Part shown: one piece after another, positions 1 to 64,000 of the stretch | Position numbering within the stretch: position 1 is the stretch's first letter | How the letters are laid out: the number at the start of each line of letters is the position of its first letter | Assembly: GCA_043816305.1 (NCBI GenBank) | Contig: JBDRHZ010000012.1 | Coordinates: forward strand, 55,701-119,700 | DNA length: 64,000 nucleotides | Reading direction: 5' to 3' | From: Patescibacteria group bacterium | GTDB lineage: Bacteria > Patescibacteriota > Dojkabacteria > JAHIVN01 | Notes under the pieces: generated by a model | Database searches by the model: none | What the model was told of the DNA's origin: nothing | Seen by the model: only the letters and a program-made list of their open reading frames with translations | Program-made: the position numbers and the translations under genes

Positions 1-664
1 TGCCATCGGATTAAGAATATGATTTAATACATATAAATTATACCCCAGGTTAGGGGCTTTTGCAAATTTACGAAATTTCAGTTCTTCGACAAATAGTTTC
101 TTGGTTAATTATGGATATTTCCAACCTGCTTCCTGCGTATGATGAGAACTGCACTGAAAACACCATTAGCCAGCACCCAGGTCAAAGGATATGACCAAGT
201 GAGTATTGAGTCGGAATTTAGTCAGAAATTCAATTCCTTTTGTTACCTAATAATTTTATAAAGACTTCGGTTTGATATTATTTGATTTGATATAAATATC
301 TTCTCGTTCACAATGGATTAAAAATCCTGCCCGATGGAAAAGGATCATATTCAGGGAATATTTCTTCTCAACTAACGGAATTATCTAGCAAAAACTTCGG
401 AAGGATTATTTCTCTTGTTTTTTTCTATTTGCCATAACGATGCTGATCAAGCCCAAGACCATGATAAACGATGCTGTCAAAGAATAATTAAGCTTAAGTT
501 TTTCAGACATCTACTTTCTTAAAAAAACTGTTTAATGAGAATATATTGAGAATCTTCTTCAATTATACTAATTCTATTCCTAGATATTCCTTCTTAAATA
601 AGTATTATTTTACTTAAGTCAGAGTTTGGAAAAAACTGGACATTTTATAAGTAATCATTTTTGT

Positions 665-1234
665 TTACTTTCTTAATTTTAATTCAACTCTTTTTCTGCT
701 GGCAGATTTTTCAAGTTGTTCTTTAAGAAGTAGGGATTTGGCCTTGAGATCATCTTCTCTAACTTTTTCAGTCTTTATTTTTTGTTTACCTATTCTTAAT
801 GACGTTTCTAATTCGTATACTGAAAGTATAGTAGTAGCTATGCAATAAAAGTTTTTTGATCTTCCTTCATCAAAATGCTTTAAGAAGATCTCTAGTAACT
901 CAATCCGTCTTTTCTGCTGTTTAATAAATTTCTCCAAACCCTGTTTTTTAATAGAATTTAAATTTGAAATAGATTTTCTGTGAGTTACAAAAGAATCACC
1001 TTTATCCCAACCTTTAAGTTTCGAACATGGAAATTTATTACATTCTGCACAGACTTCAAAATTTTGTTTTTTCACACAACAAGTCACAAGCGAACAGGAT
1101 GGGTGCTTATCGGAAAAATCAGGACCACAACATCCTGGGCACCTCGAAGGACCTTTAATATAGTATCTTGGACATAAGCCACAATCTAACCCACAAACAC
1201 CAAGTGTAGGATACTTTTTAATGACTTTATCCAC
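665..1234 (-). CDS. Cysteine-rich DUF3795-like protein
   Basis: 189-aa ORF with an N-terminal Cys cluster GxCGLDCGLCPRY...CPGCC...C.LVTCC...CAEC.KFPC, as I recall for DUF3795. No other motif seen. Confidence 0.45.
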   Translation of the reverse strand: MDKVIKKYPTLGVCGLDCGLCPRYYIKGPSRCPGCCGPDFSDKHPSCSLVTCCVKKQNFEVCAECNKFPCSKLKGWDKGDSFVTHRKSISNLNSIKKQGLEKFIKQQKRRIELLEIFLKHFDEGRSKNFYCIATTILSVYELETSLRIGKQKIKTEKVREDDLKAKSLLLKEQLEKSASRKRVELKLRK

Positions 1235-1431
1235 GATTTTTAGTTAAATCAATTATACTAAAATGCTAAATAATTATACTTTATCGACTTTCATATTTCT
1301 ATAGAATTATTGTTTTTAATATCTTTATGAAATGATAATGAATAGGGGACTTATACCCTCCGGAGGCGGTCGGGCCATTAGACGACCAACACTCATTTTT
1401 ATAAGTTCCTCCTTCAAAACCGTGACTTCAA

Positions 1432-1502
1432 TTGCCGGGCTTAGATTCGAACTAAGATTCAGCGCTTCAGAGGCGCTTGTCCTACCATTAGACGACCCGG
1501 CA
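1432..1502 (-). tRNA. tRNA-Gln (anticodon CUG)
   Basis: Reverse complement folds as a cloverleaf. Acceptor is TGCCGGG/CCCGGCA (U1-A72). D-arm is GTC-TAATGGTAG-GAC. Anticodon arm is AGCGC-CTCTGAA-GCGCT (U33, CUG, A37). T-arm is CTTAG-TTCGAAT-CTAAG. CCA is not encoded. Confidence 0.75.
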
Positions 1503-1799
1503 TTTTTTAGTGTTAGATTTTAATACACGTTACTTTCCGATTCATTATCCCGATTCGTTATACTCATCGGGACTAGGTCAGACTACGCATTTCTTTCGTG
1601 CCTCAAGAAATCCTAGTTCTGCCTTGAGGACGACCCGGCAACATTGACCCCAGGTATTTTACCAGAGAAGAGTGCAAACAGTAAATGCCCGAAATAGCAC
1701 TTCAAAACGAAGGATATCTTAATTGATAACTGGGAATTGGTCATTGTTATTTACTGCTTCCTGTTTACTGTGTATAATACAAAGATTATTAAAAGTATT

Positions 1800-2210
1800 A
1801 TGGAAAGAAAAGTAAAAGTATATACTGACGGCGGGGCAAGGGGAAACCCAGGGCCTGCTGCAGCTGGAGTTGTGATATTTGATGAAGAGGGTAGACTACT
1901 AGCCATTGACGCGAAATATCTCGGTGAGACGACAAACAATCAAGCTGAATATCAAGCACTAGAACTTGCGCTCGAACTTCTGCAAAAGAAGGACATTTCT
2001 CGAGATATCACTTGTTACTTGGACAGCGAGCTTATCGTTAAACAATTAAACGGGGAGTACAAAGTCAAAAATTCTGACATTGCTATAGTAAAGAAAAGAA
2101 TTGACTCATTGTCTGAGTTTTTTGAGAACATAGAGTTCATTCATATCAGACGTGAGGAAAATAAGTTTGCAGATAAACTCGTAAATGTTATATTGGATGC
2201 AAGGGAGTAG
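1800..2210 (+). CDS. rnhA: Ribonuclease HI
   Basis: ORF 1737..2210. Motifs VKVYTDGGARGNPGPAAAGVV...TNNQAEYQALELAL match the RNase H catalytic core (DGG...E...D). The likely start is the internal Met at 1800 (MERKVKVYTDGG). Confidence 0.85.
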   Translation: MERKVKVYTDGGARGNPGPAAAGVVIFDEEGRLLAIDAKYLGETTNNQAEYQALELALELLQKKDISRDITCYLDSELIVKQLNGEYKVKNSDIAIVKKRIDSLSEFFENIEFIHIRREENKFADKLVNVILDARE

Positions 2211-2275
2211 CTAATAGTTAATATGTAATAGCAAGTAACTATCAAGTAATTGATAGTATTATTTAAGAAATTTCC

Positions 2276-3727
2276 ATGTCGAAAACATATTCTGTAGACA
2301 TTACAGATAAAAGACAAAAAAGACGCAAAACTCTTCGAGAAAAGAAGAAGGATAAAAAACCACAAAAGGGAAAAGTTAAGGTTATTGTAACCTTACTCAT
2401 TCTGTTTGGACTTCTTGGAGGTGTCGGTTACTATTTATATAATGCAGCTTCTAAATGCGATGGGGCAAATTGCAATCCGATACTGCGTCCCATCGAAGCT
2501 ACGATTGATCCAAAACTTAAACAAGATAAAGGTCTTACGAATGTGCTTGTTGTTGGTATCGATACGAGAGAGGCTAATCCCGGTCTTATGAATACTGATA
2601 CGATAATGATCCTGACTGTTGATCATGTAAATCAGTCTGTTGTCATGACTTCGGTTCCCAGAGACCTCTGGGTTTCTTACACCCTGCCAAACGGAAATAC
2701 TACTTCCAGTAAAGTGAATAGTGCATATGCGATGGGAGAATACTTCGAAAGTGGGAAGGGAATAGAGACATTAACAGGGGTTGTTGAAATGATTATTGGG
2801 CAGCCGATACACTATTATGTAAAAGTGACTTTGTCTGGATTTGTAGAGATAGTTGATACTATAGGAGGTGTGGATATCGATATCCCGGAATATTATAAAG
2901 ACGCATACCCGAAGTCAGAGCTTCCACAATCGTATCAAGACACCTGTGCTTCATTCTTTCATGCAGGAGAGTACTGTATTTTTGAATTTCAAGAGGGGAC
3001 TGAACATATGGATGGCCAGAGAGCATTGATCTATGCCAGAAGTAGACTTCTTAGCCCCTTAGGAGATTTTGATCGTGCAAGAAGACAGCAGAGAGTCATA
3101 AGTTCTGTGAAAGATGAGGTACTCTCCAGTGATACATTACTTGATCCTGCCAAGCTCTGGGATATATATAATATCGTCAAGGATAACATCGAAACGTCAA
3201 ATTTTACCATCAACGACATACGCGCTGCTCTCAAGCTCAAGGATGAATTTGACCCCGATAATATAGGACAACTTGTACTTGATCCAAATCTTGGTTACGT
3301 TCCCAATAAATACATCTATAGACCATATGACTTCCCAGGCAGAGGCTACAACATTGAAGCTCACGACCTGACATATGCTTCGATTCAAGCATTATTTGGG
3401 GAAGTCAGGAAATATCCGCTCCTTTATAATGAAGCTCCCAAGATCTCAATTTACAATGCAACAGGTAATCCGGTACTTGCGAAAGACTGGACAAGCGAAA
3501 TCCTAAGTAAGGCATCTTTTGTACAGATCGTGGAAACGAACAAACTTATCCAGGATCCAGAAGGGAATTTATCGGGCATCAAGATTTATAAATTTACTGA
3601 TACAGAAAAACCGGGAACTGATGAATTCTTAAAGAAAGTTTTTGAAGTAGGTGAGATCACTACTGAGAACACAGAGGTGATAGAAGCTTATCGAGGAGAA
3701 GATTATGTGATTGTTGTAGGACCGTAA
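2276..3727 (+). CDS. LytR-CpsA-Psr (LCP) family cell-envelope phosphotransferase with a C-terminal extension
   Basis: N-terminal basic tail plus a TM helix, then LVVGIDTRE...NTDTIMILTVDH...SVPRDLWV, which is the LCP signature. 483 aa. Confidence 0.8.
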   Translation: MSKTYSVDITDKRQKRRKTLREKKKDKKPQKGKVKVIVTLLILFGLLGGVGYYLYNAASKCDGANCNPILRPIEATIDPKLKQDKGLTNVLVVGIDTREANPGLMNTDTIMILTVDHVNQSVVMTSVPRDLWVSYTLPNGNTTSSKVNSAYAMGEYFESGKGIETLTGVVEMIIGQPIHYYVKVTLSGFVEIVDTIGGVDIDIPEYYKDAYPKSELPQSYQDTCASFFHAGEYCIFEFQEGTEHMDGQRALIYARSRLLSPLGDFDRARRQQRVISSVKDEVLSSDTLLDPAKLWDIYNIVKDNIETSNFTINDIRAALKLKDEFDPDNIGQLVLDPNLGYVPNKYIYRPYDFPGRGYNIEAHDLTYASIQALFGEVRKYPLLYNEAPKISIYNATGNPVLAKDWTSEILSKASFVQIVETNKLIQDPEGNLSGIKIYKFTDTEKPGTDEFLKKVFEVGEITTENTEVIEAYRGEDYVIVVGP

Positions 3728-3787
3728 TCCGTATTCAGTAATCCTTAATCTCTAAGCTGTTGCTTTCAGGAGCTTTGTTTTACAAGA

Positions 3788-3806
3788 CAAGGGGTTTTAC
3801 CCCTTG
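3788..3806. terminator. Bidirectional hairpin terminator between convergent genes
   Basis: CAAGGGG-tttta-CCCCTTG stem-loop between the LCP (+) and ABC-2 (-) gene 3' ends. Confidence 0.5.
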
Positions 3807-3918
3807 CGAGGAAATGCTAATAGATTTATTCAAGGGGCTACTGTCAGAGGCGGGCAGGAAAGTCCCTAGTCCTTGATTTTATAGTTTTGTATATATACCG
3901 GCGTATCTGCTCATCGGC

Positions 3919-4734
3919 TCATGAGCTCACGGAAGAATAGCTTTTGAGTCCCAGTTTCCAGACGAGGTTGCTTCCTAGATAAAAAACAGTAGCGAGAATG
4001 ACATAGTAGCTAGTTAGCGGCCAGTCTATGTTATTGAAGAAGATGACTGAAGTCGGTACTGTTGTGACTAGAGCAACTGGGATTATGAAACTTGCGATAA
4101 ATCTTATAGCCCCTTGGTAAGCGGATGACGGGATCGACCCTGGATCATTTAATACAGTATGCAAAAATCCCCTTACCGACTCCATTCTTCCCGCCCAGAA
4201 AGCCAGCGATAATACTATGAAGAAGATTGAGTAGAATACTACCACTGAGCAAGCTGCAAGAATTAACAATTTCAAAACGAGGAGAAAAGTTATGACAATT
4301 TTCAGCTTGATGATAGATATGAAGAAAACAGCCAGTCCGAATAACGCATTGGGTATACTGGCGATATCAAATTCATTGAACGAAGCAAGAAATTTTGAAC
4401 CGATAGGTTTTGTGAGCAGTCCATCGATCTTGCCGTAGAAAATATTATCAGAAAGAGAGTTTAGGCTGATATCAAAAAGGAACCAGAAAATGTTCTGGAA
4501 TATATGAAAAAATCCCATAAACCCTATGTATTGCCAGATACTGTATCCGGCGAAGGAGTCTGAGTAACTGTAAAGAATATAGATCCATACTATACTGGCT
4601 ATCAGCCAGAGACTTATGGAGACTGTCGTGAGATAGAAGCTGGCCCGATAGGTGAGTGCTTTCTGATAAGAAAGACTTAGGAGTCTAGCTAATATTTTCC
4701 CATATTTTAGAATGTTATGCACCATACGCTTCAT
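3919..4734 (-). CDS. ABC-2 family transporter permease subunit
   Basis: 271-aa polytopic membrane protein, clear paralogue of 41302..42117. It forms an overlapping pair with the upstream permease. No ATPase is adjacent. Confidence 0.55.
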   Translation of the reverse strand: MKRMVHNILKYGKILARLLSLSYQKALTYRASFYLTTVSISLWLIASIVWIYILYSYSDSFAGYSIWQYIGFMGFFHIFQNIFWFLFDISLNSLSDNIFYGKIDGLLTKPIGSKFLASFNEFDIASIPNALFGLAVFFISIIKLKIVITFLLVLKLLILAACSVVVFYSIFFIVLSLAFWAGRMESVRGFLHTVLNDPGSIPSSAYQGAIRFIASFIIPVALVTTVPTSVIFFNNIDWPLTSYYVILATVFYLGSNLVWKLGLKSYSSVSS

Positions 4735-5503
4735 ATTTTTTGATACCGAATTTATAAAGTAATTTGAAAATAATGATTATCAATATCACCCACAAGGCCT
4801 GCATTCCGAACATAAAGGGGAGATTGATTTCGTCCGGGGTAAATATGATATCTGCTGAAAAGGCAAAGGTGTATCTATAGAAAAGTAAGTTGTTGATCCC
4901 TGCCATCCAGGCTGGCATGAGAACTACTGGGAAAACCTGTCCTGAGAGAAGCATAAATAGTATTCTATTTAGTCTGCTTATCGGATCAACATTCTGGATG
5001 AAAAATGCACACATTCCTATGATCATATCCCAGAGAGAGAAGATGGTTGCTCCCAGAATCATAGAGACAAGTAAGAACAAAAGCTGTTCAATCGAAGTGA
5101 TCGGTATTTTTAAATTGAAAACTATAAGAAGGACTATAAAAATAGGTGCGATAAGGATGAGACTTCCGAGCTTCCATCCTTGCTCGATGAAGATGTATCT
5201 CAAGATGGGATGGATAGGTTTGACTATGAAAGCGCTGATCCCGCCATCTTTGATGGAAGAGCCTAGATACTTGCTCACTGTCCCGCCTATGATGTACCAA
5301 AGGATCGCCATAACAAGAAAGTAGGTAAGAAGATCGGTCTGCTGGAAGCCGTTTATTTCCTTCTTGTCTCCATATACTGCTACCCAAGTCACATAGTTTA
5401 CAAACGCCGGGAGCAAGCCGCAGAAGAACCAAAACAGATTGTCAAATCTGTGTTCGTATTGCCGCATGAGATTTACTTTGAAAACTGCCCAGTATTTTTT
5501 CAT
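4715..5503 (-). CDS. ABC-2 family transporter permease subunit
   Basis: 262-aa polytopic membrane protein, paralogue of 42098..42892. Stop and start overlap with the 3919..4734 gene. Confidence 0.55.
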   Translation of the reverse strand: MKKYWAVFKVNLMRQYEHRFDNLFWFFCGLLPAFVNYVTWVAVYGDKKEINGFQQTDLLTYFLVMAILWYIIGGTVSKYLGSSIKDGGISAFIVKPIHPILRYIFIEQGWKLGSLILIAPIFIVLLIVFNLKIPITSIEQLLFLLVSMILGATIFSLWDMIIGMCAFFIQNVDPISRLNRILFMLLSGQVFPVVLMPAWMAGINNLLFYRYTFAFSADIIFTPDEINLPFMFGMQALWVILIIIIFKLLYKFGIKKYEAYGA

Positions 5504-5636
5504 GACTTAAGATTTTATTATATTTAAGAATTTATTAGTAGGAGAATCGAAGGACTGAAAGAATGCCCAATGATCAAATACCAATTACCAACGAACATCC
5601 AATCCTTCGACTTCTCTCAGGATAAACAACTAATAA

Positions 5637-6140
5637 CTACTCCTTTATATAAAGATAATTATTATCCAAGACCTTTTCATATTTCCAGCTTGGGAATTTG
5701 AAAATGTGGAGAATGATCTTGGATCTAGGGGTGGTTCTATTTTGCAATTTCTTTTCCAGTGATTTCATTATGCCCTTGACGGGATAAGAGGTGATGATGC
5801 TGTACTTTGGGAAATCAATGTTCCAAAGGCTTCTCCAATGTATAAATGCCTTGTTTCTTAGTCCTGCTTTGCGTATTTTCATTTTTGAAATTAGAACAAG
5901 TATTGGATTGATTTCATATCCGTGCGACTCAATACCTTTCTTTGCAAATTCGATGACAATTCTTCCATCGCCGGAGCCCAGATCTACGACCTTGTCACCT
6001 TGTTTTGCTTCAGATAACTTGAGCAGTGCTTTGAGTCTTTTCTTGTCGATTGGCAGGTATGGAGCTCCCTTGATAACAGGAGCGGCTACGATAAAAAATA
6101 CAGGAACTAAAATAATTAGTAAGATCAAGACTTTTTCCAT
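5637..6140 (-). CDS. Membrane-anchored class I SAM-dependent methyltransferase
   Basis: N-terminal TM helix, then VVDLGSGDGRIVIEFAK (motif I GxGxG) and YEINP. 167 aa. Confidence 0.6.
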   Translation of the reverse strand: MEKVLILLIILVPVFFIVAAPVIKGAPYLPIDKKRLKALLKLSEAKQGDKVVDLGSGDGRIVIEFAKKGIESHGYEINPILVLISKMKIRKAGLRNKAFIHWRSLWNIDFPKYSIITSYPVKGIMKSLEKKLQNRTTPRSKIILHIFKFPSWKYEKVLDNNYLYIKE

Positions 6141-6406
6141 AACAATAGGATTATATTGGCTGGGGTGGGGGAAGTAAAGGGATTTTGTTTAGTAGGCAAA
6201 GAGCGGGACATACGGGTCTGGAACCCCACGTTCCAAGAATATTATACAAGAAATGAGACATTTGGGACAGCATAAAAAAAGTGAAATATAGATGTCACAG
6301 ATAGCAATATCTTATCCTATAGTTTGCCTACTAACTTTTCCTTCCCAACGAAAATTGATTCTATAGCTTTCTCATAAAATTATCTCCACTTTTTTAGAAT
6401 AACTCC

Positions 6407-7318
6407 TTAATCTCTTGTCTTATCAACTTCAGTACGTAAAACATCATGAATAGGAACTCTCCTTCTTATAAGTCTACATTCAAAATCTGTAATTTCAAGC
6501 CCTTTTTTTTCTGCCTGAAGCAAAATACCAGCTACATGCACTGTATGACAAATACAGGCAATTGTAGAAGCACTTTCACCTAAAATAGATCTAAGCATAA
6601 AAGCCTCGCGTCTATCATAGTCCCATGCAAGTTCACTGCTTAATTTATCAGACCAGTCTATAAGATCATCCGAAAATACCTCTGCATAATCCCATTTTTC
6701 GAAAATTTCTTTTATTACTCTGACAATCTCTTGCCTTTGTTCTTCATTTGCATGATTCCAACCTAAATCCATCTGTAATTCTCTTACAACTTCTCCTGCC
6801 ATCCCTCGTCCAATCATTTGGGCGTATTCTATAGGATTTCCCATTATATCCATTGTTGCAGCAAAAATGTGTTTATCTTGGGGAACATTTAGTTTAGCAT
6901 ATTGAAGTTCAGAATCAACTACAGAACCAACGCAGCGTACTCTATCTTCTTCTAACCACCCAGGGGAATCTCCCTCTATGAGTAGAGTTACACCCTCCGG
7001 GAGTTTTCTAAGAAACTCATCGATTAGATTAGTTTCATAGGGATGTGGACTAGCTCTAAAGATTCTTTCCCCATCTACAAATCTCAGACTGTACAGAGTC
7101 ATATGCTGAGTACCTAGCATTGAAACTCTTTTACCATTAATCATAAAAGAAACTTCTATGTGAAAATAATGACCAACCATCCTTTCAAAGTTAACTCCAG
7201 CAGCAGAGAAACTAGCATCTTCCCTTAATCTATGAGCAACCTTAAAAGGAGTACCCTTATAATCATCTTGTTCTGTATCGTCTAAAAGTATATCTAGTTG
7301 ATCTTTTTCTTCCTCCAT
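6407..7318 (-). CDS. Hypothetical protein (acidic N-terminus), function unknown
   Basis: 303-aa ORF immediately left of repeat A. No recognisable motif. Confidence 0.4.
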   Translation of the reverse strand: MEEEKDQLDILLDDTEQDDYKGTPFKVAHRLREDASFSAAGVNFERMVGHYFHIEVSFMINGKRVSMLGTQHMTLYSLRFVDGERIFRASPHPYETNLIDEFLRKLPEGVTLLIEGDSPGWLEEDRVRCVGSVVDSELQYAKLNVPQDKHIFAATMDIMGNPIEYAQMIGRGMAGEVVRELQMDLGWNHANEEQRQEIVRVIKEIFEKWDYAEVFSDDLIDWSDKLSSELAWDYDRREAFMLRSILGESASTIACICHTVHVAGILLQAEKKGLEITDFECRLIRRRVPIHDVLRTEVDKTRD

Positions 7319-7483
7319 GTTCCGATATTTTTGTTAAATGATAAAGATATTTTAACATAGGGAGAATTGAGATCGCAATTAAATTTACACCCACACCACC
7401 TCCCCATCCCCATCAACAAAGTGCCATCTCTGTCTCCTTTTACCTTTTCTGGGATGAACTTTGGGGAAATTCTTACACAAAGA

Positions 7484-7517
7484 AACTGGCGGGGTGCGTG
7501 GGACAAGGCTCGAACTT
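7484..7517. repeat. Direct repeat A (34 bp), att-like, identical to 9764..9797
   Basis: AACTGGCGGGGTGCGTGGGACAAGGCTCGAACTT is identical at both loci. The reverse complement contains a tRNA-like T-loop, GTTCGAGCC. Confidence 0.8.
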
Positions 7518-7654
7518 GGTTTGATTTACATCCGACATTTGAGTTAAGTTTACCAAATTTGTCATTTGATTTGGAAAAGAAGGATTTAATTCTTCTAGCA
7601 GAGTTTTAAGTTATTGATTCAGTCTTACAGTAAACAAGCTGGTATAATCTTTGC

Positions 7655-8410
7655 ATGAGCATACGAATAAAACGGTTCTACGATAAAATACCAAACTATG
7701 ACAAAAGCAAAATCGACAACGACTTTGATAATATAGATGATCTGCTAATAAGACTTGAAGGTTCTATAGATAATAAAGATATTAAAATAGTACACCAACC
7801 TATTGAAGACGCTTTTAAATCAAGGCTAACAATTATTTTATATCAAAATAACTTAAGAGCTTTCTATTTACTTACCGGAATAGTTACAGAGTTAAACGCA
7901 GATAATTTACCAGCCGCTTTGCCATTAATTAGAGCATTTTACGAGTTGATGATACAACTAGGTTATTTGTGCAGTCAGATCTTAAATCATAACGATTTGA
8001 ATTACTTGCTTTCAGAACTATTTCATAAGGTATTTTTAGGAAATCGAAATGAGGGTGCTGGCGTACTCGCTTTAGGCAAAGTAGAAACTATCAGTATTAT
8101 GACGATGCTTAGCCATGCTGAGAAAGTATTTAATTCTATTGATCCTGAAGGTACTAAAGATAAGCAAATACTAACAAACTACTATGCAGATCTATCAAAC
8201 AAGTGTCATCCCAACTTTAATAGCAATATGTTCTTTACCAGTCTTGATGAAAAAGGAGAACTATTAGGATTAGATGATATTGGAGAAAATATGAGCTCTG
8301 TCAAAGCACTTGTTTATCATGAATATATGAGTCCTCTTCTGAGTGCAATAGATCATTACAAGTTGTATATGGACAAAATAAATGCTGATCCAAAAGTCGT
8401 AACTACTTAA
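7655..8410 (+). CDS. Hypothetical protein (islet cargo)
   Basis: 251-aa ORF between repeats A and B. No recognisable catalytic motif. Confidence 0.45.
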   Translation: MSIRIKRFYDKIPNYDKSKIDNDFDNIDDLLIRLEGSIDNKDIKIVHQPIEDAFKSRLTIILYQNNLRAFYLLTGIVTELNADNLPAALPLIRAFYELMIQLGYLCSQILNHNDLNYLLSELFHKVFLGNRNEGAGVLALGKVETISIMTMLSHAEKVFNSIDPEGTKDKQILTNYYADLSNKCHPNFNSNMFFTSLDEKGELLGLDDIGENMSSVKALVYHEYMSPLLSAIDHYKLYMDKINADPKVVTT

Positions 8411-9401
8411 CGATCTGATAAATAACTCTAAAGATTGCAGTTGATACAAAGCTGAAGTATTTCGAATATTCATCATCACCAATACCATCAGTTATATCGT
8501 GTGATGTGAGATTTCGCAGAGCATAACTCACCCAAAAACTCATCACCATTCCAGAGGTATTTGAATTCTCCGATACAAACCCAGCGACATCCTTCATAGA
8601 AGATACATTATTTGTTTTGTCAAAAAAGTCTGTTTGTATATTGGCGTTTTTTGGTAGAAAATTTTTACCAAAAGTACTACTCATCTTATTGTTAAAGGCT
8701 TCACCTATATTATTTATTTCTGGAAATAATATCCTACAAAGACTCTCAAAAATCAGACTTCCTTCTCTCAAATGTGATTGGAGGAGATTTGCAGAACTTC
8801 CTGTATTAATACACAGTTGTGAGATAACTGAGTACTCTGAGTATTGAGAGAGCCAATACGCAAGTGTAATTATTAAACTAACATTTTTATTATTCCACGA
8901 AGTAGTAATTTTTTCTACGATATTTTTCCAGTAATCTACATAATCCATTCCTAAAGAAATGCCAGTATTATCTTCAAATTTTTTGAATAACTCTTTCACA
9001 GGCTCTTTCAGTTTCTTGTATAGTCTAGTTGCAGTTCCAGAATCAGATTGTAAAGTTAGTAATTTATATGCAGGATTATTTTTGAAAGTTGCTTTATCTT
9101 TACGTCTGTCTTCTTCAATTGCCATCGATAAAAATAGCATCGCTTTATGAAAACTCCCAATATCTCCTTGAAGCCATGCCATTAAGTAATATGGTGTACC
9201 TTTATGTGCGAGATTATAGGTGGCAATGTCAAATTTCCGTACCTTATTGAGAATATCTAAATATCCAATATACCTAGCATAACTCTGATCTTTGACAGGG
9301 ATTGAATTACCAGGTCCAAACTTTTCAAAGAACTTATCCCACTTCTGTGGATCAGATATACCTTTTAGAGCTTGAAGCTCTTTTTGTAATTGGTCATTCA
9401 T
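8403..9401 (-). CDS. Hypothetical protein (islet cargo)
   Basis: 332-aa ORF convergent with 7655..8410, 3' ends overlapping by 8 nt. No recognisable motif. Confidence 0.45.
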   Translation of the reverse strand: MNDQLQKELQALKGISDPQKWDKFFEKFGPGNSIPVKDQSYARYIGYLDILNKVRKFDIATYNLAHKGTPYYLMAWLQGDIGSFHKAMLFLSMAIEEDRRKDKATFKNNPAYKLLTLQSDSGTATRLYKKLKEPVKELFKKFEDNTGISLGMDYVDYWKNIVEKITTSWNNKNVSLIITLAYWLSQYSEYSVISQLCINTGSSANLLQSHLREGSLIFESLCRILFPEINNIGEAFNNKMSSTFGKNFLPKNANIQTDFFDKTNNVSSMKDVAGFVSENSNTSGMVMSFWVSYALRNLTSHDITDGIGDDEYSKYFSFVSTAIFRVIYQIVK

Positions 9402-9445
9402 AAACAGAATTATACTATATCAATATAAATTATTAACATCTATCC

Positions 9446-9703
9446 ATGACTCTAACTCCTTTCGAATGGCCCCAATATCATCTAGACCGAGTACGTAAAG
9501 TTTTTGAGCCTCGCTACGGTGAAAAACTCTCCGATGAAAGAGTAATAAATATTGCCAACAACCTCTATGGATACGCAGTTGTATGCTATGACTCATGGAA
9601 AAAGAGAATTAAAAAAGAAGAGGATGAGATTCGAACCAGGAAAAGAAATGGTGGACAAGAATTTCCACATACAGAAGAAGGTCAGGATAAATTACGAAAT
9701 TAA
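9446..9703 (+). CDS. Small protein, paralogue of the element gene 37362..37565
   Basis: Shares RKVFEPRY..KL.EE.V..IA.NL..YA.VC with the 67-aa protein inside the large element. Confidence 0.5.
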   Translation: MTLTPFEWPQYHLDRVRKVFEPRYGEKLSDERVINIANNLYGYAVVCYDSWKKRIKKEEDEIRTRKRNGGQEFPHTEEGQDKLRN

Positions 9704-9756
9704 TAAAAGGTTCGAGTCGAACCGAAGAAGCTTGCTAATTAGGGGAAATTTCGAGC

Positions 9757-9797
9757 CAGTACCAACTGGCGGGGTGCGTGGGACAAGGCTCGAACTT
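9757..9797. repeat. Hybrid direct repeat B (att-like junction)
   Basis: The left 16 bp (9757..9772, CAGTACCAACTGGCGG) is identical to 40051..40066 next to tRNA-Ser. The right 34 bp (9764..9797) is identical to repeat A. Confidence 0.8.
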
Positions 9798-10045
9798 TTT
9801 TCCTTACTCACCCTCTAACAAGGATATATATTCCCGAACTTTCTTTCAAGTTTAATTTACCTGCTAATTTAGATTTAAATTGTTAAAATAACCATTATGA
9901 TCTACAAAAAAGGAAAGGGTGCGAGAGTTTACTACAACACCGGTTTTAGGAATTATGGATGTCTGATATCATTACTTATTCTTCCTATCCAGCTTATCAT
10001 CCTTGTACTAATGAAAATGATAAGAAGGTCATAAGACAAACTGGG

Positions 10046-10264
10046 TTATTTCCCTTTTCTTAATTTTCGAACCCCTTTAAATTTGCTGTTTCTTTGAGAC
10101 TTATTATCAAGGAACTTCTTAGTCTCAGTGTTGATTTTGACATATAACTTTGTCTTGGGGTTTTTTACCTGAACTCGCTTCCGAACAGCTCCTTTTCTTT
10201 GATTATCACCATACGGTTTATTTTTTGCCATTATTAGTTTTGTAAAAATTAAATAATTGTTCAA
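10046..10264 (-). CDS. Small lysine/arginine-rich basic protein
   Basis: 72-aa ORF immediately downstream of the Avs-like gene. The probable start is the internal Met (MAKNKPYG...) at 10231. Confidence 0.35.
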   Translation of the reverse strand: MNNYLIFTKLIMAKNKPYGDNQRKGAVRKRVQVKNPKTKLYVKINTETKKFLDNKSQRNSKFKGVRKLRKGK

Positions 10265-10281
10265 GATATTTAATCAGTCTT

Positions 10282-13200
10282 TTATTCTTCGTCTAATATT
10301 TGATCTTTTTCTCTTCGTATTTCTCTAAGTACATGTTGATGAATATCAGTGAAAAATCTTTTCGCTGGAGATTCAGGGGCAATATTTGCAAGGACTTCGG
10401 CAGATTTATCACGCATTTCGATATCCTGAGGAAATGGTTCTCCTACCGTTCCTGATCTCCCACCTGAGATCAACGTGCTTCCTAAAGAGGATCTTACTGA
10501 GTTAAAACACTCTGACCCCTGAAAATAAGCACGTTCTAATATTTTTATGATAAATCCAATATTATTCCAAATAAAACTTGCTGGTGCTTCTGATATAAGT
10601 GAAGCTGCATATTTAATTTTGTCAGCTGAACCAGATTCTATCCATTCATTTAGAATTTTCATGACAGTGCCATTAAACTCGTTTGCTACCATAGAAAACA
10701 AATCCTTCCCGAAATGGATATGCTCCCATTTTTTTAGATCAGAGTAAACCCAGTCCCTTAGTTGTCTCAATATATCCTCATACTCTTTAGTTTCATGAAA
10801 TCTAAACTTTGTTTCTTTCTCATGCCTGAAAGGCAAAGGATCGTATTCTTTATTTGTTGATTTCTCAGTTTTATCAATACGTTTTTTCAAGAATTCAATA
10901 GTTTCAGTTGGATATTGAAAGGAGATCTCATTAAGATAATTTTCAATATAGTACCCATCAATAGAAGGGCAATCAAGAAGCATATTATTAATTTTTTCAA
11001 TATCCTTTACTGATAAGTCGTGTATTTTGAAAGCCCCATGTTGGTTAAACTCACTTAAAACCTCTTCTGCTATTTGAGATGATCCTTCAAACTTTATATT
11101 CAATGCCAATTGCAGTGCAATTAGTTTATCTACTTCAGCTAACCTGCTAAGTGAATGAACGCTAGATAATCGAACTGTTTTATCTGGAGAATTTAGTAAC
11201 TCAGTAAGCACTGATTTATTTTTTTCTTCAGCAATCTCGTTGCCAAACAGTCCCCAACTGAAAGAAGATGCTAGCTGTCTTTGTAGCGCTATGTTTCCTA
11301 ACTTGAGAGTTTTTCGTGCTATTTCTAAGGCTTTTTCTTTCTCAAACTTTTGTAGATAAGTAATTACTGTACTAAGGAAATTGCTGAGAACAGAGGTAGG
11401 GTTCTCCATAATAAAGTCCCCTAGCTCTCCGCCAAATTGTGGAGATAATCTAATAAGGCTACTCATGAAATGAGCCTGAATACCGTTCTGTTTGGAGATC
11501 GTAATAATTTGGGATACCCTTTCTTCAAGAAAAAGAATAAGATCAGAGTTCGAATATTTTTTTAGAGTTTTCTTAGCTGTAAGATCTATCCATTCACTCC
11601 ATCGTTCTTCTCTTTCCTTATAGGAGAGTTGCTCTTCCTCAAATGATCTGCCCCATCCATCCATTAAAGCTCTAACTATGTCTAATCCAAGGCTTTGAGG
11701 TATAGCATCTAGTACTTGTTGTGAGTGTTCCTTAGCCTTTGTTTTACCGTGCTTTGCCTGCCAAACTACAGCTTGTATTATTTCAACTAGTAAGATTGGA
11801 TCAAGGTTATTTTTTTCAACTATTTGTTTAAGTTTTATTAGAACTTCAATTATCCTTTTCTCCCATTCTTTAATTAGTTTTCCTCCTACTACAGCACCAA
11901 ACATGCCTCTTGGATAGCTTGTAGCTGCTGTAATTGTTTGAATTGCTCGACTGGCATAATGTAAATTATCTCCAATAAGGTAGTGAAATGCTAAATCAAT
12001 TGCTTTTTCCCTAAATAGATCTACCTGCGTAGGGGAAACAAAATATGGTCTCATTGTAAACTTGTTGTCATGAAACTCAGTAATATCAGTTTCCGTTGCT
12101 AAAACATGATCGATTACTTCAAATGCGGGAAGTCCGTATTCAGGATCTTTAGTCCATTCAATTGCCAGATTTAATATTCGCTCTGTGTATATCAGGGGTT
12201 TTCTTGGTTTTATTTCTATTAAGTCACTTAGTATCCTCATAGGATGCTCCGGATATTGATTTTGTCGCCTCTTATCAGTTTGGGCAAGTTTCCATAATAA
12301 ATTACATGCATCAATTAAATAATCAAGATTGTAAGCTATATCTTGTAATATTTCGGGAAGCTTATGTGTTACATAGTCGTAGGTAACATTATCTGACCAT
12401 CTAGGATCTAAACCAGACTTTCTTGTAGGATTATCTATAGCAAATCTTACTAGAGTAAGCATCCTTTCGGGTTGGAAATAGGCAATATCTTTAATCATTT
12501 CAAGTATCTCTTTTCTCTGCCAAATACCAGCATTTTTAAACTCATCCATAACTATCAACCACACTTCATCAAGAAGAGTAGTTCTCAATCCCTTCCCATT
12601 CTCATAGACCAGACGCCAGTCGAGTTGACTTAAATTCTTAAGTAAATTACTGGCTAATTTCCCTTTTGCAATTTTATACACCCTGTCAGCAAAACCTGTG
12701 GATTTTTGTTCATTTGAATTGAAGCAGGCTACTTCTCTAATATAATCAGCTAGAAGATCAGGGACTATTCTAAGCTGTTGGCCACGTCTTAAGAGGATAC
12801 CAGCATCTTCGAGTAATCTGATCTTACTATCAATAAGAACTTTGTCTTCTCTAAGTAATTCTTTCGTAATTTCAGAGAAACTTTCATCAGATTGTATTAC
12901 TGGTTGAATTAAAGTAATTAAATCCAAGAGTTTTTTAATCTGAGGTTTTTCAGTTGCATCACCTATTTCTGCTGTGACAACATCTTTAAACCTAGATAGC
13001 ATGAGTCGCCGAAATGACTTGGAATTATTTAATGTTGCAGGTAGAATAACCTCTTTACTGAGGACTTTGGCTGCAATTACTGTAATTAACGGACAATCTT
13101 TACTTAATTTAGCTATAGTTATAGCCAAGTCCTCAGGGCCATTATTTTCTCTCAGTACCTCCTTAGCAAGTATTTCTGCTTCTTTTTTAGTTAAACTTTC

Positions 13201-14394
13201 GATGTTTAGAATAAGCTCTTCACCTGTAGCAATTGCTGATGAAAATATACTTGCCTTTATTTTTTCTAAACCATATGGTCTCGTTGATAGCATAAGCTTA
13301 CATTTCAATCCTTGATGTACTATTCCATTTATAAGTACATTCAGATCATCTCTATCATGTGCATCATCTGCTATCAAAATAGTATTTTCTGGTATTCCTT
13401 CTAAATCTTTTGGTTCTATCTCAATACCTAATGACGCAAAAAATATGTGGGAAAAATTCGACTTTACTTCAGTATCGTTTGTAATTTCTCTTAAAATTTT
13501 AGTTTTTCCTATTCCTCCACGACCACTTATAATCGCAACTATTTGATCGCTTTTTAAATATTCTTTTAGTTTGCCTATTTCTTTGGTTCTTCCGACTAAA
13601 TTCCAGTCTTGGGTAAAAAATGAATCTACTCCAGGTAAACTATTAAAGTAATTTTCTGGTTTTACCCATGGTCCAGGTTTTGGTTCCCCAAGAAAGTCCA
13701 TACGTTGATTTGGAAAATACGCATCGATTATTCTTAATCTTTCTGGTCGAGGTAATCTTCTGATATCATCAGAAATGTCAACTAAATCTCGTAAATGCCA
13801 ACTCGATCCATGTTTTGTAATAGCTTCATCTTCCTTTGCGGTTGCTTCTTTCGTCAGAAGAATGAATTGATCAGTTATTTTAAAATTGGTTTTTTCTATT
13901 ATCTTTGAGAAATCGGCTTTCTGTACTGCATTGTCGATTTTTTGTGGTCCAAACTTGCTATTATATTCAACACGTTTACATTGGAAAGTTTTAATACTTT
14001 TGTCTGGAAATTTTGCATATATATCAATCCCATACTGTTTATCTCCATGTCTACCGAAAATACGAACATCGGTGGCTTCTGGGTATAAGGATTTGATTAG
14101 GTCTAAACAAAACTTTTCGAATTTTGCTGGTGGCAGGTTATAAAGTGGTAAAGTGTCTGTTAATAGCCTTTCGGGTGACGGTACTAATCGTCCTGATAGT
14201 TTATACAATTCATCTAATGAAACCTCTGGGAATAAAGCATGGAGTTTAGCTAAGTCCACTTCCTTTGGTCGAGAAGTTCCAGCTTCCCATCTACTTATAC
14301 TTTGTTGTTTAATTTCTAACTGTCTTGCTAGATCACTTTGTCTCCAACCTTTTTTCTCTCTTAATTCTTTTATTTTTTCTGATATTCTATACAT
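10282..14394 (-). CDS. Avs-like antiviral STAND NTPase: XRE-HTH, Mrr-type PD-(D/E)xK nuclease, P-loop NTPase and long helical-repeat C-terminal domain
   Basis: 1370 aa. Residues 1-65 are an XRE HTH (KKGWRQSDLARQLEIKQQSISRWEAG). Next comes an Mrr_cat-like region (FEKFCLDLIKSLYP...GDKQYGIDIYAKF...TFQCKRV). Walker A is VAIISGRGGIGKTKI and Walker B is ILIADDAHD. About 900 aa of helical repeats follow. Confidence 0.7.
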   Translation of the reverse strand: MYRISEKIKELREKKGWRQSDLARQLEIKQQSISRWEAGTSRPKEVDLAKLHALFPEVSLDELYKLSGRLVPSPERLLTDTLPLYNLPPAKFEKFCLDLIKSLYPEATDVRIFGRHGDKQYGIDIYAKFPDKSIKTFQCKRVEYNSKFGPQKIDNAVQKADFSKIIEKTNFKITDQFILLTKEATAKEDEAITKHGSSWHLRDLVDISDDIRRLPRPERLRIIDAYFPNQRMDFLGEPKPGPWVKPENYFNSLPGVDSFFTQDWNLVGRTKEIGKLKEYLKSDQIVAIISGRGGIGKTKILREITNDTEVKSNFSHIFFASLGIEIEPKDLEGIPENTILIADDAHDRDDLNVLINGIVHQGLKCKLMLSTRPYGLEKIKASIFSSAIATGEELILNIESLTKKEAEILAKEVLRENNGPEDLAITIAKLSKDCPLITVIAAKVLSKEVILPATLNNSKSFRRLMLSRFKDVVTAEIGDATEKPQIKKLLDLITLIQPVIQSDESFSEITKELLREDKVLIDSKIRLLEDAGILLRRGQQLRIVPDLLADYIREVACFNSNEQKSTGFADRVYKIAKGKLASNLLKNLSQLDWRLVYENGKGLRTTLLDEVWLIVMDEFKNAGIWQRKEILEMIKDIAYFQPERMLTLVRFAIDNPTRKSGLDPRWSDNVTYDYVTHKLPEILQDIAYNLDYLIDACNLLWKLAQTDKRRQNQYPEHPMRILSDLIEIKPRKPLIYTERILNLAIEWTKDPEYGLPAFEVIDHVLATETDITEFHDNKFTMRPYFVSPTQVDLFREKAIDLAFHYLIGDNLHYASRAIQTITAATSYPRGMFGAVVGGKLIKEWEKRIIEVLIKLKQIVEKNNLDPILLVEIIQAVVWQAKHGKTKAKEHSQQVLDAIPQSLGLDIVRALMDGWGRSFEEEQLSYKEREERWSEWIDLTAKKTLKKYSNSDLILFLEERVSQIITISKQNGIQAHFMSSLIRLSPQFGGELGDFIMENPTSVLSNFLSTVITYLQKFEKEKALEIARKTLKLGNIALQRQLASSFSWGLFGNEIAEEKNKSVLTELLNSPDKTVRLSSVHSLSRLAEVDKLIALQLALNIKFEGSSQIAEEVLSEFNQHGAFKIHDLSVKDIEKINNMLLDCPSIDGYYIENYLNEISFQYPTETIEFLKKRIDKTEKSTNKEYDPLPFRHEKETKFRFHETKEYEDILRQLRDWVYSDLKKWEHIHFGKDLFSMVANEFNGTVMKILNEWIESGSADKIKYAASLISEAPASFIWNNIGFIIKILERAYFQGSECFNSVRSSLGSTLISGGRSGTVGEPFPQDIEMRDKSAEVLANIAPESPAKRFFTDIHQHVLREIRREKDQILDEE

Positions 14395-14398
14395 ATCT

Positions 14399-14421
14399 CA
14401 CATTATACACATTTAATGTGT
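14399..14421. promoter_or_regulatory. CACATT-repeat palindrome (ACACATT-T-AATGTGT) plus an extended -10 just upstream of the Avs-like start
   Basis: Two direct CACATT copies and one inverted copy. On the coding strand TGTATAAT lies 7 nt upstream of the ATG, suggesting a leaderless transcript. Plausible operator for the N-terminal HTH. Confidence 0.45.
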
Positions 14422-14624
14422 GCGATGCAAGGAAGGAATGAAAAAGATGGTGATTTTCAGCAATAACTCAGTAATAATTCTGGAGGATTATTAGTTTCCC
14501 AAGATAACAGAGTACCTGTCGGATATTGTCTTATAAGTGAAGCTATTAAATTCTTAGCATTATTTCGTTTCCGAACATATTCACGTTGAAATGCAGGAAC
14601 AAATAATTGATAATTTAGAATTAA

Positions 14625-15440
14625 TTATTCCTTTCTAAGTATTAGGCAATAATGATGAATAATGTTACTTACCCAAGCATGAGGATATCCATATGGTGCT
14701 AACCCCACTTTGTCTTGAGCCCAAATTTTTTCATCTTTCAATACATAAAGTGTTCCTAACCTTTTAGCTAAATCCCAAGCCAATGGATATAATTTTCCCT
14801 CTTTCTTAACATTTTTGATAATTACCGTGATATAACCCTTTGGCTTCAAAATCTTGTAAATTTGCTCATATATTTTATACAGTTCATCGAGGAACTGTTC
14901 ATAATCATCAATATTTCCCAAATCTTTTTCATCTTTTGAATATTTTACATCTAGATCATCTTTTTCTCTTTTATTCTTAAAGTCTTTAGTACTCCTGTTT
15001 AATACATTCCAGTAAGGTGGTGATGATATACAGTAGTCAATTGTTGGTAAATCCAACTCATTAATATTCATTGAATTTCCCACTATTATTTTTTGGGTTG
15101 TTCTCTTTTTTGCTATTTCTGTATATTTGGGGTTAAGCTCGATTCCAATTCCTTTTCTGTTAGTTCTATCGCAAGCGACTAAAGTACTCCCAATACCTAC
15201 AAAAGGATCAAGAACAACTTGACCTTCTTTTGTAAAGAACTTTACAAAGCTTTCAATCATGGTTGAAGAATAAGTAGCTGGATGTTCTTTTGATTTACCA
15301 TTTGTCAGATCCCTCTCTTCTTTCAAGTCTTTCGGAAGGGCATTAAAAATAAAAAAACTACTCAAAAACTTTACCCATTCAGTTCCATTCAAATCGTTAA
15401 GAGTATTAACCATTTTTCTTTTTTTTGTAATTTTGTCCAT
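14625..15440 (-). CDS. DNA methyltransferase, N6-adenine/N4-cytosine type
   Basis: EHPATY...VLDPFVGIGST...GIELNP (HPxxxP + FxGxG module) followed by SSPPYW (motif IV). 271 aa. Confidence 0.7.
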   Translation of the reverse strand: MDKITKKRKMVNTLNDLNGTEWVKFLSSFFIFNALPKDLKEERDLTNGKSKEHPATYSSTMIESFVKFFTKEGQVVLDPFVGIGSTLVACDRTNRKGIGIELNPKYTEIAKKRTTQKIIVGNSMNINELDLPTIDYCISSPPYWNVLNRSTKDFKNKREKDDLDVKYSKDEKDLGNIDDYEQFLDELYKIYEQIYKILKPKGYITVIIKNVKKEGKLYPLAWDLAKRLGTLYVLKDEKIWAQDKVGLAPYGYPHAWVSNIIHHYCLILRKE

Positions 15441-15444
15441 ATAA

Positions 15445-16488
15445 TTATATTTTTATAGATATTGAATTATTTAATAAACCCTCTTCAATTATTTTTACTG
15501 CATAATCCCTTTTAGACCTTTCAACATTTAAATCAATATTTTTGTAAGTTGTTCGTAATTCTTTCTCAAATGAAGGGTTAAGACCAACCAATTCATCTAC
15601 AGTAATAATATTCCAACTTTTATCTGAGACTAGTATTTTCCACTCTTTATCATGATTCCGTGAATTATTTATCCTATTAAATTCTTCTCGTTCCAAGAAT
15701 GGAAATAAATAAAGAAACTTCTCCTTTTGTAAATCAATATTAGATTTTAATAGTAAATATTTTGATACCAAAGCCTCTCCAACAACTATATGTCCCATTC
15801 TAAAACTTGAATCTGTGAAATTCTTATACCTTGGCCCTCTTATTTTGACCCATCCATATTTTGTTTTTATTAAATCTCTTGATTCTAAATATAATTTCCA
15901 GTCTCCATTATAAGGGGGTGCAAGAAAAAAGCGGTTAAATGTTTTAAGCATTTTATTTTCTATCTGCTTGATAATCTCTTTTAGGTCAGTGGTATTTTCA
16001 TAACATTTGACAAGTTTCTTTATGTCAGATAATTCATCCGTTATCAGGTATCTAATGCAAGGATCTTGACTATGTTCCTCAGACGCGCTTAATGCAGCAG
16101 CCATTAAATCATGTCTAATTTCATGTTGGCCTTTTTTTAAATAGTAGATTGATAGAATATTATTAAGTAAGGCACCGTAGGCATGGTGAAACCTTTGTAG
16201 TTGAGCGTTACCCCAGGATCTGGTATTTAAACAATGTGACCCTTCTATTACAATTTTTGGAGAAGAATTAACAATTTGTTGAGTAAAAGGATCAAACCAT
16301 TCCTCATCAGCGAACCATGCAAAATCATTTGAACCATAAACAACTCCATTGATTCCAAAGCTGAGTCCACCTTCAGCCCAAATATCTTGATCATGATTGC
16401 TGCTACCAATATATACACGACGCTTGAGGGTATCAGTATTCCCTATACTTGAGAGCTCTCTTTTTATAATATCATCGGTTTTTGACAT
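15445..16488 (-). CDS. Hypothetical protein inside the R-M operon (candidate restriction-endonuclease subunit)
   Basis: 347-aa ORF, translationally coupled to both neighbours. No assignable motif. Confidence 0.35.
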   Translation of the reverse strand: MSKTDDIIKRELSSIGNTDTLKRRVYIGSSNHDQDIWAEGGLSFGINGVVYGSNDFAWFADEEWFDPFTQQIVNSSPKIVIEGSHCLNTRSWGNAQLQRFHHAYGALLNNILSIYYLKKGQHEIRHDLMAAALSASEEHSQDPCIRYLITDELSDIKKLVKCYENTTDLKEIIKQIENKMLKTFNRFFLAPPYNGDWKLYLESRDLIKTKYGWVKIRGPRYKNFTDSSFRMGHIVVGEALVSKYLLLKSNIDLQKEKFLYLFPFLEREEFNRINNSRNHDKEWKILVSDKSWNIITVDELVGLNPSFEKELRTTYKNIDLNVERSKRDYAVKIIEEGLLNNSISIKI

Positions 16489-17584
16489 AGTGTAAAATGT
16501 AATTAATTAATCCATCGTAATTAATATCTTTTAAATAATTTATTAAACCGATGCTATCTAATGGGAATTTCAATTCTTTTGACATTTTTTCTAAACTATC
16601 TGTTGATAAATTTGCTAAAAGATAAAATTTAATATAAGTATCTAACCATTTATTATATCTTGATTCCTTAGCATAATCTGTTATTTGAGTCGAATTCTTA
16701 TCGATAATCGTCATATCACCTTCTGCATTAAATGTGATTAGTCCTGAATATGAACTTGCGTCCTTTTTGAAAGGAATCACTTCGAAAGCTTTATGAAAGA
16801 TCTGTTTCGATATATATTTTTCAATCTGAGGTGCTGAGGATTGTAGTGTTTTAACTTCAAATACAGCATTTTTCCAATCTTGAAATGATTTTGTATTATT
16901 TTTGACTTTATCTAAACCGAACGTTGTTATTGTCATTAATTCGATTAATGAATATCCTCTAAAACCTACCCCATACTTTGTTAAAGCATTAGATAATTCA
17001 TCAACTCTATATATTGATGCATCTGGGGTACCGACTCCATAATAGAAGGGTATCTGTGTATCTGTAAAAAACCCGAATTTTGAAAAATAACTAGAGATAA
17101 TAAATTCAAAGAACGATTCGAATTCGGATACCTTTGTTAATCCCTTCCTAATTGGAATTATTATGTAGTCATTAGGATTATAATTATTTTGGATCAACTC
17201 CTTGCTTATTTCTTTTAACCTCTCAAGGAACAAGCTATATTTTTCATATTCAATCGGTAATAAGTATTTATAACCCTTAAGGATATATGGTTTTTCGAGT
17301 ACATTTATTCTTGGTGTACATGAAAACGACAGATCAGAAATTGACATCAACCCTTCTTGAATATTGTATTCCTCTGCTTGATTAAATATTCTATAATAAT
17401 CCCTTTTAAGAAAAAAACGACACTCAGGTTCAGAAATATCTAAGTATCCATGAGCAGATAAAACGGCATATAAAAATGCTTCCCTCGGACTCAATTCAAT
17501 AGTATCTCCGACACAAGGGTTTTTTACTCGTTTTAAACCAAGAGATTTCGTTAATGTATTTAAAACAAAAGATTTATTTATCAT
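16472..17584 (-). CDS. Hypothetical protein inside the R-M operon (candidate restriction-endonuclease subunit)
   Basis: 370-aa ORF. Possible PD...(D/E)xK-like elements (GVGTPD ... FEVK), but the spacing is atypical. Confidence 0.35.
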   Translation of the reverse strand: MINKSFVLNTLTKSLGLKRVKNPCVGDTIELSPREAFLYAVLSAHGYLDISEPECRFFLKRDYYRIFNQAEEYNIQEGLMSISDLSFSCTPRINVLEKPYILKGYKYLLPIEYEKYSLFLERLKEISKELIQNNYNPNDYIIIPIRKGLTKVSEFESFFEFIISSYFSKFGFFTDTQIPFYYGVGTPDASIYRVDELSNALTKYGVGFRGYSLIELMTITTFGLDKVKNNTKSFQDWKNAVFEVKTLQSSAPQIEKYISKQIFHKAFEVIPFKKDASSYSGLITFNAEGDMTIIDKNSTQITDYAKESRYNKWLDTYIKFYLLANLSTDSLEKMSKELKFPLDSIGLINYLKDINYDGLINYILHYVKNR

Positions 17585-19178
17585 TTAAATTCATTATTCG
17601 GTCAATTAAATATATGCTTATATTCTTTAAACTCTCATAATCATCTGTTTTGAAAACGTAATCTATAGCTTTTTCCAAAACTTCATCATAAATATTTGTG
17701 ATATTTAATGTACTTCCATGAGCTTTGTATTTATCAATTATTCCATCGATTTCTGATAAATTGAATCCTAAGGATAATTGGCTATTATTCATTTTGATAC
17801 TTTTTTTAAACAACATGTATAGGTCAGTTTTCGGTGATCTTTTTGACCAATTTTTATTAAAAGAATTTCCTAGTGGATCGTGAATATTTAAACCACAAAA
17901 TGAAAAACCAGCACCCTTAATCGCTCTTATTATTGCACTCCATACTTTAAAATCCTTATTGTGAAATGTTACCATCAAAAATTTCTCATTTTTTAATACT
18001 CGAAACGTTTCAGAAAAAACTTGAGATAATAAATCTTCATAATTTTTAATATTTTTTTTCTTCGATCTGTTAATGATTATTTCATCATCATGTTTATACT
18101 CATTCTTAAACCAAAAATTCCAAACCATACTCAATTCGTCGTATTGGATACTATCTCCGTATGGTGGGTCGGTAAAAATGAAGTCTATTGAATCGTTTTT
18201 AATAATATTAGAAACATCTGTTGATGATTGATTAAATATCTCACAACTGTAGTCAGAATTTTTTATTCTTTCATTGGCAATTTTTTTCCCTTCTAATAGG
18301 TTTTCTACTCTCTGTGCAAACCTAAACCAAACGTTCTCCTCAATCCAGTCATCAGGAACCCAATAATTGTTTACTGAAAGAGGACGGACATTTGCACCTT
18401 TTAGTTTACTTGCATGAAGTAAAGTATCAGAGAAAGATAGCAGAAGAAGTTCTTTAACATTATTATCTTTAATATCTTGTATAACACTTAACAGTGTAGA
18501 TAATGCATGAAGATTTCTGTTCGTAAACAACTTATCAACTGAGGTTATACCTTTATATGTAATTCTATCTTTATCAAATTTTTCAGGAAACTTATTTTGG
18601 GGATACCAATTTGCAATCTTGCTTTTTTCAAGTTTGTGTAAGTTCTGTAAATCTTTCTCAGACAATAAAAGCTTTTTCATTGTTTTTCTCTTTCCACAAT
18701 TTGGACAATATGCTTTTGCAGAAATGGATTTAAACTTTGGGCCTCTTTCGAAATATTCGCCTAAATAATTTGATCCACAGAATTCACATTTTTTAGATAA
18801 TATATAGAGCTTATTTAGTTTGTTTTTTAATTTCACAGATATTTTCTCAAACTCAATTTCGATCTCTTCTGTAATATTATGGTTCAAAATAGTCATACGA
18901 CTTACAAATGTAGACACTGGGTTTAAATCAATTAGAATAGAATTTCTATCTAGAACAAGAGATTCAACACCGGTAACACCACTTCCAGAAAATGGATCAA
19001 AAACGACATCTCCTTTATTTGTAAATTCTTTTATATATGAATTTACATAATACCAAGGTTTTCTTGCCCAATATTTATGTATTTTATACATTTTTATAAT
19101 TTTATCTTGCTTAGGAACAACAATGCTGTCCCTAATTTTGTTTAGTCTTTCTTTAGTATCAACCATATTTTTCATCAA
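17574..19178 (-). CDS. DNA methyltransferase, N6-adenine/N4-cytosine type, with a Cys4 zinc ribbon
   Basis: HKYWARKP...VVFDPFSGSGVTG (motif I) near the N-terminus and FIFTDPPYGD (motif IV) about 270 aa later. CEFCGS...CPNCGKR zinc ribbon. 534 aa. Confidence 0.75.
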   Translation of the reverse strand: MMKNMVDTKERLNKIRDSIVVPKQDKIIKMYKIHKYWARKPWYYVNSYIKEFTNKGDVVFDPFSGSGVTGVESLVLDRNSILIDLNPVSTFVSRMTILNHNITEEIEIEFEKISVKLKNKLNKLYILSKKCEFCGSNYLGEYFERGPKFKSISAKAYCPNCGKRKTMKKLLLSEKDLQNLHKLEKSKIANWYPQNKFPEKFDKDRITYKGITSVDKLFTNRNLHALSTLLSVIQDIKDNNVKELLLLSFSDTLLHASKLKGANVRPLSVNNYWVPDDWIEENVWFRFAQRVENLLEGKKIANERIKNSDYSCEIFNQSSTDVSNIIKNDSIDFIFTDPPYGDSIQYDELSMVWNFWFKNEYKHDDEIIINRSKKKNIKNYEDLLSQVFSETFRVLKNEKFLMVTFHNKDFKVWSAIIRAIKGAGFSFCGLNIHDPLGNSFNKNWSKRSPKTDLYMLFKKSIKMNNSQLSLGFNLSEIDGIIDKYKAHGSTLNITNIYDEVLEKAIDYVFKTDDYESLKNISIYLIDRIMNLNDK

Positions 19179-19374
19179 TTAATTCGTCTAAAGAGATGTT
19201 TAAAGCCTTAGCAATTTTATAAATGGTTTTTATTGTAGGATTTTTCACTTGCCCATTTTCAATCTTCATAAGTGTAGCATAAGGAATATTTGCTTTTCGA
19301 GCTAACTCTTCTTGAGTTAAATCCTTATCATTTCGTAGCTTTTTTATCTTTTCTCCAAGAGATATTTGATTCAT
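19159..19374 (-). CDS. XRE-family HTH controller (C-protein-like) at the head of the R-M operon
   Basis: 71 aa, DLTQEELARKANIPYATLMKIENGQ. Overlaps the start of the large MTase. Confidence 0.7.
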   Translation of the reverse strand: MNQISLGEKIKKLRNDKDLTQEELARKANIPYATLMKIENGQVKNPTIKTIYKIAKALNISLDELIDEKYG

Positions 19375-19502
19375 TTAGTTATTCTTATACAAGTAATATT
19401 CGGTTGGTAATATCATACCGCATAACTCTATAAAAGGAAACCAAAAGCCTTATTCTTTATCAAACTTTCTTATGGCGTATGAATAAAGAAAGTTTGTTAA
19501 AA

Positions 19503-19530
19503 AGGCGGAAGCTTTTGACCTCCGCCTTAA
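19503..19530. terminator. Hairpin terminator downstream of the DUF2958 gene
   Basis: AAGGCGGA-loop-TCCGCCTT, followed on the minus strand by a T-run. Confidence 0.45.
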
Positions 19531-19535
19531 TGCTT

Positions 19536-19829
19536 TCAGTTCATCAATTCTTTCAATGTTTTAGGTTTGAAATACATATCTCTTTCAATTGGTAATCCTA
19601 AAGCACCTTTTACACTTAGAAGCTCAGAAAGTGAGAAGTAGCCTAGCTCTTTTTCAAAGCCATCTACCAGACCAAAAAAGGTATCTTCTCCGTCAAACTC
19701 AGTAGCGTACCAAGTCCAGTTACTATCAGGAGTAAAAAACTTAACAACTGCAACCGCTTCAAGCCCTTTATCTTCCTGTGAGTAAAGTTTGGGCAACTTC
19801 TCCAGAATTTCTTTTGTAATCAATTTCAT
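19536..19829 (-). CDS. DUF2958-like small protein
   Basis: 97 aa. MKLITKEILEKLPKLY...KFFTP..NWTWYATEFDG...FFGLV.G.E.ELGYFSLSEL matches my memory of the DUF2958 consensus. Confidence 0.45.
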   Translation of the reverse strand: MKLITKEILEKLPKLYSQEDKGLEAVAVVKFFTPDSNWTWYATEFDGEDTFFGLVDGFEKELGYFSLSELLSVKGALGLPIERDMYFKPKTLKELMN

Positions 19830-20233
19830 TTTTTTTATGTAATAACTTAAATGTTTTGTTCCTTAACTGTCTGCCTCGTTAGCTCAGCTCAACGGTTTGT
19901 AGTTTTCAGATAAGGCTATTCAATTGTTAAAGAGCTATTTTCTTTCAAGTCAGGAATGTTTTCCCTTTCTAAGAGGAAAAAAGCGAGCCAAAACGACCGT
20001 AGGGAGTGACGGCAGTATAAAAAGACTGATTTGACAAGGAGGAATTTGAGTGTAGCGAAAAGCAAATCCTTGCAAACCCAAAGGGTAGCAAGCGTATGCT
20101 ATAGCAGAAGCGAAGCTATCAAAGGATTTTTATGCTAGACTTTTACCAGAAAGGGAAAATAATAATGTGTTTGTTGCGAAGCAAGCAACTTCAATTATGT
20201 TGAGGGAAAGCGGGGATTACTTTCCCTCTCCAA

Positions 20234-20351
20234 TTTAGACCTCAGAAAAAAGAACGTTTATGAGGTCATTTAAAATCTCGATTTTATCGAGAAGTTTGTG
20301 CATTTGAGCTTCGATTTCTGTTCTTAGAAGCTCTTTTGCTTGATACTCCAT
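20234..20351 (-). CDS. Possible 39-aa small ORF with a strong Shine-Dalgarno
   Basis: AAGGAGGAAATATGGAG on the minus strand. Product is MEYQAKELLRTEIEAQMHKLLDKIEILNDLINVLFSEV. It lies inside a 600-bp noncoding gap. Confidence 0.25.
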
Positions 20352-20425
20352 ATTTCCTCCTTAACAATTTAGATACATCCTAATTGTAGCGACCAAAGAT
20401 TAAATAATCCTTAAATTATTATGAA

Positions 20426-20974
20426 TTATTTCTTAATTTCTACCTTATCGAGTAAAACAAAATATCGTAGTCTCGATAACATGAATTTACAGGTATAAAG
20501 AATTGTTTTATTGTTAAAATCGGGATTATTTTTATCCTCTGTTATTTCATCAATTTGAAATTTATATTTTTCTCCATTCCAAATAATATAAACATTATCT
20601 CCTTTATTTAGCTTATCAACATGATAAAGTGTCTGCTTCATTTTTTGATCAGGCGACAATGTTGACCAGCCGAAACGATGGATTGCAATCAAATCAGGAT
20701 TATTGCTTTCATCTAGTCTTTGAATCCACCCTCCATTATCAAGATATTTCCGATCAGTACCTATCTCCATATCAACTCCGATAGAAGGGATAATCAGCCT
20801 GTTTTGCGATAAATCCTCTTGTTCCTCAATTGCCCTGATGATTTTCGCTGTATCAGGTTTATCTAATCTGTATTCAATCTCAGGCGAAAATACATGATAC
20901 AGGACATATAAACCTGCAAGAATAGAAATTAATCCTATGATAAGGCTAATTTGTTTAATAATTGTTTTGACCAT
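20426..20974 (-). CDS. Sortase-family transpeptidase
   Basis: N-terminal TM helix, then LIAIHRFGW (catalytic His) and TILYTCKF (TLxTC Cys motif). 182 aa. Confidence 0.65.
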   Translation of the reverse strand: MVKTIIKQISLIIGLISILAGLYVLYHVFSPEIEYRLDKPDTAKIIRAIEEQEDLSQNRLIIPSIGVDMEIGTDRKYLDNGGWIQRLDESNNPDLIAIHRFGWSTLSPDQKMKQTLYHVDKLNKGDNVYIIWNGEKYKFQIDEITEDKNNPDFNNKTILYTCKFMLSRLRYFVLLDKVEIKK

Positions 20975-21834
20975 TTCTCGTTTATATGAGCAAAAATAAT
21001 CTCAATTCGTAAAAACTCTCTAATTTTGTCGGATGAAATACTCTTTAAGTTATCGGATATGCCTATTCCTTTTAGAATAACGTGCTTAGATTTAGCAAGG
21101 TGGGGTCTATCCTTGAGTGCTTTATTCAGTTCTACTTCATCTTTTTCCAAAAGATTATTGATTTGTTCATCCGATCTATTCGTAAGAAAGAGTATTGATG
21201 GGAAAACCGTGAACCTTTTTGACCAGTCGCCATAAACAAAGTATTCAAAATACCTCATGAACTTCCTTGTAAGCTGTTCCTTGTCCATATTTCCGGTGTC
21301 ATATTCAAGGAAATACCCTAAAACAGCTTCATCTTTCTGCATTTTGAAATACGAATCCGGTGAAAAGTTGCGTTTGATTGTCTTACCTGTTCTTGTTGAT
21401 TTAAATGAATAGTGATACAAGGCTTTTTGATCCCCATGCCATTCAAGAAGATTAAATTCCGGGTAACTAGCCAATTCACACAAAAACTGCTCATACAGCT
21501 CAGCTATCTTTACGGTATGTTCCAGCATTGCAAACTGCACCTTCACGCCATTGTTTGGAATACCAAATTCTTTCGGATTTACACCTCTTGCACTCGCTAA
21601 AATGTCTACACCAAGCTTTGTCAAATAAATGACCTTCCAGTTATTGCCATAATAAAAACATTTAATAAAACCCCTCTGCTCAAGTCTATTAACAATCCTG
21701 CTAATATTCTGTCTGAACGCATACAATTTCTCTTTTTTCGCAATCTTAACTAAAACCTTTAAAGGTAAATACCTAAATGAATTCACTATATCCAGTATCT
21801 CTATTTGATTGTAAGTTATTCTTATATTCTTCAT
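20935..21834 (-). CDS. Replication-relaxation (Replic_Relax) family protein
   Basis: 299 aa. N-terminal wHTH-like region (ILDIVNSFRYLPLKVLVKIA...), typical of the family. Confidence 0.5.
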   Translation of the reverse strand: MKNIRITYNQIEILDIVNSFRYLPLKVLVKIAKKEKLYAFRQNISRIVNRLEQRGFIKCFYYGNNWKVIYLTKLGVDILASARGVNPKEFGIPNNGVKVQFAMLEHTVKIAELYEQFLCELASYPEFNLLEWHGDQKALYHYSFKSTRTGKTIKRNFSPDSYFKMQKDEAVLGYFLEYDTGNMDKEQLTRKFMRYFEYFVYGDWSKRFTVFPSILFLTNRSDEQINNLLEKDEVELNKALKDRPHLAKSKHVILKGIGISDNLKSISSDKIREFLRIEIIFAHINEKWSKQLLNKLALS

Positions 21835-21933
21835 ATATTCTATTATTCTATACTCTCTTACTGTTCCGCCCGCCGATTCAATCCATCGGATTAGATTAAC
21901 AAGTTACACACACAGTTAATCGTAGTCGAGGGA

Positions 21934-21970
21934 GTGATTGGGTGGAGTCCGAAGGAGTCCACCCAATCAC
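21934..21970. promoter_or_regulatory. Inverted repeat GTGATTGGGTG...CACCCAATCAC (candidate oriT or terminator)
   Basis: 11-bp arms flank GAGTCC-GAAG-GAGTCC, overlapping the last codons of the coupling-protein gene. Confidence 0.4.
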
Positions 21971-24681
21971 TCATCACCGAGACTGAATAAGGCGGAAGGA
22001 ACAGCATTTTCGTAACTTTTATCTAACTTAACTATATTGGTGCCACTGACTGCGCGAGTGCATCCAGTCTGAACCCTCTTAGAGTTATTCAATTTACAAC
22101 CTTCATTGATCCAATCCCTTCTAATTTTTATCTCGTTTTCAATCTGCTGTTTAGTTTTCCCGTATTTTTCATAGGATTCCGAAATAAACTCGTCAATAAC
22201 ATCTTCTGTAAAATTGGGTTCTCGTTCTTTCGGTACGTATATCGAAAACACATCTTCACCTGCTTTTACGTTTGCATGAAATTCGGAAACTTCCATTACT
22301 TCCTGTTCTAATACTTTTCCCTGTAAGTCTTTTGATACCATCATAGAATCCTCTAAACCGCACCTGTAATAAATCTTGTTTTTGACATTACCCATAACAG
22401 AGTGGAAAACATCATCAGGCAACTGCTGGAAGAATTGATGAGCAAGTATCAATTCAAGCTTAAACTTCCGAGCTTCTGATAGAGCTTGGGAAAAGTCAGA
22501 GCTTGCAAAATTCTGAAATTCATCTGCATATACTACGAATGGCTTTCTCTCTTTTTGAGCGAACCTTTTAGCCTCAAACCATACCTTTGACATAAGCATT
22601 GAGCCGAGTAAGCTCATGCCTTCTTCTCCTATGTTTTTAGATGATAAATTAACCAGCAGAACTTTCGAGTTTTTTATAACATCACCAAAATCAACCGAGC
22701 TTTGAGATTGTCCGAATGTGTACAAAAGTATCCCTGTAAGTATCTGTGAAAGTTTATTATCAAAGCCCTGCCGTATCTCCTGCCAGTTTTTCGATTCTGA
22801 ATAGTTAGGAAGAGTGTCCTCCCAAAATGATCTTAATCCTTCATATCTTTCAAATTCGATAAATTCTTTGACTTTTTCTGCAAATTCTTCATCAAATATA
22901 AGGTTTCGCACTTCTATCAGTGTAGGTGCGTGATTCTTTATAAAATTTACCGCCTTATCAGTACTTCCATTTTTCTTTATCCATTCATTCTGAAACACCA
23001 TAAGCGTTTTCATTGCGTTTATAAGCATTGGTTTGCCTGTTGTTCCCATTCCTGCATCAGGATTTGTCCTTTTCATTATCTTTTCTATTAACTTAAAATT
23101 TGAGTCAATAATCAGATCAATTTCACGCTCAGTCATACCAACTGCATAAAGCGGATTAAACCCAAAGTAAAACTTTTCACTTCTTGTATCCCATGCAATG
23201 ATTTTCTTTGACTGCTGAAAGTTATTATGTAACCTTTGTAGAATTTCCATGAAAAAGTCCTCGTGAGGATCCATTAGGATTAACCCTCGCTTATCTCCTT
23301 TTACAAGATTGTTATCAATGTCCTGTAATATGAAGTTTTTAAGGATTGTTGATTTCCCTGTACCCGTCTGACCCGTTATTACAATATGCCTTTTTCTGTT
23401 TTCGGAAGGAAGATAAACACGGTACTGCTTCTCGTGAGTGTTATTTATTCCAAGTATTAAATCTTCTTTCTCCTGCTTCGACCGATATTGCTTCTTTGCC
23501 GGTATATCAGGCGCTATGAAATGATCAATTGAAGGATCAAATATGTTTTGAGGCAGGTGATAGAGCATTGATATCTCCCTTGATGACAATGTGCCTTGTG
23601 AAGTAAAAATCTCTTTAAAAAAAGGAAACAATTTGTCTTCTGGGTAAATAAACCTTGTTTTTACATCCGTATAACTTTTTCCATTTTTTCTAATAAGTCT
23701 GTTCTGAGTTTCACTTTTCATAGATTCAAGTGCCTGTTCAATCGCATCCAGTTTGTTTCTGATGTCTTTTCCTTCTGCAATAACTCTAATACATGTTGAA
23801 AACGAGGTTTTGTATTTTTCATCCATCAAGCTGTTAAATGTTTGCAGTTCTTCTTTATCAATAAAGATTTTTCTAGGGTCTTGATCTGGCAGTATCATTA
23901 CAGGATCAAGTGAATTCTGTTTATTTGAAAACATTTTGCTAACTTCGGAGAGTAGTTTCATTGTAAGTAAAGGCAAAAGAGGCAATAGGTACAAAAAGTA
24001 CACCTCAAAGTGAGATAAAAATACAGTCAACCATGTAACCTCTTTTTTCACTAGTCTGAAATTCTCCTTTGCCATTCTCAAAGCTTCTTTATCAAGCTTT
24101 ACTGGACTTAGTACTACCTGAAAAAGCACCTTATCTTCCATTTCCATCCCTGACAGCGCTGTTAATAAATCTTGAATTGGATCCATGCCCTCAAAATCCT
24201 TTACATCCATAAGCGTGTAAACATCGTGCTTTAGAGCTTTATATTCATTTATTTCGGCTTTTTCCTTCTTGAAACTTTGTATCGGGTCATCTTCAAGTGT
24301 TTTAATCTGAATTCGCTCTTTGTAGGTACTATAGAGGTTGAGCTTGACTAAATCCTGTATAGATTTTGTTGGAGTCCATACAAGGAATTTAATCCCTGAA
24401 TAATCAGCATGTATTTCAAACGAAATTCTGCTTTTTTTAACAGAAGCAGTCAGATTATCAATAAAACGTTGAAGCGAAAATCTTTCTCCCTGCTTCGTTT
24501 TTGAATCAATTAATGAATATTTAGGCGGAATTATCTGCATGACAAAACCAGTCTCTTTTCGAGCTTTATACTTTATGATAATCAGGATGATGAAATATCT
24601 AACTGCCATAAAAAGACTTACTCCAAGCGAAGCAATTATCAGTATAATTATTCTTTTGTCCTGTAATAAGGCTTGAATCAT
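21967..24681 (-). CDS. Type IV secretion coupling protein (VirD4/TraD-like ATPase)
   Basis: 904 aa. N-terminal TM helices, Walker A IVITGQTGTGKST, Walker B-like VVYADEFQNF. Confidence 0.7.
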   Translation of the reverse strand: MIQALLQDKRIIILIIASLGVSLFMAVRYFIILIIIKYKARKETGFVMQIIPPKYSLIDSKTKQGERFSLQRFIDNLTASVKKSRISFEIHADYSGIKFLVWTPTKSIQDLVKLNLYSTYKERIQIKTLEDDPIQSFKKEKAEINEYKALKHDVYTLMDVKDFEGMDPIQDLLTALSGMEMEDKVLFQVVLSPVKLDKEALRMAKENFRLVKKEVTWLTVFLSHFEVYFLYLLPLLPLLTMKLLSEVSKMFSNKQNSLDPVMILPDQDPRKIFIDKEELQTFNSLMDEKYKTSFSTCIRVIAEGKDIRNKLDAIEQALESMKSETQNRLIRKNGKSYTDVKTRFIYPEDKLFPFFKEIFTSQGTLSSREISMLYHLPQNIFDPSIDHFIAPDIPAKKQYRSKQEKEDLILGINNTHEKQYRVYLPSENRKRHIVITGQTGTGKSTILKNFILQDIDNNLVKGDKRGLILMDPHEDFFMEILQRLHNNFQQSKKIIAWDTRSEKFYFGFNPLYAVGMTEREIDLIIDSNFKLIEKIMKRTNPDAGMGTTGKPMLINAMKTLMVFQNEWIKKNGSTDKAVNFIKNHAPTLIEVRNLIFDEEFAEKVKEFIEFERYEGLRSFWEDTLPNYSESKNWQEIRQGFDNKLSQILTGILLYTFGQSQSSVDFGDVIKNSKVLLVNLSSKNIGEEGMSLLGSMLMSKVWFEAKRFAQKERKPFVVYADEFQNFASSDFSQALSEARKFKLELILAHQFFQQLPDDVFHSVMGNVKNKIYYRCGLEDSMMVSKDLQGKVLEQEVMEVSEFHANVKAGEDVFSIYVPKEREPNFTEDVIDEFISESYEKYGKTKQQIENEIKIRRDWINEGCKLNNSKRVQTGCTRAVSGTNIVKLDKSYENAVPSALFSLGDE

Positions 24682-25481
24682 AATTGTGACTTTGTAATAA
24701 AAGATTCTTTGAATTTGTTAATCATGTTTTGATACTTCTCCTGTTTCCGCCTTTCATCGTTCTTCTGCATGAGCTTTTTAAGAATAGATACAAACCAACC
24801 TGCCGGATTTTTCAGGAAGGTCGTTCCATCAACTTGATCTGTACGGATCATTCGTCTTGTATCGTTAAGTGCAGATTGAATATCATCCTGTTTTATCTCA
24901 CCTTTGTTCTTTCGATTTATAAGATTCTGGTAGTACTTGATACTTTTTTCATCACTAAGTTCTTTCGCTAAAGCTACAGCCTCGCTGTCAAAAGAGTTCA
25001 GATTAATTTTTCCGTTGGCGTTGCTTAACGTTAACGGCTTCTTATATTCTTTCTTTTTATATTCATCTTCTTCTACTTTATGCACAGTCCCTTGTGCATC
25101 TGGTTGCATACTCTTTTGTGCTTCTGGATGCACACATCCTTGTGCATCAGAAGATTTAGTTAAAGCTTTACTAAGCGGTAAAATGTAATAAATATTAGTT
25201 TTTTTAAGACCTCTTCTGCACCAACTTATAAGACCGGATTCCTTCAACTCTTTTAGAAACTTCTGAACAGTATTTCTATGAACTCCCAAGTCCTTTGCAA
25301 GCCTATCCTGACCCGGAAAACATTTCTCTTTCTGCCATGCGTAATCTAAAAGCAAAGCGTATACGACCTTTGCCTGCATAGATAAATTGGATGTCCTCAA
25401 TACGCTTCTAGGTATCTGACAGAAGCCATGCTTCAGCGTTTTATCAAGAATTTCAATTGTGTCTTTGATCTCTTCACTCAT
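24678..25481 (-). CDS. HTH DNA-binding protein (replication-initiator/regulator-like)
   Basis: 267 aa. wHTH (RLAKDLGVHRNTVQKFLKELKESGLI). Internal 3 x 24-nt tandem repeat. Translationally coupled to the coupling-protein gene. Confidence 0.5.
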   Translation of the reverse strand: MSEEIKDTIEILDKTLKHGFCQIPRSVLRTSNLSMQAKVVYALLLDYAWQKEKCFPGQDRLAKDLGVHRNTVQKFLKELKESGLISWCRRGLKKTNIYYILPLSKALTKSSDAQGCVHPEAQKSMQPDAQGTVHKVEEDEYKKKEYKKPLTLSNANGKINLNSFDSEAVALAKELSDEKSIKYYQNLINRKNKGEIKQDDIQSALNDTRRMIRTDQVDGTTFLKNPAGWFVSILKKLMQKNDERRKQEKYQNMINKFKESFITKSQL

Positions 25482-26524
25482 TAGTTTGGAAATAAAAATG
25501 GGGTAGGATCAATATTGTTCCATCCTCCTGAACTATTCTTTTCATACACTCCCACATGAGTATGAACTCCTGTAGAAAAGCCTGTACTGCCCATAAGACA
25601 GATTGGATCTCCATACTTAACAGTTGACTGGTCTTGGGCTATAAAAGCACTACAATGACAGTACAAGACTTTGTAGTAATCATTTGTGATGTATGAGCAT
25701 AAAGCTCCGTTTCCATCTTTGAAATTTGAAACTTTTCCTGCAACAATTGTTCTATTTATTGCATCAGTTGAACCTTTACCCGGATTCTCCTGATACCATA
25801 TATAAGAAGGGACAAGATCAACTCCTTTATGAACATTCTTAACTCCATTTATTACTCGAACTACGTTATATCCTGAAGTAACCGTAACTAGATCAGATCG
25901 ATTCAAACCGACAGGGTTACCGTATGGGATTAAAAGCATACCGACATACATCTGGTACTGCTCGTAGACTTCATCTTTTTTAGGGTATGAGTAAGCGTAA
26001 ATCTTTGTCTTAGCATCTCCACTTGTCTGCGAAAGGATATTTGAGAGTGTGAAATAGTTATCACAAAGATCACCTTCGGTGATGTTTCCGTTGTTATCTC
26101 CGTCAGTTTTATACGTATCCCAATCACTTTGAGATATTTCAAGAAAGCCGATTCCTGAGCCTCTATGAGTACCGTCAAAATTTGCAACCACTTTGCCATA
26201 TGAAGCAATTAGCTCATACTCCTGATTGAATTTCCTACTTGATTTATCAATACATTCCTTGTGTTCAGTTGGAATTTCATCAAGAAGCCCTCTATAGCCT
26301 GCTAATACTTGATAAGCGATAGCTTCTAGTGCGAATATGCCAAAAAAGAAAACAACCACACAAGCGATAAGTATCTTGAACTTGTTTTTCCAGATAATGT
26401 TTACGAGGATTGGTCCAACAACAGGTGCAACTTTGTTTGAAGCCAAGCCTATTACGTCTCCGACAAGACTGTCCCCAATTTCTACTACATTTTTTGTTGT
26501 ATTTAACACTTTGTTTTCTTCCAC
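25481..26524 (-). CDS. Membrane-anchored M23 (LytM) peptidase
   Basis: 347 aa. N-terminal TM helix. HKGVDLV (HxxxD) and GVHTHVGV (HxH). Confidence 0.7.
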   Translation of the reverse strand: MEENKVLNTTKNVVEIGDSLVGDVIGLASNKVAPVVGPILVNIIWKNKFKILIACVVVFFFGIFALEAIAYQVLAGYRGLLDEIPTEHKECIDKSSRKFNQEYELIASYGKVVANFDGTHRGSGIGFLEISQSDWDTYKTDGDNNGNITEGDLCDNYFTLSNILSQTSGDAKTKIYAYSYPKKDEVYEQYQMYVGMLLIPYGNPVGLNRSDLVTVTSGYNVVRVINGVKNVHKGVDLVPSYIWYQENPGKGSTDAINRTIVAGKVSNFKDGNGALCSYITNDYYKVLYCHCSAFIAQDQSTVKYGDPICLMGSTGFSTGVHTHVGVYEKNSSGGWNNIDPTPFLFPN

Positions 26525-27393
26525 TACTGCACGATAATTGAAAAGTTAGAATTAACCGTTAAACCGTCTTTCGTTACTCTTATGTTTCCCGAAATACTCC
26601 CTTTGTTTCCTGCTGGTACAGTAAAGCTGACACTTGTATTTCCACTTGAATTTGATGAAGGCAGGTTATAGGTAGCTGATCCTGACTGCCAATTTACAGT
26701 TACAGATCCAGAAGCACTGTTTACAGGGCTTCCGTTTTGATCTTTTACTGAACAATCAAGTGAAACTGTTTGACCGATAAAAGGCTGGGTATTGGTTATT
26801 GAACAATGAAGTTTAAGTCCAGTTATCGGGTTTGGTTTTGGATCAGGAATGGGTTCTGGTGTTGGTTCCGGTTGTACAATCGGTTTAGGATTTTCAATTT
26901 TCGGTATTTCAACCTTTTCTTCCTGTTTTGGTTCTTCCTTTTTCTCTTCCTCACGAACAACGACTATCCGCTTATTTTTCTTCGTACCTTCAGGAGTTTC
27001 GACTTCAACCATAATTTCGTTTTGACCAATAATTAAATCTATCTTTCTTTCAAAAATACCTTCCGGATTAACTTCTGCCTGTTGTCCGTTAATCCATGCT
27101 TTATTCTCTTTATTTGTTAAAGCAACTGCAGTAATAGTTAGATCTTTTGTTCTAAATCCATCTGTGAGATTCTGAAATTCAAGTGTAATTTCCGGATGTT
27201 CGTCAATAACTTGATCTTCTTCCGAAACAGGTTTATTGTCTTGGCTATTTGCAAAATTAAACCCTCCCTTGAGGTATATTTCTACAGAAAGCGATATCGC
27301 AAATAGAACAAGAACGATGCTTATTAAGAAAAAGTATCCGTGTTTTAAATTTTTCTCTATCTCATTTGTTTTCATTCTGTCTTTGTCTGTCAA
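26524..27393 (-). CDS. Membrane-anchored surface protein with a Pro/Glu/Lys-rich linker and a beta-rich C-terminus
   Basis: 289 aa. N-terminal TM helix, PEPTPEPIPDPKPNP linker. Function unknown. Confidence 0.4.
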   Translation of the reverse strand: MTDKDRMKTNEIEKNLKHGYFFLISIVLVLFAISLSVEIYLKGGFNFANSQDNKPVSEEDQVIDEHPEITLEFQNLTDGFRTKDLTITAVALTNKENKAWINGQQAEVNPEGIFERKIDLIIGQNEIMVEVETPEGTKKNKRIVVVREEEKKEEPKQEEKVEIPKIENPKPIVQPEPTPEPIPDPKPNPITGLKLHCSITNTQPFIGQTVSLDCSVKDQNGSPVNSASGSVTVNWQSGSATYNLPSSNSSGNTSVSFTVPAGNKGSISGNIRVTKDGLTVNSNFSIIVQ

Positions 27394-29209
27394 GTTTTGC
27401 TAAATCCTCAGCACTGGAAGAGTAAAGTCTTCTTTCGTGAGGTGTTGCGTAAATAAAGATATGGGAATGAGTATTTCCTTTAATAAATAGTGCCTGACCT
27501 TTTGTAAGTCTTGTAATATAGTCTTTCTCAATATCTGAAAGATCAAAGGCTTTTGCCAAACTTGGAATAGATTGCTTCTTTTGAGCAAGTATCAATGCGG
27601 TATCAGCATTTTTTGCAATAACACTTCCTTGAGGAGAGTTAAGAAAGTCATCAACATCCTGCGATATACAGATAACACCTAAGTTGTACTTTCTACCTCG
27701 CCTTACTAAATCCTCAATAAAGTTTGCAGATGATTCATCCTTGAGTAGTAAGTGTGCTTCATCAATTATCAGGATTTTTCTTTTTCTGTTTGATAAGACT
27801 TTCTGCCAGATAAAGTTTGAAAGATAATAAATAGAAGCCTGCTTTTCTTGATCAGGAACTTTTTGAATGTTGAACACAACCATTGGAGAATCAAAATCGA
27901 CATCGCTTGTTGAAGGGTTATCATATAAATCTCCAAGCTCTCCCTGCTTGGAGTATTCAAGCAGTTCTACAGCAATTCGTTTTCCCTCTTTACCTTCTTT
28001 TTCAAAGCTGACTATTAAATCTGATATAGTGGGTGCGGGGTTAGAATATGTTGACGGATCGTCAAGTAGAACTCCCTTTTTTACATAAGTGTTATTTACA
28101 GCCTTACTGATAATTCCTTTGTTATATGCTTGTTCTGACAGCCAGATTTTTAGAAGTCCTTTCACCACACCAAGGTGAGTCCGCATAACTTCTTTTGAAT
28201 CAACTTCGGTTGAAAAAAACTCAAGAGGATTAACCTTAGTCGTGCTTTCCGGATTAATATCAATACTTGTTCCTCCTACATGGTCACATAGCGCTTTAAA
28301 CTCTCCTTCCGGATCAATTACATAGACATTTATTCCTCTAAATAAGCTTCTGTATGCTTCCAATTTTGCAGAGAAACTTTTTCCTGCACCTGATGTAGCA
28401 AATATAATTCCATTGTAGTTCTTTGATGTTCTAGAAAACCTGTCAAACCTGATTTTCTCTCCTCCGATTGTAATTCCATAAAAAATACCATCAGGATCAT
28501 TAAGTGTTGCAGTAGTAAAAGGAAGCGAAGATGATACATTTGAGCTCGTTAGGTAAAACTCTTCATTAACGAAATCAACTCCTGACGGCAGAAACGATTC
28601 AATACCTTCTTTCTGTTTATATATAAGCTGGTGAAGCTTCAACTGCTTTGCATATGTTAAATCTTTTAATGCCTTGTCGCTTTTTGAAAGTTTAGATAGG
28701 TTCGGAGCTGACAGCTTTATATACATTGTCATTGAATAAAGCTTCTCAATACCTCTTACAATTGCGTCCTCAATGCTTTTAGCGTCTGAGATCGCTTGTT
28801 CCAAGTCGATTGTATGGAGCTTTCCCTTTTCTGCCTTATCAAAATACTGAGCAGATAAATTAACAATCCTGTTCCTAAGTCCTGAAAGTGCTTTTTGGGG
28901 ATCAATAGGTTTTACAAACTGAGATAAAACAATTGGTTCGCTGTAATTAGTTAGATCGTAAAGCCAATTAGGGTAAATAATCTGTGGAAATTCCGATATC
29001 ACATATGTCTGGATAATTCCGTCCCCAAGATCAATAAACCTGCCTTTATTCTGAAACTCGTAAACAAGGTTGTCATCAGGAGAAAGCTTTGCAATTTCCT
29101 GCTTTCGAATCGAATCCCTGATAAATTCACGACCTTTTAATTCAACTTTTCCATTTAAGTCCTTAAAAGCCCATTTTGACTGTTTTGCAAAATATTTGAT
29201 AAAGTTCAT
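27362..29209 (-). CDS. VirB4/TrsE-like T4SS ATPase
   Basis: 615 aa. Walker A GIIFATSGAGKSF, Walker B ILIIDEAHLL. Confidence 0.7.
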   Translation of the reverse strand: MNFIKYFAKQSKWAFKDLNGKVELKGREFIRDSIRKQEIAKLSPDDNLVYEFQNKGRFIDLGDGIIQTYVISEFPQIIYPNWLYDLTNYSEPIVLSQFVKPIDPQKALSGLRNRIVNLSAQYFDKAEKGKLHTIDLEQAISDAKSIEDAIVRGIEKLYSMTMYIKLSAPNLSKLSKSDKALKDLTYAKQLKLHQLIYKQKEGIESFLPSGVDFVNEEFYLTSSNVSSSLPFTTATLNDPDGIFYGITIGGEKIRFDRFSRTSKNYNGIIFATSGAGKSFSAKLEAYRSLFRGINVYVIDPEGEFKALCDHVGGTSIDINPESTTKVNPLEFFSTEVDSKEVMRTHLGVVKGLLKIWLSEQAYNKGIISKAVNNTYVKKGVLLDDPSTYSNPAPTISDLIVSFEKEGKEGKRIAVELLEYSKQGELGDLYDNPSTSDVDFDSPMVVFNIQKVPDQEKQASIYYLSNFIWQKVLSNRKRKILIIDEAHLLLKDESSANFIEDLVRRGRKYNLGVICISQDVDDFLNSPQGSVIAKNADTALILAQKKQSIPSLAKAFDLSDIEKDYITRLTKGQALFIKGNTHSHIFIYATPHERRLYSSSAEDLAKLDRQRQNENK

Positions 29210-29970
29210 TTCAACTGTTTTTCTAAGATAAGATTTGATAAATTCAAAATTTCCGTTGTTGATAATTGAATAAGCCTTACTTTCGTCTGCTCTAAAAGTT
29301 TTCCAAATGAGTTTTCTTGATCTTCCAATTTGGTCTTTGCGTCATCAAGCCCTTTAGCATATGAAGTGAGTATCAAATAAAAACTTCTCTCCATTGTCTG
29401 CGTTAAATCTTGATACTCAAGCAGGTATTCCTTACACCTTTTTTGCATTAACCCTGACAGGTTTTTATATCTGTTTATTTCAGTAGCAAGGCTTTTATCA
29501 TGAGTTGAAAATTTCTGAACTGTAATAATCTGAATCTGATTTTTAAGCGCAAATAAAGCCTGTTGAAGATACTTCTTAAATGCAAAAATCTCTTCTTCAC
29601 TGCTCATTGAGAGATTGATCGGCTCAATTTGATACACTTTTGAATACTGGCTATCAGAAACAATGACTATTCCTTCTGACACGTCTCTGCCAAGTGCGAT
29701 TCTCTGCTTCTTGTGAGAGAAAATATGTTTAAGCATATCAAGGATAAAAACATGAAGTGGTCTTCCGTAAGCGTCAAAAAGAAAAGGGAGAAGCAAAGTA
29801 CCGACAACAATTTCCCCCAAAATCTTCTGGTCAACGGTTGAAAGGTACGAAGTCGTCCAAACAATAAAAGATAATCCAATACCGATGAATATCAGAAAAT
29901 TCCTTCTGTTCAATACCACTGATAAAAGCCCTGTTTCTCTATTTAGTTTTGGCGGTACGATTTCCTGCAT
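29206..29970 (-). CDS. T4SS-associated membrane protein
   Basis: 254 aa. N-terminal TM helices. Coupled to the VirB4 gene. Confidence 0.35.
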   Translation of the reverse strand: MQEIVPPKLNRETGLLSVVLNRRNFLIFIGIGLSFIVWTTSYLSTVDQKILGEIVVGTLLLPFLFDAYGRPLHVFILDMLKHIFSHKKQRIALGRDVSEGIVIVSDSQYSKVYQIEPINLSMSSEEEIFAFKKYLQQALFALKNQIQIITVQKFSTHDKSLATEINRYKNLSGLMQKRCKEYLLEYQDLTQTMERSFYLILTSYAKGLDDAKTKLEDQENSFGKLLEQTKVRLIQLSTTEILNLSNLILEKQLK

Positions 29971-31996
29971 GTACTTTGTTCTTTAATTGATAATATTTAG
30001 CGATAGGCTTTTGCCCTTTTATTTGATCAGTAATCATTACTGTCTTTATTCCCTGTGATTTGAAATACCCCTCCTGATTAGCTTTTGTGATAACTTTCAT
30101 TCTATTGGAAGGATTGCTTACAAACTGTTGTATCTTTTGAGGATTATTATTTCCTGATATAACCTCGTTTTTTGAGTACCACTGAGTAATATGATCCCAG
30201 TGCTTGTCATTGCCGGTATCAAACGTTCTTCCTTGCTGTATCTCAATTGGTTTTGTTTGAACCACTTCATTTAGGTATTGCTGAGTGTTTGGATTAGAAA
30301 ACGATATCTCCGATAGATCCATCATCTGATGAATGGTTGCTGGCTGATCTACAAGCGGATAACCTTCAAAGGATTGATTGTAATTAGCCTGTTTGAATCC
30401 ATTTGAAAGGACTGTGCTGTCCTTGACTGAAAGATCTTGAATTTGATCCAGCTTGGGTGATACAGAATACAAAGTTGAGGATTTCCCGCTGTCTTTTAAT
30501 GCTCTATTATCAAGTGGCTTCATGCCAAGCATTGAAAATGCCTTCTTTGCACCAACACCACCAATTACTGCTGTTTTAAAGCTTTCTCCCCCTGCCTTCA
30601 ATGCTGATGATCCACTTTTAAATGCCACACCTGTATCCAGTGCTTTCTTTGCTGTACCTCCAAGTGGTAGTTTTGAAACAATCGCCTCACCTAATGCCTT
30701 GCCAGCCCATGAACGTACTGAGGCTGATTTTCCTTCTGACATTCCTGAAACAATTCCTTCCTTAACTCTTCTGGCCTGTCCAATTGTTGCACCAGCTACA
30801 ATTCCTCCTGCTACTGAGCCACCAATTCCCCATAAAATCCCTGAGAACCTGTTAATAATTGCTGGGATAATGTTTAAGAAAGCAAGTGAGCCAAGTCCAA
30901 GTATTACCTTCGGGACGGGCTCATCTACACTTGCGATTATTTCAATTGCTATACCTATTCCTATCAGGAAAATCGGTTGCATAAATAAGGTTCTGAGTGT
31001 TTCCTCAAGATATGACCTGAAAAATTGTCCTCCTCCGGGTAGTAGTCCAATTACAAATACAATTGGAAACAAAATCATGTGAAGTAACAAGTGGAAAAAA
31101 CGGATGATGAATTGGAATAAAAGAGTGACTAACAGGAAAAATAGACCTATCCATAGAATTATTTCTGCAAAAATATTTAGTGTTCCTTGAATAGTAAACT
31201 GCAATTTCTGGTCAACAATTTGAAGTCCTAAAGCAGTAAACAGTGACTCTGAAAGTGTTCCTGAGCTTGATCCTGCGACAAGCCTTTGAAGCATGAACTT
31301 ATCTAAAGCATTGGTAAGATCAATTGCATTAGCAAATAAAAACCTCATGGCAACCATACCGATAATAAAAAGAAGTGTCTTCTTTGCTATTTCCTTTAAT
31401 AGCAGGATCCCCTTGAATGATCCTTCAAGTACAACATATGTCCCTGTAATAACAATAATTAAAGGAAGAAGAAGCCAGGCGACACTTTGGGTTGCGTTGT
31501 AAAATTTATCAACATGAATAGGTATTCCGTTTCCCCTCGCATCTACTATCTGTCCATCGTTTTTTGCAATATTTGGTGTAAATGCTACATAATCATCAAA
31601 TAGCTCAAGTCCCTGCATGACAATTTCAGATATTGCATCGACAATTGATTCTTGAAAGCTGGAAAATGGATTAAGCATATCAATCGGATTGGGGATTGTT
31701 TGTCCCTGTCCCTGATTTTCAATAACCACAATTCCTGTATCCTTCGGGTTTTCAGGAGATTTGAACTCCTGTTCAATCTTCGGCTGTACAGGTTCTTCTT
31801 TGGGATCTGGATTAAATAAAAGTGCAGAAACAATCTGAATAAGTCCGATTAAAAGCATTAATGCTATGCCAATAATGAAGATCCTGTTAATGAGTTTCAT
31901 TTTCTCCTTATCAGCCTTTTTAATCTTTTCCTTTACTTCTAAAGCTTTATCATGGATTGGTTTGTAAAACTTAATAAAGTTAAACATGTTATACAT
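29939..31996 (-). CDS. TrbL/VirB6-like polytopic T4SS membrane protein
   Basis: 685 aa. Multiple TM helices and a Gly/Ala/Lys-rich C-terminal region. Confidence 0.55.
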   Translation of the reverse strand: MYNMFNFIKFYKPIHDKALEVKEKIKKADKEKMKLINRIFIIGIALMLLIGLIQIVSALLFNPDPKEEPVQPKIEQEFKSPENPKDTGIVVIENQGQGQTIPNPIDMLNPFSSFQESIVDAISEIVMQGLELFDDYVAFTPNIAKNDGQIVDARGNGIPIHVDKFYNATQSVAWLLLPLIIVITGTYVVLEGSFKGILLLKEIAKKTLLFIIGMVAMRFLFANAIDLTNALDKFMLQRLVAGSSSGTLSESLFTALGLQIVDQKLQFTIQGTLNIFAEIILWIGLFFLLVTLLFQFIIRFFHLLLHMILFPIVFVIGLLPGGGQFFRSYLEETLRTLFMQPIFLIGIGIAIEIIASVDEPVPKVILGLGSLAFLNIIPAIINRFSGILWGIGGSVAGGIVAGATIGQARRVKEGIVSGMSEGKSASVRSWAGKALGEAIVSKLPLGGTAKKALDTGVAFKSGSSALKAGGESFKTAVIGGVGAKKAFSMLGMKPLDNRALKDSGKSSTLYSVSPKLDQIQDLSVKDSTVLSNGFKQANYNQSFEGYPLVDQPATIHQMMDLSEISFSNPNTQQYLNEVVQTKPIEIQQGRTFDTGNDKHWDHITQWYSKNEVISGNNNPQKIQQFVSNPSNRMKVITKANQEGYFKSQGIKTVMITDQIKGQKPIAKYYQLKNKVHAGNRTAKTK

Positions 31997-32327
31997 TGGC
32001 TATGAATTTAATAGCGTCCAAAATAAAGTCAGGTTTGAATAGGAAGAGTGCGGCAATTAGCAATAAGAGAATATCTCTAGCTAAAGCTCCTCGATATTGA
32101 GGGTTATCCTTGTTATTAAGCATTTCAAAGGCATCTTTTATGATGAAAAGAATAAATACTCCTGAACCAATTCTAGTCGCTAAAGTAACAATTCTCTCAA
32201 TAATCGCTGATATTTCACCGCTTGGATCAGATTGAGCATAAGCAGTCTGAACCGCTATAAACGGATACATCAGAAACGTTGTTCCAACTAATATCAATTT
32301 CTTGATCTTTTCGATTTTGTTCTTCAT
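31989..32327 (-). CDS. VirB2/TrbC-like pilin
   Basis: 112 aa. Signal peptide ending AYAQ, then two hydrophobic helices. Confidence 0.45.
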   Translation of the reverse strand: MKNKIEKIKKLILVGTTFLMYPFIAVQTAYAQSDPSGEISAIIERIVTLATRIGSGVFILFIIKDAFEMLNNKDNPQYRGALARDILLLLIAALFLFKPDFILDAIKFIANV

Positions 32328-32341
32328 ATATGTTGATTAAT

Positions 32342-32476
32342 AAATTAATGTGGCTCATCCTCCTTTAGGGGATCTTCGTATTTCTTCTGTTTACGGTCTT
32401 TCTTCTCGTGGTATATGCCTCTTATGAAAATGACTGCTACATAAAAAGCAAAAACACTAACAAATATTACTAAGGT
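32342..32476 (-). CDS. Possible 44-aa single-TM protein
   Basis: Unlisted small ORF between the pilin and adhesin genes: MITLVIFVSVFAFYVAVIFIRGIYHEKKDRKQKKYEDPLKEDEPH. Confidence 0.25.
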
Positions 32477-32478
32477 GA

Positions 32479-35400
32479 TCATTTCTTTCTTCTTTTTGAT
32501 TTAATAATTAAGATTAATGTCATAGTACCGATGAGGATCAGCCCAAGACCAAGTGAGACAGGTCTCAGTATTGATTCTCCTGTCTGTGCGATAACAACAT
32601 CTCTGTAAATTCCAGCATTGAGAAAGTTGATACATCCGCTTGCTGTGAGGTATCTGACTCCATCTTTTACATAATCCTCGATCTCTCCATTATCCTTTGG
32701 AGGAAGTAAAACGAGCTTAAACTCATCAGGAGTAGTGATATTGTCATAGCCTTCCGGCTTGAAAACCCTAACAGTTATTAAAGTGTTGTATGGAAGCCCT
32801 GTGTATTCGTAATGACCGTTTTGATCTGTAGATATCTCTACTTCATTGCCTTCAAGGTAATCAGTTTCTCCCCATTTGAGATTTACTCTTACATCAGCAA
32901 TTCCTTTCTCAGATTCGTCATATTTGCTGTTGTTGTTTGAATCTTCCCAAATAAAGCCTCCCATACAGCAGGAACTTACTGTAGCTGTTATCACTTCGCT
33001 TTCAATCTGATCAATAACAGGAGTGTAAATAACAGCAGTATTCCTGACCTCAGTTCCGCTTTCAGTCGGTATTTCTATAACAACTTTGAATGAAAAAGTA
33101 CCTTCAGCTTGAGGTTCAAGTTGTCCAATACTCCAAGATACTTCGTTCTTCTCAGAATTAAATTCACTTGGAATTAAAGGATCTGGATTAACAAACTCAA
33201 CAAACTTAGTATGTTCAGGAATAGAATCTGTTATCTTTGTTTCCGGCGAGTATCCTGTTCCTGTATTTTTATAGCGGATTGTGTAAACAATCATTTCACC
33301 GGGTGATACGGTTTCCGGTAGCGTTTGCTCCTTAATAAGCTCTAGTATTGGAGCGTGTACTATTATTTCAACTTCATCATTAATCTGCGGTCTTTCGTTT
33401 TCGTTTGAATCTGTATAGTTGTATTCAACCTCGTTGTTAAATACATCGAGATCTTCAACAGGAACAAGGAATTTAGCTCTGATTTGAATATCAATACTTT
33501 GTCCAGCCTCAAGCTCAACTTCAAAACTGATGTTCTGTCCGTCAACTATAGTTTTATCTTCAGGATAATCAGCAGAAACAAACTGAAGCCCTTCAGGAAG
33601 GGTATCGCTTACTGTTCCAACAGCTTTTGCACTACCTGTATTTTCAATGTGAATTGAATAAACAATTTCCTCATCACTCTGATACTCTAATTTGTCTGAT
33701 ACTTTTACAATCTGCGCGTCTGGCTGGTTTACCTTAATTATTGCATTGTCGGTATCTGTTTCAACGAGTTCATTTTCCGATACAATTTCTGATACATTGT
33801 TAATTAACCTTTCTGCATCATCGTAAGATAAAGTAACTGTAGAATCTGAGTTGATCTTCACCCTGAATTCTTTAACTTTCCATTCGTCACTAACTTTTAG
33901 ATCCCCGATATTCCAGATAATGTCGTATCCCGTTGAAGTTTCGATTACTTCAATGTTATCCGACACATCAAAAACTTCACTGGATAAAATAACCTCAAAT
34001 TGATTTCCATCCTTATCGGTAATGTATTTTGGAAGATGATCTATTACAGAAGTATCAGGACTGTCTGCGTTACCAGTGTTTCTATAAATGAGGGTATATT
34101 TAAGTGAATCTCCTGCAATTGCGTAAACATCACTTGAATTATTCAAGATACTATCTGCATCAGATCCATATTCGGGATGGTCAACATCTTTTCCGCTGTG
34201 GTCTCTTCCTTTCTCAACTGCTGTTTCATTAATCACAAACTTTTCAATATCATTATCAGGATAAGCTTCAACAGGCAGGTTATGTTCTGCTTGGGCTGGC
34301 GGATAAAAGGAGGTTTCTGTTACTGCAAGATTGTTTAAGTTTGTAGTCCCAACAGGGAAAACAGGATCAAGAACAGCATTGAACGTTAGCGTTTTACTAG
34401 AACCCCAAATGCTTCTTGAATCAGGTTGATATGAGCCATTAAGGATATATTGAGGCTCAGTTGTACTCCAAACAACTCTCCGTGTTTCTCCATCCCAAGC
34501 GCCATCATCTGAAATATCGGAAACTGTCATTCTTTCAGGTACAAAGTCATAAACCTCTGTGTTATATGCGTTTCCAGTACCAATATTTCTTACATTAATC
34601 ACCCAGTGAATAGTTTGAGCAGGATCGGCTGTATCAATTCCATCATCTTTGGTTATCTCAAGTATCGGGGCGTGTATAGTCGTTATTGTCGAATCACTGA
34701 CTGGCGGTACTTCGTTTGTTCTGACCTCTGCTATGTTGTTAATCTGGGTGTTATCAGCAATTCCTGTATTGAACTGAACCGTAAACTGGACACGCCTATT
34801 TTCAGTTTGAGGTAAATTCCCTATATCCCAAACGATTTCACCGACTAGCAGTCCACTTGGATCAATTCGAGTAGTTAAGACCCCTCCATCGCTTATATCA
34901 ATTATCCGACCTTTTCTTATAACTTCCGATACATTATCGTGAATTGAAACAGAGTGCGCATCCGCGTCACCGCTGTTTTCAATGAAGATCGAGTAGGTCG
35001 TTAGCCTTTCGGTATTATCCGGATGCGCGCCTTGTATATGGTTTGAACTGCTGTTTGTTTCATCGCTGTCTGATACAGTTTTATCAATCGTCATTCTTAC
35101 TTCAGCAGTAATATTCGTCTGAGTCGAGTCATTAATAGGAGAAGTCTGATCGCTATCTACAATAGCAGTATTAGGAGCTTGATAAGTGCCGTGTGCTAAA
35201 GGAGAAGTAACTCTTGCTCTAACCGTAAAAGTCCTTGTTTCACTATGTTCAAGTGTTCCAACATTCCAAGTGATTGTATTTCCATTGTCATTTCCACCAC
35301 CTGAATCAATTATTTGTATTAAAGACTGGTCATAATCGTCTGTAACTGTAACTCCTGTTGCTCTTCCACCAGTATTGCCAACCGTTATATTATATGAAAT

Positions 35401-36633
35401 TTCTTCATTCGGTCTTGAGTCGTTTGTCTCAACATTTGTTTCATCATTGTCGCTAACAGTTTTATTAACAGTTAGTACAGGTGGAAGATCGAGCCTTACC
35501 TGTCCTGAATTAAACCAGTAAGGTATAAGAACAACATTGATAGGTGGTCTTTCTATTTGTCCCCAAACTGGCTGATTTGCATTCCAGTTTGACGGTGAGC
35601 CTAAGTCGTCTCTTTGAACAACTCCGGGTCTGATTGCAGGGTTTCCAACATCATAAATTGAAGGCTGAGTTTCCGATTGCGTTTCTTCGTGCCAGTTGTT
35701 ATCCCAGATAGTCGCAGGATCATTAATTATTATATTCGGATAATTTGTTCCCCAATTCTCATCGTAAGTAACAGTCCTATTTTGTCCTGAATTGATACAA
35801 AAGGTTTGGTCATATACTGCACCAGTCGGCATTACATCTCTAAAGCGGATATTGCATAAATTGTATGCAGATGCATTTCGTAAAACTGCTGTATATCTGA
35901 CTGTTAAGTTTGAACCATTCCATATTGGTGAAGCTGTAAAGCTTTGAAGCTGAATTGGCTGAATTGTCTCAAAAGAGTAAATAACATGACCGTATGCCGA
36001 AACATGATCGGGGAAATATCCTACATAACCCGAAGTAATATACTTACCGCTTCTTGCAGGAAAACCATTCATATAGATAGTTCCATAAGTTCCACCCGCT
36101 CCAAGTCTTGTTATATCCCCATCAGCCGGATTTACTCTTGATGTGAAGAAATTGAGTGCATCAAGGTTTACTCCGTGACCTGCATAACTGTATGACCACT
36201 CTCCAATTTCAATTCTAGTATTCGGCGGTACTGCAACTCTATCCGCAATATAAGGATACCTGTGAGCATCAGGATAGGTGATATCAGCAACTTGTGTAAA
36301 ATGATGATTTTGAATCCAGTTGCCATTTACACCATCAACATTCCCATTATCCCAATTAACTCCATTGCCTCCAATATCGTTGTACTGAAGTCCGACTACT
36401 GTTGCGAACTGACAGCCTCCGACATCCCCATCAGGATAAAAAGGATCTGCATGTACTGGTGTTGTAAAAAGCAGATTGGTAATTCCAGAAGTGAATAATA
36501 TCGTTAAAACAGTAAAGAAAGCCCTAAGAAGCTTTCCGATACGCTTTCTTCTGAATATTCGTTTTGTTAAAAGCCGATGTTTTAAAAAGCTTTTAATACG
36601 GTTATTGATAGGCTCTGTATTTTGAGACTTCAT
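32479..36633 (-). CDS. Giant cell-surface adhesin: signal peptide, multiple DUF11 repeats, CnaB-like domain and a C-terminal sorting signal
   Basis: 1384 aa. At least six DUF11-type repeats of the form hY.I.h.N.G...A..V.V.D.hP. A CnaB/SdrD-B-like segment GGFIWEDSNNN...QNGHYEY. The C-terminus is IAQTGES plus a hydrophobic helix plus KSKRRKK. Confidence 0.65.
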   Translation of the reverse strand: MKSQNTEPINNRIKSFLKHRLLTKRIFRRKRIGKLLRAFFTVLTILFTSGITNLLFTTPVHADPFYPDGDVGGCQFATVVGLQYNDIGGNGVNWDNGNVDGVNGNWIQNHHFTQVADITYPDAHRYPYIADRVAVPPNTRIEIGEWSYSYAGHGVNLDALNFFTSRVNPADGDITRLGAGGTYGTIYMNGFPARSGKYITSGYVGYFPDHVSAYGHVIYSFETIQPIQLQSFTASPIWNGSNLTVRYTAVLRNASAYNLCNIRFRDVMPTGAVYDQTFCINSGQNRTVTYDENWGTNYPNIIINDPATIWDNNWHEETQSETQPSIYDVGNPAIRPGVVQRDDLGSPSNWNANQPVWGQIERPPINVVLIPYWFNSGQVRLDLPPVLTVNKTVSDNDETNVETNDSRPNEEISYNITVGNTGGRATGVTVTDDYDQSLIQIIDSGGGNDNGNTITWNVGTLEHSETRTFTVRARVTSPLAHGTYQAPNTAIVDSDQTSPINDSTQTNITAEVRMTIDKTVSDSDETNSSSNHIQGAHPDNTERLTTYSIFIENSGDADAHSVSIHDNVSEVIRKGRIIDISDGGVLTTRIDPSGLLVGEIVWDIGNLPQTENRRVQFTVQFNTGIADNTQINNIAEVRTNEVPPVSDSTITTIHAPILEITKDDGIDTADPAQTIHWVINVRNIGTGNAYNTEVYDFVPERMTVSDISDDGAWDGETRRVVWSTTEPQYILNGSYQPDSRSIWGSSKTLTFNAVLDPVFPVGTTNLNNLAVTETSFYPPAQAEHNLPVEAYPDNDIEKFVINETAVEKGRDHSGKDVDHPEYGSDADSILNNSSDVYAIAGDSLKYTLIYRNTGNADSPDTSVIDHLPKYITDKDGNQFEVILSSEVFDVSDNIEVIETSTGYDIIWNIGDLKVSDEWKVKEFRVKINSDSTVTLSYDDAERLINNVSEIVSENELVETDTDNAIIKVNQPDAQIVKVSDKLEYQSDEEIVYSIHIENTGSAKAVGTVSDTLPEGLQFVSADYPEDKTIVDGQNISFEVELEAGQSIDIQIRAKFLVPVEDLDVFNNEVEYNYTDSNENERPQINDEVEIIVHAPILELIKEQTLPETVSPGEMIVYTIRYKNTGTGYSPETKITDSIPEHTKFVEFVNPDPLIPSEFNSEKNEVSWSIGQLEPQAEGTFSFKVVIEIPTESGTEVRNTAVIYTPVIDQIESEVITATVSSCCMGGFIWEDSNNNSKYDESEKGIADVRVNLKWGETDYLEGNEVEISTDQNGHYEYTGLPYNTLITVRVFKPEGYDNITTPDEFKLVLLPPKDNGEIEDYVKDGVRYLTASGCINFLNAGIYRDVVIAQTGESILRPVSLGLGLILIGTMTLILIIKSKRRKK

Positions 36634-36967
36634 TTTTTAAATACTTAATATTTAATTTAACTACTAGAGTTCCTTCTTCTCTGTTTTTGATTTTTAGAAG
36701 TCCACGCTTATTTACCTGTTGTATTGCCTCATTTAAACTTCCACTTGTTATTCCACATCCGTATATTTGAAAAATTCTTTCTCCTGTATCATTGAAAAAG
36801 TCCTGTCCGTTGAGGAGTTCCTCTTTAAATACAAAACACCAGTGTTCTGGACAAAAACCAAGATAGACAAGCAGGAAAATAGTTAATCGGGCTTCTAATT
36901 CAGAAGCATTCCTTAGAATATGAAATACAAAGTGCATCAATGCTGTTTCTGTGTCTTGTCTTATCAT
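36602..36967 (-). CDS. Hypothetical protein
   Basis: 121 aa, no motif. Confidence 0.35.
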   Translation of the reverse strand: MIRQDTETALMHFVFHILRNASELEARLTIFLLVYLGFCPEHWCFVFKEELLNGQDFFNDTGERIFQIYGCGITSGSLNEAIQQVNKRGLLKIKNREEGTLVVKLNIKYLKNEVSKYRAYQ

Positions 36968-37365
36968 TTGAAGTAAATAACAACTGAGTTAGATATATTG
37001 AAAACTGGATTACCGTTTGATTTGCGAATTTCAACCTTTGGCACATTCAAACCATGCTTGTTACATGCTTCACGAAGGCTTTCTACTCTCTGCCTTAACT
37101 TATCTTTTCTGTGCATGAGGTTTTTGACTGCTTCCAGATAGTCCTCAAAGCTGGCAATCATATAAAAGCCGTATGGACCTTTCGTTGTTGATCCAATCGG
37201 ATAATTTCCTTCGTTAACCAAATACTGAACGACACGTCTGATTTCTCTATCGTTAAGCGGTACACATTCCATCAGCTGATCAACCTGTATAGGATCTACT
37301 TTGCCGATATGCTTCCGAATCAGCTTTAATATTTGTTTTTGGTATCTTCTTTCTTGTTCGTTCAT
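36964..37365 (-). CDS. Hypothetical protein
   Basis: 133 aa. Coupled to its neighbours. Confidence 0.35.
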   Translation of the reverse strand: MNEQERRYQKQILKLIRKHIGKVDPIQVDQLMECVPLNDREIRRVVQYLVNEGNYPIGSTTKGPYGFYMIASFEDYLEAVKNLMHRKDKLRQRVESLREACNKHGLNVPKVEIRKSNGNPVFNISNSVVIYFK

Positions 37366-37565
37366 ACTTGATACATTGGTAATTTGCCTTGCATCTTTGA
37401 GTAGGCGTTATGACAAACTTTGGCGTAATTTGTTAAATTAGTTGCAATGATCTCAACCTTTTCTTCCGTAAGCTTTCTTTTGTATCTCGGTTCAAACACC
37501 TTCCTTATCTGACGTAAAAATTCCTTTCGGTCTGCTACTTTTTGCTTTTCCCTCTTTGTCATCAT
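37362..37565 (-). CDS. Small protein, paralogue of 9446..9703
   Basis: 67 aa with the shared RKVFEPRY block. Confidence 0.45.
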   Translation of the reverse strand: MMTKREKQKVADRKEFLRQIRKVFEPRYKRKLTEEKVEIIATNLTNYAKVCHNAYSKMQGKLPMYQV

Positions 37566-37768
37566 TTTTTGTCCTTACAGATAAACAATTTTTCAAGTCT
37601 CTCTCCAATGGCTTTAGCTATACGAAAAGCATTTGAAAGGTTAGGTATCGATTCACCTCGCTCTATTTTGATGTAACCCATTAAGGATAAATTGGCTCTG
37701 CGAGCAACCTCTCTTTGAGTCAATTTCTTGTTTTTCCTCACTATTTTCAGGTTATTCTTAATGGTCAT
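37562..37768 (-). CDS. Cro-like XRE HTH regulator
   Basis: 68 aa, LTQREVARRANLSLMGYIKIERGES. Divergent from the S24 repressor. Confidence 0.7.
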   Translation of the reverse strand: MTIKNNLKIVRKNKKLTQREVARRANLSLMGYIKIERGESIPNLSNAFRIAKAIGERLEKLFICKDKK

Positions 37769-37784
37769 TTGTGATATATAGAAA

Positions 37785-37806
37785 ACTGTATATTTATTTA
37801 TACAGT
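37785..37806. promoter_or_regulatory. Operator palindrome ACTGTATA-TTTATT-TATACAGT in the divergent Cro/CI promoter region
   Basis: Perfect 8-bp arms. A TTGACT-N17-TATTAT promoter for the repressor gene sits at 37925..37953. Confidence 0.55.
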
Positions 37807-37956
37807 ATCATATATAGACTAATAATTGTGGTCAAGAAAAATAATCCCGAGTAACTCTGAGAGTATACCGATTCACCTTTACTAACCGAGCAAATTCGAG
37901 TTTTACGAAATTCATAATGTACACTTGACTTTATATACTAAAGTGTATATTATTAT

Positions 37957-38628
37957 ATGTATTCTATGACTAACAAGATGATTCACTCTTTAGGAAAACT
38001 CTTAAAACAAATTCGAATAGAAAAAGGGCTTACACAGATAGATGTAGGTCGTAAAATGGGCTTTACCAGCAATGGCTATGTTGCGACCATTGAAAAGGGG
38101 AAATATGAGCCCAATGAAGAAACACTTAAAAAGTATGCAAAAGCGTTAGATATTACTTTTGAAAAGATATTAAAGGTCAAGCAAAAAGGACGTTTAATGG
38201 ATATGGGATTAAGAGAAGATCATATCTTTACAGAAATGATGCGTATCCCTATTCTTGGTCAAGTACCATGCGGAGAACCTTCTGAGGCTATTGAAGAAGC
38301 TCATGAGTACTTTCCTGTACCCTTTGATGAAGAGCTGTCCAGAAAAAAAGATATATTCGGACTCAAAGCTAATGGACTCTCTATGAAAGACGCGGGAATT
38401 TTACCCGGAGATATAATTATCATTGATCCTTACGCTTTCATAAACAATGGAGATATTGTTGTTGCTAAGATAAGTGAAGATGTAACTTTAAAGTTTTATT
38501 ATGAGCGTGGCGGTTATGTTGAGTTAAGACCAGCAAATCCTGATTTTAAACCGATTAAAACCAACGACCCTTCTTTTAGAGTTGTTGGGAAAGTAATTAA
38601 GAAAATAACTGTTGAAAATTATGCTTAA
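37957..38628 (+). CDS. CI/LexA-like repressor (XRE HTH plus S24 peptidase)
   Basis: 223 aa. N-terminal HTH and a C-terminal S24 domain with GLSM (Ser) and VVAKI (Lys). Confidence 0.75.
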   Translation: MYSMTNKMIHSLGKLLKQIRIEKGLTQIDVGRKMGFTSNGYVATIEKGKYEPNEETLKKYAKALDITFEKILKVKQKGRLMDMGLREDHIFTEMMRIPILGQVPCGEPSEAIEEAHEYFPVPFDEELSRKKDIFGLKANGLSMKDAGILPGDIIIIDPYAFINNGDIVVAKISEDVTLKFYYERGGYVELRPANPDFKPIKTNDPSFRVVGKVIKKITVENYA

Positions 38629-40204
38629 ATATTATATCTACTGTAGAAAATCAACAGACGAAAATAACAGACAAGTTCAGTCTATTCAAGCACAGGAAAC
38701 CGAACTGCTTCAATTTGCCGAAAAAGAAGATCTTGAAGTTATTGAAATATTTCGAGAATCTAAAACCGCAAAACAACCCGGAAGAGAAATATTCAATAAA
38801 ATGTTAATGCAGATGGAACAGGGAAAAGCTGAGGGAATACTTGCATGGCATCCTGACAGACTTGCTAGAAACTCGGTAGATGGAGGAAAAGTCATCTTTA
38901 TGATGGATCAGGGCCTAATTAAAGATCTAAAATTTCCCACATACTGGGTAGATACCTCACCTCAAGGGAAATTCACACTTAGTCTTGCTTTTGGACAATC
39001 GAAATACTATATCGACAACTTGAGTCAGAACGTTAAACGAGGGCAAAGGGAAAAGCTTAGACGTGGAGAATGGCCTACTATGGCTATTCTCGGGTACAAA
39101 AATGATTTAGTGAAAAAGAAAATCTTACCAGATCCAAGAACTTTCCCTCTTATTAAAAGACTTTTTGATGAATATGCAAAAGGAAGATATTCCCTACGAG
39201 AAATGTCAGAAGAAGCTTACAAGTGGGGACTAACAAGTAAATTTGGGACAAAACTCACAAAAAGCGTAGTTCAGAGGATACTCGTAAATCCTTTCTATAT
39301 GGGAATTATGATCTATGGTGGTAAAAAGTATAAAGGTATACATAAAAAAGCTATTAATACAGGTACTTTTCTTCAAGTTCAAAAGGTATTAAAAAATCGT
39401 GGTAAACCTACTGATTATAAGAAAGAGAAAAAGAACTTCCCATTCACCGGACTTATTAAATGTGCTGAATGTGGCTGTTCTATCACAGCTGAAGAGCAGA
39501 AAGGACATACTTATTATCGTTGTACCAAGAAAAAAGGGAAATGCAATCAAAAATATGTACGATCTGAAGAAGTCGAAAGTAAGGTTAGCGAAATACTAAA
39601 GAATATTGCCGTAGATGATGAAGTCTTTAAGCTAATGATTATGGCATTAAAACAAGGACAAGATAATGACTATGAAGTACACAAAAGCAGTATAGACTTC
39701 TGGCAAAAAGAATATAACAGGATTGATGAGAAGAAAAAACGATTACTCAATTTGGTAACTGATGGGAAAATTTCAGAAGAGGATTTTGAGGAAAAGAAAA
39801 ATGAGCTTGAATGTGAGCAGTCAAATGTACAGGATAATATTGATGAAATAGAAAAGGTTGGAAATCAGTGGATCGAACAGCAGAAGAACCTCGCAATCAA
39901 TTGCTACAACGCCTTTCTTGTGTTTTCAAAAGGAGACGATACAGATAAGAAGCTAATACTCCACTCAGTCGGCTCGAACTTTTTACTAAGTGGCAAAAAC
40001 ATAAGCTGGGACTGGATAGAACCCTTCGACATAATGGCTGGAAATACCAGCAGTACCAACTGGCGGAGAGACAGGGATTCGAACCCTGGATACTCTTTCG
40101 AGTATACTGACTCTCCAAGTCAGCGCATTCGACCACTCTGCCATCTCTCCAATAAAAAAATTCTAAAGATCCTTCCCCCTCCTTCGCAGGCTCTGGAGGA
40201 CTAA
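38612..40204 (+). CDS. Large serine recombinase (integrase)
   Basis: 530 aa. YYIYCRKSTDE (Ser nucleophile), recombinase domain, zinc ribbon CAECGCS...YYRC. The ORF reads through the att core (40051..40066) and across the tRNA-Ser gene. Confidence 0.75.
   Translation: MKIMLKYYIYCRKSTDENNRQVQSIQAQETELLQFAEKEDLEVIEIFRESKTAKQPGREIFNKMLMQMEQGKAEGILAWHPDRLARNSVDGGKVIFMMDQGLIKDLKFPTYWVDTSPQGKFTLSLAFGQSKYYIDNLSQNVKRGQREKLRRGEWPTMAILGYKNDLVKKKILPDPRTFPLIKRLFDEYAKGRYSLREMSEEAYKWGLTSKFGTKLTKSVVQRILVNPFYMGIMIYGGKKYKGIHKKAINTGTFLQVQKVLKNRGKPTDYKKEKKNFPFTGLIKCAECGCSITAEEQKGHTYYRCTKKKGKCNQKYVRSEEVESKVSEILKNIAVDDEVFKLMIMALKQGQDNDYEVHKSSIDFWQKEYNRIDEKKKRLLNLVTDGKISEEDFEEKKNELECEQSNVQDNIDEIEKVGNQWIEQQKNLAINCYNAFLVFSKGDDTDKKLILHSVGSNFLLSGKNISWDWIEPFDIMAGNTSSTNWRRDRDSNPGYSFEYTDSPSQRIRPLCHLSNKKILKILPPPSQALED
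40051..40066. repeat. att core repeat C (CAGTACCAACTGGCGG), shared with 9757..9772
   Basis: 16-bp identity. Includes the last 6 nt (CCGCCA) of tRNA-Ser. Confidence 0.75.
40061..40150 (-). tRNA. tRNA-Ser (anticodon GGA)
   Basis: 90-nt reverse complement: GGAGAGA acceptor, anticodon arm CTGAC-TTGGAGA-GTCAG, long variable arm, T-arm CAGGG-TTCGAAT-CCCTG. Ends CCGCCA. Confidence 0.8.
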
Positions 40205-40525
40205 TTCTACGCCAATGGCGGATTATTGAGCAAGTCAGGGCCGTTCGCCTGCCTGTCGAAGCTTCAGCGAAGACAGGACCACTCCATCTCTCCAAGTCTT
40301 AACGATTATAACATCTTAGAATGATACCTCAAAGTATAGAACTTTCAATGTCTGTAAAATGATAAAACTAGATGACTTCAATCTTTATCTGCTTCTCGTA
40401 TCAATCTTTTGGTCATTTGTTCAAAAATATTACTTGCAATATTCCGAGTTGATATATATTATTTACATAGAGAACTATATAGGGGGTATATGGGGCGGTA
40501 AATATTTTTTTATATATTTACTGTC

Positions 40526-41146
40526 ATGTTGCAGATATATCTTACAAGACATGGTCAAGACGAGGACAACGCAAAAGGTTTGTTAAATGGGCAAAGAGAT
40601 ACAGATCTTACTGAAACTGGGATAAGTCAGGCAAGAGAGCTTGCTCTCAAAATTCGAGAAAATAATATTCAGATTGACTATATATATTCGTCACCTCTAA
40701 GAAGGGCTTTTCATACAGCCCAGATAGCAGATTCACTTCTTGGCGGCACTAAAGGGGTTTTCGCTTCAGACGATCTGAAAGAACGTGATTTTGGCATTAT
40801 GACAGGAAGGTCGAAGGGGGAAATTGAAACATTCTGTTCACCAAACCTGCTTTCTACTGAAACGGTTTTATACTTTCTTAAACCTGAAGGGGGAGAGACT
40901 TATCCAGAACTGATTAAGAGGACTCAACGTATTCTTAGATTTATAAAATTCCTTCATTTCAATGAGAATGTATTAGTTGTTAGTCATGGAGATACAGCTA
41001 AAATGTTATATGCTTCATATTATAACCTTGATTGGAAAAAAACTCTGCAAATGTTCCATGTTGGAAATGCAGACCTTATCATGCTATCAGAAGAATCTCC
41101 TGTTGAAGAAACGCATATGCTTAAAATGAAACAGTATAATAACTAA
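40526..41146 (+). CDS. Histidine phosphatase (phosphoglycerate-mutase family)
   Basis: 206 aa. LTRHGQ (RHG), then SSPLRRA. Confidence 0.7.
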   Translation: MLQIYLTRHGQDEDNAKGLLNGQRDTDLTETGISQARELALKIRENNIQIDYIYSSPLRRAFHTAQIADSLLGGTKGVFASDDLKERDFGIMTGRSKGEIETFCSPNLLSTETVLYFLKPEGGETYPELIKRTQRILRFIKFLHFNENVLVVSHGDTAKMLYASYYNLDWKKTLQMFHVGNADLIMLSEESPVEETHMLKMKQYNN

Positions 41147-41301
41147 TAACTTTCAACCGTAACCCATAGACTATAATCCGTTATTAGTAATCATCAGGCA
41201 TCTTAATCACTTTAATCAGATCTATCTTTTCAATCTACAATCTGACGATCAATTGCCGGATGCAAATTAACAATGAGATTTCGATTACCAAGGATCGATT
41301 C

Positions 41302-42117
41302 TTATCCGCCTCCACTGGTATATGACCTAAGTCCGCTCTTCCATATCACTCTGCCGATGAATAGCCAAGCCACGGCAATAAGTGTAAATATAAGCAGTGT
41401 ATTCTGCGGTATTCTTCCAAGTAATAGCCCGACAGGAACTGCTCCAAACAAGACAAAGGGAACGGCATATACAAAAAGAATTTTCCAAGCTCCATGAAAT
41501 GCTGACATGGGTATTTTTGCAATCTCTGACAGAGATATAAATACCCAATATCCGTGGCTGATGTTTCCAGCCCAGAAGCTTATCGAAAAAACGGAAAGTA
41601 GTATGGAATAGTAAATAACTGACAGCAAGACGATGACATACAGCATTTCCGGAACTATTGAAGCATCTAAGATAAAATCTGTGTTTGACAGGCCATAGTA
41701 CATGAAGATTATGCCAATAACACATCTTGCCAGGTAAAACACATGAAAATTCTCAAGTGATATAAGAAATAGCGGACTGATTGGTTTTGCGAGATACTGG
41801 TCAAGCTCTCCGTTTGGCACTTTGCTTGCTATGTTTCGTACGTTATCAAGAAGGACACTTTTGAGAAGTGAGATCGTAAATGTAAATGCTCCAAAGATAG
41901 CTATTACTTCAAATCTTCCCCAGCCTGCTATACTGTCAAACTTTGAGAAAATTATCTCGATAAATACCCAGTAAGATAGTATCTCGATAATGCTTCCGGA
42001 TATCTGAGAAAGAAAATCGAGCCTGTAAGTCATTTCTGTACTTATTGAAGCCTTCATCAGTACGAAGTAGACTCTTAGGTGCTTAACGATTTTCCTGCTA
42101 ATTTCCGAAACTTTCAT
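41302..42117 (-). CDS. ABC-2 family transporter permease subunit
   Basis: 271 aa, paralogue of 3919..4734. Confidence 0.55.
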   Translation of the reverse strand: MKVSEISRKIVKHLRVYFVLMKASISTEMTYRLDFLSQISGSIIEILSYWVFIEIIFSKFDSIAGWGRFEVIAIFGAFTFTISLLKSVLLDNVRNIASKVPNGELDQYLAKPISPLFLISLENFHVFYLARCVIGIIFMYYGLSNTDFILDASIVPEMLYVIVLLSVIYYSILLSVFSISFWAGNISHGYWVFISLSEIAKIPMSAFHGAWKILFVYAVPFVLFGAVPVGLLLGRIPQNTLLIFTLIAVAWLFIGRVIWKSGLRSYTSGGG

Positions 42118-42892
42118 ATTTCTGTAAACCCTTTTTATATAAGATTCTACTCAAAATAATTAGTAATATCAGCCAAAGTACTTGTAGAAAATAGCCCAGG
42201 TATATTTGACTGTTTGAGATCAGGCTTTGAAATATCTCGATAGGAAAAGAGAATGTGTATCTGAAAGGAAGCAAGTATGCGGCTTTTTGGATCCCTAAAG
42301 GCATAAGCAATAAAGGGGCAATTGCTCCTCCAAAAATATAACTTGTCGTATTGTAAACTGTGTAAACTCCATCTACTTTTTGAAACCAATGAGTGAGATT
42401 TCCAATGATGAATTGAAGCAAGGCGAATATCAAAGTACTTAGAATGATCGAAGGTAACGAGATGATCAAATGGATAAGCGAGAACTCGATGCTTAAGTTG
42501 CCTGAAAAAACTAAAAAGAATAAGATCAGAATTGGTATACCCGAAATAAGTCCAAAGGTTTTCCAGCCTTGTTCAAGAAGTATATCTTTAGCGTAGGGGA
42601 AGATCGGTTTCAGCAATGTGTTTGAAAGCTCTCCGCGTCTGATTGAATTTGAGATCAAGTGCCAAAAAGTGCCTCCTATGATGTACCAGGTGATGAAAAG
42701 GTAAAAATAGTATGTTATGACTTGAGATATAGTCATCGAGCCGATAGAGTCATGGCCTTTTGAAACGATCAGCCATGTAAAGGCCATGACAAAGCTTTCT
42801 GAGGCTCCTACCAATATCCAGATAAATGTTTTACCAGCATCAGAAAACATGTCCTGGACTGAGATTTTGTAAAGATGAATGTACTTATGCAT
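42098..42892 (-). CDS. ABC-2 family transporter permease subunit
   Basis: 264 aa, paralogue of 4715..5503. Confidence 0.55.
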   Translation of the reverse strand: MHKYIHLYKISVQDMFSDAGKTFIWILVGASESFVMAFTWLIVSKGHDSIGSMTISQVITYYFYLFITWYIIGGTFWHLISNSIRRGELSNTLLKPIFPYAKDILLEQGWKTFGLISGIPILILFFLVFSGNLSIEFSLIHLIISLPSIILSTLIFALLQFIIGNLTHWFQKVDGVYTVYNTTSYIFGGAIAPLLLMPLGIQKAAYLLPFRYTFSFPIEIFQSLISNSQIYLGYFLQVLWLILLIILSRILYKKGLQKYESFGN

Positions 42893-43039
42893 GCCCTTTG
42901 TGAATAATGATTCCCGTATTATACAAGTGTTTTCAGGTTACATGCAATGTGAAGAAATAATGATCCGTTAACAATGACCCCGCCATAGGCGGGCAGGCAA
43001 TAACTAATTTATAGTCATTTATAATTACCAGTGACCTAC

Positions 43040-43067
43040 ATCTAACATCTAACACTTAACATTTAAC
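43040..43067. repeat. Heptamer tandem repeat (ATCTAAC/ACTTAAC/ATTTAAC x4) upstream of the helicase gene
   Basis: Four contiguous 7-mers. A GC-rich hairpin (CCCGCC-ATAG-GCGGG) sits about 50 bp upstream. Confidence 0.5.
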
Positions 43068-43134
43068 ATATTGCTTTGTTACTTCCTCTGTCCTTGTAAT
43101 TAAAAAAATAAGAAGATAACATCAAGGTAATGCT

Positions 43135-44295
43135 ATGAGTATAAAACTATCGCGAGATCAAAAGCTGGCACTCGAAAGTCTGCTTGACTGGTACAAAGAT
43201 AAGAATAAGAACCAGTTTATCACATTGGGCGGCTATGCCGGGACTGGTAAGACTACGCTTATCTCTGCATTTAGAAAAAAGCTGTATCAAGCAAAGAAAA
43301 AGGCAAAGGTGGCCTTTGTCACTTATACAGGTAAAGCTTCAAGGGTACTCGACACAAAGTTAAAAGAGGTAGGAGGTGTTTTCAAAGGAGACTTTGTAGG
43401 GACTATTCATTCACTGATTTATTCTCCTGTAACAAACGATAACGAGGAGATCGTAGGCTGGGAGCTGAAGGAGGATGTGAAGTGTGATCTGATAATAATT
43501 GATGAGGCTTCCATGGTCAACAGCGAAATCTGGTCTGACCTGATTTCATACAAAATCCCGATCATAGCAGTTGGTGATCATGGCCAGCTGCCTCCTATCG
43601 AAGGACGATTTAACCTGCTTGAGCGACCTGACATTCTCTTGGAACAAATTCATCGGCAAGCCGAGGGAAACCCCATCATACAGATATCTATATGTGCCAG
43701 GCGTGATGGAAGAATTCCGTTTGGCCGTTTTGGCGACAGTGTCAAAAAAATAGGAAGAGATGATGATGAGGTGGGTGAACTACTGGAAGGAGTAGGCGAG
43801 GATACGATGGTTCTCTGCGGATACAACAATACTCGCGTAAAACTCAATCAGCACATTCGAGCAAATATGGGCTTTGAAACAGATATGCCAGAGTCTGGTG
43901 ATCGGGTGATCTGTCTTCGGAACAATCATGTTACGAGAATTTATAACGGCATGCTGGGAAACCTGGATACATTTCAAAAGGGTGATGATGAGGAGTGGTA
44001 TCTGGCGGAAATAAATTTCGATGATGGAGGTGATTTTAAGGGTTTGATATACCTGAAGCAGTTCAATAGTCCAGTTCCCTTCAACTTTACAAGTCAAAGA
44101 CGCAAGGTGATGAAAGGCGATCTTTTTGATTTCGGCTATGCATTGACGGTTCACAAGGCGCAAGGCGGCCAGGCAAGAAGGGTGATATTGTTCGAAGAAC
44201 GGTTTCGTCAGATGGATGACGAGATGTGGAGACGGTGGCTGTATACGGGAGTAACTAGGGCAGAGGAGGAACTATATCTAGTCGGTAATTCGTAG
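43135..44295 (+). CDS. PIF1/RecD-like SF1 DNA helicase
   Basis: 386 aa. Walker A GGYAGTGKTTL, Walker B IIIDEASMV, C-terminal ALTVHKAQGGQARRV. Confidence 0.7.
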   Translation: MSIKLSRDQKLALESLLDWYKDKNKNQFITLGGYAGTGKTTLISAFRKKLYQAKKKAKVAFVTYTGKASRVLDTKLKEVGGVFKGDFVGTIHSLIYSPVTNDNEEIVGWELKEDVKCDLIIIDEASMVNSEIWSDLISYKIPIIAVGDHGQLPPIEGRFNLLERPDILLEQIHRQAEGNPIIQISICARRDGRIPFGRFGDSVKKIGRDDDEVGELLEGVGEDTMVLCGYNNTRVKLNQHIRANMGFETDMPESGDRVICLRNNHVTRIYNGMLGNLDTFQKGDDEEWYLAEINFDDGGDFKGLIYLKQFNSPVPFNFTSQRRKVMKGDLFDFGYALTVHKAQGGQARRVILFEERFRQMDDEMWRRWLYTGVTRAEEELYLVGNS

Positions 44296-44394
44296 GCATT
44301 CGATTTTACTTGCAGTCCTTTTTACAGAAGTAACGTAGAAAATGCGGAAAAAGTTTTTACGGAAGGCTTTAACCGGATTAGGAAAGAATACGAT

Positions 44395-45108
44395 TTGCGA
44401 AAAGTAAAGTATTGCTATGCAGGTATAAGCGGCTGCCAAGGAGATCCCCGCTATAATTCCCAACTTGAAAATCTGCTGAAAAAATGGGTATCAAATTGTA
44501 AGACAGAGGGAGACTTGTATTCAAGCTTTCGATCCTTATCTGAGAATGAAACAGGAATGCTGGCTATATCAGGATCCGGCACTGCAGTTGTATCATTCCT
44601 TGAAGACAGAACCGAAATATTTAGCGGTATAGGAGTAGGTGGAAAGGATTATGCTTATGGTGTTGAGTATTTGCTGATGAAGGGTACAATTAAGCCTGAC
44701 TCAAAAGTTGGCAGGACAATTCTCAAGGATATCAAGCTTGAAGAGATAGAGTCAAAATTTCATGGTCGAGTTGGCCTTAATAATGAAATCCTAAATTCAA
44801 TTACTCAGATACTAGCGGAAGCTTCAAAGAAAGATCAGGGTCTCACAAAGGAACTAGAAACCTTGAGCGATCTTTTTATAGCAAGGTGGCTCTATAAGAT
44901 TACTGGTCATATCTACAAGTTCAACTTCAATGAGAAGAAATCGTTTGACCTTGTGCTGTCTGGGAGCATGTGGAAATGGGACCAATTGAGAAACGAGGTA
45001 ATTCAGAACCTAGGAAAATCAGCCCCGAATGCAAATGTTATCTATGATCCTCTGGTGAAACCAGTTGAGGGGTGTGTGAAGATAGCGGTGAAAGAAAACA
45101 GCAAATAG
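44395..45108 (+). CDS. BadF/BadG/BcrA/BcrD-type ATPase C-terminal half (likely truncated; TTG start)
   Basis: ISGSGT and LSGS glycine motifs and a PVEGCV end. There is no N-terminal phosphate-1 motif, and an in-frame stop lies at 44293. Confidence 0.35.
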   Translation: MRKVKYCYAGISGCQGDPRYNSQLENLLKKWVSNCKTEGDLYSSFRSLSENETGMLAISGSGTAVVSFLEDRTEIFSGIGVGGKDYAYGVEYLLMKGTIKPDSKVGRTILKDIKLEEIESKFHGRVGLNNEILNSITQILAEASKKDQGLTKELETLSDLFIARWLYKITGHIYKFNFNEKKSFDLVLSGSMWKWDQLRNEVIQNLGKSAPNANVIYDPLVKPVEGCVKIAVKENSK

Positions 45109-45249
45109 TGAAATAGTAAAGTAGTGAATAGTGCATTCATTGTAAATTTATCAAGCCCATCCGCTCACCAGCCCCTTAGCTTATCATCCTATCAGCCACT
45201 CCCGATTTAAAGCTATTGACCAAGCTCCTGAAAATAGTAAAATGGATCT

Positions 45250-45573
45250 ATGGGAGGTAAAATATTTTTTCACAAACTCAAGAAAATTGTTTCGTTAAGA
45301 TGGATTCTTTTGACTATTGTCTTGTTCGCTACAATAGGTTATCACTTCAACATCCCGTTACCGACTGTCGAAACTACTGATGTAGAATGTCCTCAGGTAC
45401 TAGTCACTGGGGATAACGGTCAGGTATATTATGAAGAATCTATGTGTGGAGACGCAAAGAAATTACTTGTTGTGAATACAGCGGTAAATATTGTTGTCTG
45501 GCTGCTGGTAGCGCTCATCTTAGACCACTTCATCTTCCGGCTTGTTCTTGGACGAAATAATCATCTGATTTAG
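45250..45573 (+). CDS. Small membrane protein
   Basis: 107 aa, two hydrophobic helices. Confidence 0.35.
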   Translation: MGGKIFFHKLKKIVSLRWILLTIVLFATIGYHFNIPLPTVETTDVECPQVLVTGDNGQVYYEESMCGDAKKLLVVNTAVNIVVWLLVALILDHFIFRLVLGRNNHLI

Positions 45574-45681
45574 GTTCGTCTATTTCATACTCTGTACCGC
45601 GGCTTTTAAACACGGAAAAAAAGACATTAAAATCAGGAGTTGATTTGATAGGAAAGCTTTAAGAGGTTTGAGAACAACCTT

Positions 45682-46638
45682 CTACAAGAAGTTTATTATC
45701 TGATTATACCAGTTTGTTGCCATTATTGAGTACCCCGTTGTATTTGGATGGAAGCTGTCTGACATAAGCGAGGGCTTTGCTTGTCCGGTCCCGCTGTCAT
45801 AGAATGAGCTCCAATTGGTAGTAAAGTGTTTGTCATACCCAGAAAGGTTTGTCTGCAATTGTGAGTTGTAATAGGCGACACCTGCTGATCCAAGTACTCC
45901 TTCATAAGTGTTTGGAATGAAGGCTGAAATTATCAGTTTGGGTGTTGATTTGTCTGGATTCTGGTGAGACTTTACTGTGCTTATGATGCTCTGAACCTCA
46001 GATGTGGTTTGTGCTACGACTTGAAGAAACTTCTCAGGAGTTTGAGGCTCTGTCTCTTGCTTTAGATCATTTCCACCGATCAATAGAAGAACGAAATCAG
46101 GGTCATATGTATCAATCCAACTATTTACGCTTCCCAAAACTTGATCTGCACGCCAGCCTCCCACTCCTTTATTTATGATATTGAAATCATATTGAGCGAA
46201 TGCTGCTTTGAGTTTTGAATCTAACCTCGAGGGGTATGTATTACTGCTTCCGCCGTATGGTGTACCATACGTGATACTGTCACCTAGACATAAGATTGTT
46301 ATAGTTTCGAGCTGAGGTTTAGGTTCTAGAGTCTGTGGCGATATTTGATCAGTTGCTTCCTCATCCCCTTGATCTTCTATATTGGGCTGAGATGTTGAGG
46401 ACGTAGTGGTTTTTATTTTTACAGGTTCTTTATTCGGAGTGCCTAATTCCTCATTGGAATACAAAGATGGTTCTCCCGACGCCTCCGATATTTGGTCATA
46501 AGAAGTGCTTTCGTCTGTGAGATAATTTTCTTTGATTGACTCGGCAAATTGCAAAGTGTTGTAAATATTGAACGCTGCAAATACTGTGAGTACTAGGAAG
46601 ATGATGCATAGAAATATGCTGTGGGCAGTAATTTTCAT
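45682..46638 (-). CDS. Secreted SGNH/GDSL hydrolase
   Basis: Signal peptide, low-complexity linker, LCLGDSITYG (GDS), LLLIGGNDL and DSFHPN. Confidence 0.75.
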   Translation of the reverse strand: MKITAHSIFLCIIFLVLTVFAAFNIYNTLQFAESIKENYLTDESTSYDQISEASGEPSLYSNEELGTPNKEPVKIKTTTSSTSQPNIEDQGDEEATDQISPQTLEPKPQLETITILCLGDSITYGTPYGGSSNTYPSRLDSKLKAAFAQYDFNIINKGVGGWRADQVLGSVNSWIDTYDPDFVLLLIGGNDLKQETEPQTPEKFLQVVAQTTSEVQSIISTVKSHQNPDKSTPKLIISAFIPNTYEGVLGSAGVAYYNSQLQTNLSGYDKHFTTNWSSFYDSGTGQAKPSLMSDSFHPNTTGYSIMATNWYNQIINFL

Positions 46639-46649
46639 AGTTATTTGCG

Positions 46650-46934
46650 TTATAGCTTTGATTTTCTTTCTATGAGGATAGCCTTTCCTTCAATTAGGGC
46701 TTTTGTTATCTTTTCCATTGCCTTTACAAAATCTCTTTGATACTGGCTTTGCGAGATTCCCATCTGTTTAGAAGCTGTATGCTGGTCTAGATCGTTTACA
46801 AATCTGAGTCGAAGTGTTTCAAGCTCCTCATCAGTTACCTTAACTTCATCGAGCGCAGTCATGGGTATTCCTCTCGGCTTGAAATAGTAATCGTTGAATG
46901 TATGTTGAAGTCTTCTTCTGATTCTTCTTCTCAT
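46650..46934 (-). CDS. DUF134 (UPF0251)-like small DNA-binding protein
   Basis: 94 aa, FKPRGIP, ..LTLDE.EALRL.. pattern. Confidence 0.5.
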   Translation of the reverse strand: MRRRIRRRLQHTFNDYYFKPRGIPMTALDEVKVTDEELETLRLRFVNDLDQHTASKQMGISQSQYQRDFVKAMEKITKALIEGKAILIERKSKL

Positions 46935-47044
46935 TTTATATTGAAAGCTAACAATTAATTATAGCAACAATTTATCACTGAGTCGATCAAATAGGGAAGC
47001 GATCCCGCAGAGCGGGATCGCTTGAATTTGTAGCTCTTATAAAA

Positions 47045-47269
47045 CTACCTGCAAAATGCTCCTCTCAACGGAGTTTTGCACTTGGGACACTTTGTTTGCG
47101 AACAAGGTGTTCCTCGCTTATGAGGTTCTTTGTGGCCGCACTTTGGACACTCACATTCATTTGTTCCTCCTAGTCCTGCTCTTGCTCCGGTAGCTATTTT
47201 TTTTCTACCTCTAGCAAATCCTGTCCCAGGACCTTGTCCGCGCGGGCCTGTACCATTTCTTGCTGGCAT
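47045..47269 (-). CDS. Small Gly/Arg-rich Cys4 zinc-ribbon protein
   Basis: 74 aa. CxC...CPKC...C...CPKC. Confidence 0.45.
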   Translation of the reverse strand: MPARNGTGPRGQGPGTGFARGRKKIATGARAGLGGTNECECPKCGHKEPHKRGTPCSQTKCPKCKTPLRGAFCR

Positions 47270-47374
47270 GATTTACCTCCTTAAATAAAAATATTAAATA
47301 GGGTAATAACCCAACACTATATTAACACATCTCTTATGATGGGTCAATACCCAGTCAATTGTAAGGATTGCTGT

Positions 47375-48967
47375 TCATTTGTCGAGGGAATTTATCTTGT
47401 AGACAATCATCTCTCCATCTACAACAGCATATTTATCAAGTTCGATTTTATATACTTCTTTCAGTTCTTCCTTCTTTGCTATATTGGGAAACCAGGATGG
47501 AAAAATGATTATATATTCAGGATTTTTTTCTAAAATCAGTTTCCAAAGAGCTTCCTCGCGATCTGCTCTTGTATCATATATTCTTGTTTCAAGAATTTCG
47601 GGGGAAACCAAACCCATCATATCTATTATCTTACGATCGGAGATATAAGTCATAGCCCCAATGTCATTCAAAGCAATAACGTCATTCGGTTTTGTGTTTT
47701 CAAGTATCCAATTTCCGAGTTTGACATGCATATCATTGATATTCTTTACATTCCAGCCAAACGTTGATGCCCAGACACTAAGCATTAAAATTAGGTAAAT
47801 TGAAGCTGTCGTAAATACAAAGATTTTGATTTTGGCAGCTGCTATTTTAAGCTTTTGTGCAGTGAATTCGATTCCCACTACGCCGATAATTGCATACAGC
47901 GGAATGAACGGCATAGTATATCTTCCGTGATGACGCAGATTGGGTGCAAAAATTGAAGCAAAAATCGGAAACCCGATTACTATAAGAAGAATGAGAAATA
48001 ATCGATTATTGTCTTTAATCATTTTAAATAATTTACAAAGCCCGAGTGGTACAAAGATAGTCAAGGGAATATAGTCAATAAAAAGAAGATAGGAGTATCT
48101 TAGAAGGTAAAGAATTACAGAAACAAGTTTATCACCCAATGAGTGGTAAACTACTATATCTTGTGACTTAAATGTATTTGGAAGCAAGCTACCGGTACAT
48201 CTGTAGCTGAAGATCAGATAAGGACCTATTAAAAGAGAGTAGATTGCAATTGTAATGACCAACAGTTTCACTTTGGTAAAGAATGAATTCTTATCTGGAA
48301 GTGATCTCAACAAGTGGAAAATCTCGAGTGACATAAAGAAAATAAAGATCAGATAACCTTCCGGCCTCACTGTTGATGCCAGCCCTAGCACAAGAACTTG
48401 TAAATATTTATTTTTCTTTGTGATGTGTAGAAGTAAGAATAAGAGCAGCAAAGCTGTAAAAAGAGTTACCTCCATTCCTGAAAGAGACGCCCAAGCAAAC
48501 CTTCCTGTGAATAAGGTGAACACTGCCGCTGAGATACTAGATAATTTCGATCGACTTAGTCTATATGCCAGTTTGTATGTCAGTATTCCAGAAAGTATAA
48601 AGAATATAGCACTCAGTGATTTTGCTATAAGTAAATGATCTTTTATAAAAAGATAAAAAAAGGATATGAGAATTGTCCAGCCTGGAGAAGTTGACCCTGG
48701 GGTAGGCTGATCCGGGTTGAATGAAAAGCCATTCCCTGCTACTAGGTTTTTCGAAAACTGGAAATGGATAAAAACATCATCAAGCGGTGCTCCGAAATTC
48801 CCGTTTGTCAATTTGTATTCATACGTTAGTACAATGCCCAATATTATTACCGCAAAGATCAAAATTATTAGTTCTGGTCTTGCTTGTTGTAGCCGTTTGA
48901 AAAATTTCATATCCGGCATTATAGCGTTAATTATTATTTGTTCCAAGGTTTTTCTGGATCTAAACAA
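47375..48967 (-). CDS. GT39/ArnT-like polytopic glycosyltransferase
   Basis: 530 aa, more than 10 TM helices. N-terminal loop with a DD motif. Confidence 0.5.
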   Translation of the reverse strand: MFRSRKTLEQIIINAIMPDMKFFKRLQQARPELIILIFAVIILGIVLTYEYKLTNGNFGAPLDDVFIHFQFSKNLVAGNGFSFNPDQPTPGSTSPGWTILISFFYLFIKDHLLIAKSLSAIFFILSGILTYKLAYRLSRSKLSSISAAVFTLFTGRFAWASLSGMEVTLFTALLLLFLLLHITKKNKYLQVLVLGLASTVRPEGYLIFIFFMSLEIFHLLRSLPDKNSFFTKVKLLVITIAIYSLLIGPYLIFSYRCTGSLLPNTFKSQDIVVYHSLGDKLVSVILYLLRYSYLLFIDYIPLTIFVPLGLCKLFKMIKDNNRLFLILLIVIGFPIFASIFAPNLRHHGRYTMPFIPLYAIIGVVGIEFTAQKLKIAAAKIKIFVFTTASIYLILMLSVWASTFGWNVKNINDMHVKLGNWILENTKPNDVIALNDIGAMTYISDRKIIDMMGLVSPEILETRIYDTRADREEALWKLILEKNPEYIIIFPSWFPNIAKKEELKEVYKIELDKYAVVDGEMIVYKINSLDK

Positions 48968-49040
48968 TTAAAAATTCACCCTTTACAAACGACCGGCTTT
49001 AAAATAAACTGTATTTAGTTAACTTTTTACATCCCTCCAT

Positions 49041-51431
49041 ATGCCTAGTTCATCAAAATCACCTCAGAAGAAAACGGTAGAGAAGAAAGAAGTTATTAAA
49101 GAAACTGTTCCGAACCCAGCGAAAAAAAAGAAGTTTCCAACATTTATTGCAGTTGCATGCGGATGCTTGGCATGCTGCGTTGTTAGCGGAATAATAGGAG
49201 GAGTTGTCTACTGGCTGAAATCTAAGGATAAAACTGGTCCTGTGTACAATGAGGAGCCACTAGTAGATATACTTGAACCGACCGGATCGAATTGGTATAC
49301 AACATATGAAGATAATATCGTCCTTTCAGGGATAGCCAAAGATTACGAAGAAAATATTGATAAGATCGAGTGGTCTGTAGAAGGCGGGGATTCTGGAACA
49401 ATTACAGCAGGGGAGGAATGGAATACGAGTAATATTACTCTAAAAGAAGGCGATAATAAGATAACTGTTTCAGTATACGATAATGAGAAGAATGTTGGTA
49501 CGGATAGTATCTTTGTAGTTTATAACAAAGAGGTAATATTCATCGGGGATCCTATAGCAGTACCAGATGTGCTTTATAAAGATGACCCTGCGGTGGATGT
49601 TATCATAAGTGCTAAAGTGCGGGTGGAATCTGATAAAAAGATCGGTGAGGCACTTCTTTACGATGTCGATGATAAAGGTGAAATCAAAGAAAAAATCGGT
49701 GTTATGTTAGACAATGGAAAAGTTACGAATGGAGATGATATACCTGGTGACGGGACTTTTAGCTACAAGGGGAAGATGAGTGCGACCTCACTTTCTCCAA
49801 AGTATATGAGAGTTGTGACTAAGCTTTCAGGTTCATCAATTTCCGGTATGTCGAGTTTAGTAAAAGTATCTGTGATTGAGCCGATCAGTCAGCAGGCGCT
49901 AGATCAGATAGAGCAGTTGAACCAGCAGGTATTGGATCTGCAGAACCAGCTGAATAATGATGGCGCTTCACAGCAGGAAATTGCAACTGAGATAAATACA
50001 TGGGTAGGTCAACAGCCTGGCATAGCAGGAAATGGCGTTTCTGAACAAGGACAAGGAGTGTGGTGGGTGTATGAAAATACTTGTATTCCTGGGGGAATAA
50101 TGATCAATCCTCCCGACACAAGAGGAGGTCAATCTGACGGGGCAGGTTTTGATGTTATAGCTCCCGGAAAAACTCTGGTAAGTAAAGCTAGTGCAGCATC
50201 TGACCTGAAAGTCGAAAGTACAAAAGCAATTTATCTTGGACCGTATAAGGATGACTTCGGAGCTTATGATGATTATAACGGTGCATGGAAAAAAATAAAG
50301 GAAAGTACGTGTCCTGAGTGTGAGACTGTAGAAAAAATGAACTATGACGTGACAGTAGATGACTTTAAAAATCTAGATCAGTATGGGTTGATAGTGATTT
50401 CCTCACATGGCGATAACTGGTATGGTGGGATGTGGGGTGATAATATCTGTTCAGAAGGGCTTCAGCAGTCACAGGTTGTGATTCTTACAAATCAGAAGCT
50501 GACAACTGAGAATATGAAAACATATGAAGCTGATCTTATGGCAAGAAGACTTGCAGTTCATGCAAATGGAAATCTAGTCGTACTTCCTTCATTTATCACA
50601 CATTACAACTCGAACTTTCCAAATAGTGTAGTTTATGTAGCTACCTGCCGAAGCTCGTATAACAATACTATGGCTTCAGCATTTCTTGGAAGTGGAGCAG
50701 ACGCCTACTACGGTTTTGATGACTATGTGTTATCCAGCTACTGTTATGATGTCGGTACAGATCTGTTTGATAGTTTTGTCCTTGAGGGGGATGACGCATC
50801 TACGAGTTATTCTGGTACGGTCAGTGCTGTTGGATCGAGCGACGGGCAGGGTGCAGATTTCCTCTGGACAGGAGAATCAACGCTCGAAATGGGAGGAAAG
50901 GACTTTGGAAATGTGAGCTTTGAGAGCGGTACATTCAACAGTTGGGCAGGAGCAGGGGATGATAGAATTATCACCTCACTCGGTCCCATCAAACCGAAAG
51001 ACGGGAATTTCATGGCTATCATTAGCACTGGACTCGGCTCTGTATCAGATAGCAAGAGTTCGATTAAACAGTCAATTTGCTATGGAAAGAGTGGTGGTAA
51101 GCTGAAATTTGATTACAACCTTGTATCCGAAGAACCACAGGAGTTTGTCGGTTCGCCGTATGACGATAGATTGAGTGCCTACATAATTGTAGATGGAAAG
51201 AAGACTAAAATTATGAGCAAGGGAGTGAACGATTCGACGTGGATAAAGGTCCAGGGAATAGATTTTGAAGGAGGTGATGCGTCCACTTTCCAAACAGGAT
51301 GGAAAACAATAACCTACTCTCTAAGTGGTGTAAAATCCGGTTCGAAAGTTGGGCTGTTGTTTGAGATCAAGGATGTCGGAGATAGTGCTTATGATACAGC
51401 GGCGTTGATTGATAATATAAGGGTGGATTAA
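49041..51431 (+). CDS. N-terminally anchored large extracellular protein with Ig-like regions, a Q-rich coiled coil and a possible clan-CD (caspase-like) peptidase dyad
   Basis: 796 aa. TM helix FIAVACGCLACCVVSGIIGG. Candidate dyad IVISSHGDNWYGG ... VYVATCRSSYNN. Confidence 0.4.
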   Translation: MPSSSKSPQKKTVEKKEVIKETVPNPAKKKKFPTFIAVACGCLACCVVSGIIGGVVYWLKSKDKTGPVYNEEPLVDILEPTGSNWYTTYEDNIVLSGIAKDYEENIDKIEWSVEGGDSGTITAGEEWNTSNITLKEGDNKITVSVYDNEKNVGTDSIFVVYNKEVIFIGDPIAVPDVLYKDDPAVDVIISAKVRVESDKKIGEALLYDVDDKGEIKEKIGVMLDNGKVTNGDDIPGDGTFSYKGKMSATSLSPKYMRVVTKLSGSSISGMSSLVKVSVIEPISQQALDQIEQLNQQVLDLQNQLNNDGASQQEIATEINTWVGQQPGIAGNGVSEQGQGVWWVYENTCIPGGIMINPPDTRGGQSDGAGFDVIAPGKTLVSKASAASDLKVESTKAIYLGPYKDDFGAYDDYNGAWKKIKESTCPECETVEKMNYDVTVDDFKNLDQYGLIVISSHGDNWYGGMWGDNICSEGLQQSQVVILTNQKLTTENMKTYEADLMARRLAVHANGNLVVLPSFITHYNSNFPNSVVYVATCRSSYNNTMASAFLGSGADAYYGFDDYVLSSYCYDVGTDLFDSFVLEGDDASTSYSGTVSAVGSSDGQGADFLWTGESTLEMGGKDFGNVSFESGTFNSWAGAGDDRIITSLGPIKPKDGNFMAIISTGLGSVSDSKSSIKQSICYGKSGGKLKFDYNLVSEEPQEFVGSPYDDRLSAYIIVDGKKTKIMSKGVNDSTWIKVQGIDFEGGDASTFQTGWKTITYSLSGVKSGSKVGLLFEIKDVGDSAYDTAALIDNIRVD

Positions 51432-51442
51432 AAGATCTTGGG

Positions 51443-51464
51443 GCAAGGGGCTTAAGCCCCTTGC
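51443..51464. terminator. Rho-independent terminator
   Basis: GCAAGGGGC-TTAA-GCCCCTTGC followed by TTTAT. Confidence 0.7.
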
Positions 51465-51481
51465 TTTATGCATTAATCTAA

Positions 51482-51982
51482 ATGAACATGAGCCTAAGAA
51501 ACGAAATTCTAAAATTTCTCCAGACTAACGACAACCTGACGCTGGCTACTTGTTCAAGCGCAAAGCCCTGGAGCAGTGTGGTGATCTATGTCAATGATGA
51601 TAAGTTTAACTTCTACTTCACTTCAGACCCAACCTCAAGACATGCTCGAGAGATATCGAAAAACCCACATGTTTCCTTTGCTATAAATCATGAGAGAATA
51701 GAAGAAGGCTACATCAAGGCCATGCAGGTAGAAGGTTTCGCCGAGAAACTTAATCTGAAAGAAGTGCCGTTTGTCTTTAAACTATATCTAAAGAAGTTTC
51801 CTTTTGCCAAAAGTTTTCTACCTTCTTTTAAAAGATTATTGAAGAAAGGTTTCCGCTGGAAGTTTTATAAGATCAGGCCGGCAAGGATTTTTTATATGAA
51901 CAAGGAACTTTATGATAAGGGGGTAAGAGAAGAATTTGAATTGGGGAATTCTGTGTGTAATGGTTCAAACACGGAGGTTTGA
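51482..51982 (+). CDS. Pyridoxamine-5'-phosphate-oxidase-like FMN-binding protein
   Basis: 166 aa. LTLATCSSAKPWSSVVIYV...FYFTSDPTSRHAREI pattern. Confidence 0.55.
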   Translation: MNMSLRNEILKFLQTNDNLTLATCSSAKPWSSVVIYVNDDKFNFYFTSDPTSRHAREISKNPHVSFAINHERIEEGYIKAMQVEGFAEKLNLKEVPFVFKLYLKKFPFAKSFLPSFKRLLKKGFRWKFYKIRPARIFYMNKELYDKGVREEFELGNSVCNGSNTEV

Positions 51983-52046
51983 ACTAGCTGATGAGTGATT
52001 AATCCAATGAGGTTGTAAGCTCTTGTGTTTAGCTTAAAAATAGAGC

Positions 52047-52598
52047 TTGAATAATATTCCAAGTGCGAGTAAAATTGCCTATCGTATGAAAAGTCGAGTT
52101 TATTCAAAATTTATAGTGCCGATAATGATTCCTATCTTGGGACTTATTTCTCCTCTTGGGGTGAAGGCTCAGGAAGTTTCTGCTCCTGCTGATCCTGGAG
52201 AACTCATACTTTTTGTTCGAGAGGGTTGCGAGTACTGTGCTTTGACTGAAAAATTCATCGAAGAAAAGGGACTGACTGATAAAATTTCGATTAAGGATGT
52301 CAACGAGGACCCGGCAAACGCAGCGGAGTACAATACATATGCTGATGAAGCAGGTATTCCTATCGACGATCGCGGGGTACCTATGCTTTATGACAATGGC
52401 GAAGTGATGGAGTCTGCTGATAAGATCATAATCAGGCTTGGTGAAAAATTTGAGGTTTCGACCGAGGGTTATCTTCCTGATATGAAGCCTTCTGGAAACG
52501 GCGAGGTATCCCCAGCGGTATTGATTGTGATATTTGGTATAGCAGCCGTTGTGATAGCAGGTTTTCTATTCTTGAGCAACAAGAAAGACAAGAGATAG
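52047..52598 (+). CDS. Membrane-anchored glutaredoxin/thioredoxin-like protein
   Basis: Signal peptide, REGCEYCA (CxxC), C-terminal TM helix. Confidence 0.6.
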   Translation: MNNIPSASKIAYRMKSRVYSKFIVPIMIPILGLISPLGVKAQEVSAPADPGELILFVREGCEYCALTEKFIEEKGLTDKISIKDVNEDPANAAEYNTYADEAGIPIDDRGVPMLYDNGEVMESADKIIIRLGEKFEVSTEGYLPDMKPSGNGEVSPAVLIVIFGIAAVVIAGFLFLSNKKDKR

Positions 52599-52728
52599 TA
52601 TTTCAAATCTCTCCACCAAAGGCGCTTGCCTGCGCAGACAGGGATCTTGCCAAGAGGCGGGAGAACTTAAGACTCAAAACTTCCTGCTATTGTTAATTTA
52701 TTTAGGATCATAAGCAAATAGAGAACCT

Positions 52729-53400
52729 ATGACTAACGTAACATTACCGCTTATAACTCTCGGTGCGCTTGGCGATTCGATAAACCCATGTGCGATAGCA
52801 GTGCTTGTATTTCTCGTGACATTTCTGATAACCATAAAGAAACGGGGAGTAAAATTTTTGCTGATAGCATTTGTATACATCTTCTTTGTCTACTTGACGT
52901 ATTTCTTAGCAGGACTTGGCCTTCTAAGTTCGGTCCAAAAATTAGAGATAGCACATATCGTTTATAGGATAACAGCAGTTGTCGTTATCTTGGCTGGTCT
53001 GGTAAACATCAAGGACTTCTTTTTTTCCGGTCGTGGTTTTTCACTTGCTATACCTGAATCCAAGAAACCAATTATAAAAAAGTATATACAGAAAGCTTCT
53101 ATTCCCTCAGCTATTGTGCTTGGGATACTTGTGTCTCTATTTGAACTTCCTTGTACTGGCGGGATATACCTTGCTGTTATAGGACTTTTAGCGGAGAAAG
53201 CCACCTGGACGGAAGGTTTTCTGTACTTGCTTTATTATAATCTGATCTTTGTTCTTCCTCTCATAATAATAGTTCTATTTTCATTCTTCAGCTTATCCTC
53301 TGAGACTATCAATTCCTGGCGCAAGAAAAACAAGCGGGGAATGCGGTTAATTATGGGAATTTCCATGATCCTGCTTGGTATATTGATGTGGGTGAGCTAG
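52729..53400 (+). CDS. ccdA: Cytochrome c biogenesis / thiol-disulfide transfer protein CcdA (DsbD TM domain)
   Basis: GDSINPCAIAVL and ELPCTGGIY, the two conserved Cys. 6 TM helices. Confidence 0.7.
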   Translation: MTNVTLPLITLGALGDSINPCAIAVLVFLVTFLITIKKRGVKFLLIAFVYIFFVYLTYFLAGLGLLSSVQKLEIAHIVYRITAVVVILAGLVNIKDFFFSGRGFSLAIPESKKPIIKKYIQKASIPSAIVLGILVSLFELPCTGGIYLAVIGLLAEKATWTEGFLYLLYYNLIFVLPLIIIVLFSFFSLSSETINSWRKKNKRGMRLIMGISMILLGILMWVS

Positions 53401-53631
53401 GAGCTCGTGTGCCTATGAGCTAATGAGCCCATAAGTTTATGTTTCCAGTAACTGGTGACTGTTATGAGATATCAGATACTGGCTTTCGCTTCTTTGTCAT
53501 TCTGACTTCAGAGTTCAGGCAGCTACCGAATACCGGATCCCAGCTACCAGCTACCTGATACTGCTACAAGTTTGTAATAGTCTCTGCTTTCAAGTACAAT
53601 AACTATAATTATAAATTAGTACTTATATCAA

Positions 53632-55065
53632 ATGAGCTGCCTCAAAGTCTTCCGCTGGATTCTTTCAATTCTGATTTTCGTAATCTTGTTCGCAACGATC
53701 CTTTTTGGGATTCCGTTGTCTATGCTGTCAAAGGTAGTAACAAATCCTGAAAATGTAAAAAAACTAATCGCTGAAAGCGGAGTATATGAAACTGCTCCAG
53801 ATATATTTGTCGGCCAATTTTTGAGTCATAGCAGTGAAGATATTTATGCTTATGCAGGGATTGAGAGTGAGAATGACGTGAAAGAGATTACGAACAGAGT
53901 TCTTCCCTCTGAGTGGCTGAAAGAAAATACCGAGATAATCATAGATTCTTTTTATGACTGGCTTGAGGGAGAAACGGAGAATCCTGAGTTTACGATTGAT
54001 GTAGCAGACAGGCAGAATGCACTTGTGGATGAATTTGCCCAGATCACAAAGGATAATCTGCAAGAACTGCCAACTTGTACTGAGGGTGATACTACAGAAT
54101 TCAATCCATTCTCTGCTACTTGTATTCCTTCAGGCTTTGACTTGCAGGAGCTGGAGAAGCAGATAGATGAGCAGCTGGCGAGCGGAAAATTCTTTGAAGA
54201 AACAGAGGTTTCTTCAGACCAATTCTTGAAGATCGATGAGACTGTGACTAAAAATGCACAAAGAATATACAGCGTTGTAAAAAATCTTCACAAGGTTGTT
54301 CTTGGAGTGATTGTTGTTCTTTCACTTGTACTCTTTCTCCTTTTACCGGGAATTTCGAACAAATTCTTTGTCATTGGTGTAAATTGGACGGTTTCAGGGT
54401 CTGCGCTGATGTTTGCGAATCTGCTTGCAAACAGCAAGTTTGAAAGTTTCTACTCAGATCGGCTTTCCGGAGTTTCAGTTGAGCAAAGAGAAATTGTCGA
54501 TAAAATCATTAAGGCAGTCATAGATGTCAGTTCTACTTCTATTTGGCGTGAGTCGAGACAATATGCCGTAGTAATCATAGTTCTCGGAGTGGTCTTCATC
54601 ATAGGCGGTCTGATCATGAAATTCTCGAAGGGAAGATACTATATGAGTGAGGATAAAATAAAGGATAAACCCAAGAAAGAAGAACCTGAAAAAGTAAAGA
54701 AAGACCAGGTTATAAAAGAAACGGTAAAGAAAGAAGAGCCGAAACCTGTGCCCAGACCTGAGGTCAAGTCGGAACTTTCAGTTGTGTCGATGCCTAAGCC
54801 GAAGTCAGAAATCAAGTTAGAACCAGCTGTTGTAACTGCTCCTAAACCAAAACCGAAGACTGTTCCCTTACCCAAACCGGTTGAAGAACCAGTAGAGAAA
54901 CAGGTAATTAAGCCTGTGGTAAAGCCGGCAGTTGAAAGTGAAAGTGAAAGTGAGGACGCGCTTAGTGAAGTCGAAGAGATGGAGAAACGCTTGAATATGA
55001 AAGGAGAAGAGCTGTCTCAGCAGAAAGATGATGAGACAAAGGCAAGTGTGAAGCCAGGCAAATAA
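53632..55065 (+). CDS. Membrane protein with a Lys/Pro/Glu-rich C-terminal tail
   Basis: 477 aa, several TM helices, KPKKEEPEK... low-complexity tail. Confidence 0.4.
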   Translation: MSCLKVFRWILSILIFVILFATILFGIPLSMLSKVVTNPENVKKLIAESGVYETAPDIFVGQFLSHSSEDIYAYAGIESENDVKEITNRVLPSEWLKENTEIIIDSFYDWLEGETENPEFTIDVADRQNALVDEFAQITKDNLQELPTCTEGDTTEFNPFSATCIPSGFDLQELEKQIDEQLASGKFFEETEVSSDQFLKIDETVTKNAQRIYSVVKNLHKVVLGVIVVLSLVLFLLLPGISNKFFVIGVNWTVSGSALMFANLLANSKFESFYSDRLSGVSVEQREIVDKIIKAVIDVSSTSIWRESRQYAVVIIVLGVVFIIGGLIMKFSKGRYYMSEDKIKDKPKKEEPEKVKKDQVIKETVKKEEPKPVPRPEVKSELSVVSMPKPKSEIKLEPAVVTAPKPKPKTVPLPKPVEEPVEKQVIKPVVKPAVESESESEDALSEVEEMEKRLNMKGEELSQQKDDETKASVKPGK

Positions 55066-55086
55066 TTTATTAAATTTATCTATATA

Positions 55087-55476
55087 GTGGCCAGATTCAA
55101 AATTATCAAAAAATCCCAGGCAAAAATAGTTGACCTGGGAACAAAGATCATTCGCAAGTATGCCTCATCCGATCGGAAGCTTGAAATCAATCATATGAAG
55201 ATAACGGGCCGGCATCCTGAAAATCCTGATCATTTTATATTCGAGACGAAATGTCATTTCATGGTATATATCATTTCTGGAGAAGGCTATGTTTATTGTG
55301 ATGACAAAAAGTTTAAAGTCGGTGCGGGAGATGTAATAGATGTTCCGGTAAGCACTAGATATGCTGTAGAGGGTGATAACTTGGAATACTTAACATGTGA
55401 GCATCCAGCCTGGTTTGCAGAGCAGGCAAGTATCGTTGATTCAAAGGGAATTATGATTGAGGATACAAAGAAGTGA
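55087..55476 (+). CDS. Cupin-domain protein
   Basis: 129 aa, beta-barrel pattern (GEGYVYCDDKKFKVGAGDVIDVP). Confidence 0.5.
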   Translation: MARFKIIKKSQAKIVDLGTKIIRKYASSDRKLEINHMKITGRHPENPDHFIFETKCHFMVYIISGEGYVYCDDKKFKVGAGDVIDVPVSTRYAVEGDNLEYLTCEHPAWFAEQASIVDSKGIMIEDTKK

Positions 55477-55494
55477 TTATACAGGTGTATTTTC

Positions 55495-56028
55495 TCAGCA
55501 GCAATCTTCCAGATTTTCCTCTAATTTCTTTATGGCATCCTGCTTTTCGGAGTCAGAAGTATTTGGTTTTGTTTTCTTCTTATTACCTGCAGAAATTACT
55601 TTCTCTTTGTTTTCGTTTTTTTTGAATTTAAACATAGCAAGGATTGTCAATCCAATCATAAAAGTTATTGCCAGTCCTATTTGTATCATAGAACTATCCT
55701 TCTTCGCAACTGCATAAGCTAGAAAGAAACCCCATGGTACCCAGAGAACTCTTATCATCCAAAAATGTTTTATTTTACGCTCTTTAAACTTGTCTCTTAG
55801 TGCATACATAATTCCAACAACACTCCCTCCAAATAAAACACCAAGTAGAGTGCCATCTACTTCGAGAAAATTCAGCGTTCTGAGAGTAAGCAGAGCCAGC
55901 CAGGTTGTGCTTGAGGCTGCGCAAATGGCGCATAGCTTAATTCCTGTAAGCTGTTTGCTGAGAGGAGAGATGATAAAGGCAAAGAGAAAGAAGAGAATTG
56001 TTATTGAAAGAATTGTAAGGTAGATCAT
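55495..56028 (-). CDS. Polytopic membrane protein
   Basis: 177 aa, 5 hydrophobic helices, basic C-terminal tail. Confidence 0.35.
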   Translation of the reverse strand: MIYLTILSITILFFLFAFIISPLSKQLTGIKLCAICAASSTTWLALLTLRTLNFLEVDGTLLGVLFGGSVVGIMYALRDKFKERKIKHFWMIRVLWVPWGFFLAYAVAKKDSSMIQIGLAITFMIGLTILAMFKFKKNENKEKVISAGNKKKTKPNTSDSEKQDAIKKLEENLEDCC

Positions 56029-56070
56029 GCTAGATAATCAGGAAATTAAGTTATTGGGTTATTTTAGTTA

Positions 56071-57375
56071 TTACCCTTCAATTATAACATTTGGATTGAA
56101 ACAAATCCCAGGCTGTGGGAAAAGATCCCACTTAGTAAATTTTACATTATTAGCTAAATCTACAAAAATATTGCCTGTAATAATAACTTTTATAGTTCCT
56201 CTTAACTTCCCATTTTTTATGTAAATAGCATATGGTGCGGGCAAGGAATAGTCTCCTGTTGTCTGATTTTGTGTGTGCATGCCTAAAAAGTAAGGTATGA
56301 AGACAGCCTGTTCGCTCTCGTTCAATCGTTTCTCCAGAGCATCAACTTTAGTGTCCTTTTCGACAAAAGAAGTTGTATATGGGCCAGTGATAAGCGACGT
56401 AGGCGGCAGACCTAATTTCTGTGAATGCTTGAGGTCAAGTACCGGTGTTTTCAGTTGTCCATTTTTGATAAACGTTGCCTTTTCATTCTCTACTCCTTCA
56501 GATGTGAAGTTGGCTGCTCCGGGAGTCATCTCCTTCTGTGAATCAGCACATAGAGTGAACCAAGGAGGCAGAATTTTCTTCTGGTCCTTGAAATCCTCTT
56601 TGCTGAATCGCGATAGCCGGTTTGCGACAAGGCTTCCTCTCAGGTTATTGATGACAAAAAATGATAGGAGGCTCCAGGCCGCTTCCGGTGACAATATCAC
56701 AGCTATCTTTTCTTTCTGCTTCACCTTTACACTTGTATCTGAAGCCCTAAATAGTTTACCGAGCAGCTCTATACTGGCAGAATATGCCGAGATTTCTAAT
56801 GGTGATCTAGAAGATAATGTAAAGAAAAATCTGGACTCAAGGCTCGACTGTAGGGTGTATGAGGAGAAAGAATCAGCAAGCTCCAAACCCTTTGAATTTA
56901 TAACCTGTGTTTTAGATATTGATGCTAGTATATCTGTCTCGAAAGACTTTACCCCAAATGATGCTTCGATATCCTTTATCTTTCTCAGCTGATCAACTAC
57001 AAAATCCTGATTTTCAGTCTGAATCTTCTTCAGCTCCTTAGAATATTGTAAAGTTTTATTTTTGGGTCGGTAATTATCGAGAAAAGTTTTTGAGTATTCG
57101 TCTGTGATGCTTACTTCCCTTGCAGTGAGTACAGTTCTTTCAGGGTTTTCGAGATTTGCACTTGTAATGCTCGTTTTGCTGATATTCCCATCTGTCCATT
57201 CTATCAGAAGATCTCCGCTGATTTTGCTGCTGTTTGAAATTGGAGCATAAGCACCTCCGATGCTTTGTCCATAGATCCCGATAGAGAGGCTGTCATTCTT
57301 ATATACTGATAACCGGTAGTTTCGTACTTCTTTTGTTTTTTTGAGATATTTCTGCAGATTATTCATATCAGCCAA
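56071..57375 (-). CDS. pmbA: PmbA/TldE-family metalloprotease-associated protein
   Basis: 434 aa. Coupled to the tldD gene. Confidence 0.6.
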   Translation of the reverse strand: MADMNNLQKYLKKTKEVRNYRLSVYKNDSLSIGIYGQSIGGAYAPISNSSKISGDLLIEWTDGNISKTSITSANLENPERTVLTAREVSITDEYSKTFLDNYRPKNKTLQYSKELKKIQTENQDFVVDQLRKIKDIEASFGVKSFETDILASISKTQVINSKGLELADSFSSYTLQSSLESRFFFTLSSRSPLEISAYSASIELLGKLFRASDTSVKVKQKEKIAVILSPEAAWSLLSFFVINNLRGSLVANRLSRFSKEDFKDQKKILPPWFTLCADSQKEMTPGAANFTSEGVENEKATFIKNGQLKTPVLDLKHSQKLGLPPTSLITGPYTTSFVEKDTKVDALEKRLNESEQAVFIPYFLGMHTQNQTTGDYSLPAPYAIYIKNGKLRGTIKVIITGNIFVDLANNVKFTKWDLFPQPGICFNPNVIIEG

Positions 57376-58846
57376 TCGTTACATATTTATTTGGACTCAG
57401 TAAAATCATAGGAGCTTTTGTTGATTCAGGAATATACTGCCCAAACTTTCCACATAAACCAGGTATTCCAATAGGATCGCCAAATGCCATTTCGACTGAG
57501 TGTAGTGCTTCCAGCGTAACACCGCTAAATGAAACAGGTTTTATAAGTTCAACAATGCTTTTAGTCATTTTGAAAGCCAGGGTGGCTGCAAACTGGAAGT
57601 TTCCTTTTTGGGAATCCACATTACCTCCGGATGACCCTAGTAGATATATTATCTCAGAAAAACTGTCGAAAACCCCAGCTTCCCTGAGCACTTTCTGAAT
57701 CTCCTTTGTGTTTGCTTCACGATGATCGAAGCTCAATGGAATAGTTTTATTCTTGTCTAGAATAATCTGAGTACAGCTCATGCGAGGAACAGGTATGTCT
57801 TCGTATGTTTCGCATACAGCTCCGCCCTCCAGCTGGCAGCCAGCCCTTTTTGCCGTGACGATATCACTTATTAAACTATTTAATTTACCCTTTTTTACAA
57901 TAGTAATTTTGTTTCGTTTGATTCCGTAACTGCTATAAGGATTAAAGCCGCGGTCATTCTTATCAGCATAATCTAGGATATGGATAAATGGTTTTGCTAC
58001 AACTTTGCCTTTGTCGAGCTTTTTGTTCAAAAGAAGGGGGCTGTCTTGATAAATATTGTCAGATTCAGCCGTATGGCCGAAAGCTTCATGTACAAAAACC
58101 CCTGCCATGGAACTATCAAGCAGGATTGCACGATTTGACCCGGAGACGTGGTTTGCAGCTTCTAGCTTGTCTGAGTATTGGAGCTTGTTTGCAAGCCTCT
58201 TTATATGTGCGGATTTTTCTTCACTATCATACACTAGCTCGTAGCCTTTCCCATAAGAAGATTCATAAAATTCGTTTCCTGCTTCTTTGCCGGAAGTATT
58301 GACTGTTGAAACAAGAATTGCTGCCGAAGTAGAAAAGTGCACATCTGTTCCATCTGACCGGAAAATCCTCCAATCGTTGGTACTGAAACTTGCAGTATTT
58401 GAAAGGGCATATTGGGGATACTTTCTTTGGATATTACTGTGAAACTTTAGCAGATCCTTTTCCATTTCCTTGTTTGTGATCGTAAAAGGATCGATCTCAG
58501 GTTTTTGAAAGACCTCTGCTTTAGTTGGTTCGATTTCGAATATCTCTTTTATTTTCTCGAAGTTTGACTGCTTTGAAGTTTTTGCAGAATTTATTGCAGA
58601 GTGCAGACATGCTAAAAGACGCTTTTCATCCAGAATTGTATCAACAGAAGCAAATCCAGTGTGACCGTTTTGCGTATAGGCTTGGATTCCGATGCCTGTA
58701 CTTTCGGTAAGATTAGCGTTATCGATTTTTCCGTTTTTAGCATTTATCGAACGGCTTTTGTAATCCTGAAGGCGAATTATTGTATAAATATTTTCCTTTT
58801 GAGCTTCAGAAATAAGCATTTGGGCAATTTTCTTTACGTTCTTCAT
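57368..58846 (-). CDS. tldD: TldD-family metalloprotease
   Basis: 492 aa, HEAFGH motif. Confidence 0.7.
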   Translation of the reverse strand: MKNVKKIAQMLISEAQKENIYTIIRLQDYKSRSINAKNGKIDNANLTESTGIGIQAYTQNGHTGFASVDTILDEKRLLACLHSAINSAKTSKQSNFEKIKEIFEIEPTKAEVFQKPEIDPFTITNKEMEKDLLKFHSNIQRKYPQYALSNTASFSTNDWRIFRSDGTDVHFSTSAAILVSTVNTSGKEAGNEFYESSYGKGYELVYDSEEKSAHIKRLANKLQYSDKLEAANHVSGSNRAILLDSSMAGVFVHEAFGHTAESDNIYQDSPLLLNKKLDKGKVVAKPFIHILDYADKNDRGFNPYSSYGIKRNKITIVKKGKLNSLISDIVTAKRAGCQLEGGAVCETYEDIPVPRMSCTQIILDKNKTIPLSFDHREANTKEIQKVLREAGVFDSFSEIIYLLGSSGGNVDSQKGNFQFAATLAFKMTKSIVELIKPVSFSGVTLEALHSVEMAFGDPIGIPGLCGKFGQYIPESTKAPMILLSPNKYVTIG

Positions 58847-58875
58847 ATGAAATGAAGTATATTATAAAAGAAGGA

Positions 58876-58935
58876 AATAGTTAATAGCGGATAGCAGACA
58901 TCAAATAGCAAATAGCGAACAGCTAACAGCTAATA
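58876..58935. repeat. AATAGC / AGCTAAC short tandem repeats in the divergent tldD / XRE-regulator promoter region
   Basis: ATAGC occurs 4 times and AGCTAAC twice. A related AATAGT repeat sits at 45100..45135. Confidence 0.45.
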
Positions 58936-59084
58936 CTTCGACCATGCCAAGGGGCAAGCAAGCAAGCTCAGGGCAGGAACGGCGGTTTATAGTTTACTGA
59001 AACAAACAGCAAGCTATTTCCTGGTGCTGGAACGTTGAATATGATATATTAATACATATAGTATTAAATCTTAGTCATTAGTTC

Positions 59085-59693
59085 ATGAGCGAAAAAATAA
59101 TCGGAAAACAAATAAGAAAGGCAAGAATGGAGAGACAGCTTACTCAAAGTGATCTTGGAAAGAAGATAGGTGTCACCTGGGAGATGATATCCAGGTATGA
59201 AAACGGTAAAAGCAGTTCTAGAAAAAACCTTGAGAAAATCGCAAAAGTGCTTTCAAAGCCTATCCAATTTTTCTTCGGAGTAGAGGAGGCTCCCATCACT
59301 GATGAGATAGCCAGGCTTTCGAACCTTCTCGAGAGCAAAAGAAGCGAATTGATAAGAAATACGGATGTGCCTCTTTTAGAATCTCTAGGCGAATTTAGTC
59401 TCGATGATGCTGTGAAGCTGACGCATCAAAGGTACACTTGTCCTAGCTGGATACGAAGTTCGTTTCGGGATATCTTTGCATTCAAGCTGGATGAGGTCGA
59501 ATCTGATGTTGTTTCTGCAGGAGTTAATGATATTGGTTTTTTCACCTCGGCTCTGGGCCCATTATCTGGAAGTTATATTCTACTTACTCGCAACGGACGT
59601 TTGAGTATAGAGAAGTATTCCAAAGGTCTAGAAGGTAAGGTCATTGGTACTTTGCTTGCTATCGAGAGAAGATACATTAAGCTGCAAGTCTAA
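59085..59693 (+). CDS. XRE-family transcriptional regulator with a C-terminal domain
   Basis: 202 aa, N-terminal HTH (LTQSDLGKKIGVTWEMISRYENGKS). Confidence 0.6.
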   Translation: MSEKIIGKQIRKARMERQLTQSDLGKKIGVTWEMISRYENGKSSSRKNLEKIAKVLSKPIQFFFGVEEAPITDEIARLSNLLESKRSELIRNTDVPLLESLGEFSLDDAVKLTHQRYTCPSWIRSSFRDIFAFKLDEVESDVVSAGVNDIGFFTSALGPLSGSYILLTRNGRLSIEKYSKGLEGKVIGTLLAIERRYIKLQV

Positions 59694-60180
59694 GCTTTTT
59701 ACTAAAAGTACCTAGAGTTAATAACTCCAAGAAGGAACCGGCCTCTCCTATATACAGCAAAGTATCAATTTTAGTTACAAAATCTGCAATTGTATTTGTA
59801 AGCAGGCCTCCCTTATATTTTGAAAGCAGATATGGGATTATACCGTCTCGTATAGTATCTTTGAAGTGCTCATAGGAAAGCATTCCTAATTGCTCGAAAT
59901 TTAAGCTTTGTAAAAATGCTCCAATAATCGCACGTTCAAGCAGTTTAGGATTTCTGGCCCTTGCATTACTTAAGACGGTCAGGTCCCCAATTCTATAGCG
60001 ATATGTTGCAGTTGAATGAAGTTGGCTGGCTGGAGTTACTTTCACATATCCTTTCCCTTGGACTGCAATTTCTACAGATAAGTTCTGCATTACTAGGGCT
60101 ATCCCGGTGTGAAATTTAGCAGATGAGAACCAGAGAGGTATAGCATCACTTTCATGAACCTCAGAATCTTCTTGAGGCAT
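59677..60180 (-). CDS. Hypothetical protein
   Basis: 167 aa, no motif. Confidence 0.35.
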   Translation of the reverse strand: MPQEDSEVHESDAIPLWFSSAKFHTGIALVMQNLSVEIAVQGKGYVKVTPASQLHSTATYRYRIGDLTVLSNARARNPKLLERAIIGAFLQSLNFEQLGMLSYEHFKDTIRDGIIPYLLSKYKGGLLTNTIADFVTKIDTLLYIGEAGSFLELLTLGTFSKKLRLAA

Positions 60181-60190
60181 ATAATGAGTA

Positions 60191-61195
60191 CTAACTTGTT
60201 AAATATTTCTCAGCTTCAAGCGCAGCAGCTACTCCCATACCCATAGCAGTCGTTGCCTGTCGGTATATGTAGTCAATCACATCTCCTGCGGCGAAGATTC
60301 CGGGAATAGTTGTCTGGTATTTATAAGTGAAATCAAATTTGGAACTATCAAGTCCAAGGTTTACATTCTTATTCTTCTCCCAGAGATAAGATTCTGAAGT
60401 GTATATGTATCCTGTCGGACTCAATTCGATACAGCTGCCTTTGAGGAAATCCGTATCAGGTTTATGACCTATGGCGATAAAGAGGCCGTCAATGTCCAGT
60501 TTTGCAGGAACGTCAGTACCTTTCTCAGTTGCATTTTCGGACTTCAATAGTAAAATCCCTTCTACTTTTTCTGTCCCGAGGACTTCTTTTACTTCCGCAT
60601 TCCATACAGGTTCGATTTTTGAATGATTTAAAACCCTGTCCTGCATGATCTTTGATGCTCGGAACTGGTCACGTCTATGAATGATGTAAACTTTTGATGC
60701 AAATTTTATAAGCGAGAGTGCTTCTTCCAGCGCAGCTTCTCCTCCGCCGACTACGGCAACAACCTTGTCTTTGTAGAAAAATCCGTCGCAGTTTGCGCAG
60801 GCAGATACTCCTTTCCCGCGCAGCCGTGTCTCCGACTCCAGCCCCAGCCACATCGCTTTTGCTCCAGTTGCGATGATAATAGACTTAGTCTCGGATGTTT
60901 TTCCACTTTCAAGTATTACCTTGTAAGGCTGTGAACTACATTCAAGTCCGGAGACTGTATCATCGATTACTTTTGCCCCGAGATCCTCCGCTTGCTTTCG
61001 AATGTTTGCCATAAGCTGTGCTCCAATGATTGATTTGATGCCAGGGAAGTTCTCAACTTCGGATGTCAGCATCAGCTGTCCACCTGGTGCTGAGCCTGCT
61101 ATTACCAAAGGATTTAAGCCAGCCCTAGCTGTATAAATTGCTGCTGCCAGACCTGCCGGCCCGCTGCCGATAATGATGACGTTTTCTGGTTTCAT
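60191..61195 (-). CDS. trxB: Thioredoxin-disulfide reductase
   Basis: 334 aa. IIIGSGPAGLAAAIY (FAD), ACANCDG (redox CxxC), NAD(P)-binding GGGEAA. Confidence 0.85.
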   Translation of the reverse strand: MKPENVIIIGSGPAGLAAAIYTARAGLNPLVIAGSAPGGQLMLTSEVENFPGIKSIIGAQLMANIRKQAEDLGAKVIDDTVSGLECSSQPYKVILESGKTSETKSIIIATGAKAMWLGLESETRLRGKGVSACANCDGFFYKDKVVAVVGGGEAALEEALSLIKFASKVYIIHRRDQFRASKIMQDRVLNHSKIEPVWNAEVKEVLGTEKVEGILLLKSENATEKGTDVPAKLDIDGLFIAIGHKPDTDFLKGSCIELSPTGYIYTSESYLWEKNKNVNLGLDSSKFDFTYKYQTTIPGIFAAGDVIDYIYRQATTAMGMGVAAALEAEKYLTS

Positions 61196-61291
61196 GTAAG
61201 ATTAGAAGTTAATCTTAAATACTTCTTGAATTTTAGTTGAATATAGTGAGGAATGCAAAGACCGGGCAATGGTCCCTGCTACTGAATACTG

Positions 61292-62446
61292 CTACCTCTC
61301 TTCCGGAACAACGGCTTCAAGTCGCTGCTTCTCAACAATCTTTACTCCAGCTGCAACTCCCATTCCGATCAGGGTGATTATTCCGATCAGAAGCAGCATT
61401 TTCCCAAGGCTGTTCTCAGGCGGCATTACATCATTTTGTTGAAGAGGATAGGTATTGAATTGCTCTTCGGAAACTGCCTGATAAGTTGAAAACGATGTTA
61501 CATCAAATTCCAAAGTACCTTTTTTCTCTGAGGTTGAGTAGGTATAAACTATATTGCTTACTTCCCCATTTGTCACCAGTTTCCCATCTTTTAGGATAAG
61601 CGGTGTCGTATCATAAGGAAGTCCGTACATGGTTATATGAGCCGGCTCGTCAAGAAAATCCAGATATTCTGAATCAATACTTACTTTACCAGTTGTGTCA
61701 AAGTCTATATACGCATCCAGTTTATTCAATTTCTGGATTCTCTCTTGAAAGGATAGATTCAGCTTATTCTGAAAGATAACTTTGTTTTTCTCTGTAACTT
61801 CAAGTGTGAAATTCTCCACGTTTTTCAGTTGTTTCTGTGTCATTTTATCAAGTCTTGTCGTATTTGAATTCTGTGCAAGATATCTTTCGTGAATTTGAAT
61901 TTTCAATTCGGTATTTTCTCCTTGGTTTTGTGTCTCAGTCTCATTTTGAACTAGTTCTTGATTTCCGGAATTGTTTGAATCCGCTGCCTTTATGACAAGC
62001 GGAGCTATGACTTGTGTGGGATGATCCAAAGTAGAGGAATCGTTTTTATCTAGCCAAGTAACAACACTAAAATCTCCGAAGTACCCCAACGGAGCATTTT
62101 CGCTGATTTTATAGGTTTTGGTGTAACTAAATGTTTTATGGTTTACCATAGATGGTACTGGAACAATCCAATCTTCAGATGGCTCAAGGTACTGTTTGTA
62201 TGAGCCAGACTGGATCTCAACGCCTGGATTTGTGAGCTGGTAGTCTTTTGCGGAATATTCTTCTTTGTAAGTACAATTGCTTACTAGGACTGTCAGTTTT
62301 ACGGAATCACCACGAGTTACTTCGGCCGGAGAGTAGCTCAGTTCTGCATACATCTTTTGTCCATAGCATTCCTGTGCCTCTACTTTGTATGTCCACGTGA
62401 GACACATTGTAGAAGTAAGCATGAGTGAGACGATAAGTTTTTTCAT
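61292..62446 (-). CDS. Secreted, C-terminally membrane-anchored protein
   Basis: Signal peptide, C-terminal TM helix plus charged tail. Confidence 0.4.
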   Translation of the reverse strand: MKKLIVSLMLTSTMCLTWTYKVEAQECYGQKMYAELSYSPAEVTRGDSVKLTVLVSNCTYKEEYSAKDYQLTNPGVEIQSGSYKQYLEPSEDWIVPVPSMVNHKTFSYTKTYKISENAPLGYFGDFSVVTWLDKNDSSTLDHPTQVIAPLVIKAADSNNSGNQELVQNETETQNQGENTELKIQIHERYLAQNSNTTRLDKMTQKQLKNVENFTLEVTEKNKVIFQNKLNLSFQERIQKLNKLDAYIDFDTTGKVSIDSEYLDFLDEPAHITMYGLPYDTTPLILKDGKLVTNGEVSNIVYTYSTSEKKGTLEFDVTSFSTYQAVSEEQFNTYPLQQNDVMPPENSLGKMLLLIGIITLIGMGVAAGVKIVEKQRLEAVVPEER

Positions 62447-62476
62447 TTAGAATGATTAAGTAATTTAAATAAAGAA

Positions 62477-63055
62477 CTAATCAAAGAGCAATTTGTTAAT
62501 ACCAGATAGATATTTCTTATCATAGTAAGCACTTAGAAACTCATACATCAAGCTTTGTGGGTCGTATTGCCTATTGTAGACTAGGGCTAGAAGTTTGTCC
62601 AATGTTAATTTGTGAATACAGATACTTTCACCAGAATCAGTTCTTGGTTTAACTTTCCTAGTGCAATTTTTTGCAATAAAAGCATATACGAAATATTCCA
62701 TTTTAGAAGCCGGCTGGAAAGTCTTCCACAATTCGATTTTCTCTGGAACAAAGCCAGTTTCTTCTCGAAGTTCTCTGAGAGAAGCATTCTTAGGTGACTC
62801 TCCATCATTCACGCGGCCTCCAGGAAAGGAGTAAAAGGGATGTTTGTTTGGCTGCTTCTGTTCTAGGAATAGTATTTTCTTATCAGTGGTTGTAGGGATG
62901 ACTATGACAGAATTTTTTCTCTTCAACATCTCAAAAGTAGAATATGATCCGTCATACAAACGCTGCTGCCAGTGGTAGACATCAAATAAAATTCCTTTGA
63001 AAACCTTTTTCGCACTTTCAGGCATATTCGATTTTCTCTGAATGATATTTTTCAC
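62477..63055 (-). CDS. NUDIX hydrolase
   Basis: GGRVNDGESPKNASLRELREETG (Nudix box). Confidence 0.75.
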   Translation of the reverse strand: MKNIIQRKSNMPESAKKVFKGILFDVYHWQQRLYDGSYSTFEMLKRKNSVIVIPTTTDKKILFLEQKQPNKHPFYSFPGGRVNDGESPKNASLRELREETGFVPEKIELWKTFQPASKMEYFVYAFIAKNCTRKVKPRTDSGESICIHKLTLDKLLALVYNRQYDPQSLMYEFLSAYYDKKYLSGINKLLFD

Positions 63056-63321
63056 CTTTTTACGACTTCTATTACTACATTATAGAGACAAAGAGTGGGG
63101 ATAACAAGAAGGAACAGCATATAGCGTACGGTATATAGCTTACAGCATACGGAATACAGGCATCTGTTTAGAGTTTTCTCATATTTATGAAATGCAGTTT
63201 TTTTTAAGCTGTGAGACGTATTGTTTTCTGATCTAGTTCAAAAATTGTGATCGATAATAATTGACTTGTATAGATCAGGTCCCTATATTATATTACATTA
63301 AATTCGATACGAAAAGAGTTT

Positions 63322-64000
63322 ATGACTCACATAAAACAGATAGTCAAGCTTTGTGTTGGAATCCTTGGGTTCCTATGTGCTATTGGATGCATAGCTGTTT
63401 CTATTGAGAACGATGAAGTTCTTGCTAGTTCGGAGATTACGCTGGTTCCTATAGCCGATGCTATGGTTCGAGAAGATTATCCGGATAGAAATTACGGAGT
63501 TTGGAGTGATATGACCATTGGGAGAAGCTGGAACATGGGAAATTACTTTTCGAACTCATTCGCATATATCAAATTTGACTTGAGCCCGCTAAATTCTCAA
63601 GTTGTAGTCGAGTCAGCATATCTCGATGTATACCACTATGTAAGAAGCGACTATGCTTCTGGAGATTATGTTGTCAATGTAGCTAAGGCAAACGGAAGCT
63701 GGGGAGAAACAGAGATTACTTGGAATAATAAGCCTTCGTTTTCCGGTATATATTCAAGCAATGTAATAAGCGGGTACGGGGGCCAATGGTTTAATCCACC
63801 GCAGAAGTATACATTTGATGTGACACAGCTGGTGCAAAAATGGGCCTCTGAAAGTTCAAATCAAGGTATGGTTCTTTACAAAGACAGTGGAAACTATGGG
63901 GGTTTTTGGTGCAGCAGGAATTATAATGACAGCACTTGCTTTGCATCTACACGGCCGAGACTCCGGATTACCTATTCCCAAAATTTCCCGCCAAACATCC
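63322..64000 (+). CDS. Secreted DNRLRE-domain protein (partial, runs off the window)
   Basis: Signal peptide. ...EITWNNKP... and TRPRLRITY (DNRLRE-type motif). No stop before 64000. Confidence 0.55.
   Translation, partial: MTHIKQIVKLCVGILGFLCAIGCIAVSIENDEVLASSEITLVPIADAMVREDYPDRNYGVWSDMTIGRSWNMGNYFSNSFAYIKFDLSPLNSQVVVESAYLDVYHYVRSDYASGDYVVNVAKANGSWGETEITWNNKPSFSGIYSSNVISGYGGQWFNPPQKYTFDVTQLVQKWASESSNQGMVLYKDSGNYGGFWCSRNYNDSTCFASTRPRLRITYSQNFPPNI

Follow-up and report, generated by a model that had tools for sequence, protein, structure and literature searches.

In staphylococci, SCC composites (SCCmec, the ccr-less pseudo-SCC and ACME) at the 3' end of orfX/rlmH are built of elements with large serine recombinases (LSRs) arranged in tandem; their units are separated by short direct repeats, and some of them are without recombinase genes. 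Where tyrosine recombinases are concerned, the accretion of a decayed or non-autonomous island in tandem with an ICE is a well-known arrangement. Cis-mobilizable elements (CIMEs) lie beside ICESt1 and ICESt3 in Streptococcus thermophilus, and tandem arrays of this kind have been reviewed (PMC5704250). PLE satellites keep their own LSR and borrow the directionality factor of their helper (PMC9638900), and iOriT genomic islands are described as being without relaxases and MPF systems and as mimicking oriT (bioRxiv 10.64898/2026.01.13.699239). For LSRs, the published rule places the zinc-ribbon motif at positions 16-24 in attP and at 11-19 in attB, and canonical LSRs do not recombine attP with attR (PMC3783163). 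A 2014 survey knew of no serine integrases with tRNA genes as targets (PMC4383910), and the T4SS clusters of Patescibacteria have been argued to be mostly non-conjugative for want of relaxases (PMC12102498).

The locus described here is an island of the familiar 'piggy-back' kind in which the type of enzyme and the host are unusual: the recombinase is an LSR aimed at tRNA 3' ends, and the host belongs to the Patescibacteria. All coordinates are positions in the window, that is, the whole stretch of 64,000 nt that was analysed. The reading we favour, and regard as reasonably probable, is that 7484-9772 is a CIME-type, integrase-less islet accreted with an LSR ICE at the 3' end of tRNA-Ser(GGA). 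The elements and their junctions are as follows.

7484 to 9772, no strand: the islet, 2.29 kb, integrase-less, bounded by site A and the ICE-free junction.
7484 to 7517, forward strand: site A, the left junction of the islet (attL-type), 34 bp identical to site B, with a homologous left end in the related islet L042.
7484-7492: the 9-bp overlap of site A, AACTGGCGG.
7493-7517: the 25-bp attP-type right half-site (P' arm) of site A.
9739 to 9772, forward strand: the islet right arm (P-type left half-site plus overlap), conserved in five lineages.
9746 to 9798, no strand: site B, the attP-like P-P' junction of islet and ICE, an imperfect dyad.
9757 to 9772, forward strand: the left copy of the 16-bp direct repeat flanking the ICE, where the ICE-free allele breaks.
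9773 to 40066, no strand: the ICE, 30,294 bp, with a T4SS, a relaxase-like gene, an LSR, a LexA-like repressor and defence-like cargo.
40051 to 40066, forward strand: the right copy of the 16-bp direct repeat (attR).
40061 to 40150, reverse strand: tRNA-Ser(GGA), the 3' half of which is a B'-type half-site.

As in CIME accretion, the islet is without integration or transfer genes, its att sites are related to those of the ICE, and the ICE sits in the att site on the side of the target gene, in the order attL, islet, hybrid site, ICE, attR; in CIME accretion excision may take the whole tandem or only the ICE. Classic CIMEs depend on tyrosine recombinases and long identical cores, whereas the recombinase here is an LSR with a 2-bp crossover and asymmetric half-sites, so that the internal site is attP-like and the target of the ICE attR-like. 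Also unlike classic CIMEs, the islet has retained a small, conserved gene linked to LSRs and is found, always recombinase-less, in five lineages of a different phylum. With the SCC composites the locus shares the stacking of LSR elements in tandem, the short direct repeats and a recombinase-less unit. It differs from them in that the LSR is not a Ccr, the target is tRNA-Ser and not rlmH (orfX), there is one recombinase gene and no ccrAB pair, and the partner is a T4SS-bearing ICE. The preliminary description, which had read the locus as two elements with related ends in tandem at the tRNA-Ser 3' end, was right in this respect.

The relation between the two elements can be read from an ICE-free allele. 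Contig JAHIVN010000136.1 is otherwise 99.96-100% identical to the window (100% to 1-9772 and 99.96% to 40040-49997), is without the ICE and joins 9772 straight to 40067, its junction reading ...CAGTACCAACTGGCGG followed directly by AGAGACAGGG; the same junction occurs in an independent Logan contig. The T4SS/LSR element has therefore inserted exactly between the islet and tRNA-Ser. This allele identifies the islet as the resident partner and the ICE as the variable one; the islet persists unchanged where the ICE is absent. Besides the presence/absence polymorphism, the 16-bp repeats and the LSR, 9773-40066 carries a conjugation gene set (a VirB4-like TraG P-loop/AAA_10 protein, a T4SS pilin, a coupling-protein-like ATPase, a Replic_Relax protein and an M23 hydrolase); it is classed as an ICE with transfer read from these genes. 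When p303, His_Phos, p332 and p85 were looked up as exact proteins, the ICE-free contig and short Logan contigs were the only matches; no excised islet, composite circle or islet-free allele was among them. Homology of p303 to p332 or to a 272-aa protein of L023, which would have meant a third islet, was considered and dropped, as there was no BLASTP match.

The window lies on a metagenome-assembled contig and site B is seen only in that contig, as might be expected if the islet/ICE join were a chimera formed via short repeats during assembly. Such an artefact is exceedingly improbable: two other assemblies contain site A and the entire islet without a single base change, the contig names (k141) imply k-mers longer than the repeats (16 and 34 bp), and the junctions at both ends of the ICE have LSR site geometry and agree with those of ICE relatives from other genomes.

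The repeats on which the preliminary description was built are exact and non-random, with two copies each. The 34-mer AACTGGCGGGGTGCGTGGGACAAGGCTCGAACTT occurs at 7484-7517 and 9764-9797, has no third copy in the window at up to 3 mismatches and found matches in 0 of 100 shuffles. The 16-mer CAGTACCAACTGGCGG occurs at 9757-9772 and 40051-40066, with 0 copies expected by chance; its second copy is made up of the last 6 nt of tRNA-Ser(GGA) and 10 nt downstream. The 34 bp had been taken for the first DNA inside each element. For B this is proven by the element-free allele (9772 joined to 40067), but the first 9 of the 34 bp are an overlap common to all three junctions, and the last 25 bp alone are element arm. 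Past the 34 bp, A and B are at most 67% similar, and that only at a 52-bp offset. Site A is thus composed of the left flank, the 9-bp overlap and the 25-bp attP-type half-site P'. Site B is P of the islet, GG and P' of the ICE, an attP-like dyad (AAATTTCGAGCC ... GGCTCGAACTTT, centre 9772) with arms of 12 nt that are 92% complementary and 29 nt apart; its earlier interpretation as a hybrid junction stands, with one arm from the islet, one from the ICE and the break of the ICE-free allele within it. In that allele the islet right arm directly adjoins the tRNA. It matches the P-type arm of the ICE at 31/40 positions with 2 gaps, including 16 identical bp. The P' arm had 0 matches in IMG/VR.

Repeats oriented as the tRNA 3' end and starting with its last 6 nt could be displaced tRNA 3' ends, left by tyrosine-integrase integration or by tRNA duplication as in a classical tDNA island, and the 34-mer is indeed loosely like the tRNA 3' half (15/20 over the first 20 nt). 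This origin is very unlikely, because just 9 bp (A) or 16 bp (B) are common with the tRNA region, 10 of the 16 lie outside the tRNA, and the T-arm-like motif has shifted by 5 bp. Neither ARAGORN nor Rfam gathering scans identify a tRNA, tRNA fragment or other RNA at A or B. Among the scanned ICE ORFs of at least 90 aa and the islet ORFs there is no tyrosine recombinase, only the LSR; since the recombinase is of the large serine type, the repeats are not the displaced tRNA fragment of tyrosine-integrase islands.

The LSR gene lies at the right end of the ICE, together with two further genes that matter here.

37362 to 37565, reverse strand: a 67-aa ORF (p67), the p85 paralogue of the ICE, close to the start of a leftward operon that leads into the conjugation genes.
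37957 to 38628, forward strand: an HTH + S24 peptidase (LexA/CI-like) repressor, directly upstream of the LSR gene and overlapping its start.
38612 to 40204, forward strand: the LSR gene, the ORF of which crosses the crossover into the tRNA gene.

The LSR has the Resolvase, Recombinase and Zn_ribbon_recom domains (PF00239, PF07508 and PF13408, at 66, 45 and 44.6 bits, respectively), all above gathering cut-offs. Its best NCBIfam matches, XisF and CcrB/A/C, are far under the family cut-offs (CcrB 87 bits against 900, CcrA 57 against 700, CcrC 54 against 900). When integrated, the protein has 530 aa; in the modelled excised form it has 522 aa, with another C-terminal tail. A conserved recombinase tail encoded to the right of A and B was also considered and rejected: the peptide similarity (F..HP......P.LSF) is weak, about 41% of the nucleotides are identical and a stop codon interrupts the L042 copy. 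Relatives of the LSR that are 84-87% identical likewise adjoin tRNA-Ser(TGA/CGA/GGA), and no relative was found in IMG/VR.

The right half-sites have the attP/attB geometry of LSRs, with a common GG, the predicted crossover dinucleotide (9771-9772), and a dyad in B. Counted from GG (9771-72; 40065-66), GGCTCGAAC is found at 16-24 in P' and the T-arm motif GATTCGAAC at 11-19 in the tRNA arm, 5 bp nearer the crossover. TCGAAC spans positions 19-24 of P' and 14-19 of the tRNA arm; P' differs from the tRNA arm by 5 additional bp that separate its inner region from TCGAAC. In their length of ~50 bp, partial dyad, central dinucleotide and 5-bp shift the sites are like those of Listeria LI/A118, Bxb1 and phiC31 (PMC3783163). 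They depart from that paradigm in that the target is a tRNA 3' end, where the universal T-arm supplies the attB motif, the integrase ORF crosses the crossover, and the left arms are offset by 1-2 bp from perfect symmetry. The left side thus agrees with the rule in part, the left arm of the ICE target being P-type and not B-type. The ICE sits in an attR-like site, made up of a P-type left arm and the tRNA arm; since canonical LSRs do not pair attP with attR, a non-canonical pairing must be assumed.

The islet itself had been described as having two genes; we found three ORFs (251, 332 and 85 aa), besides two conserved non-coding features.

7487 to 7602, forward strand: the conserved non-coding left end, which matches that of the L042 islet at 94/116 positions.
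7655 to 8410, forward strand: a 251-aa ORF (p251), variable cargo, with a sub-threshold DUF5677 match only.
8403 to 9401, reverse strand: a 332-aa ORF (p332), an all-alpha protein with no family match.
9446 to 9703, forward strand: an 85-aa ORF (p85), the islet-type family member.
9709 to 9723, no strand: the 7-1-7 palindrome GGTTCGA-G-TCGAACC, just past the p85 stop codon.

Scans of the three proteins against Pfam, NCBIfam, PHROGs and PADLOC gave no match to a recombinase, relaxase or T4SS, and no function above threshold. The L042 islet has no p251; its left end is followed directly by p332. The AF2 model of p332 (pLDDT 83, pTM 0.83) is all helical and had no Foldseek match in the PDB with E < 0.9; a TPR/RRNPP-like fold was rejected, the top Foldseek matches having a TM of ~0.19. 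The palindrome is kept in the islets of L018, L023, L033 and L042, has no second copy in the window and gave no oriT-like match with the ICE.

The homology of p85 and p67 proposed in the preliminary description is upheld by alignment (22/41 identities including the RKVFEPRY motif, composition-adjusted BLASTP E 3e-15). They belong to a family of small proteins with 336 representatives, and p67 has orthologues in the ICE relatives L005 and L006. Labelling p85 as cargo does not suit the family, which sits 1-4 genes upstream of LSR genes and co-directional with them in independent elements (L034, L036, L038 and L040). The p67 and LSR genes of the ICE are divergent and not co-directional, and in the islet p85 is oriented toward the right arm, where relatives carry the LSR. 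A two-helix hairpin is predicted for p85 (AF2, pLDDT 81). The model had no PDB match with E < 0.9 in Foldseek, and no similarity to known directionality factors, named families or solved structures was detected; there is a sub-threshold match to the finger domain of DNA polymerase III alpha. A metagenome scan with the p85 alignment gave 2 loci, by a single weak peptide pattern. Its linkage to LSR genes and the two-helix model make p85 a candidate directionality factor or regulator working with the LSR. Known RDFs have no common fold (PMC11795197).

The combination of p85 and the right arm adjoins tRNA-Ser in four further Patescibacteria lineages with different flanks and isoacceptors, and none of these modules has an LSR beside it. 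In two of the four, p332 is also present, with amino acid identities of 84% (L018) and 79% (L042). The dN/dS values (0.12 for p332, 0.16 for p85 and 0.07 for its first 66 codons) indicate that both genes are under purifying selection. The module is 84% identical in nucleotide sequence over 1358 bp, while the tRNA-Ser(GGA) genes of the two hosts agree at only 62/90 positions and its flanks are unrelated, which is sequence-based evidence of horizontal spread. Between the islet and L042, the left non-coding end is identical at 94/116 positions, against 54/87 at the 4-fold sites of p332 in the same pair; the right-end non-coding stretches (50/65 and 47/62) are not clearly above the identity of the 4-fold sites. 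The left 25-bp half-site of the islet matches the co-resident ICE at 25/25 positions and its own orthologue in L042 at 21/25. No left end homologous to A was found in the L018 and L023 islets (within 9-10 kb, word size 9), and stop codons or frameshifts interrupt p85 and p332 in L042, so that some copies are decaying. At L024 a different element occupies the same crossover, beside an islet-type arm.

Several of these observations also fit an inert relic, an older sibling that lost its recombinase and transfer genes, is now immobile and persists for host benefit only, the 34-bp identity being due to shared ancestry or to local gene conversion between tandem ends. The islet has no recombinase or transfer gene of its own, the exact-protein look-ups found neither an excised form nor an islet-free allele, the islet is unchanged when the ICE is absent, p85 and p332 are broken in L042, L018 and L023 are without a recognizable left end, and integration followed by decay and accretion is the standard origin of such tandems (PMC5704250). 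We think this a possible but rather unlikely history. Under neutrality, 34 identical bp next to DNA of at most 67% similarity would be very improbable (0.67^34, about 1e-6), P' of the islet is closer to the co-resident ICE than to its own orthologue, and the left end is more conserved than 4-fold sites. Moreover, the module has moved between distant hosts with an LSR in no copy seen, and independent decay would not yield an LSR-less architecture common to five lineages. The earlier term 'decayed remnant' thus sits poorly with the LSR-less recurrence in four lineages, the purifying selection, the 84% module identity and the ICE-matched half-site; a maintained, horizontally spreading, non-autonomous element fits better than a passively decaying sibling.

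On the preferred reading of an accreted, CIME-type islet, the islet would descend from an LSR element of the same superfamily, from which it would have kept the LSR-linked p85; a search for an intact, LSR-bearing relative of the islet type found none among the seven closest homologues. It would have lost the recombinase but kept LSR-competent ends matched to the neighbouring ICE, which would allow it to be excised, carried and re-integrated with the ICE or by the ICE LSR in trans. Recombination of A with attR would give a circle of islet plus ICE, whereas recombination of B with attR would release the ICE alone and leave the observed ICE-free allele; p85 could serve as a directionality or regulatory cofactor in these reactions. 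Judged from sequence, the islet probably still depends on the LSR of the ICE and is not merely a decayed remnant. It resembles what is outlined for iOriT islands and PLE satellites in being a small integrative element with partial mobility machinery, a co-resident helper and short cis-acting sequences in common with it, and would be the converse of PLE in that it encodes a candidate cofactor and has matching att half-sites but lacks a recombinase.

More tentatively, these islets may form a family of minimal 'att-plus-cofactor' hitchers in Patescibacteria, made up of LSR half-sites, p85 and variable cargo and riding ICEs between distant hosts, an extension that we find doubtful at present. Such hitchers would have half-sites tuned to the co-resident tRNA-Ser ICE and encode no recombinase, relaxase or T4SS; p85 would be the islet's own directionality or recruitment factor, and incoming LSR elements would use the P-type right arm as a landing pad. 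Given the strict directionality of serine integrases, an ICE beside a P-type arm raises the question of how an attR-like target is tolerated and how the tandem is unstacked. The landing-pad role, if true, would mean that these LSRs recombine attP with an attR-like site. The natural attP, attB, attL and attR, with the candidate cofactor family, could be used for in vitro tests of a new LSR system. For the Patescibacteria (CPR), the locus places a T4SS cluster in a demonstrably insertable 30-kb element that has a Replic_Relax gene and a small hitchhiker adjoining it.

Exact-protein look-ups of the islet genes retrieved a 43,090-bp contig, JAHIVN010000136.1 (GCA_018816645.1; k141_1603332 in ENA), that carries these genes and is 100% identical to window positions 1-9772 and 99.96% identical to 40040-49997, everything between being absent. 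Its ICE-free junction reads ...GGGGAAATTTCGAGCCAGTACCAACTGGCGG/AGAGACAGGGATTCGAACC..., and the same junction is present in a Logan contig from SRR6514274. Since both contigs lack it, the 30,294-bp ICE is a discrete insertion, which establishes directly the tandem anatomy and the exact ICE boundaries; it has on both sides the 16-mer CAGTACCAACTGGCGG (exactly two copies, 9757-9772 and 40051-40066, none being expected). The window has a low GC content (about 30-44%) and its nearest public relatives are Patescibacteria/Saccharibacteria MAGs.

Features of the islet-ICE tandem (window positions)
7484-7517, junction A, left end of the islet
7484-9772, islet, 2.29 kb
9446-9703, plus strand, p85 gene
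9764-9797, junction B, between islet and ICE
9773-40066, ICE
10282-19178, minus strand, defence-like cargo in the left third of the ICE
37362-37565, minus strand, p67 gene, ICE paralogue of p85
38612-40204, plus strand, large serine recombinase (LSR) gene with Resolvase, Recombinase and Zn_ribbon_recom domains
40051-40066, attR
40061-40150, minus strand, tRNA-Ser(GGA) gene, its 3′ end overlapped by the second 16-mer copy
Regulator in the ICE, from domain content: LexA/CI-like HTH-S24 repressor
Conjugation genes in the ICE: T4SS pilin (PF18895), VirB4-like ATPase, coupling-protein-like ATPase, Replic_Relax protein, M23 hydrolase
Other genes in the ICE: 1384-aa surface protein, two DNA methylases, HTH-STAND NTPase

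In three other MAGs, recombinases 84-87% identical to that of the ICE adjoin tRNA-Ser(TGA), (CGA) and (GGA), their coding sequence extending up to the tRNA 3′ end. In the window, the LSR reading frame crosses the crossover and reads through the tRNA-Ser gene to give 530 aa. Modelling of the excised form gives 522 aa, the last ~37 residues being supplied by the ICE left end, so that integration would swap the C-terminal tail. On a Saccharibacteria contig with an ICE relative (L005), a second serine recombinase (13379-14431, minus strand; 31% identical) adjoins another tRNA-Ser, (CGA), in the opposite orientation (12871-12961), so that within 3 kb two tRNA-Ser genes each have an LSR element. The left third of our ICE encodes a 1370-aa HTH-STAND/NB-ARC NTPase that has HEAT repeats and weak LmuA/RmrA-type PADLOC matches, as well as two N6/N4 DNA methylases and two ORFs without annotation. 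Two paralogous ABC2_membrane_6 permease gene pairs, 262+271 aa on the left and 271+264 aa on the right, bracket the whole tRNA-Ser/islet region (window 4715-5503 and 41302-42117, both on the minus strand, taken with their neighbours in locus L003), an arrangement that points to a duplicated operon on either side of the hotspot.

The 34-mer AACTGGCGGGGTGCGTGGGACAAGGCTCGAACTT is likewise present in exactly two copies, at A and B, with no third match in the window at ≤3 mismatches and 0/100 in shuffles; the two repeats of the preliminary description are thus both exact and non-random. When A, B, attR and the ICE-free junction are aligned, the 34 bp resolve into a 9-bp overlap common to all four (AACTGGCGG) and a 25-bp arm, P′ (GGTGCGTGGGACAAGGCTCGAACTT). 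The inner region of P′ is similar to the tRNA arm (GGTGCGTGGGA[CAAGG]CTCGAAC versus AGAGACAGGGA[-----]TTCGAAC), and its TCGAAC motif lies exactly 5 bp farther from the crossover, at 16-24 as against 11-19 counted from the shared GG (9771-72, 40065-66). B forms an imperfect dyad about position 9772, its arms AAATTTCGAGCC and GGCTCGAACTTT being 29 nt apart. This LSR-type geometry is seen directly, and because of the 5-bp shift and the dyad we identify the repeat, from its sequence, as an LSR attP-type half-site plus overlap. A displaced tRNA fragment was rejected on the same geometry, and none was called by ARAGORN or Rfam. B, described earlier as a hybrid junction, is indeed one: it joins P of the islet to P′ of the ICE, as tandem site-specific integration predicts.

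The 9-mer GGGGAAATT occurs left of A (7463-7471) and in the islet right arm (9742-9750), at nearly equal distances from the overlap (within 1 bp); the left flank of A may itself be the relic of a P-type arm from an even older element, to which the 303-aa gene at 6407-7318 may also have belonged. Immediately before the overlap at A lies CACAAAGAAA (7476-7485), which also precedes the overlap in locus L042, from an unrelated host (about 10863-10900, reverse strand, with a 14-bp indel); the match could be fortuitous, the DNA being A-rich, or the sequence could belong to the mobile unit. The half-site motif of A and B, GGCTCGAAC, has a third exact copy at 39971-39979, within the LSR gene 3′ end and about 90 bp ahead of the crossover (three copies versus 0.12 expected). 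This copy is kept in three ICE relatives (L005:11357, L006:11345, L007:130) and could reflect coding constraint (VGSNF) or an accessory binding site.

The islet contains three ORFs, of 251 aa (plus), 332 aa (minus) and 85 aa (plus), without a recombinase, relaxase, T4SS or defence-system match. The model of p332, the 332-aa product, is confidently all-alpha and gave no structural match, while p85 is predicted to be a two-helix hairpin. The likeness of p85 to p67 noted previously held on alignment (22/41 identities, E 3e-15). Both are members of a small-protein family (about 50-120 aa; motif W..L..VRKVFEPRYKR.L(T/S)D.EV..IA.NL) with 70 members in a word-indexed search and 336 cluster representatives in an exhaustive one. 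In four independent contexts a family gene lies 1-4 genes upstream of an LSR gene, co-directionally (L034, 572-aa LSR; L036, 496 aa; L040, 498 aa; L038, LSR cut by the contig end), and the LSR ORFs of L034 and L036 run into tRNA-Gln. In the ICE, as in its relatives L005 and L006, p67 sits within a leftward gene block diverging from the repressor-LSR pair. Given this linkage to LSR genes, p85 is a core gene and not cargo, and p85/p67 are candidate LSR cofactors (RDF, that is, directionality factor, or regulator). The p85 gene points at the islet right arm, the position of the LSR in relatives, an orientation that would fit loss of an LSR from the islet ancestor.

The p85 homologues nearest in sequence (61-73% identity to p85 by BLASTP, versus 54% for the ICE's own p67) all adjoin tRNA-Ser. 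They share a conserved non-coding tail, in which the palindrome GGTTCGAnTCGAACC precedes TTAGGGGAAATTTCGAGC.CGTAC.

Islet-type loci in other genomes
L018-L022: tRNA-Ser(GGA), with a p332 homologue (84% aa identity)
L023/L026/L027/L032: tRNA-Ser(CGA), the neighbour being an unrelated 272-aa protein
L033: tRNA-Ser(GCT), about 250 bp away
L042: tRNA-Ser(TGA)

An LSR is absent from the retrieved DNA of all these loci, and the intact, integrase-bearing islet envisaged in the preliminary description was not found among them. L042 retains the left end TGGCGGAGTGCGCGGGACAAAGTTCGAACTTGGTTTGATTT..., which matches window 7487-7602 at 94/116 positions and directly follows p332, so that p251, the 251-aa ORF, is additional cargo of the window copy. 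L024 equals L023 except for a different element inserted immediately after TGGCGG, identifying the islet/tRNA junction as a recurrent landing site. That element (10324-20246) carries HD_4, Maf, PTPS, GTP cyclohydrolase I, NUDIX and TPR genes, with no recombinase seen, and its P′-like arm GACATACGGGTCTGGAACCCTTTCC has only a loose likeness to that of the ICE. In L033 (2670-3330) the p85 gene, palindrome and right arm stop short of the tRNA; the intervening DNA, with neither tRNA nor recognisable arm, may be a further small remnant.

The right-hand core of the islet (p85 gene plus right arm) is therefore conserved and spread. Over 1358 bp, the p332-p85-arm module of the window is 84% identical in nucleotides to that of L018, whereas the tRNA-Ser(GGA) genes of the two hosts are only 62/90 identical and their flanks share nothing, which argues for horizontal transfer of the module. 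Between these copies dN/dS is 0.12 for p332 and 0.16 for p85 (0.07 over its first 66 codons). Identity at 4-fold degenerate sites is 64/93 (window-L018) and 54/87 (window-L042). The non-coding left end, at 94/116, exceeds it (z-test about 3, p about 0.003), while the right end (50/65 and 47/62) shows no clear excess. Islet P′ matches the co-resident ICE P′ at 25/25 positions and its L042 orthologue at 21/25; past the 34 bp, similarity between the flanks of A and B reaches 67% at most, and this at an offset of 52 bp. Of the earlier reading of two sibling elements, the tandem arrangement, related ends and related gene stand, but 'decayed two-gene cargo remnant' does not, given three ORFs, an LSR-linked p85 and these dN/dS values. 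Counting against maintenance, in L042 p85 is interrupted by stop codons and p332 is broken, a left end resembling A was not found in L018 or L023, and exact-protein look-ups recovered no excised form or islet-free allele; that the islet is an inert relic nevertheless seems to us rather unlikely.

On balance we favour the islet being a hitcher resembling a cis-mobilizable element (CIME). The LSR of the ICE, probably with a directionality factor, would recombine A with attR and excise islet and ICE as a single circle, whose attP, P(ICE)-GG-P′(islet), could not be told from that of the ICE itself within the 25-bp half-site. Once this circle had been transferred and had integrated at a tRNA-Ser gene, recombination of B with attR would free only the ICE; the islet would stay next to the tRNA, an outcome matching the ICE-free allele observed. 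However, the motif of the islet right arm is in P-type register (15′-23′), making the ICE target attR-like and B attP-like. Canonical serine integrases recombine attP with attB and, when an RDF is present, attL with attR, but no other pair (PMC3783163); a non-canonical pairing would thus be needed for the ICE to be gained or lost next to the islet.

Conjugative transfer of CIME-ICE tandems is documented (PMC5704250), and the present pair is an accretion of this known kind in a new, LSR version. It differs in having an LSR and no tyrosine recombinase, a tRNA gene as target, an islet that retains an LSR-linked small gene, and a recombinase-less lineage in several Patescibacteria. The nearest LSR-based analogue is the staphylococcal SCC composite islands, although the recombinase here is not a Ccr. 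A 2025 survey (PMC12102498) found relaxases to be missing from most T4SS clusters of Patescibacteria and judged these clusters unlikely to be conjugative. In contrast, the T4SS cluster described here lies inside an insertable element with a Replic_Relax gene and, with its clean presence/absence polymorphism, looks like a counter-example.

Follow-up and report, generated by a model that had tools for sequence, protein, structure and literature searches.

A probable integrative conjugative element with type IV secretion genes at a tRNA-Ser gene of a Patescibacteria bacterium

Boundaries, target and recombinase

The window analyzed here is a 64-kb (64,000-nucleotide) stretch of DNA from a Patescibacteria group bacterium (Dojkabacteria), an ultrasmall host known solely through metagenome-assembled genomes (MAGs). 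See Table 1 for its features. The 16-bp sequence CAGTACCAACTGGCGG has only two copies in the window, at 9757-9772 and 40051-40066, when up to 2 mismatches are allowed (0.01 expected). Since the tRNA-Ser(GGA) gene occupies 40061-40150 on the minus strand, the right copy consists of the last 6 nt of the tRNA, CCGCCA, plus 10 nt of downstream sequence. An earlier note on this DNA had described an integrative conjugative element (ICE) bounded by this direct repeat at the 3' end of an intact tRNA-Ser(GGA); the window scan confirmed the repeat, and ARAGORN and Rfam agree on the overlap with the tRNA. The tRNA was regenerated intact by insertion of the 30,294-bp segment at its 3' end. The insert has a GC content of 35.0%, versus 37.5% and 39.6% in the flanks.

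Comparison with a genome lacking the insertion, which the earlier note had proposed, yielded an exact empty site. The metagenomic contig L001 (ena:ERZ27247128:k141_1603332) carries one repeat copy and no insert. It matches window positions 232-9772 at 100% identity and 40040-51146 at 99.96% identity, and the segment missing from it is exactly the 30,294 bp between the repeat copies. Another assembly, SRR6514274 (L004), likewise has the empty junction. NCBI protein records place the flanking genes at a distance of 30 proteins in one MAG (MFH1543231 and MFH1543261) and of 2 in another (MBU0976711 and MBU0976713). L001 is a true empty site, and the boundary of the element is proven by it. The junction was not the predicted one, in which tRNA-Ser would be followed directly by the flank left of 7484, as L001 retains 7484-9756. 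Exact-pattern scans of sequence collections found no circular attP junction and no second occupied copy, with the occupied attL junction present in the window only.

The large serine recombinase (LSR) contains all three of its expected Pfam domains. It does lie at the right end of the element, as claimed earlier, but its reading frame does not end inside: it crosses attR, continues through the antisense strand of the tRNA, and stops at 40204. The conserved part of the protein ends at Trp481, whose codon (TGG, 40061-40063) is the antisense of the tRNA CCA, and a Trp codon at this position is invariant in the LSR family. Of 70 loci of the recombinase family that were informative, 61 have an LSR frame running across the att site into an antisense tRNA. 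Translation of both forms indicates that in the circular form the LSR would bear a different 38-aa tail.

Further to the left, positions 7484-7517 are identical to 9764-9797 and comprise 9 nt of the core (AACTGGCGG) and 25 nt of the left arm of the ICE. The adjoining remnant (GC 33.6%) encodes an 85-aa ORF (9446-9703) homologous to the small ORF beside Cro in the ICE family, with 48-60% identity and E values of 1e-9 to 1e-13. This third att-like copy suggests an older, separate insertion. The copy with its remnant, the LSR frame across the att site, and the candidate oriT hairpin described below are all new relative to the earlier note.

Table 1. Features of the element and its attachment sites (positions in the window)
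Feature	Position	Strand	Evidence
Third att-like site	7477..7517	.	Sequence identity
Decayed sibling element, 2.3-kb CIME-like remnant	7484..9756	.	In tandem with the ICE; present in empty-site strain
attL core, left repeat copy	9757..9772	.	Exact repeat; single copy in L001
Probable ICE, 30,294 bp (counting one repeat copy)	9773..40066	.	Absent from L001; GC contrast
STAND cargo block	10046..14394	-	STAND NTPase and PDC-S38-matching protein
Basic protein, 72 aa	10046-10264	-	PADLOC candidate PDC-S38
HTH + NB-ARC/STAND NTPase, 1370 aa	10282-14394	-	
Methyltransferase cargo block	14625..19374	-	MTase_II, Control_protein
N6/N4 methyltransferase, second	14625-15440	-	
Unknown ORF	15445-16488	-	
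Unknown ORF	16472-17584	-	
N6/N4 methyltransferase, first	17574-19178	-	
Controller-type HTH	19159-19374	-	
DUF2958 protein, conserved backbone gene	19536..19829	-	Pfam E=1.4e-19; in L089, L090, L092
Sortase, N-terminal TM	20426..20974	-	HRFG, LYTC, R motifs; weak Pfam match; homologues
Replic_Relax (MOBC-type) relaxase candidate, N-terminal winged helix + nuclease-like domain	20935..21834	-	PF13814
Candidate oriT hairpin	21923..21971	-	Invariance; DNA fold
Type IV coupling protein, divergent VirD4/TraG/TrwB, N-terminal TM + P-loop	21967..24681	-	
HTH_36/DnaD-like replication-initiation protein	24678..25481	-	Pfam HTH_36 E=2.9e-15; PHROGs replication initiation/DnaD-like E=6e-16
Peptidase M23 cell-wall hydrolase (VirB1 role)	25481..26524	-	Pfam E=2.8e-8
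TM-anchored protein, Ig-like domains + Pro-rich linker	26524..27393	-	Conserved in relatives
VirB4 ATPase domain	27362..29209	-	NF045975, NF045971; P-loop_TraG
VirB3-like two-TM segment fused to VirB4 N-terminal domain	29206..29970	-	NF045975 positions 25-278, E=1.2e-10; TM helices
VirB6/TrbL-like polytopic membrane protein, ~7 TM helices	29939..31996	-	Hydropathy; weak MMCAP2_0566 conjugal-transfer match
VirB2-like pilin, signal peptide + two TM helices	31989..32327	-	T4SS_pilin; TrbC; TM profile
45-aa single-TM protein	32345..32482	-	Conserved in relatives
Surface adhesin, 1384 aa, DUF11/CLIPPER + SdrD_B repeats	32479..36633	-	Pfam; sequence ends; hydropathy
Three small ORFs, 67, 133, 121 aa	36602..37565	-	Conserved in L005, L006, L008
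Cro-like HTH, first gene of long minus-strand operon	37562..37768	-	HTH_3 E=4e-13; position kept in relatives
Divergent regulatory region	37769..37956	.	Promoter-like sites (consensus matches only)
CI-like repressor, HTH_3 + S24 (LexA-type) peptidase	37957..38628	+	Pfam E=4.8e-27, 5.8e-14; GLSM/VVAK/PCG motifs
LSR	38621..40204	+	Resolvase + Recombinase + Zn_ribbon_recom; translations of both forms; homologue alignment
attR core, right repeat copy, overlaps tRNA last 6 nt	40051..40066	.	
tRNA-Ser(GGA), intact integration target	40061..40150	-	ARAGORN; Rfam tRNA 58.6 bits; identical in empty site

Regulatory, transfer and cargo genes

The CI(S24) and Cro genes are arranged divergently, with promoter-like sites TTGACC-17-TATGAT toward Cro and TTGACT-17-TATTAT toward CI, both being consensus matches only. 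The CI reading frame overlaps the LSR start, so the two genes are probably co-transcribed. No directionality factor was identified among the ICE genes; the 67-, 133-, and 121-aa ORFs, the second of which matches phrog_2113, are candidates for this role.

The genes listed in the earlier note (recombinase, switch, type IV secretion system [T4SS], and others) were all found using Pfam, NCBIfam, PADLOC, and PHROGs, with some adjustments. VirB4 is present as two ORFs, a split kept in six relatives. Its NCBIfam matches are NF045975 (Mbov_0397 ICE ATPase, E=2.7e-85) and NF045971 (CD1110, E=3.5e-85), and its closest plasmid homologues are CD1110-family VirB4 proteins of Firmicutes and Actinobacteria at 26-28% identity. 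The sortase (E=0.0014) and pilin (T4SS_pilin, E=3.6e-5; TrbC, E=0.0025) matches fall below Pfam gathering scores in the window, and both are assigned via homologues: those of the sortase in L093 and L092 match Pfam Sortase, and that of the pilin in L008 matches TrbC. The L092 homologue of the VirB6/TrbL-like protein has a weak TrbL_3 match. The adhesin begins with a signal/TM segment and ends with a sortase sorting signal, IAQTGE, followed by a TM segment and KSKRRKK. The TM-anchored Ig-like protein is a candidate wall-spanning channel component, and no VirB8-like protein was identified in the ICE.

Like the pilin and sortase, the coupling protein has weak direct matches in the window itself (TraD, E=1.8e-9; TrwB, E=0.025). 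Its remote homologues (E 1e-54 to 1e-26) bear PF10412, PF12696, and PF02534 (TrwB_AAD_bind, TraG-D_C, and T4SS-DNA_transf). NCBI lists the coupling, STAND, and Replic_Relax proteins under the same 140,951-bp contig. The relaxase is a candidate assigned by a Pfam family, with a PF13814 match above the gathering score and weak nuclease-fold matches; tblastn gave no plasmid homologue, and no PDB sequence relative was found. PF13814 is equivalent to the MOBC relaxase superfamily and in streptococcal IMEs goes together with VirD4 and serine integrases (PMC5357655); it has been assigned to the PD-(D/E)XK fold (PMC3424549). The candidate oriT lies between the coupling-protein stop and the relaxase start and contains a hairpin with 18-bp arms, AGTGATTGGGTGGACTCC / GGACTCCACCCAATCACT, plus CCCTCGACTA. 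This hairpin is unchanged across 5 elements, while the sequences flanking it diverge and the coupling proteins share 61-80% identity. Its DNA fold has an energy of -18.9 kcal/mol (z=-4.55), with no T-run 3' of the stem.

For the cargo, the earlier reading of a restriction-modification (R-M) operon is partly supported: methyltransferases and a controller-type HTH are present, but no restriction endonuclease was identified, and the block is a putative R-M system. The two ORFs between the methyltransferases had no match in Pfam, NCBIfam, PADLOC, or PHROGs. The gene read as Avs-like is a STAND NTPase; no PADLOC Avs model matched it, so a defence role is presumptive.

Relatives and known systems

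The same backbone recurs in at least six relatives from Dojkabacteria-like genomes. They occupy different tRNA-Ser genes (tga, cga, gct) and carry different cargo, namely type I R-M, copper resistance, or APH/ABC-F/MFS genes. The ICE has no similarity to known plasmids or phages.

Tn5397- and Tn4451-type elements are Firmicutes elements with serine integrases. Like these and other Firmicutes ICEs and IMEs, including streptococcal IME class 8 with its VirD4 - MobC/PF13814 relaxase - serine integrase set (PMC5357655), the window ICE has an LSR at one end, a PF13814/MOBC relaxase gene beside a VirD4-type coupling protein, a FATA-type VirB4, a cell-wall hydrolase, and a surface adhesin and sortase pair. 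It differs in its Patescibacteria host, VirB2-like pilin, split VirB4, and LSR frame spanning attP, in a relaxase too divergent for any tblastn plasmid homologue, and in its target, which is a tRNA 3' end and not a protein-coding gene.

A CI-like repressor also governs a long transfer operon in the SOS-controlled SXT/R391 ICEs (SetR) and the functionally comparable ICEBs1 (ImmR/ImmA), and the self-cleaving S24 domain would, by analogy with SetR, imply induction by DNA damage. These elements use tyrosine integrases and Xis, and their T4SS and relaxase types are unrelated to those here. Mycoplasma ICEs, whose hosts are likewise wall-poor or minimal-genome bacteria, supply the best NCBIfam matches of the VirB4 halves (Mbov_0397-family, far under the equivalog cutoff at 287 vs 590 bits) and the weak match of the VirB6-like protein, but they insert randomly using a DDE transposase. 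In Myxococcus phage Mx8 IntP and Sulfolobus SSV1 Int, attP lies inside the integrase gene and crossover falls in its 3' part, so the C-terminal tail differs between integrated and excised forms, as in the window LSR. Those enzymes are tyrosine recombinases, whereas ours belongs to a serine recombinase clade and exchanges only the non-conserved tail after the invariant Trp. Finally, the tandem of an ICE and a short att-flanked remnant without recombination or transfer genes resembles the CIME accretion-mobilization of ICESt1/ICESt3 in Streptococcus thermophilus, although the recombinase type differs and mobilization of our remnant is putative.

The survey of Quinonero-Coronel et al. (2025) describes Patescibacteria T4SS as mostly non-conjugative, chromosomal, often near dnaA, and mostly without relaxase or adhesin (PMC12102498). 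The T4SS of Southlakia epibionticum is given as essential in PMC12857230, which cites Wang et al. 2023. The window system shares with this clade a monoderm FATA-like VirB4, VirB3, VirB6, VirB2-like pilin(s), a VirD4-like protein, and a CPR host. Unlike the surveyed systems, it sits on a dispensable, repeat-bounded element, and it additionally has a recombinase, relaxase candidate, sortase-type adhesin, and CI/Cro switch.

Interpretation

We consider it likely that the locus holds an integrated and probably still functional ICE of a Patescibacteria (CPR) bacterium, and we infer self-transfer. The empty site, LSR, CI/Cro pair, VirB4, coupling protein, and PF13814 protein support this reading, as proposed in the earlier note. 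The LSR would have recombined attP of the circular element, made up of the 3' end of its own gene, the core, and a tRNA-T-arm-like arm, with an attB formed by the tRNA-Ser CCA end and the sequence downstream of it, with crossover probably within AACTGGCGG, the core part common to the third att copy. While the element is integrated, CI, probably co-transcribed with the LSR, would keep the divergent Cro promoter repressed. RecA-stimulated S24 self-cleavage would then derepress a single long minus-strand operon encoding the adhesin, pilin, VirB6, VirB3/4, hydrolase, replication initiator, coupling protein, relaxase, and sortase. After excision, which needs a directionality factor, the PF13814/MOBC-type relaxase would nick the invariant hairpin and the coupling protein would pass the DNA into the monoderm-type (FATA-like) T4SS, with the VirB2-like pilus and sortase-anchored adhesin aiding contact. 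The methyltransferases and STAND NTPase would travel along as cargo.

Alternatively, this could be a recombinase-mobilized island whose T4SS serves an epibiotic lifestyle through attachment, effector delivery, or DNA/nutrient import, as proposed for Saccharibacteria, and which spreads otherwise, e.g., by natural transformation. The 2025 survey argues for such repurposing in the Patescibacteria clade (PMC12102498), the T4SS is described as essential for epibiotic growth in Southlakia (PMC12102498; PMC12857230), the adhesin and pilin also suit host attachment, and neither a circular attP nor a second occupied copy appeared in our scans. However, we find this unlikely, as the element is dispensable, given its absence from a near-identical strain, and is a poor fit to an essential lifestyle machine. 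Furthermore, the coupling protein, relaxase candidate, invariant hairpin, and replication initiator have no obvious secretion or import role, and ICEs typically show the kind of cargo turnover and varied tRNA-Ser targeting seen among the relatives.

Three further explanations are less likely still. Presence and absence alone do not give the direction of the event, and a fixed chromosomal island might have been lost from the other strain by chance recombination of the two 16-bp repeats. This is very improbable, because the repeat sits exactly at the LSR gene end and tRNA CCA end, that geometry recurs across the recombinase family, relatives lie in different tRNA-Ser genes, and the GC content is unlike the flanks. 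An assembly or binning artefact, with a foreign contig joined at shared tRNA-like sequence, would be compatible with a MAG host, with an attL junction occupied in the window only, and with the absence of the LSR and VirB4 products, as delimited, from the protein collection. We rate it lower still, since both junctions are precise, the LSR frame runs unbroken through attR, as it does in independently assembled relatives, and the exact duplication bounding the insert is what site-specific integration predicts. In addition, the empty-site strain has an identical 34-bp relic of the ICE left arm, linking this att specificity to the present genome. A prophage or phage-like satellite is scarcely credible despite the CI(S24)/Cro switch, the serine integrase beside a tRNA, and the PHROGs matches of the replication initiator. 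None of the libraries searched revealed capsid, portal, terminase, tail, or lysis genes, in line with the earlier statement that capsid and terminase genes are lacking; about 17 kb consists of T4SS, coupling, relaxase, and adhesin genes, and the phage collection gave no match.

The probable ICE, 30.3 kb long and missing from a nearly identical strain, encodes a recombinase of its own, an on/off switch, and a complete T4SS. It matters because the secretion systems of Patescibacteria are currently viewed as fixed chromosomal, non-conjugative machines.

Boundaries of the insertion and its empty site

The 16-mer CAGTACCAACTGGCGG occurs twice in the window with up to 2 mismatches allowed (0.01 copies expected by chance), at the two positions that an earlier note had picked out by reading the sequence. 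ARAGORN and Rfam agree on an intact tRNA-Ser(GGA) overlapping the right copy. With the tRNA so placed, the right copy consists of CCGCCA, the last six tRNA bases (an overlap that the note had also claimed), plus ten bases downstream. Coordinates of these and other features are collected in the table.

A 43-kb contig carrying the empty site (ena:ERZ27247128:k141_1603332, L001) was found by exact-sequence look-ups of two flanking host proteins. In this contig, the histidine phosphatase gene is next to the 332-aa gene. Its positions 1–9541 match window positions 232–9772 at 100% identity, and 9513–20621 match 40040–51146 at 99.96%. At the join, a single repeat copy is followed directly by the tRNA, and the missing insert is exactly 30,294 bp. 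The repeat and this exact empty site establish the discrete insertion with defined att ends that had been proposed. The empty junction also opens one contig of SRR6514274. Two SRR6514274 contigs (L002 and L004) end precisely at the att core or tRNA 3′ end; either a mixture of occupied and empty sites in the population or a repeat common to other tRNA-Ser genes could explain such breaks. The element has a GC content of 35.0%, versus 37.5% and 39.6% in its flanks. Paralogous ABC-2 transporter genes (ABC2_membrane_6) were observed in the host flanks on either side of the tRNA-Ser.

The flanking proteins at NCBI fall into two accession series, both labeled “Patescibacteria group bacterium.” MFH1543231 and MFH1543261 lie 30 genes apart in one MAG (contig of 140,951 bp), and MBU0976711 and MBU0976713 are two genes apart in the other. 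The whole analysis was built on MAGs and metagenome contigs, and the window is the only place where the occupied state was observed. The left arm of the element had no exact-pattern match in genome contigs or viral contigs, and the attL and attP patterns had none in metagenome contigs. These scans thus yielded neither a circular junction nor a second occupied copy.

The reconstructed circular attP reads …GGAAATACCAG-CAGTACCAACTGGCGG-GGTGCGTGGG…. No clear center emerged when the reconstructed attB and attP were scanned for dyad symmetry. The right-hand arm of the element, GGTGCGTGGGACAAGGCTCGAAC, is similar to the tRNA arm, AGAGACAGGGATTCGAAC, with the T-arm-like motif GACA..TCGAAC shifted outward from the core by 5–6 bp in P′ relative to B′. 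Serine integrases follow a known attP/attB spacing rule, and this offset appears to fit it.

Additionally, a third att-like copy lies left of attL, in the stretch 7477–9772. Its 34 identical bp comprise the last 9 nt of the core (AACTGGCGG) and the first 25 nt of the left arm of the element; if this site is an old attL, the crossover would fall within AACTGGCGG. The earlier note predicted an empty site that abuts the flank left of this copy. That is not what we found, as the 2.3 kb between the third copy and attL are retained in the empty-site strain. This segment is low in GC and encodes an 85-aa protein 48–60% identical to a small ORF beside Cro in the ICE family. We read it as what is left of a decayed sibling element that shared the att specificity of the ICE and lies in tandem with it; the ICE recombinase might still be able to mobilize this remnant. 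An exact-pattern scan for the hypothetical ancestral attB, with the flank left of 7484 joined to the tRNA, was blank, and no “doubly empty” site was seen.

Coordinates of features in the window, the empty-site contig and related loci
Feature	Coordinates	Strand	Location or content
ABC2_membrane_6, left flank	4715–5503		scanned in window; partner seen in L001 at 3688–4503
Third att-like copy	7484–7517		identical to 9764–9797
attL core	9757–9772		left copy of the 16-mer
72-aa very basic protein	10046–10264		beside STAND NTPase
Candidate oriT	21923–21971	minus	18-bp-arm hairpin, then CCCTCGACTA; between coupling-protein stop and relaxase start
VirB4, ATPase ORF	27362–29209		
VirB4, N-terminal ORF	29206–29970		two TM helices and N-domain
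Palindrome, possible operator	~37786–37807		
CI promoter-like site	37925–37957		region of the site, which ends 3 nt ahead of the ATG
Palindrome, possible operator	~37930–37950		
attR core	40051–40066		right copy of the 16-mer
tRNA-Ser(GGA)	40061–40150	minus	intact
ABC2_membrane_6 pair, right flank	41302–42117, 42098–42892		read in window
Second recombinase element, L005	12707–21476		faces the ICE head to head, with a tRNA cluster between them
Cargo of relative L089			type I R-M
Cargo of relative L090	13762–22135		MFS, ABC-F, metallo-beta-lactamase-fold protein, aminoglycoside-phosphotransferase-like (APH)
Cargo of relative L092			methyltransferase, helicase, GmrSD
Cargo of relative L093	14352–22634		copper resistance: CsoR-like regulator, HMA, multicopper oxidase, P-type ATPase

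Gene content of the element

All genes of the element are on the minus strand apart from the recombinase and CI. From the tRNA end inward, the order is the large serine recombinase (LSR), CI, Cro, three small ORFs, an adhesin, a 45-aa membrane protein, a VirB2-like pilin, a VirB6-like protein, VirB4 in two ORFs, an Ig-domain protein, an M23 hydrolase, an HTH_36/DnaD-like protein, a 904-aa P-loop protein, Replic_Relax, sortase, DUF2958, and cargo. The recombinase carries Resolvase, Recombinase, and Zn_ribbon_recom domains (Pfam E values of 5e-18, 1.4e-11, and 1.9e-11), so the large serine recombinase named in the earlier note is indeed encoded here. The region of its R12-K13-S14 catalytic motif is invariant in the family alignment. 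As delimited here, the recombinase is absent from the protein collection.

The CI-like repressor has HTH and S24 domains in Pfam, and its stop codon overlaps the recombinase start. Its sequence contains the Ser of GLSM and the Lys of VVAK (a Ser-Lys dyad) as well as a PCG site, which places it with the LexA/CI S24 self-cleaving repressors, with cleavage predicted. A Cro-like HTH gene is divergent from it, with promoter-like hexamers pointing both ways between them, in agreement with the Cro/CI(S24) switch described in the note. The CI promoter-like site ends so close to the ATG that the repressor mRNA may be leaderless. Two palindromes could be operators. The three small ORFs after Cro are conserved.

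The adhesin (1384 aa, DUF11/SdrD_B) ends in IAQTGE, a hydrophobic helix, and KSKRRKK, a predicted sortase sorting signal. The small sortase is a weak match in the window, backed by homologues. Weak matches strengthened by homologues are also what the pilin, coupling protein, and VirB6 assignments depend on. The VirB6-like protein has ~7 TM helices. The two overlapping ORFs of VirB4 are not a sequencing frameshift, as the split is kept in all six relatives. The ATPase ORF has E~1e-85 matches to two conjugative ATPase families, Mbov_0397 and CD1110, and together with the VirB6-like protein, a VirB3-like TM segment, the pilin, and the M23 hydrolase, it bears out the T4SS reported in the earlier note. 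The best VirB4 models are FATA-type at 286.8 bits, under the curated cutoffs of 325 and 590. Plasmid homologues are of the CD1110 family at 26–28% identity, and an exact look-up of the VirB4 ORF returned no record. The VirB2/T4SS_pilin-like gene is present, in contrast to the pilin absence typical of monoderm (MPF-FATA) systems. The Ig-domain protein is TM-anchored, and the HTH_36/DnaD-like protein resembles a replication initiator. The TraD and TrwB matches of the 904-aa protein itself are weak; its remote homologues (E values of 1e-54 to 1e-26) match TrwB_AAD_bind (PF10412), TraG-D_C (PF12696), and T4SS-DNA_transf (PF02534), and through them the VirD4-type coupling protein of the note is recovered.

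The Replic_Relax protein, also claimed previously, scores 52.8 bits against PF13814 (cutoff of 25.3), and the domain is found in 41/41 of its homologues. PF13814 corresponds to MOBC (PMC5357655). This relaxase candidate had no plasmid homologue by tblastn, and its matches to nuclease folds are weak. Just upstream of it lies a hairpin that folds as DNA at −18.9 kcal/mol (z = −4.55). Five elements share it without change, even though their coupling proteins are only 61–80% identical; its loop and both flanks vary. A plain terminator is unlikely, as there is no T-run past the stem and the hairpin is invariant beside coding DNA that has diverged to 61% protein identity. A protein-recognized DNA site beside a relaxase gene is in the classical position of an oriT, and we therefore consider the hairpin a candidate oriT.

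The cargo includes a controller-type HTH gene and two N6/N4 methyltransferases flanking two ORFs without a match in any library. The R-M operon of the note thus stands for its methyltransferases; a restriction endonuclease was not identified. A 1370-aa STAND NTPase matches HTH_3, NB-ARC, and weakly HEAT in Pfam. We dropped the “Avs-like” label given to it, since PADLOC returned no Avs match, only HTH-type matches and a weak LmuA-like match. The small basic protein beside it matches the PADLOC candidate family PDC-S38 (E=2e-24).

Relatives and the wider recombinase clade

The closest recombinases are 87%, 80%, and 59% identical (GCA_964501355.1, GCA_041742375.1, and GCA_026415655.1, the last from Candidatus Dojkabacteria). 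All three loci share the gene order recombinase-CI-Cro-small ORFs-adhesin-pilin-VirB6-VirB3/4N-VirB4. Coupling-protein homologues at 61–80% identity gave four more views of the family, including one in a complete 1.09-Mb genome (CP129477.1). The backbone there comprises VirB4, the Ig-domain protein, M23, HTH_36, coupling protein, Replic_Relax, sortase, and DUF2958. Cargo differs among them (see table), and in L090 and L093, the cargo slot is located after the relaxase/sortase genes. The tRNA-Ser gene that is adjoined varies among the relatives (anticodons tga, cga, and gct). The group keeps its backbone while cargo and insertion site change, as in an ICE family. One relative, L005, also holds a second serine-recombinase element. 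Its 579-aa recombinase ORF runs through tRNA-Ser(cga) and tRNA-Arg(gcg), and it carries Replic_Relax, HTH_36, an R-M pair, and DUF5677, with no T4SS in the visible 8.5 kb. It looks like a mobilizable element.

The recombinase ORF of the window has no stop ahead of the repeat and continues as …STNW-RRDRDSNPG… through the antisense of the tRNA as far as 40204. In the reconstructed circle, it would become …STNW-RGAWDKARTF…, with 38 further residues after the Trp. An alignment of 13 family members shows that the conserved protein terminates at this invariant Trp. The tails beyond it are of the R-R-x-R-D-S-N type and are the antisense of the tRNA acceptor and T-arm.

We surveyed 82 recombinase-family loci from species-representative genomes, mostly Patescibacteria. 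An opposite-strand tRNA gene has its 3′ end −5 to +226 nt from the end of the recombinase alignment in 61/82 loci. Since 12 of the 21 remaining loci have <220 nt of contig left, the pattern holds in 61/70 informative loci. Of these 61, 57 have their stop codon past the 3′ end of the tRNA, and 28 share the register of the window, in which the CCA of the tRNA is read antisense as the Trp codon TGG. Among the tRNA targets, Ser (25) and Gln (17) are joined by Asn, Arg, Pro, and others. The wider clade is mostly from Patescibacteria MAGs; bins labeled Omnitrophota, Planctomycetia, and others were also observed. By tblastn at the 82 loci, the T4SS backbone accompanies the closest recombinases only. 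The ORF across the att site thus belongs to the recombinase clade as such rather than to the ICE, and we rejected the wider clade as an ICE marker.

Nature of the element and implications

Two other identities were considered. A prophage is rejected, as Pfam and PHROGs found no capsid, terminase, portal, or tail genes in the element and its DNA matched no phage. This supports the earlier note, which had called the element an ICE rather than a prophage for its lack of capsid and terminase genes. A known plasmid is likewise rejected, as the backbone gave no megablast match in collections of 72,556 plasmids and 50,697 phages. The logic of the element is that of an ordinary ICE. The serine recombinase would integrate it at the CCA end of tRNA-Ser, regenerating the tRNA, and CI would hold the transfer operon off until its S24 domain self-cleaves. 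The element would then excise, with a directionality factor. The relaxase would nick the hairpin, and the coupling protein would pass the DNA to a monoderm-type T4SS, assisted by the pilus and the sortase-anchored adhesin. What is unusual is the host, the pilin with a monoderm core, the split VirB4, the divergent relaxase, and the tRNA-targeting serine integrase with an ORF spanning attP.

A 2025 survey of Patescibacteria T4SSs described a distinct VirB4 clade related to MPF-FATA, in which VirB2-like pilins are frequent, PrgB-type adhesins are absent, and only 103 genomes have relaxases (PMC12102498). A 2025 review echoes this view and also reports the VirB2-like pilin for the clade (PMC12857230); according to work cited there, the T4SS was recently found essential in one cultivated member. 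No paper delineating an ICE in Patescibacteria was found in the literature searched.

Patescibacteria (CPR) account for a large part of bacterial diversity. This locus is a counter-example with base-pair boundaries, a dispensable, repeat-bounded element bearing a CPR-type T4SS. Alongside the T4SS, it encodes a recombinase, a repressor switch, a coupling protein, and an adhesin anchored by sortase, and it has candidates for both a relaxase (divergent, PF13814) and an oriT. Through it, the question “do CPR bacteria conjugate?” becomes testable. The tRNA-CCA-targeting serine integrase clade, with attP and attB defined, could also serve as an integration tool. Our tentative reading, to which we give slightly less than even odds, is that the distinctive T4SS of Patescibacteria, with its monoderm core and VirB2-like pilus, serves at least in the Dojkabacteria-like lineage as the mating apparatus of an ICE family that is active and SOS-inducible. 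Its highly divergent MOBC/PD-(D/E)XK relaxase would be largely missed by standard relaxase screens. In addition, a large clade of serine integrases would have attP embedded at the 3′ end of the integrase gene itself, where the CCA end of the tRNA is read as an invariant Trp codon. If true, ultrasmall epibiotic bacteria would swap defense, metal-resistance, and antibiotic-resistance genes through conjugation, and the “relaxase-less, repurposed” chromosomal T4SSs in other CPR classes may have arisen from such elements by domestication.

What the first reader, a model, noticed from the sequence alone, without database searches (positions are those of the whole stretch)
10046..14424. Avs-like STAND NTPase fused N-terminally to an XRE HTH and an Mrr-type nuclease, with its own palindromic operator and an apparently leaderless promoter
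An Mrr_cat-like effector, a P-loop with Walker A and B motifs, and a roughly 900-aa helical C-terminus match the antiviral STAND (Avs) architecture. An XRE-type HTH at the extreme N-terminus is not part of the canonical description. Immediately upstream of the start codon sits ACACATT-T-AATGTGT, preceded by a third CACATT, plus TGTATAAT 7 nt before the ATG. This suggests leaderless expression and possible autoregulation through the protein's own HTH. A 60-aa Lys/Arg-rich ORF lies directly downstream and may be co-expressed.
Basis: partly seen in the sequence, partly recalled or inferred. Interest (0 to 1): 0.75.

Follow-up and report, generated by a model that had tools for sequence, protein, structure and literature searches.

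The report
Self-repressing HTH–Mrr antiviral STAND sensor
A 1370-residue, NLR-like immune-sensor candidate carries its own DNA-binding repressor domain, and its palindromic operator sits in its own promoter. This pairing is kept across many bacterial phyla, so the likely suicide-type defence protein probably sets its own dose.

Summary
It lies on the minus strand. The CDS 10282..14394 encodes 1370 aa in this order: XRE helix-turn-helix, Mrr-type nuclease, STAND P-loop NOD, winged helix, and a ~810-aa HEAT solenoid.

Upstream lies TTGCAT-17 nt-TATAAT. The perfect palindrome ACACATTAAATGTGT fills the spacer and overlaps the -10. The -10 ends 7 nt before the ATG.

Alone, the palindrome is weak evidence (about 0.17 such repeats expected per intergenic region). 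Comparison is decisive:
- The core AC.CA-N5-TG.GT is about 700-fold enriched just upstream of 79 homologues from many phyla.
- In an independent metagenome set it precedes 18 of 19 HTH-bearing homologues and 0 of 54 HTH-less ones.
- A -10 hexamer peaks 12-13 nt before the start codon in 24 of 79 loci, which is a leaderless layout.

Siblings swap the N-terminus (Mrr alone, or DUF4062) on the same NOD and sensor. Neighbours are variable defence and mobile-element genes. No partner gene is conserved.

The 61-aa basic ORF downstream is a real, separate, promiscuous gene (PADLOC PDC-S38), not a partner. The third half-site is not conserved.

Verdict: a single-gene Avs-like sensor with built-in negative autoregulation, a new variant of a known kind. 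Defence activity and DNA binding remain untested.

The parts
10282..14394 (-). CDS of the 1370-aa HTH-Mrr-STAND-HEAT protein (stop codon 10282-10284)
   Evidence: ORF list. Identical to an NCBI protein from a Patescibacteria MAG. 92 full-length homologues found.
14197..14391 (-). XRE/Cro-C1 helix-turn-helix domain (aa 2-66). Recognition helix is KQQSISRWE.
   Evidence: Pfam HTH_3, E 9e-13. Five helices with pLDDT 92-97. Profile matches 434 repressor, P22 c2 and HipB. Q30, Q31, S34, W36 and E37 are invariant or nearly so.
13843..14136 (-). Mrr-type PD-(D/E)xK nuclease domain (aa 87-184), the predicted effector
   Evidence: PADLOC LmuA-like, E 2e-7. Pfam Mrr_cat in 9 of 12 homologues, best E 4e-10. 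E93, D124, Q138 and K140 are at least 90% conserved. Alpha-beta-beta-beta-alpha-beta core in the model.
12895..13611 (-). STAND nucleotide-binding oligomerisation module (aa 262-500). Walker A at 13501-13524, Walker B at 13363-13380, sensor-1 R372, DCPL motif aa 433-436.
   Evidence: Pfam NB-ARC E 1.5e-8, plus weak nSTAND3 and nSTAND5 hits. nSTAND_NTPase5 in 10 of 12 homologues. Invariant residues. Foldseek top hits are EfAvs5 9jap and Avs3 8dgc, followed by plant NLRs.
12724..12885 (-). Winged-helix domain of the STAND module (aa ~504-557)
   Evidence: Helix-helix-strand-strand element in model mde54020077e2. R537, G538, R542, P545 and D550 are invariant or nearly so.
10285..12717 (-). HEAT-type alpha-solenoid (aa ~560-1370), the predicted sensor
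   Evidence: AlphaFold2 pLDDT 91.4. Foldseek matches CAND1, SF3B1 and karyopherins, with no Avs sensor in the top 50. Profile hits to AP-1 beta and alphaRep HEAT repeats. 649 cluster representatives share it at E<=1e-30.
14407..14421 (.). Operator: perfect palindrome ACACATT-A-AATGTGT. The family core is AC.CA-N5-TG.GT. It lies in the promoter spacer and overlaps the first base of the -10.
   Evidence: Sequence. Unique in the window. Conserved in orthologues. About 700-fold enriched upstream of homologues. Present in 18 of 19 HTH+ loci against 0 of 54 HTH- loci. After de-duplication, 14 of 15 against 0 of 41, p=2.6e-12.
14402..14407 (-). -10 hexamer TATAAT, 7 nt upstream of the ATG (leaderless layout)
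   Evidence: Sequence. TAnnnT start offsets peak at -12/-13 in 24 of 79 homologue loci. No SD-like motif in any of the 32 loci with such a hexamer 5-10 nt before the start.
14425..14430 (-). -35-like hexamer TTGCAT, 17 nt upstream of the -10
   Evidence: Sequence. TTGCAT, TTGTAT or TTGACx occupies the same position in orthologues. It falls below the threshold of the generic scan.
14399..14404 (-). Third half-site AATGTG (CACATT on the + strand), overlapping the -10. Probably fortuitous.
   Evidence: Present in the window. Absent at the same place in L001, L002 and L004.
10046..10231 (-). Separate 61-aa Lys/Arg-rich gene of the PADLOC PDC-S38 family, 50 nt downstream of the STAND stop codon. 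Not part of the system.
   Evidence: PADLOC PDC-S38, E 3e-23. 285 clusters in many phyla. Absent from 82 STAND homologue loci. Found in other defence and mobile-element contexts.

Best explanation
This is a single-gene, NLR-like (antiviral-STAND-type) defence sensor that represses its own transcription.

Shown by sequence, structure prediction and comparison:
- The protein order is XRE HTH, Mrr-type nuclease, STAND NTPase with winged helix, then a large HEAT solenoid.
- A 15-bp palindrome sits between the -35 and -10 of its own promoter.
- That palindrome co-occurs strictly with the HTH across the family.
- The -10 lies 6-8 nt from the start codon.

Inferred:
1. Two HTH domains bind the palindrome and occlude RNA polymerase. 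This gives negative autoregulation, holding a potentially lethal nuclease at a low, constant dose. It would also allow a burst of expression followed by shut-off after horizontal transfer, as with controller (C) proteins of restriction-modification systems.
2. The mRNA is leaderless and starts at the A of the ATG.
3. The HEAT solenoid binds a phage-derived protein. NTP-dependent oligomerisation through the NOD then brings Mrr domains together and activates DNA cleavage, giving abortive infection or destruction of phage DNA, as shown for the nuclease-bearing Avs3 and Avs4.
4. Oligomerisation may pull the protein off its operator and de-repress the gene. This step is speculative.
For: Architecture and residues:
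- Domain and residue calls.
- Confident models.
- The NOD is closest to EfAvs5, Avs3 and plant NLRs.
- The sensor is a HEAT solenoid.

Operator:
- The same promoter and operator layout is found in the 80%- and 48%-identity orthologues. Half-sites are invariant and the centre varies.
- The strict core occurs at 6.3 per kb in the -100..+15 region of 79 loci, against 0.009 per kb elsewhere in the same loci.
- A position weight matrix at a false-positive rate of 1e-4 per position finds at least one site in 60 of 79 loci. It finds at least two sites in 30 of 79.
- An independent metagenome set gives 18 of 19 HTH+ loci against 0 of 54 HTH- loci. After de-duplication this is 14 of 15 against 0 of 41, p=2.6e-12.
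- The four HTH-less look-ups also lack the operator.
- The recognition helix QQ[TSA][VI]SRWE is nearly invariant.

Leaderless layout: the -10 offset peaks at -12/-13, and no SD-like motif accompanies it.

Defence role:
- Effectors are swapped on one chassis: HTH-Mrr, Mrr alone or DUF4062.
- There is no conserved neighbour. Flanks hold integrases, SoFic, TIR effectors, ThsB, a CBASS cyclase and R-M genes.
- Homologues lie next to CBASS and AbiU2.
- The window gene sits beside DNA methyltransferases, a relaxase and a coupling-protein-like ATPase.
Against: - Nothing here was tested experimentally. DNA binding, the transcription start, nuclease activity, the trigger and phage protection are all inferred.
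- The protein matches none of PADLOC's Avs models.
- Its own Pfam nSTAND5 score (17.8 bits) and nSTAND3 score (19.4 bits) are below the curated cut-offs (34 and 27.2 bits).
- Its own sequence gives no Mrr_cat hit at E<=0.01.
- The sensor resembles generic eukaryotic HEAT proteins, not any solved Avs sensor.
- The weight matrix was trained on part of the loci it was scored on.
- Loci are phylogenetically related, so counts are not fully independent, although de-duplicated counts were used.
- About a quarter of the HTH+ loci found in genomes lack a site that passes the matrix threshold. Several of these show one-mismatch or different-spacing variants.
- How a 1370-aa STAND protein would dimerise on a palindrome is unknown.
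- SD motifs are absent genome-wide here, so lack of an SD does not itself argue for a leaderless mRNA.
Confidence: 0.68

Rival explanations
1. It is primarily a signal-responsive transcription factor of the STAND class (MalT-, AfsR- or GutR-like). The HTH would be the output domain. The Mrr-like fold would be a degenerate or accessory DNA-binding module. The solenoid would sense a metabolite or host protein.
For: HTH + STAND + helical repeats is the architecture of known STAND regulators (general knowledge; Lee et al. 2026, PMC13581612, note regulator clades interspersed with defence clades). A specific operator exists.
Against: - The nuclease catalytic residues E93, D124, Q138 and K140 are at least 90% conserved.
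- The operator is found only at the gene's own promoter (8 hits in 887 kb elsewhere). In the window there is one further core hit, consistent with chance.
- Sibling proteins keep the NOD and sensor but drop the HTH or replace HTH-Mrr with DUF4062.
- No conserved neighbouring target gene exists.
Confidence: 0.07
2. The HTH is mainly part of the effector or sensor logic rather than a regulator. It may tether the Mrr nuclease to DNA, as the N-terminal DNA-binding domain does in the type IV enzyme Mrr. Alternatively it may act as an 'integrated decoy' that baits phage anti-repressors or proteases that attack cI-like repressors. Promoter binding would then be secondary.
For: HTH immediately followed by Mrr_cat mirrors the DNA-binding-domain-plus-Mrr_cat layout of Mrr (general knowledge). 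The HTH is closest to phage 434 and P22 repressors and to HipB. Plant NLRs with integrated DNA-binding decoys are a precedent (general knowledge).
Against: - The operator sits at a precise, conserved position over the -35/-10 spacer, and in many loci also over the start codon. That placement is what a repressor needs. A tether or decoy does not require it.
- HTH-less siblings with Mrr alone are common, so the nuclease does not need the HTH.
- The two roles are not mutually exclusive.
Confidence: 0.12
3. It is an addiction or stabilisation module of mobile elements: a fused toxin-antitoxin-like protein with a HipB/antitoxin-type autorepressor HTH. It would not be an anti-phage sensor.
For: The closest solved sequence relatives of the HTH are HipB antitoxins. 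NCBIfam gives weak hits to antitoxin HTH families. Flanks hold integrases, resolvases and a relaxase.
Against: - A 900-aa sensor solenoid with a STAND switch and swappable effectors is the hallmark of pattern-recognition receptors, not of toxin-antitoxin systems.
- Neighbours include many bona fide defence genes.
Confidence: 0.06
4. The palindrome and the -10 spacing are chance features of an AT-rich intergenic region.
For: 0.17 comparable perfect inverted repeats are expected per 230-nt intergenic region of this window. Promoter-like hexamers are no more frequent than in shuffles.
Against: About 700-fold enrichment across phyla. Strict co-occurrence with the HTH. Sharp positional peak of the -10.
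Confidence: 0.01

Closest known systems
Antiviral STAND NTPases (Avs/AVAST) with nuclease effectors (Avs3, Avs4), and bNACHT25 with an Mrr-like REase effector
   Same: Tripartite layout: N-terminal effector, STAND NOD with winged helix, and a large C-terminal helical sensor. Single-gene organisation in defence islands. Effector swapping on one chassis. The best structural matches of the N-terminal half are EfAvs5 and Avs3. An Mrr-like effector is reported for bNACHT25.
   Different: An extra XRE HTH precedes the effector, with a cognate self-operator. There is no match to PADLOC Avs models. It is not a NACHT (Walker B DDAHD-R instead of D[GAS]hDE). The sensor is a HEAT solenoid with no solved Avs sensor among the top 50 fold matches. 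Function is untested.
Controller (C) proteins of restriction-modification systems (e.g. C.PvuII, C.BclI) and other autoregulated XRE repressors (lambda/434 cI, HipB, CapH)
   Same: Small Cro/C1-type HTH binding a palindrome that overlaps its own promoter. Control of a dangerous nuclease or toxin. Leaderless transcripts are known for C.PvuII and lambda cI from PRM (general knowledge). Profile hits to C.BclI, 434 repressor, HipB and PADLOC capH.
   Different: Here the HTH is covalently fused to the nuclease and sensor it controls, instead of being a separate protein. The operator sequence (TACACAT-N3-ATGTGTA) is family-specific.
STAND-class transcription regulators (MalT, AfsR/SARP-STAND, GutR)
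   Same: A DNA-binding domain, a STAND NTPase and helical repeats in one polypeptide. Ligand-controlled oligomerisation.
   Different: Those carry LuxR- or SARP/OmpR-type DNA-binding domains and no nuclease, and they activate regulons. Here the HTH is XRE-type, a catalytically intact Mrr domain is present, and only the self-promoter carries the site.
Pfam nSTAND_NTPase5 (PF25199), 'Novel STAND NTPase 5'
   Same: 10 of 12 close family members match at E down to 4e-11. Most of the 92 homologues carry the precomputed hit.
   Different: The window protein itself scores 17.8 bits against a 34-bit cut-off. The Pfam entry describes only the NTPase domain, not the HTH or operator.
E. coli Mrr type IV restriction enzyme
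   Same: An N-terminal DNA-binding domain followed by an Mrr_cat PD-(D/E)xK domain with a D...QxK motif. D124-X13-Q138-x-K140 here. The comparison with Mrr's motif is from memory.
   Different: Mrr has a winged-helix domain that reads modified DNA. It has no STAND switch or sensor.

Membership tests
STAND NTPase superfamily | P-loop NTPase with Walker A GxxxxGK[ST], Walker B hhhhDD/E and a sensor-1 arginine | tested here: met
   G291-RGGIGKT298, L339-IADD344 and R372. G294, G296, K297, D344 and R372 are invariant in 53 homologues.
STAND NTPase superfamily | Helical domain and winged-helix domain directly after the NTPase core, followed by a repeat-type C-terminal domain | tested here: met
   AlphaFold2 models. 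Foldseek top hits are EfAvs5, Avs3, ZAR1, NRC2 and NRC4. HEAT solenoid.
Avs (antiviral STAND) families | Effector-NOD-sensor architecture in a single gene, with variable N-terminal effectors across the family | tested here: met
   HTH-Mrr, Mrr-only and DUF4062 variants occur on the same NOD and sensor. No conserved neighbour.
Avs (antiviral STAND) families | Sequence membership in a named Avs type (PADLOC v2 Avs/AVAST models) | tested here: not met
   None of the 18 PADLOC families hit at E<=0.01 is an Avs model. Assignment to the 589 clades or Avs7-21 of Lee et al. 2026 could not be checked, because no supplementary tables are held.
Avs (antiviral STAND) families | Location in defence islands | tested here: met
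   The window gene sits between a PDC-S38 gene and a cluster with two DNA methyltransferases, on an element with a relaxase and a coupling-protein-like ATPase. Homologues lie beside CBASS and AbiU2. Flanks include SoFic, TIR, ThsB, a CBASS cyclase, PD-Lambda-4 and integrases. No statistical enrichment test against a genome background was run.
Avs (antiviral STAND) families | Protects against phage and is triggered by direct binding of a conserved phage protein | not testable with these tools
   Needs phage-challenge assays and trigger co-expression screens.
NACHT clade | D[GAS]hDE signature after Walker B (as quoted from the bNACHT paper) | tested here: not met
   The sequence is D344-A-H-D-R348. 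There is no Pfam NACHT hit.
Pfam nSTAND_NTPase5 (PF25199) | Score at or above the curated gathering threshold (34 bits) | tested here: inconclusive
   The window protein scores 17.8 bits. 10 of 12 aligned relatives match at E<=1e-3, best 3.8e-11.
Mrr_cat (PF04471) PD-(D/E)xK nucleases | Mrr_cat profile match plus conserved acidic and lysine catalytic residues on an alpha-beta-beta-beta-alpha-beta core | tested here: met
   There is no direct Pfam hit for the window protein at E<=0.01. However, 9 of 12 relatives match, best 4.4e-10. PADLOC LmuA-like, E 2e-7, over aa 87-184. E93, D124, Q138 and K140 are at least 90% conserved. The fold is present in the model. Catalysis is not testable here.
XRE/Cro-C1 HTH (HTH_3) | Five-helix Cro/C1 fold and a profile match above threshold | tested here: met
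   48.5 bits against a 23-bit cut-off. Five helices at pLDDT 92-97. PDB profile hits to 434, P22 and HipB.
Autoregulated repressor (cI / C-protein / HipB type) | Cognate palindromic operator overlapping the core promoter of its own gene | tested here: met
   Position and conservation. Presence only where the HTH is present.
Autoregulated repressor (cI / C-protein / HipB type) | Demonstrated binding and repression | not testable with these tools
   Needs EMSA or footprinting and reporter assays.
Leaderless mRNA | Transcription start at the A of the start codon | tested here: inconclusive
   The -10 ends 7 nt before the ATG. The offset peaks at -12/-13 in 24 of 79 homologues. No SD-like motif accompanies it. 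The genome lacks SD motifs everywhere and no 5'-end data exist.
PADLOC PDC-S38 (small downstream ORF) | Profile match. For being part of this system: conserved adjacency to the STAND gene. | tested here: not met
   The profile match is met (E 3.4e-23). Adjacency is not met: no copy in 82 homologue loci. The ORF is found beside unrelated systems.

The most novel reading that the evidence does not exclude
The fused HTH makes this immune receptor a self-contained feedback circuit. At rest it sits on its own operator and limits its dose. When a phage trigger drives oligomerisation, the repressor is pulled off or sequestered. The leaderless gene is then de-repressed, amplifying the response in the infected cell. 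A more radical variant is that the cI-like HTH is an integrated decoy that detects phage anti-repressors. Either way, transcriptional control and pattern recognition would be coupled in a single polypeptide, which I found in no paper of the library searched.
Probability: 0.2. Interest if true: 0.8.

Novelty: new variant of a known kind. Interest (0 to 1): 0.62.

Why it matters
Known regulators of costly or suicidal defence systems (CapH/CapP, CapW/BrxR, C-proteins) are separate genes. Here the repressor is built into the sensor-effector itself, and the matching operator travels with it across Patescibacteria, Actinomycetota, Proteobacteria and other lineages.

This suggests a general solution to two problems:
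- how an NLR-like killer protein avoids autoimmunity;
- how it survives horizontal transfer.

It also gives a simple, testable handle: one 15-bp site and one 65-aa domain. With it, dose control and possible activation-coupled feedback in bacterial NLR-type immunity can be studied.

Finally, it defines an uncharacterised family. Its sensor is shared by about 650 clusters at 50% identity, and it is a HEAT-type solenoid with an unknown trigger. Cultivable hosts (Pseudomonas, Comamonas, Ralstonia, Bradyrhizobium) carry orthologues suitable for experiments.

Tried and rejected
- Small ORF as a co-functional partner: rejected. tblastn found no copy in 82 homologue loci. The closest orthologue has a convergent gene immediately downstream instead.
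- Third CACATT half-site as a second operator: rejected, because it is not conserved. True second operators exist in other clades, but 27-30 bp away.
- 'TGTATAAT' as an extended -10: rejected, because the TG is in the wrong register.
- P0017 as an HTH-less control: it turned out to be a mis-called start. The real ORF has an HTH.
- The search for related loci with the 53-sequence alignment failed because no stretch was conserved enough. It was repeated with 12 sequences.
- A Pfam scan of alignment A1 exceeded the size limit. One DNA reference was in the wrong frame.
- The generic promoter scan did not list the promoter, because its -35 matches only 3 of 6 positions.
- Rfam found no RNA family in 9300-14800.
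- There is no homologue of the STAND protein in 50,697 phage records. Plasmid records give only generic annotations.
- Literature searches for nSTAND5, PDC-S38, STAND+Mrr+HTH and STAND+XRE+autoregulation found no description of this arrangement. The 2026 STAND catalogue does not mention HTH or autoregulation in its main text, and its tables are not held.
- Recognition-helix and operator covariation: only one informative case. L083 has QRTISRWE with ACCGTA-N6-TACGGT, which is too little to claim.


Full report
**1. What is there**

The feature lies on the minus strand. ORF 10282..14394(-) encodes 1370 aa. It is identical to an NCBI protein annotated only as 'helix-turn-helix domain-containing protein' from a Patescibacteria-group MAG. 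An in-frame TGA two codons upstream, and the lack of any later start before helix 1, fix the ATG at 14394.

- Pfam gives HTH_3 at aa 8-63 (E 9e-13) and an NB-ARC-type P-loop at aa 271-321. It also gives weak nSTAND3, nSTAND5 and HEAT hits.
- PADLOC matches aa 87-184 to an LmuA nuclease model (E 2e-7) but matches no Avs model.
- In 53 full-length homologues the residues E93, D124, Q138 and K140 are at least 90% conserved. These form the Mrr-type PD-(D/E)xK set.
- G294, G296 and K297 (Walker A), D344 (Walker B) and R372 are invariant in the same alignment.
- Mrr_cat and nSTAND_NTPase5 are hit by 9 and 10 of 12 relatives respectively.

**2. Structure**

AlphaFold2 on aa 1-520 gives mean pLDDT 88.6. 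The model shows a five-helix HTH, an alpha-beta-beta-beta-alpha-beta nuclease core and a P-loop NOD. Its best PDB matches are EfAvs5 (9jap) and Avs3 (8dgc). Plant NLR resistosomes and generic AAA+ proteins follow.

The model of aa 461-1370 has pLDDT 91.4. It is a winged helix followed by an all-alpha solenoid. That solenoid resembles CAND1, SF3B1 and karyopherins. It is therefore HEAT-type, and no solved Avs sensor is among the top 50 matches (sequence-profile support).

**3. Promoter and operator in the window**

On the minus strand the sequence reads TTGCAT (14430-14425), a 17-nt spacer, TATAAT (14407-14402), 7 nt, then ATG. The perfect palindrome ACACATT-A-AATGTGT (14407-14421) fills the spacer and shares its last T with the -10. 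It is unique in the window.

By itself it is only suggestive. About 0.17 comparable inverted repeats are expected per intergenic region of this size.

**4. Comparative test of the operator**

The 80%-identity orthologue (Dojkabacteria) and the 48%-identity one have the same layout:
- window: TTGCAT cgcACACAttaaaTGTGTATAAT gtgagat ATG
- L001: TTGCAT tatACACAccaaaTGTGTATGAT agattt ATG
- L002: TTGTAT tatACACAgaaaaTGTGTACAAT acaaat ATG

The half-sites are invariant and the centre varies. The annotated start in L002 is 72 nt too far upstream.

A genome scan returned 80 loci from Patescibacteria, Actinomycetota, Alpha-, Beta- and Gammaproteobacteria and other lineages. Results across 79 non-identical upstream regions were as follows.
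- The strict core AC.CA-N5-TG.GT occurs 57 times in 9.0 kb of the -100..+15 sequence. It occurs 8 times in 887 kb elsewhere in the same loci, an enrichment of about 700-fold.
- A weight matrix (consensus cgTACACATttaaATGTGTAcg) at a false-positive rate of 1e-4 per position finds at least one site in 60 of 79 loci. It finds at least two sites in 30 of 79.
- Paired sites are usually 27-30 bp apart, and the second often covers the start codon.
- The recognition helix QQ[TSA][VI]SRWE is almost invariant.

**5. Independent control**

A metagenome scan was seeded with HTH-less relatives. It gave 19 HTH-bearing loci and 54 HTH-less loci with enough upstream sequence. Of the HTH-less loci, 31 were Mrr-NOD and 23 had another N-terminus.

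The exact core lies just upstream of the HTH in 18 of the 19 HTH-bearing loci. It is found in none of the 54 HTH-less loci. After collapsing near-duplicates the counts are 14 of 15 against 0 of 41, Fisher p=2.6e-12. The single exception carries a one-mismatch site. Four further HTH-less look-ups also lack the operator. The operator is thus tied to the HTH, which is what autoregulation predicts.

**6. Leaderless layout**

TAnnnT hexamers start at -12 or -13 relative to the ATG in 24 of 79 loci, against a background of 1-2 per offset. Fourteen of them have TTG 16-18 nt further upstream. None of the 32 loci with a hexamer ending 5-10 nt before the start has an SD-like motif.

The window genome shows no SD-like motif before any of 44 large ORFs. 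Absence of an SD is therefore uninformative here. The inference rests on the conserved spacing. No 5'-end data exist.

**7. Defence role**

- The sensor is shared by 649 cluster representatives at E<=1e-30. It begins at about residue 460 (HTH-Mrr-NOD), about 385 (Mrr-NOD) or about 270.
- Two members checked that lack Mrr carry DUF4062 at the N-terminus.
- The immediate neighbours of 74 loci share no family. They include integrases, resolvases, SoFic, TIR effectors, ThsB, a CBASS cyclase, PD-Lambda-4 and R-M subunits.
- Individual homologues sit beside CBASS and AbiU2.
- In the window the gene is flanked by two DNA methyltransferases, a relaxase and a coupling-protein-like ATPase.

This is the pattern of a single-gene, effector-swapping, NLR-like defence protein. 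No protection assay was possible.

**8. The small ORF**

ORF 10046..10231(-) encodes 61 aa with 22 Lys/Arg. It matches PADLOC PDC-S38 at E 3e-23. The family has 285 clusters across distant phyla. It is absent from all 82 STAND homologue loci.

It occurs instead in other contexts:
- inside a type I R-M operon on a mobile element;
- upstream of a PycTM gene;
- near a Dam methylase;
- in Staphylococcus, Streptococcus and Microcystis phages.

It is an independent gene that may be co-transcribed here, since no terminator intervenes. It is not part of the system.

**9. Comparison with known systems and novelty**

Functionally the protein looks like an Avs-type sensor with an Mrr effector, plus a C-protein/cI/HipB-type autorepressor fused in cis. 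It is not a NACHT and matches none of PADLOC's Avs models. Public records annotate it only generically.

Searches of the paper library found no description of an HTH-bearing, self-operator-controlled STAND defence protein. The 2026 catalogue of 589 STAND clades probably contains the family, but its tables were not available.

I rate it a new variant of a known kind. The domain architecture is ordinary for the field. The cross-phylum, HTH-dependent self-operator is the new and testable part.

Noticed in passing
window 10046-10231 (-); L088-L092: The 61-aa Lys/Arg-rich ORF belongs to a highly conserved small-protein family (57-61 aa, 60-80% identity across Firmicutes, Bacteroidota, CPR and Marinimicrobia; PADLOC PDC-S38). 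It sits next to unrelated defence systems: inside a type I R-M operon, upstream of PycTM, and near Dam plus an S24 peptidase. It also occurs in Staphylococcus, Streptococcus and Microcystis phages. In phage phi575 the match is antisense to the annotated Gp10 CDS. Its function is unknown.
   Followed up: partly
L002 6001-6075; L083 2776-3001: Start-codon mis-annotations in public homologues. P0003 is called 24 codons too long; its true start is ATGGAGAAATTT at 6073, directly after the operator and -10. P0017 is called 75 codons too short, which hides its HTH.
   Followed up: yes
L083 2740-2778: One homologue has an altered recognition helix (QRTISRWE). Upstream it carries a different palindrome, ACCGTA-N6-TACGGT, followed by TATGGT 6 nt before the ATG. 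This may be protein-operator co-variation, but it is a single case.
   Followed up: partly
L018, L026, L029, L042, L059, L070, L078 and others, upstream 70 nt: Many proteobacterial homologues have two operators 27-30 bp apart. The promoter-proximal one overlaps the -10. The second covers the start codon, whose ATG is the ATG of the right half-site. This suggests cooperative binding by two dimers.
   Followed up: partly
L132 1018-1800; L165 1021-1800: Relatives sharing the NOD and HEAT sensor carry an N-terminal DUF4062 domain in place of HTH-Mrr. This shows effector swapping within the family.
   Followed up: partly
window 14625-24681 (-): Upstream neighbours are an N6/N4 DNA methyltransferase (14625-15440), two unannotatable ORFs (15445-16488 and 16472-17584) and a second methyltransferase (17574-19178). 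Next come a Replic_Relax relaxase-like gene (20935-21834) and a 904-aa HerA/TrwB-like P-loop ATPase (21967-24681). This looks like an R-M cluster on an integrated mobile element in a Patescibacteria genome.
   Followed up: partly
window, whole (44 ORFs of at least 150 aa): No Shine-Dalgarno-like tetramer lies in -20..-4 of any large ORF. At least two neighbouring genes (7655 + and 8403-9401 -) also have TATAAT 6-7 nt before their ATG. Translation initiation in this organism appears SD-independent.
   Followed up: partly
window 9709-9723 (-): A terminator-like hairpin, GGTTCGACTCGAACC followed by a T-run, lies about 320 nt downstream of the small ORF. No ORF on that strand lies in between. It could end a STAND plus small-ORF transcript. 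The 320-nt gap is unexplained, and Rfam finds nothing there.
   Followed up: partly
window 2104-2118: A second match to the operator core (ACTCATTGTCTGAGT) lies inside an RNase H-like gene. This is consistent with chance (0.48 expected per window).
   Followed up: yes
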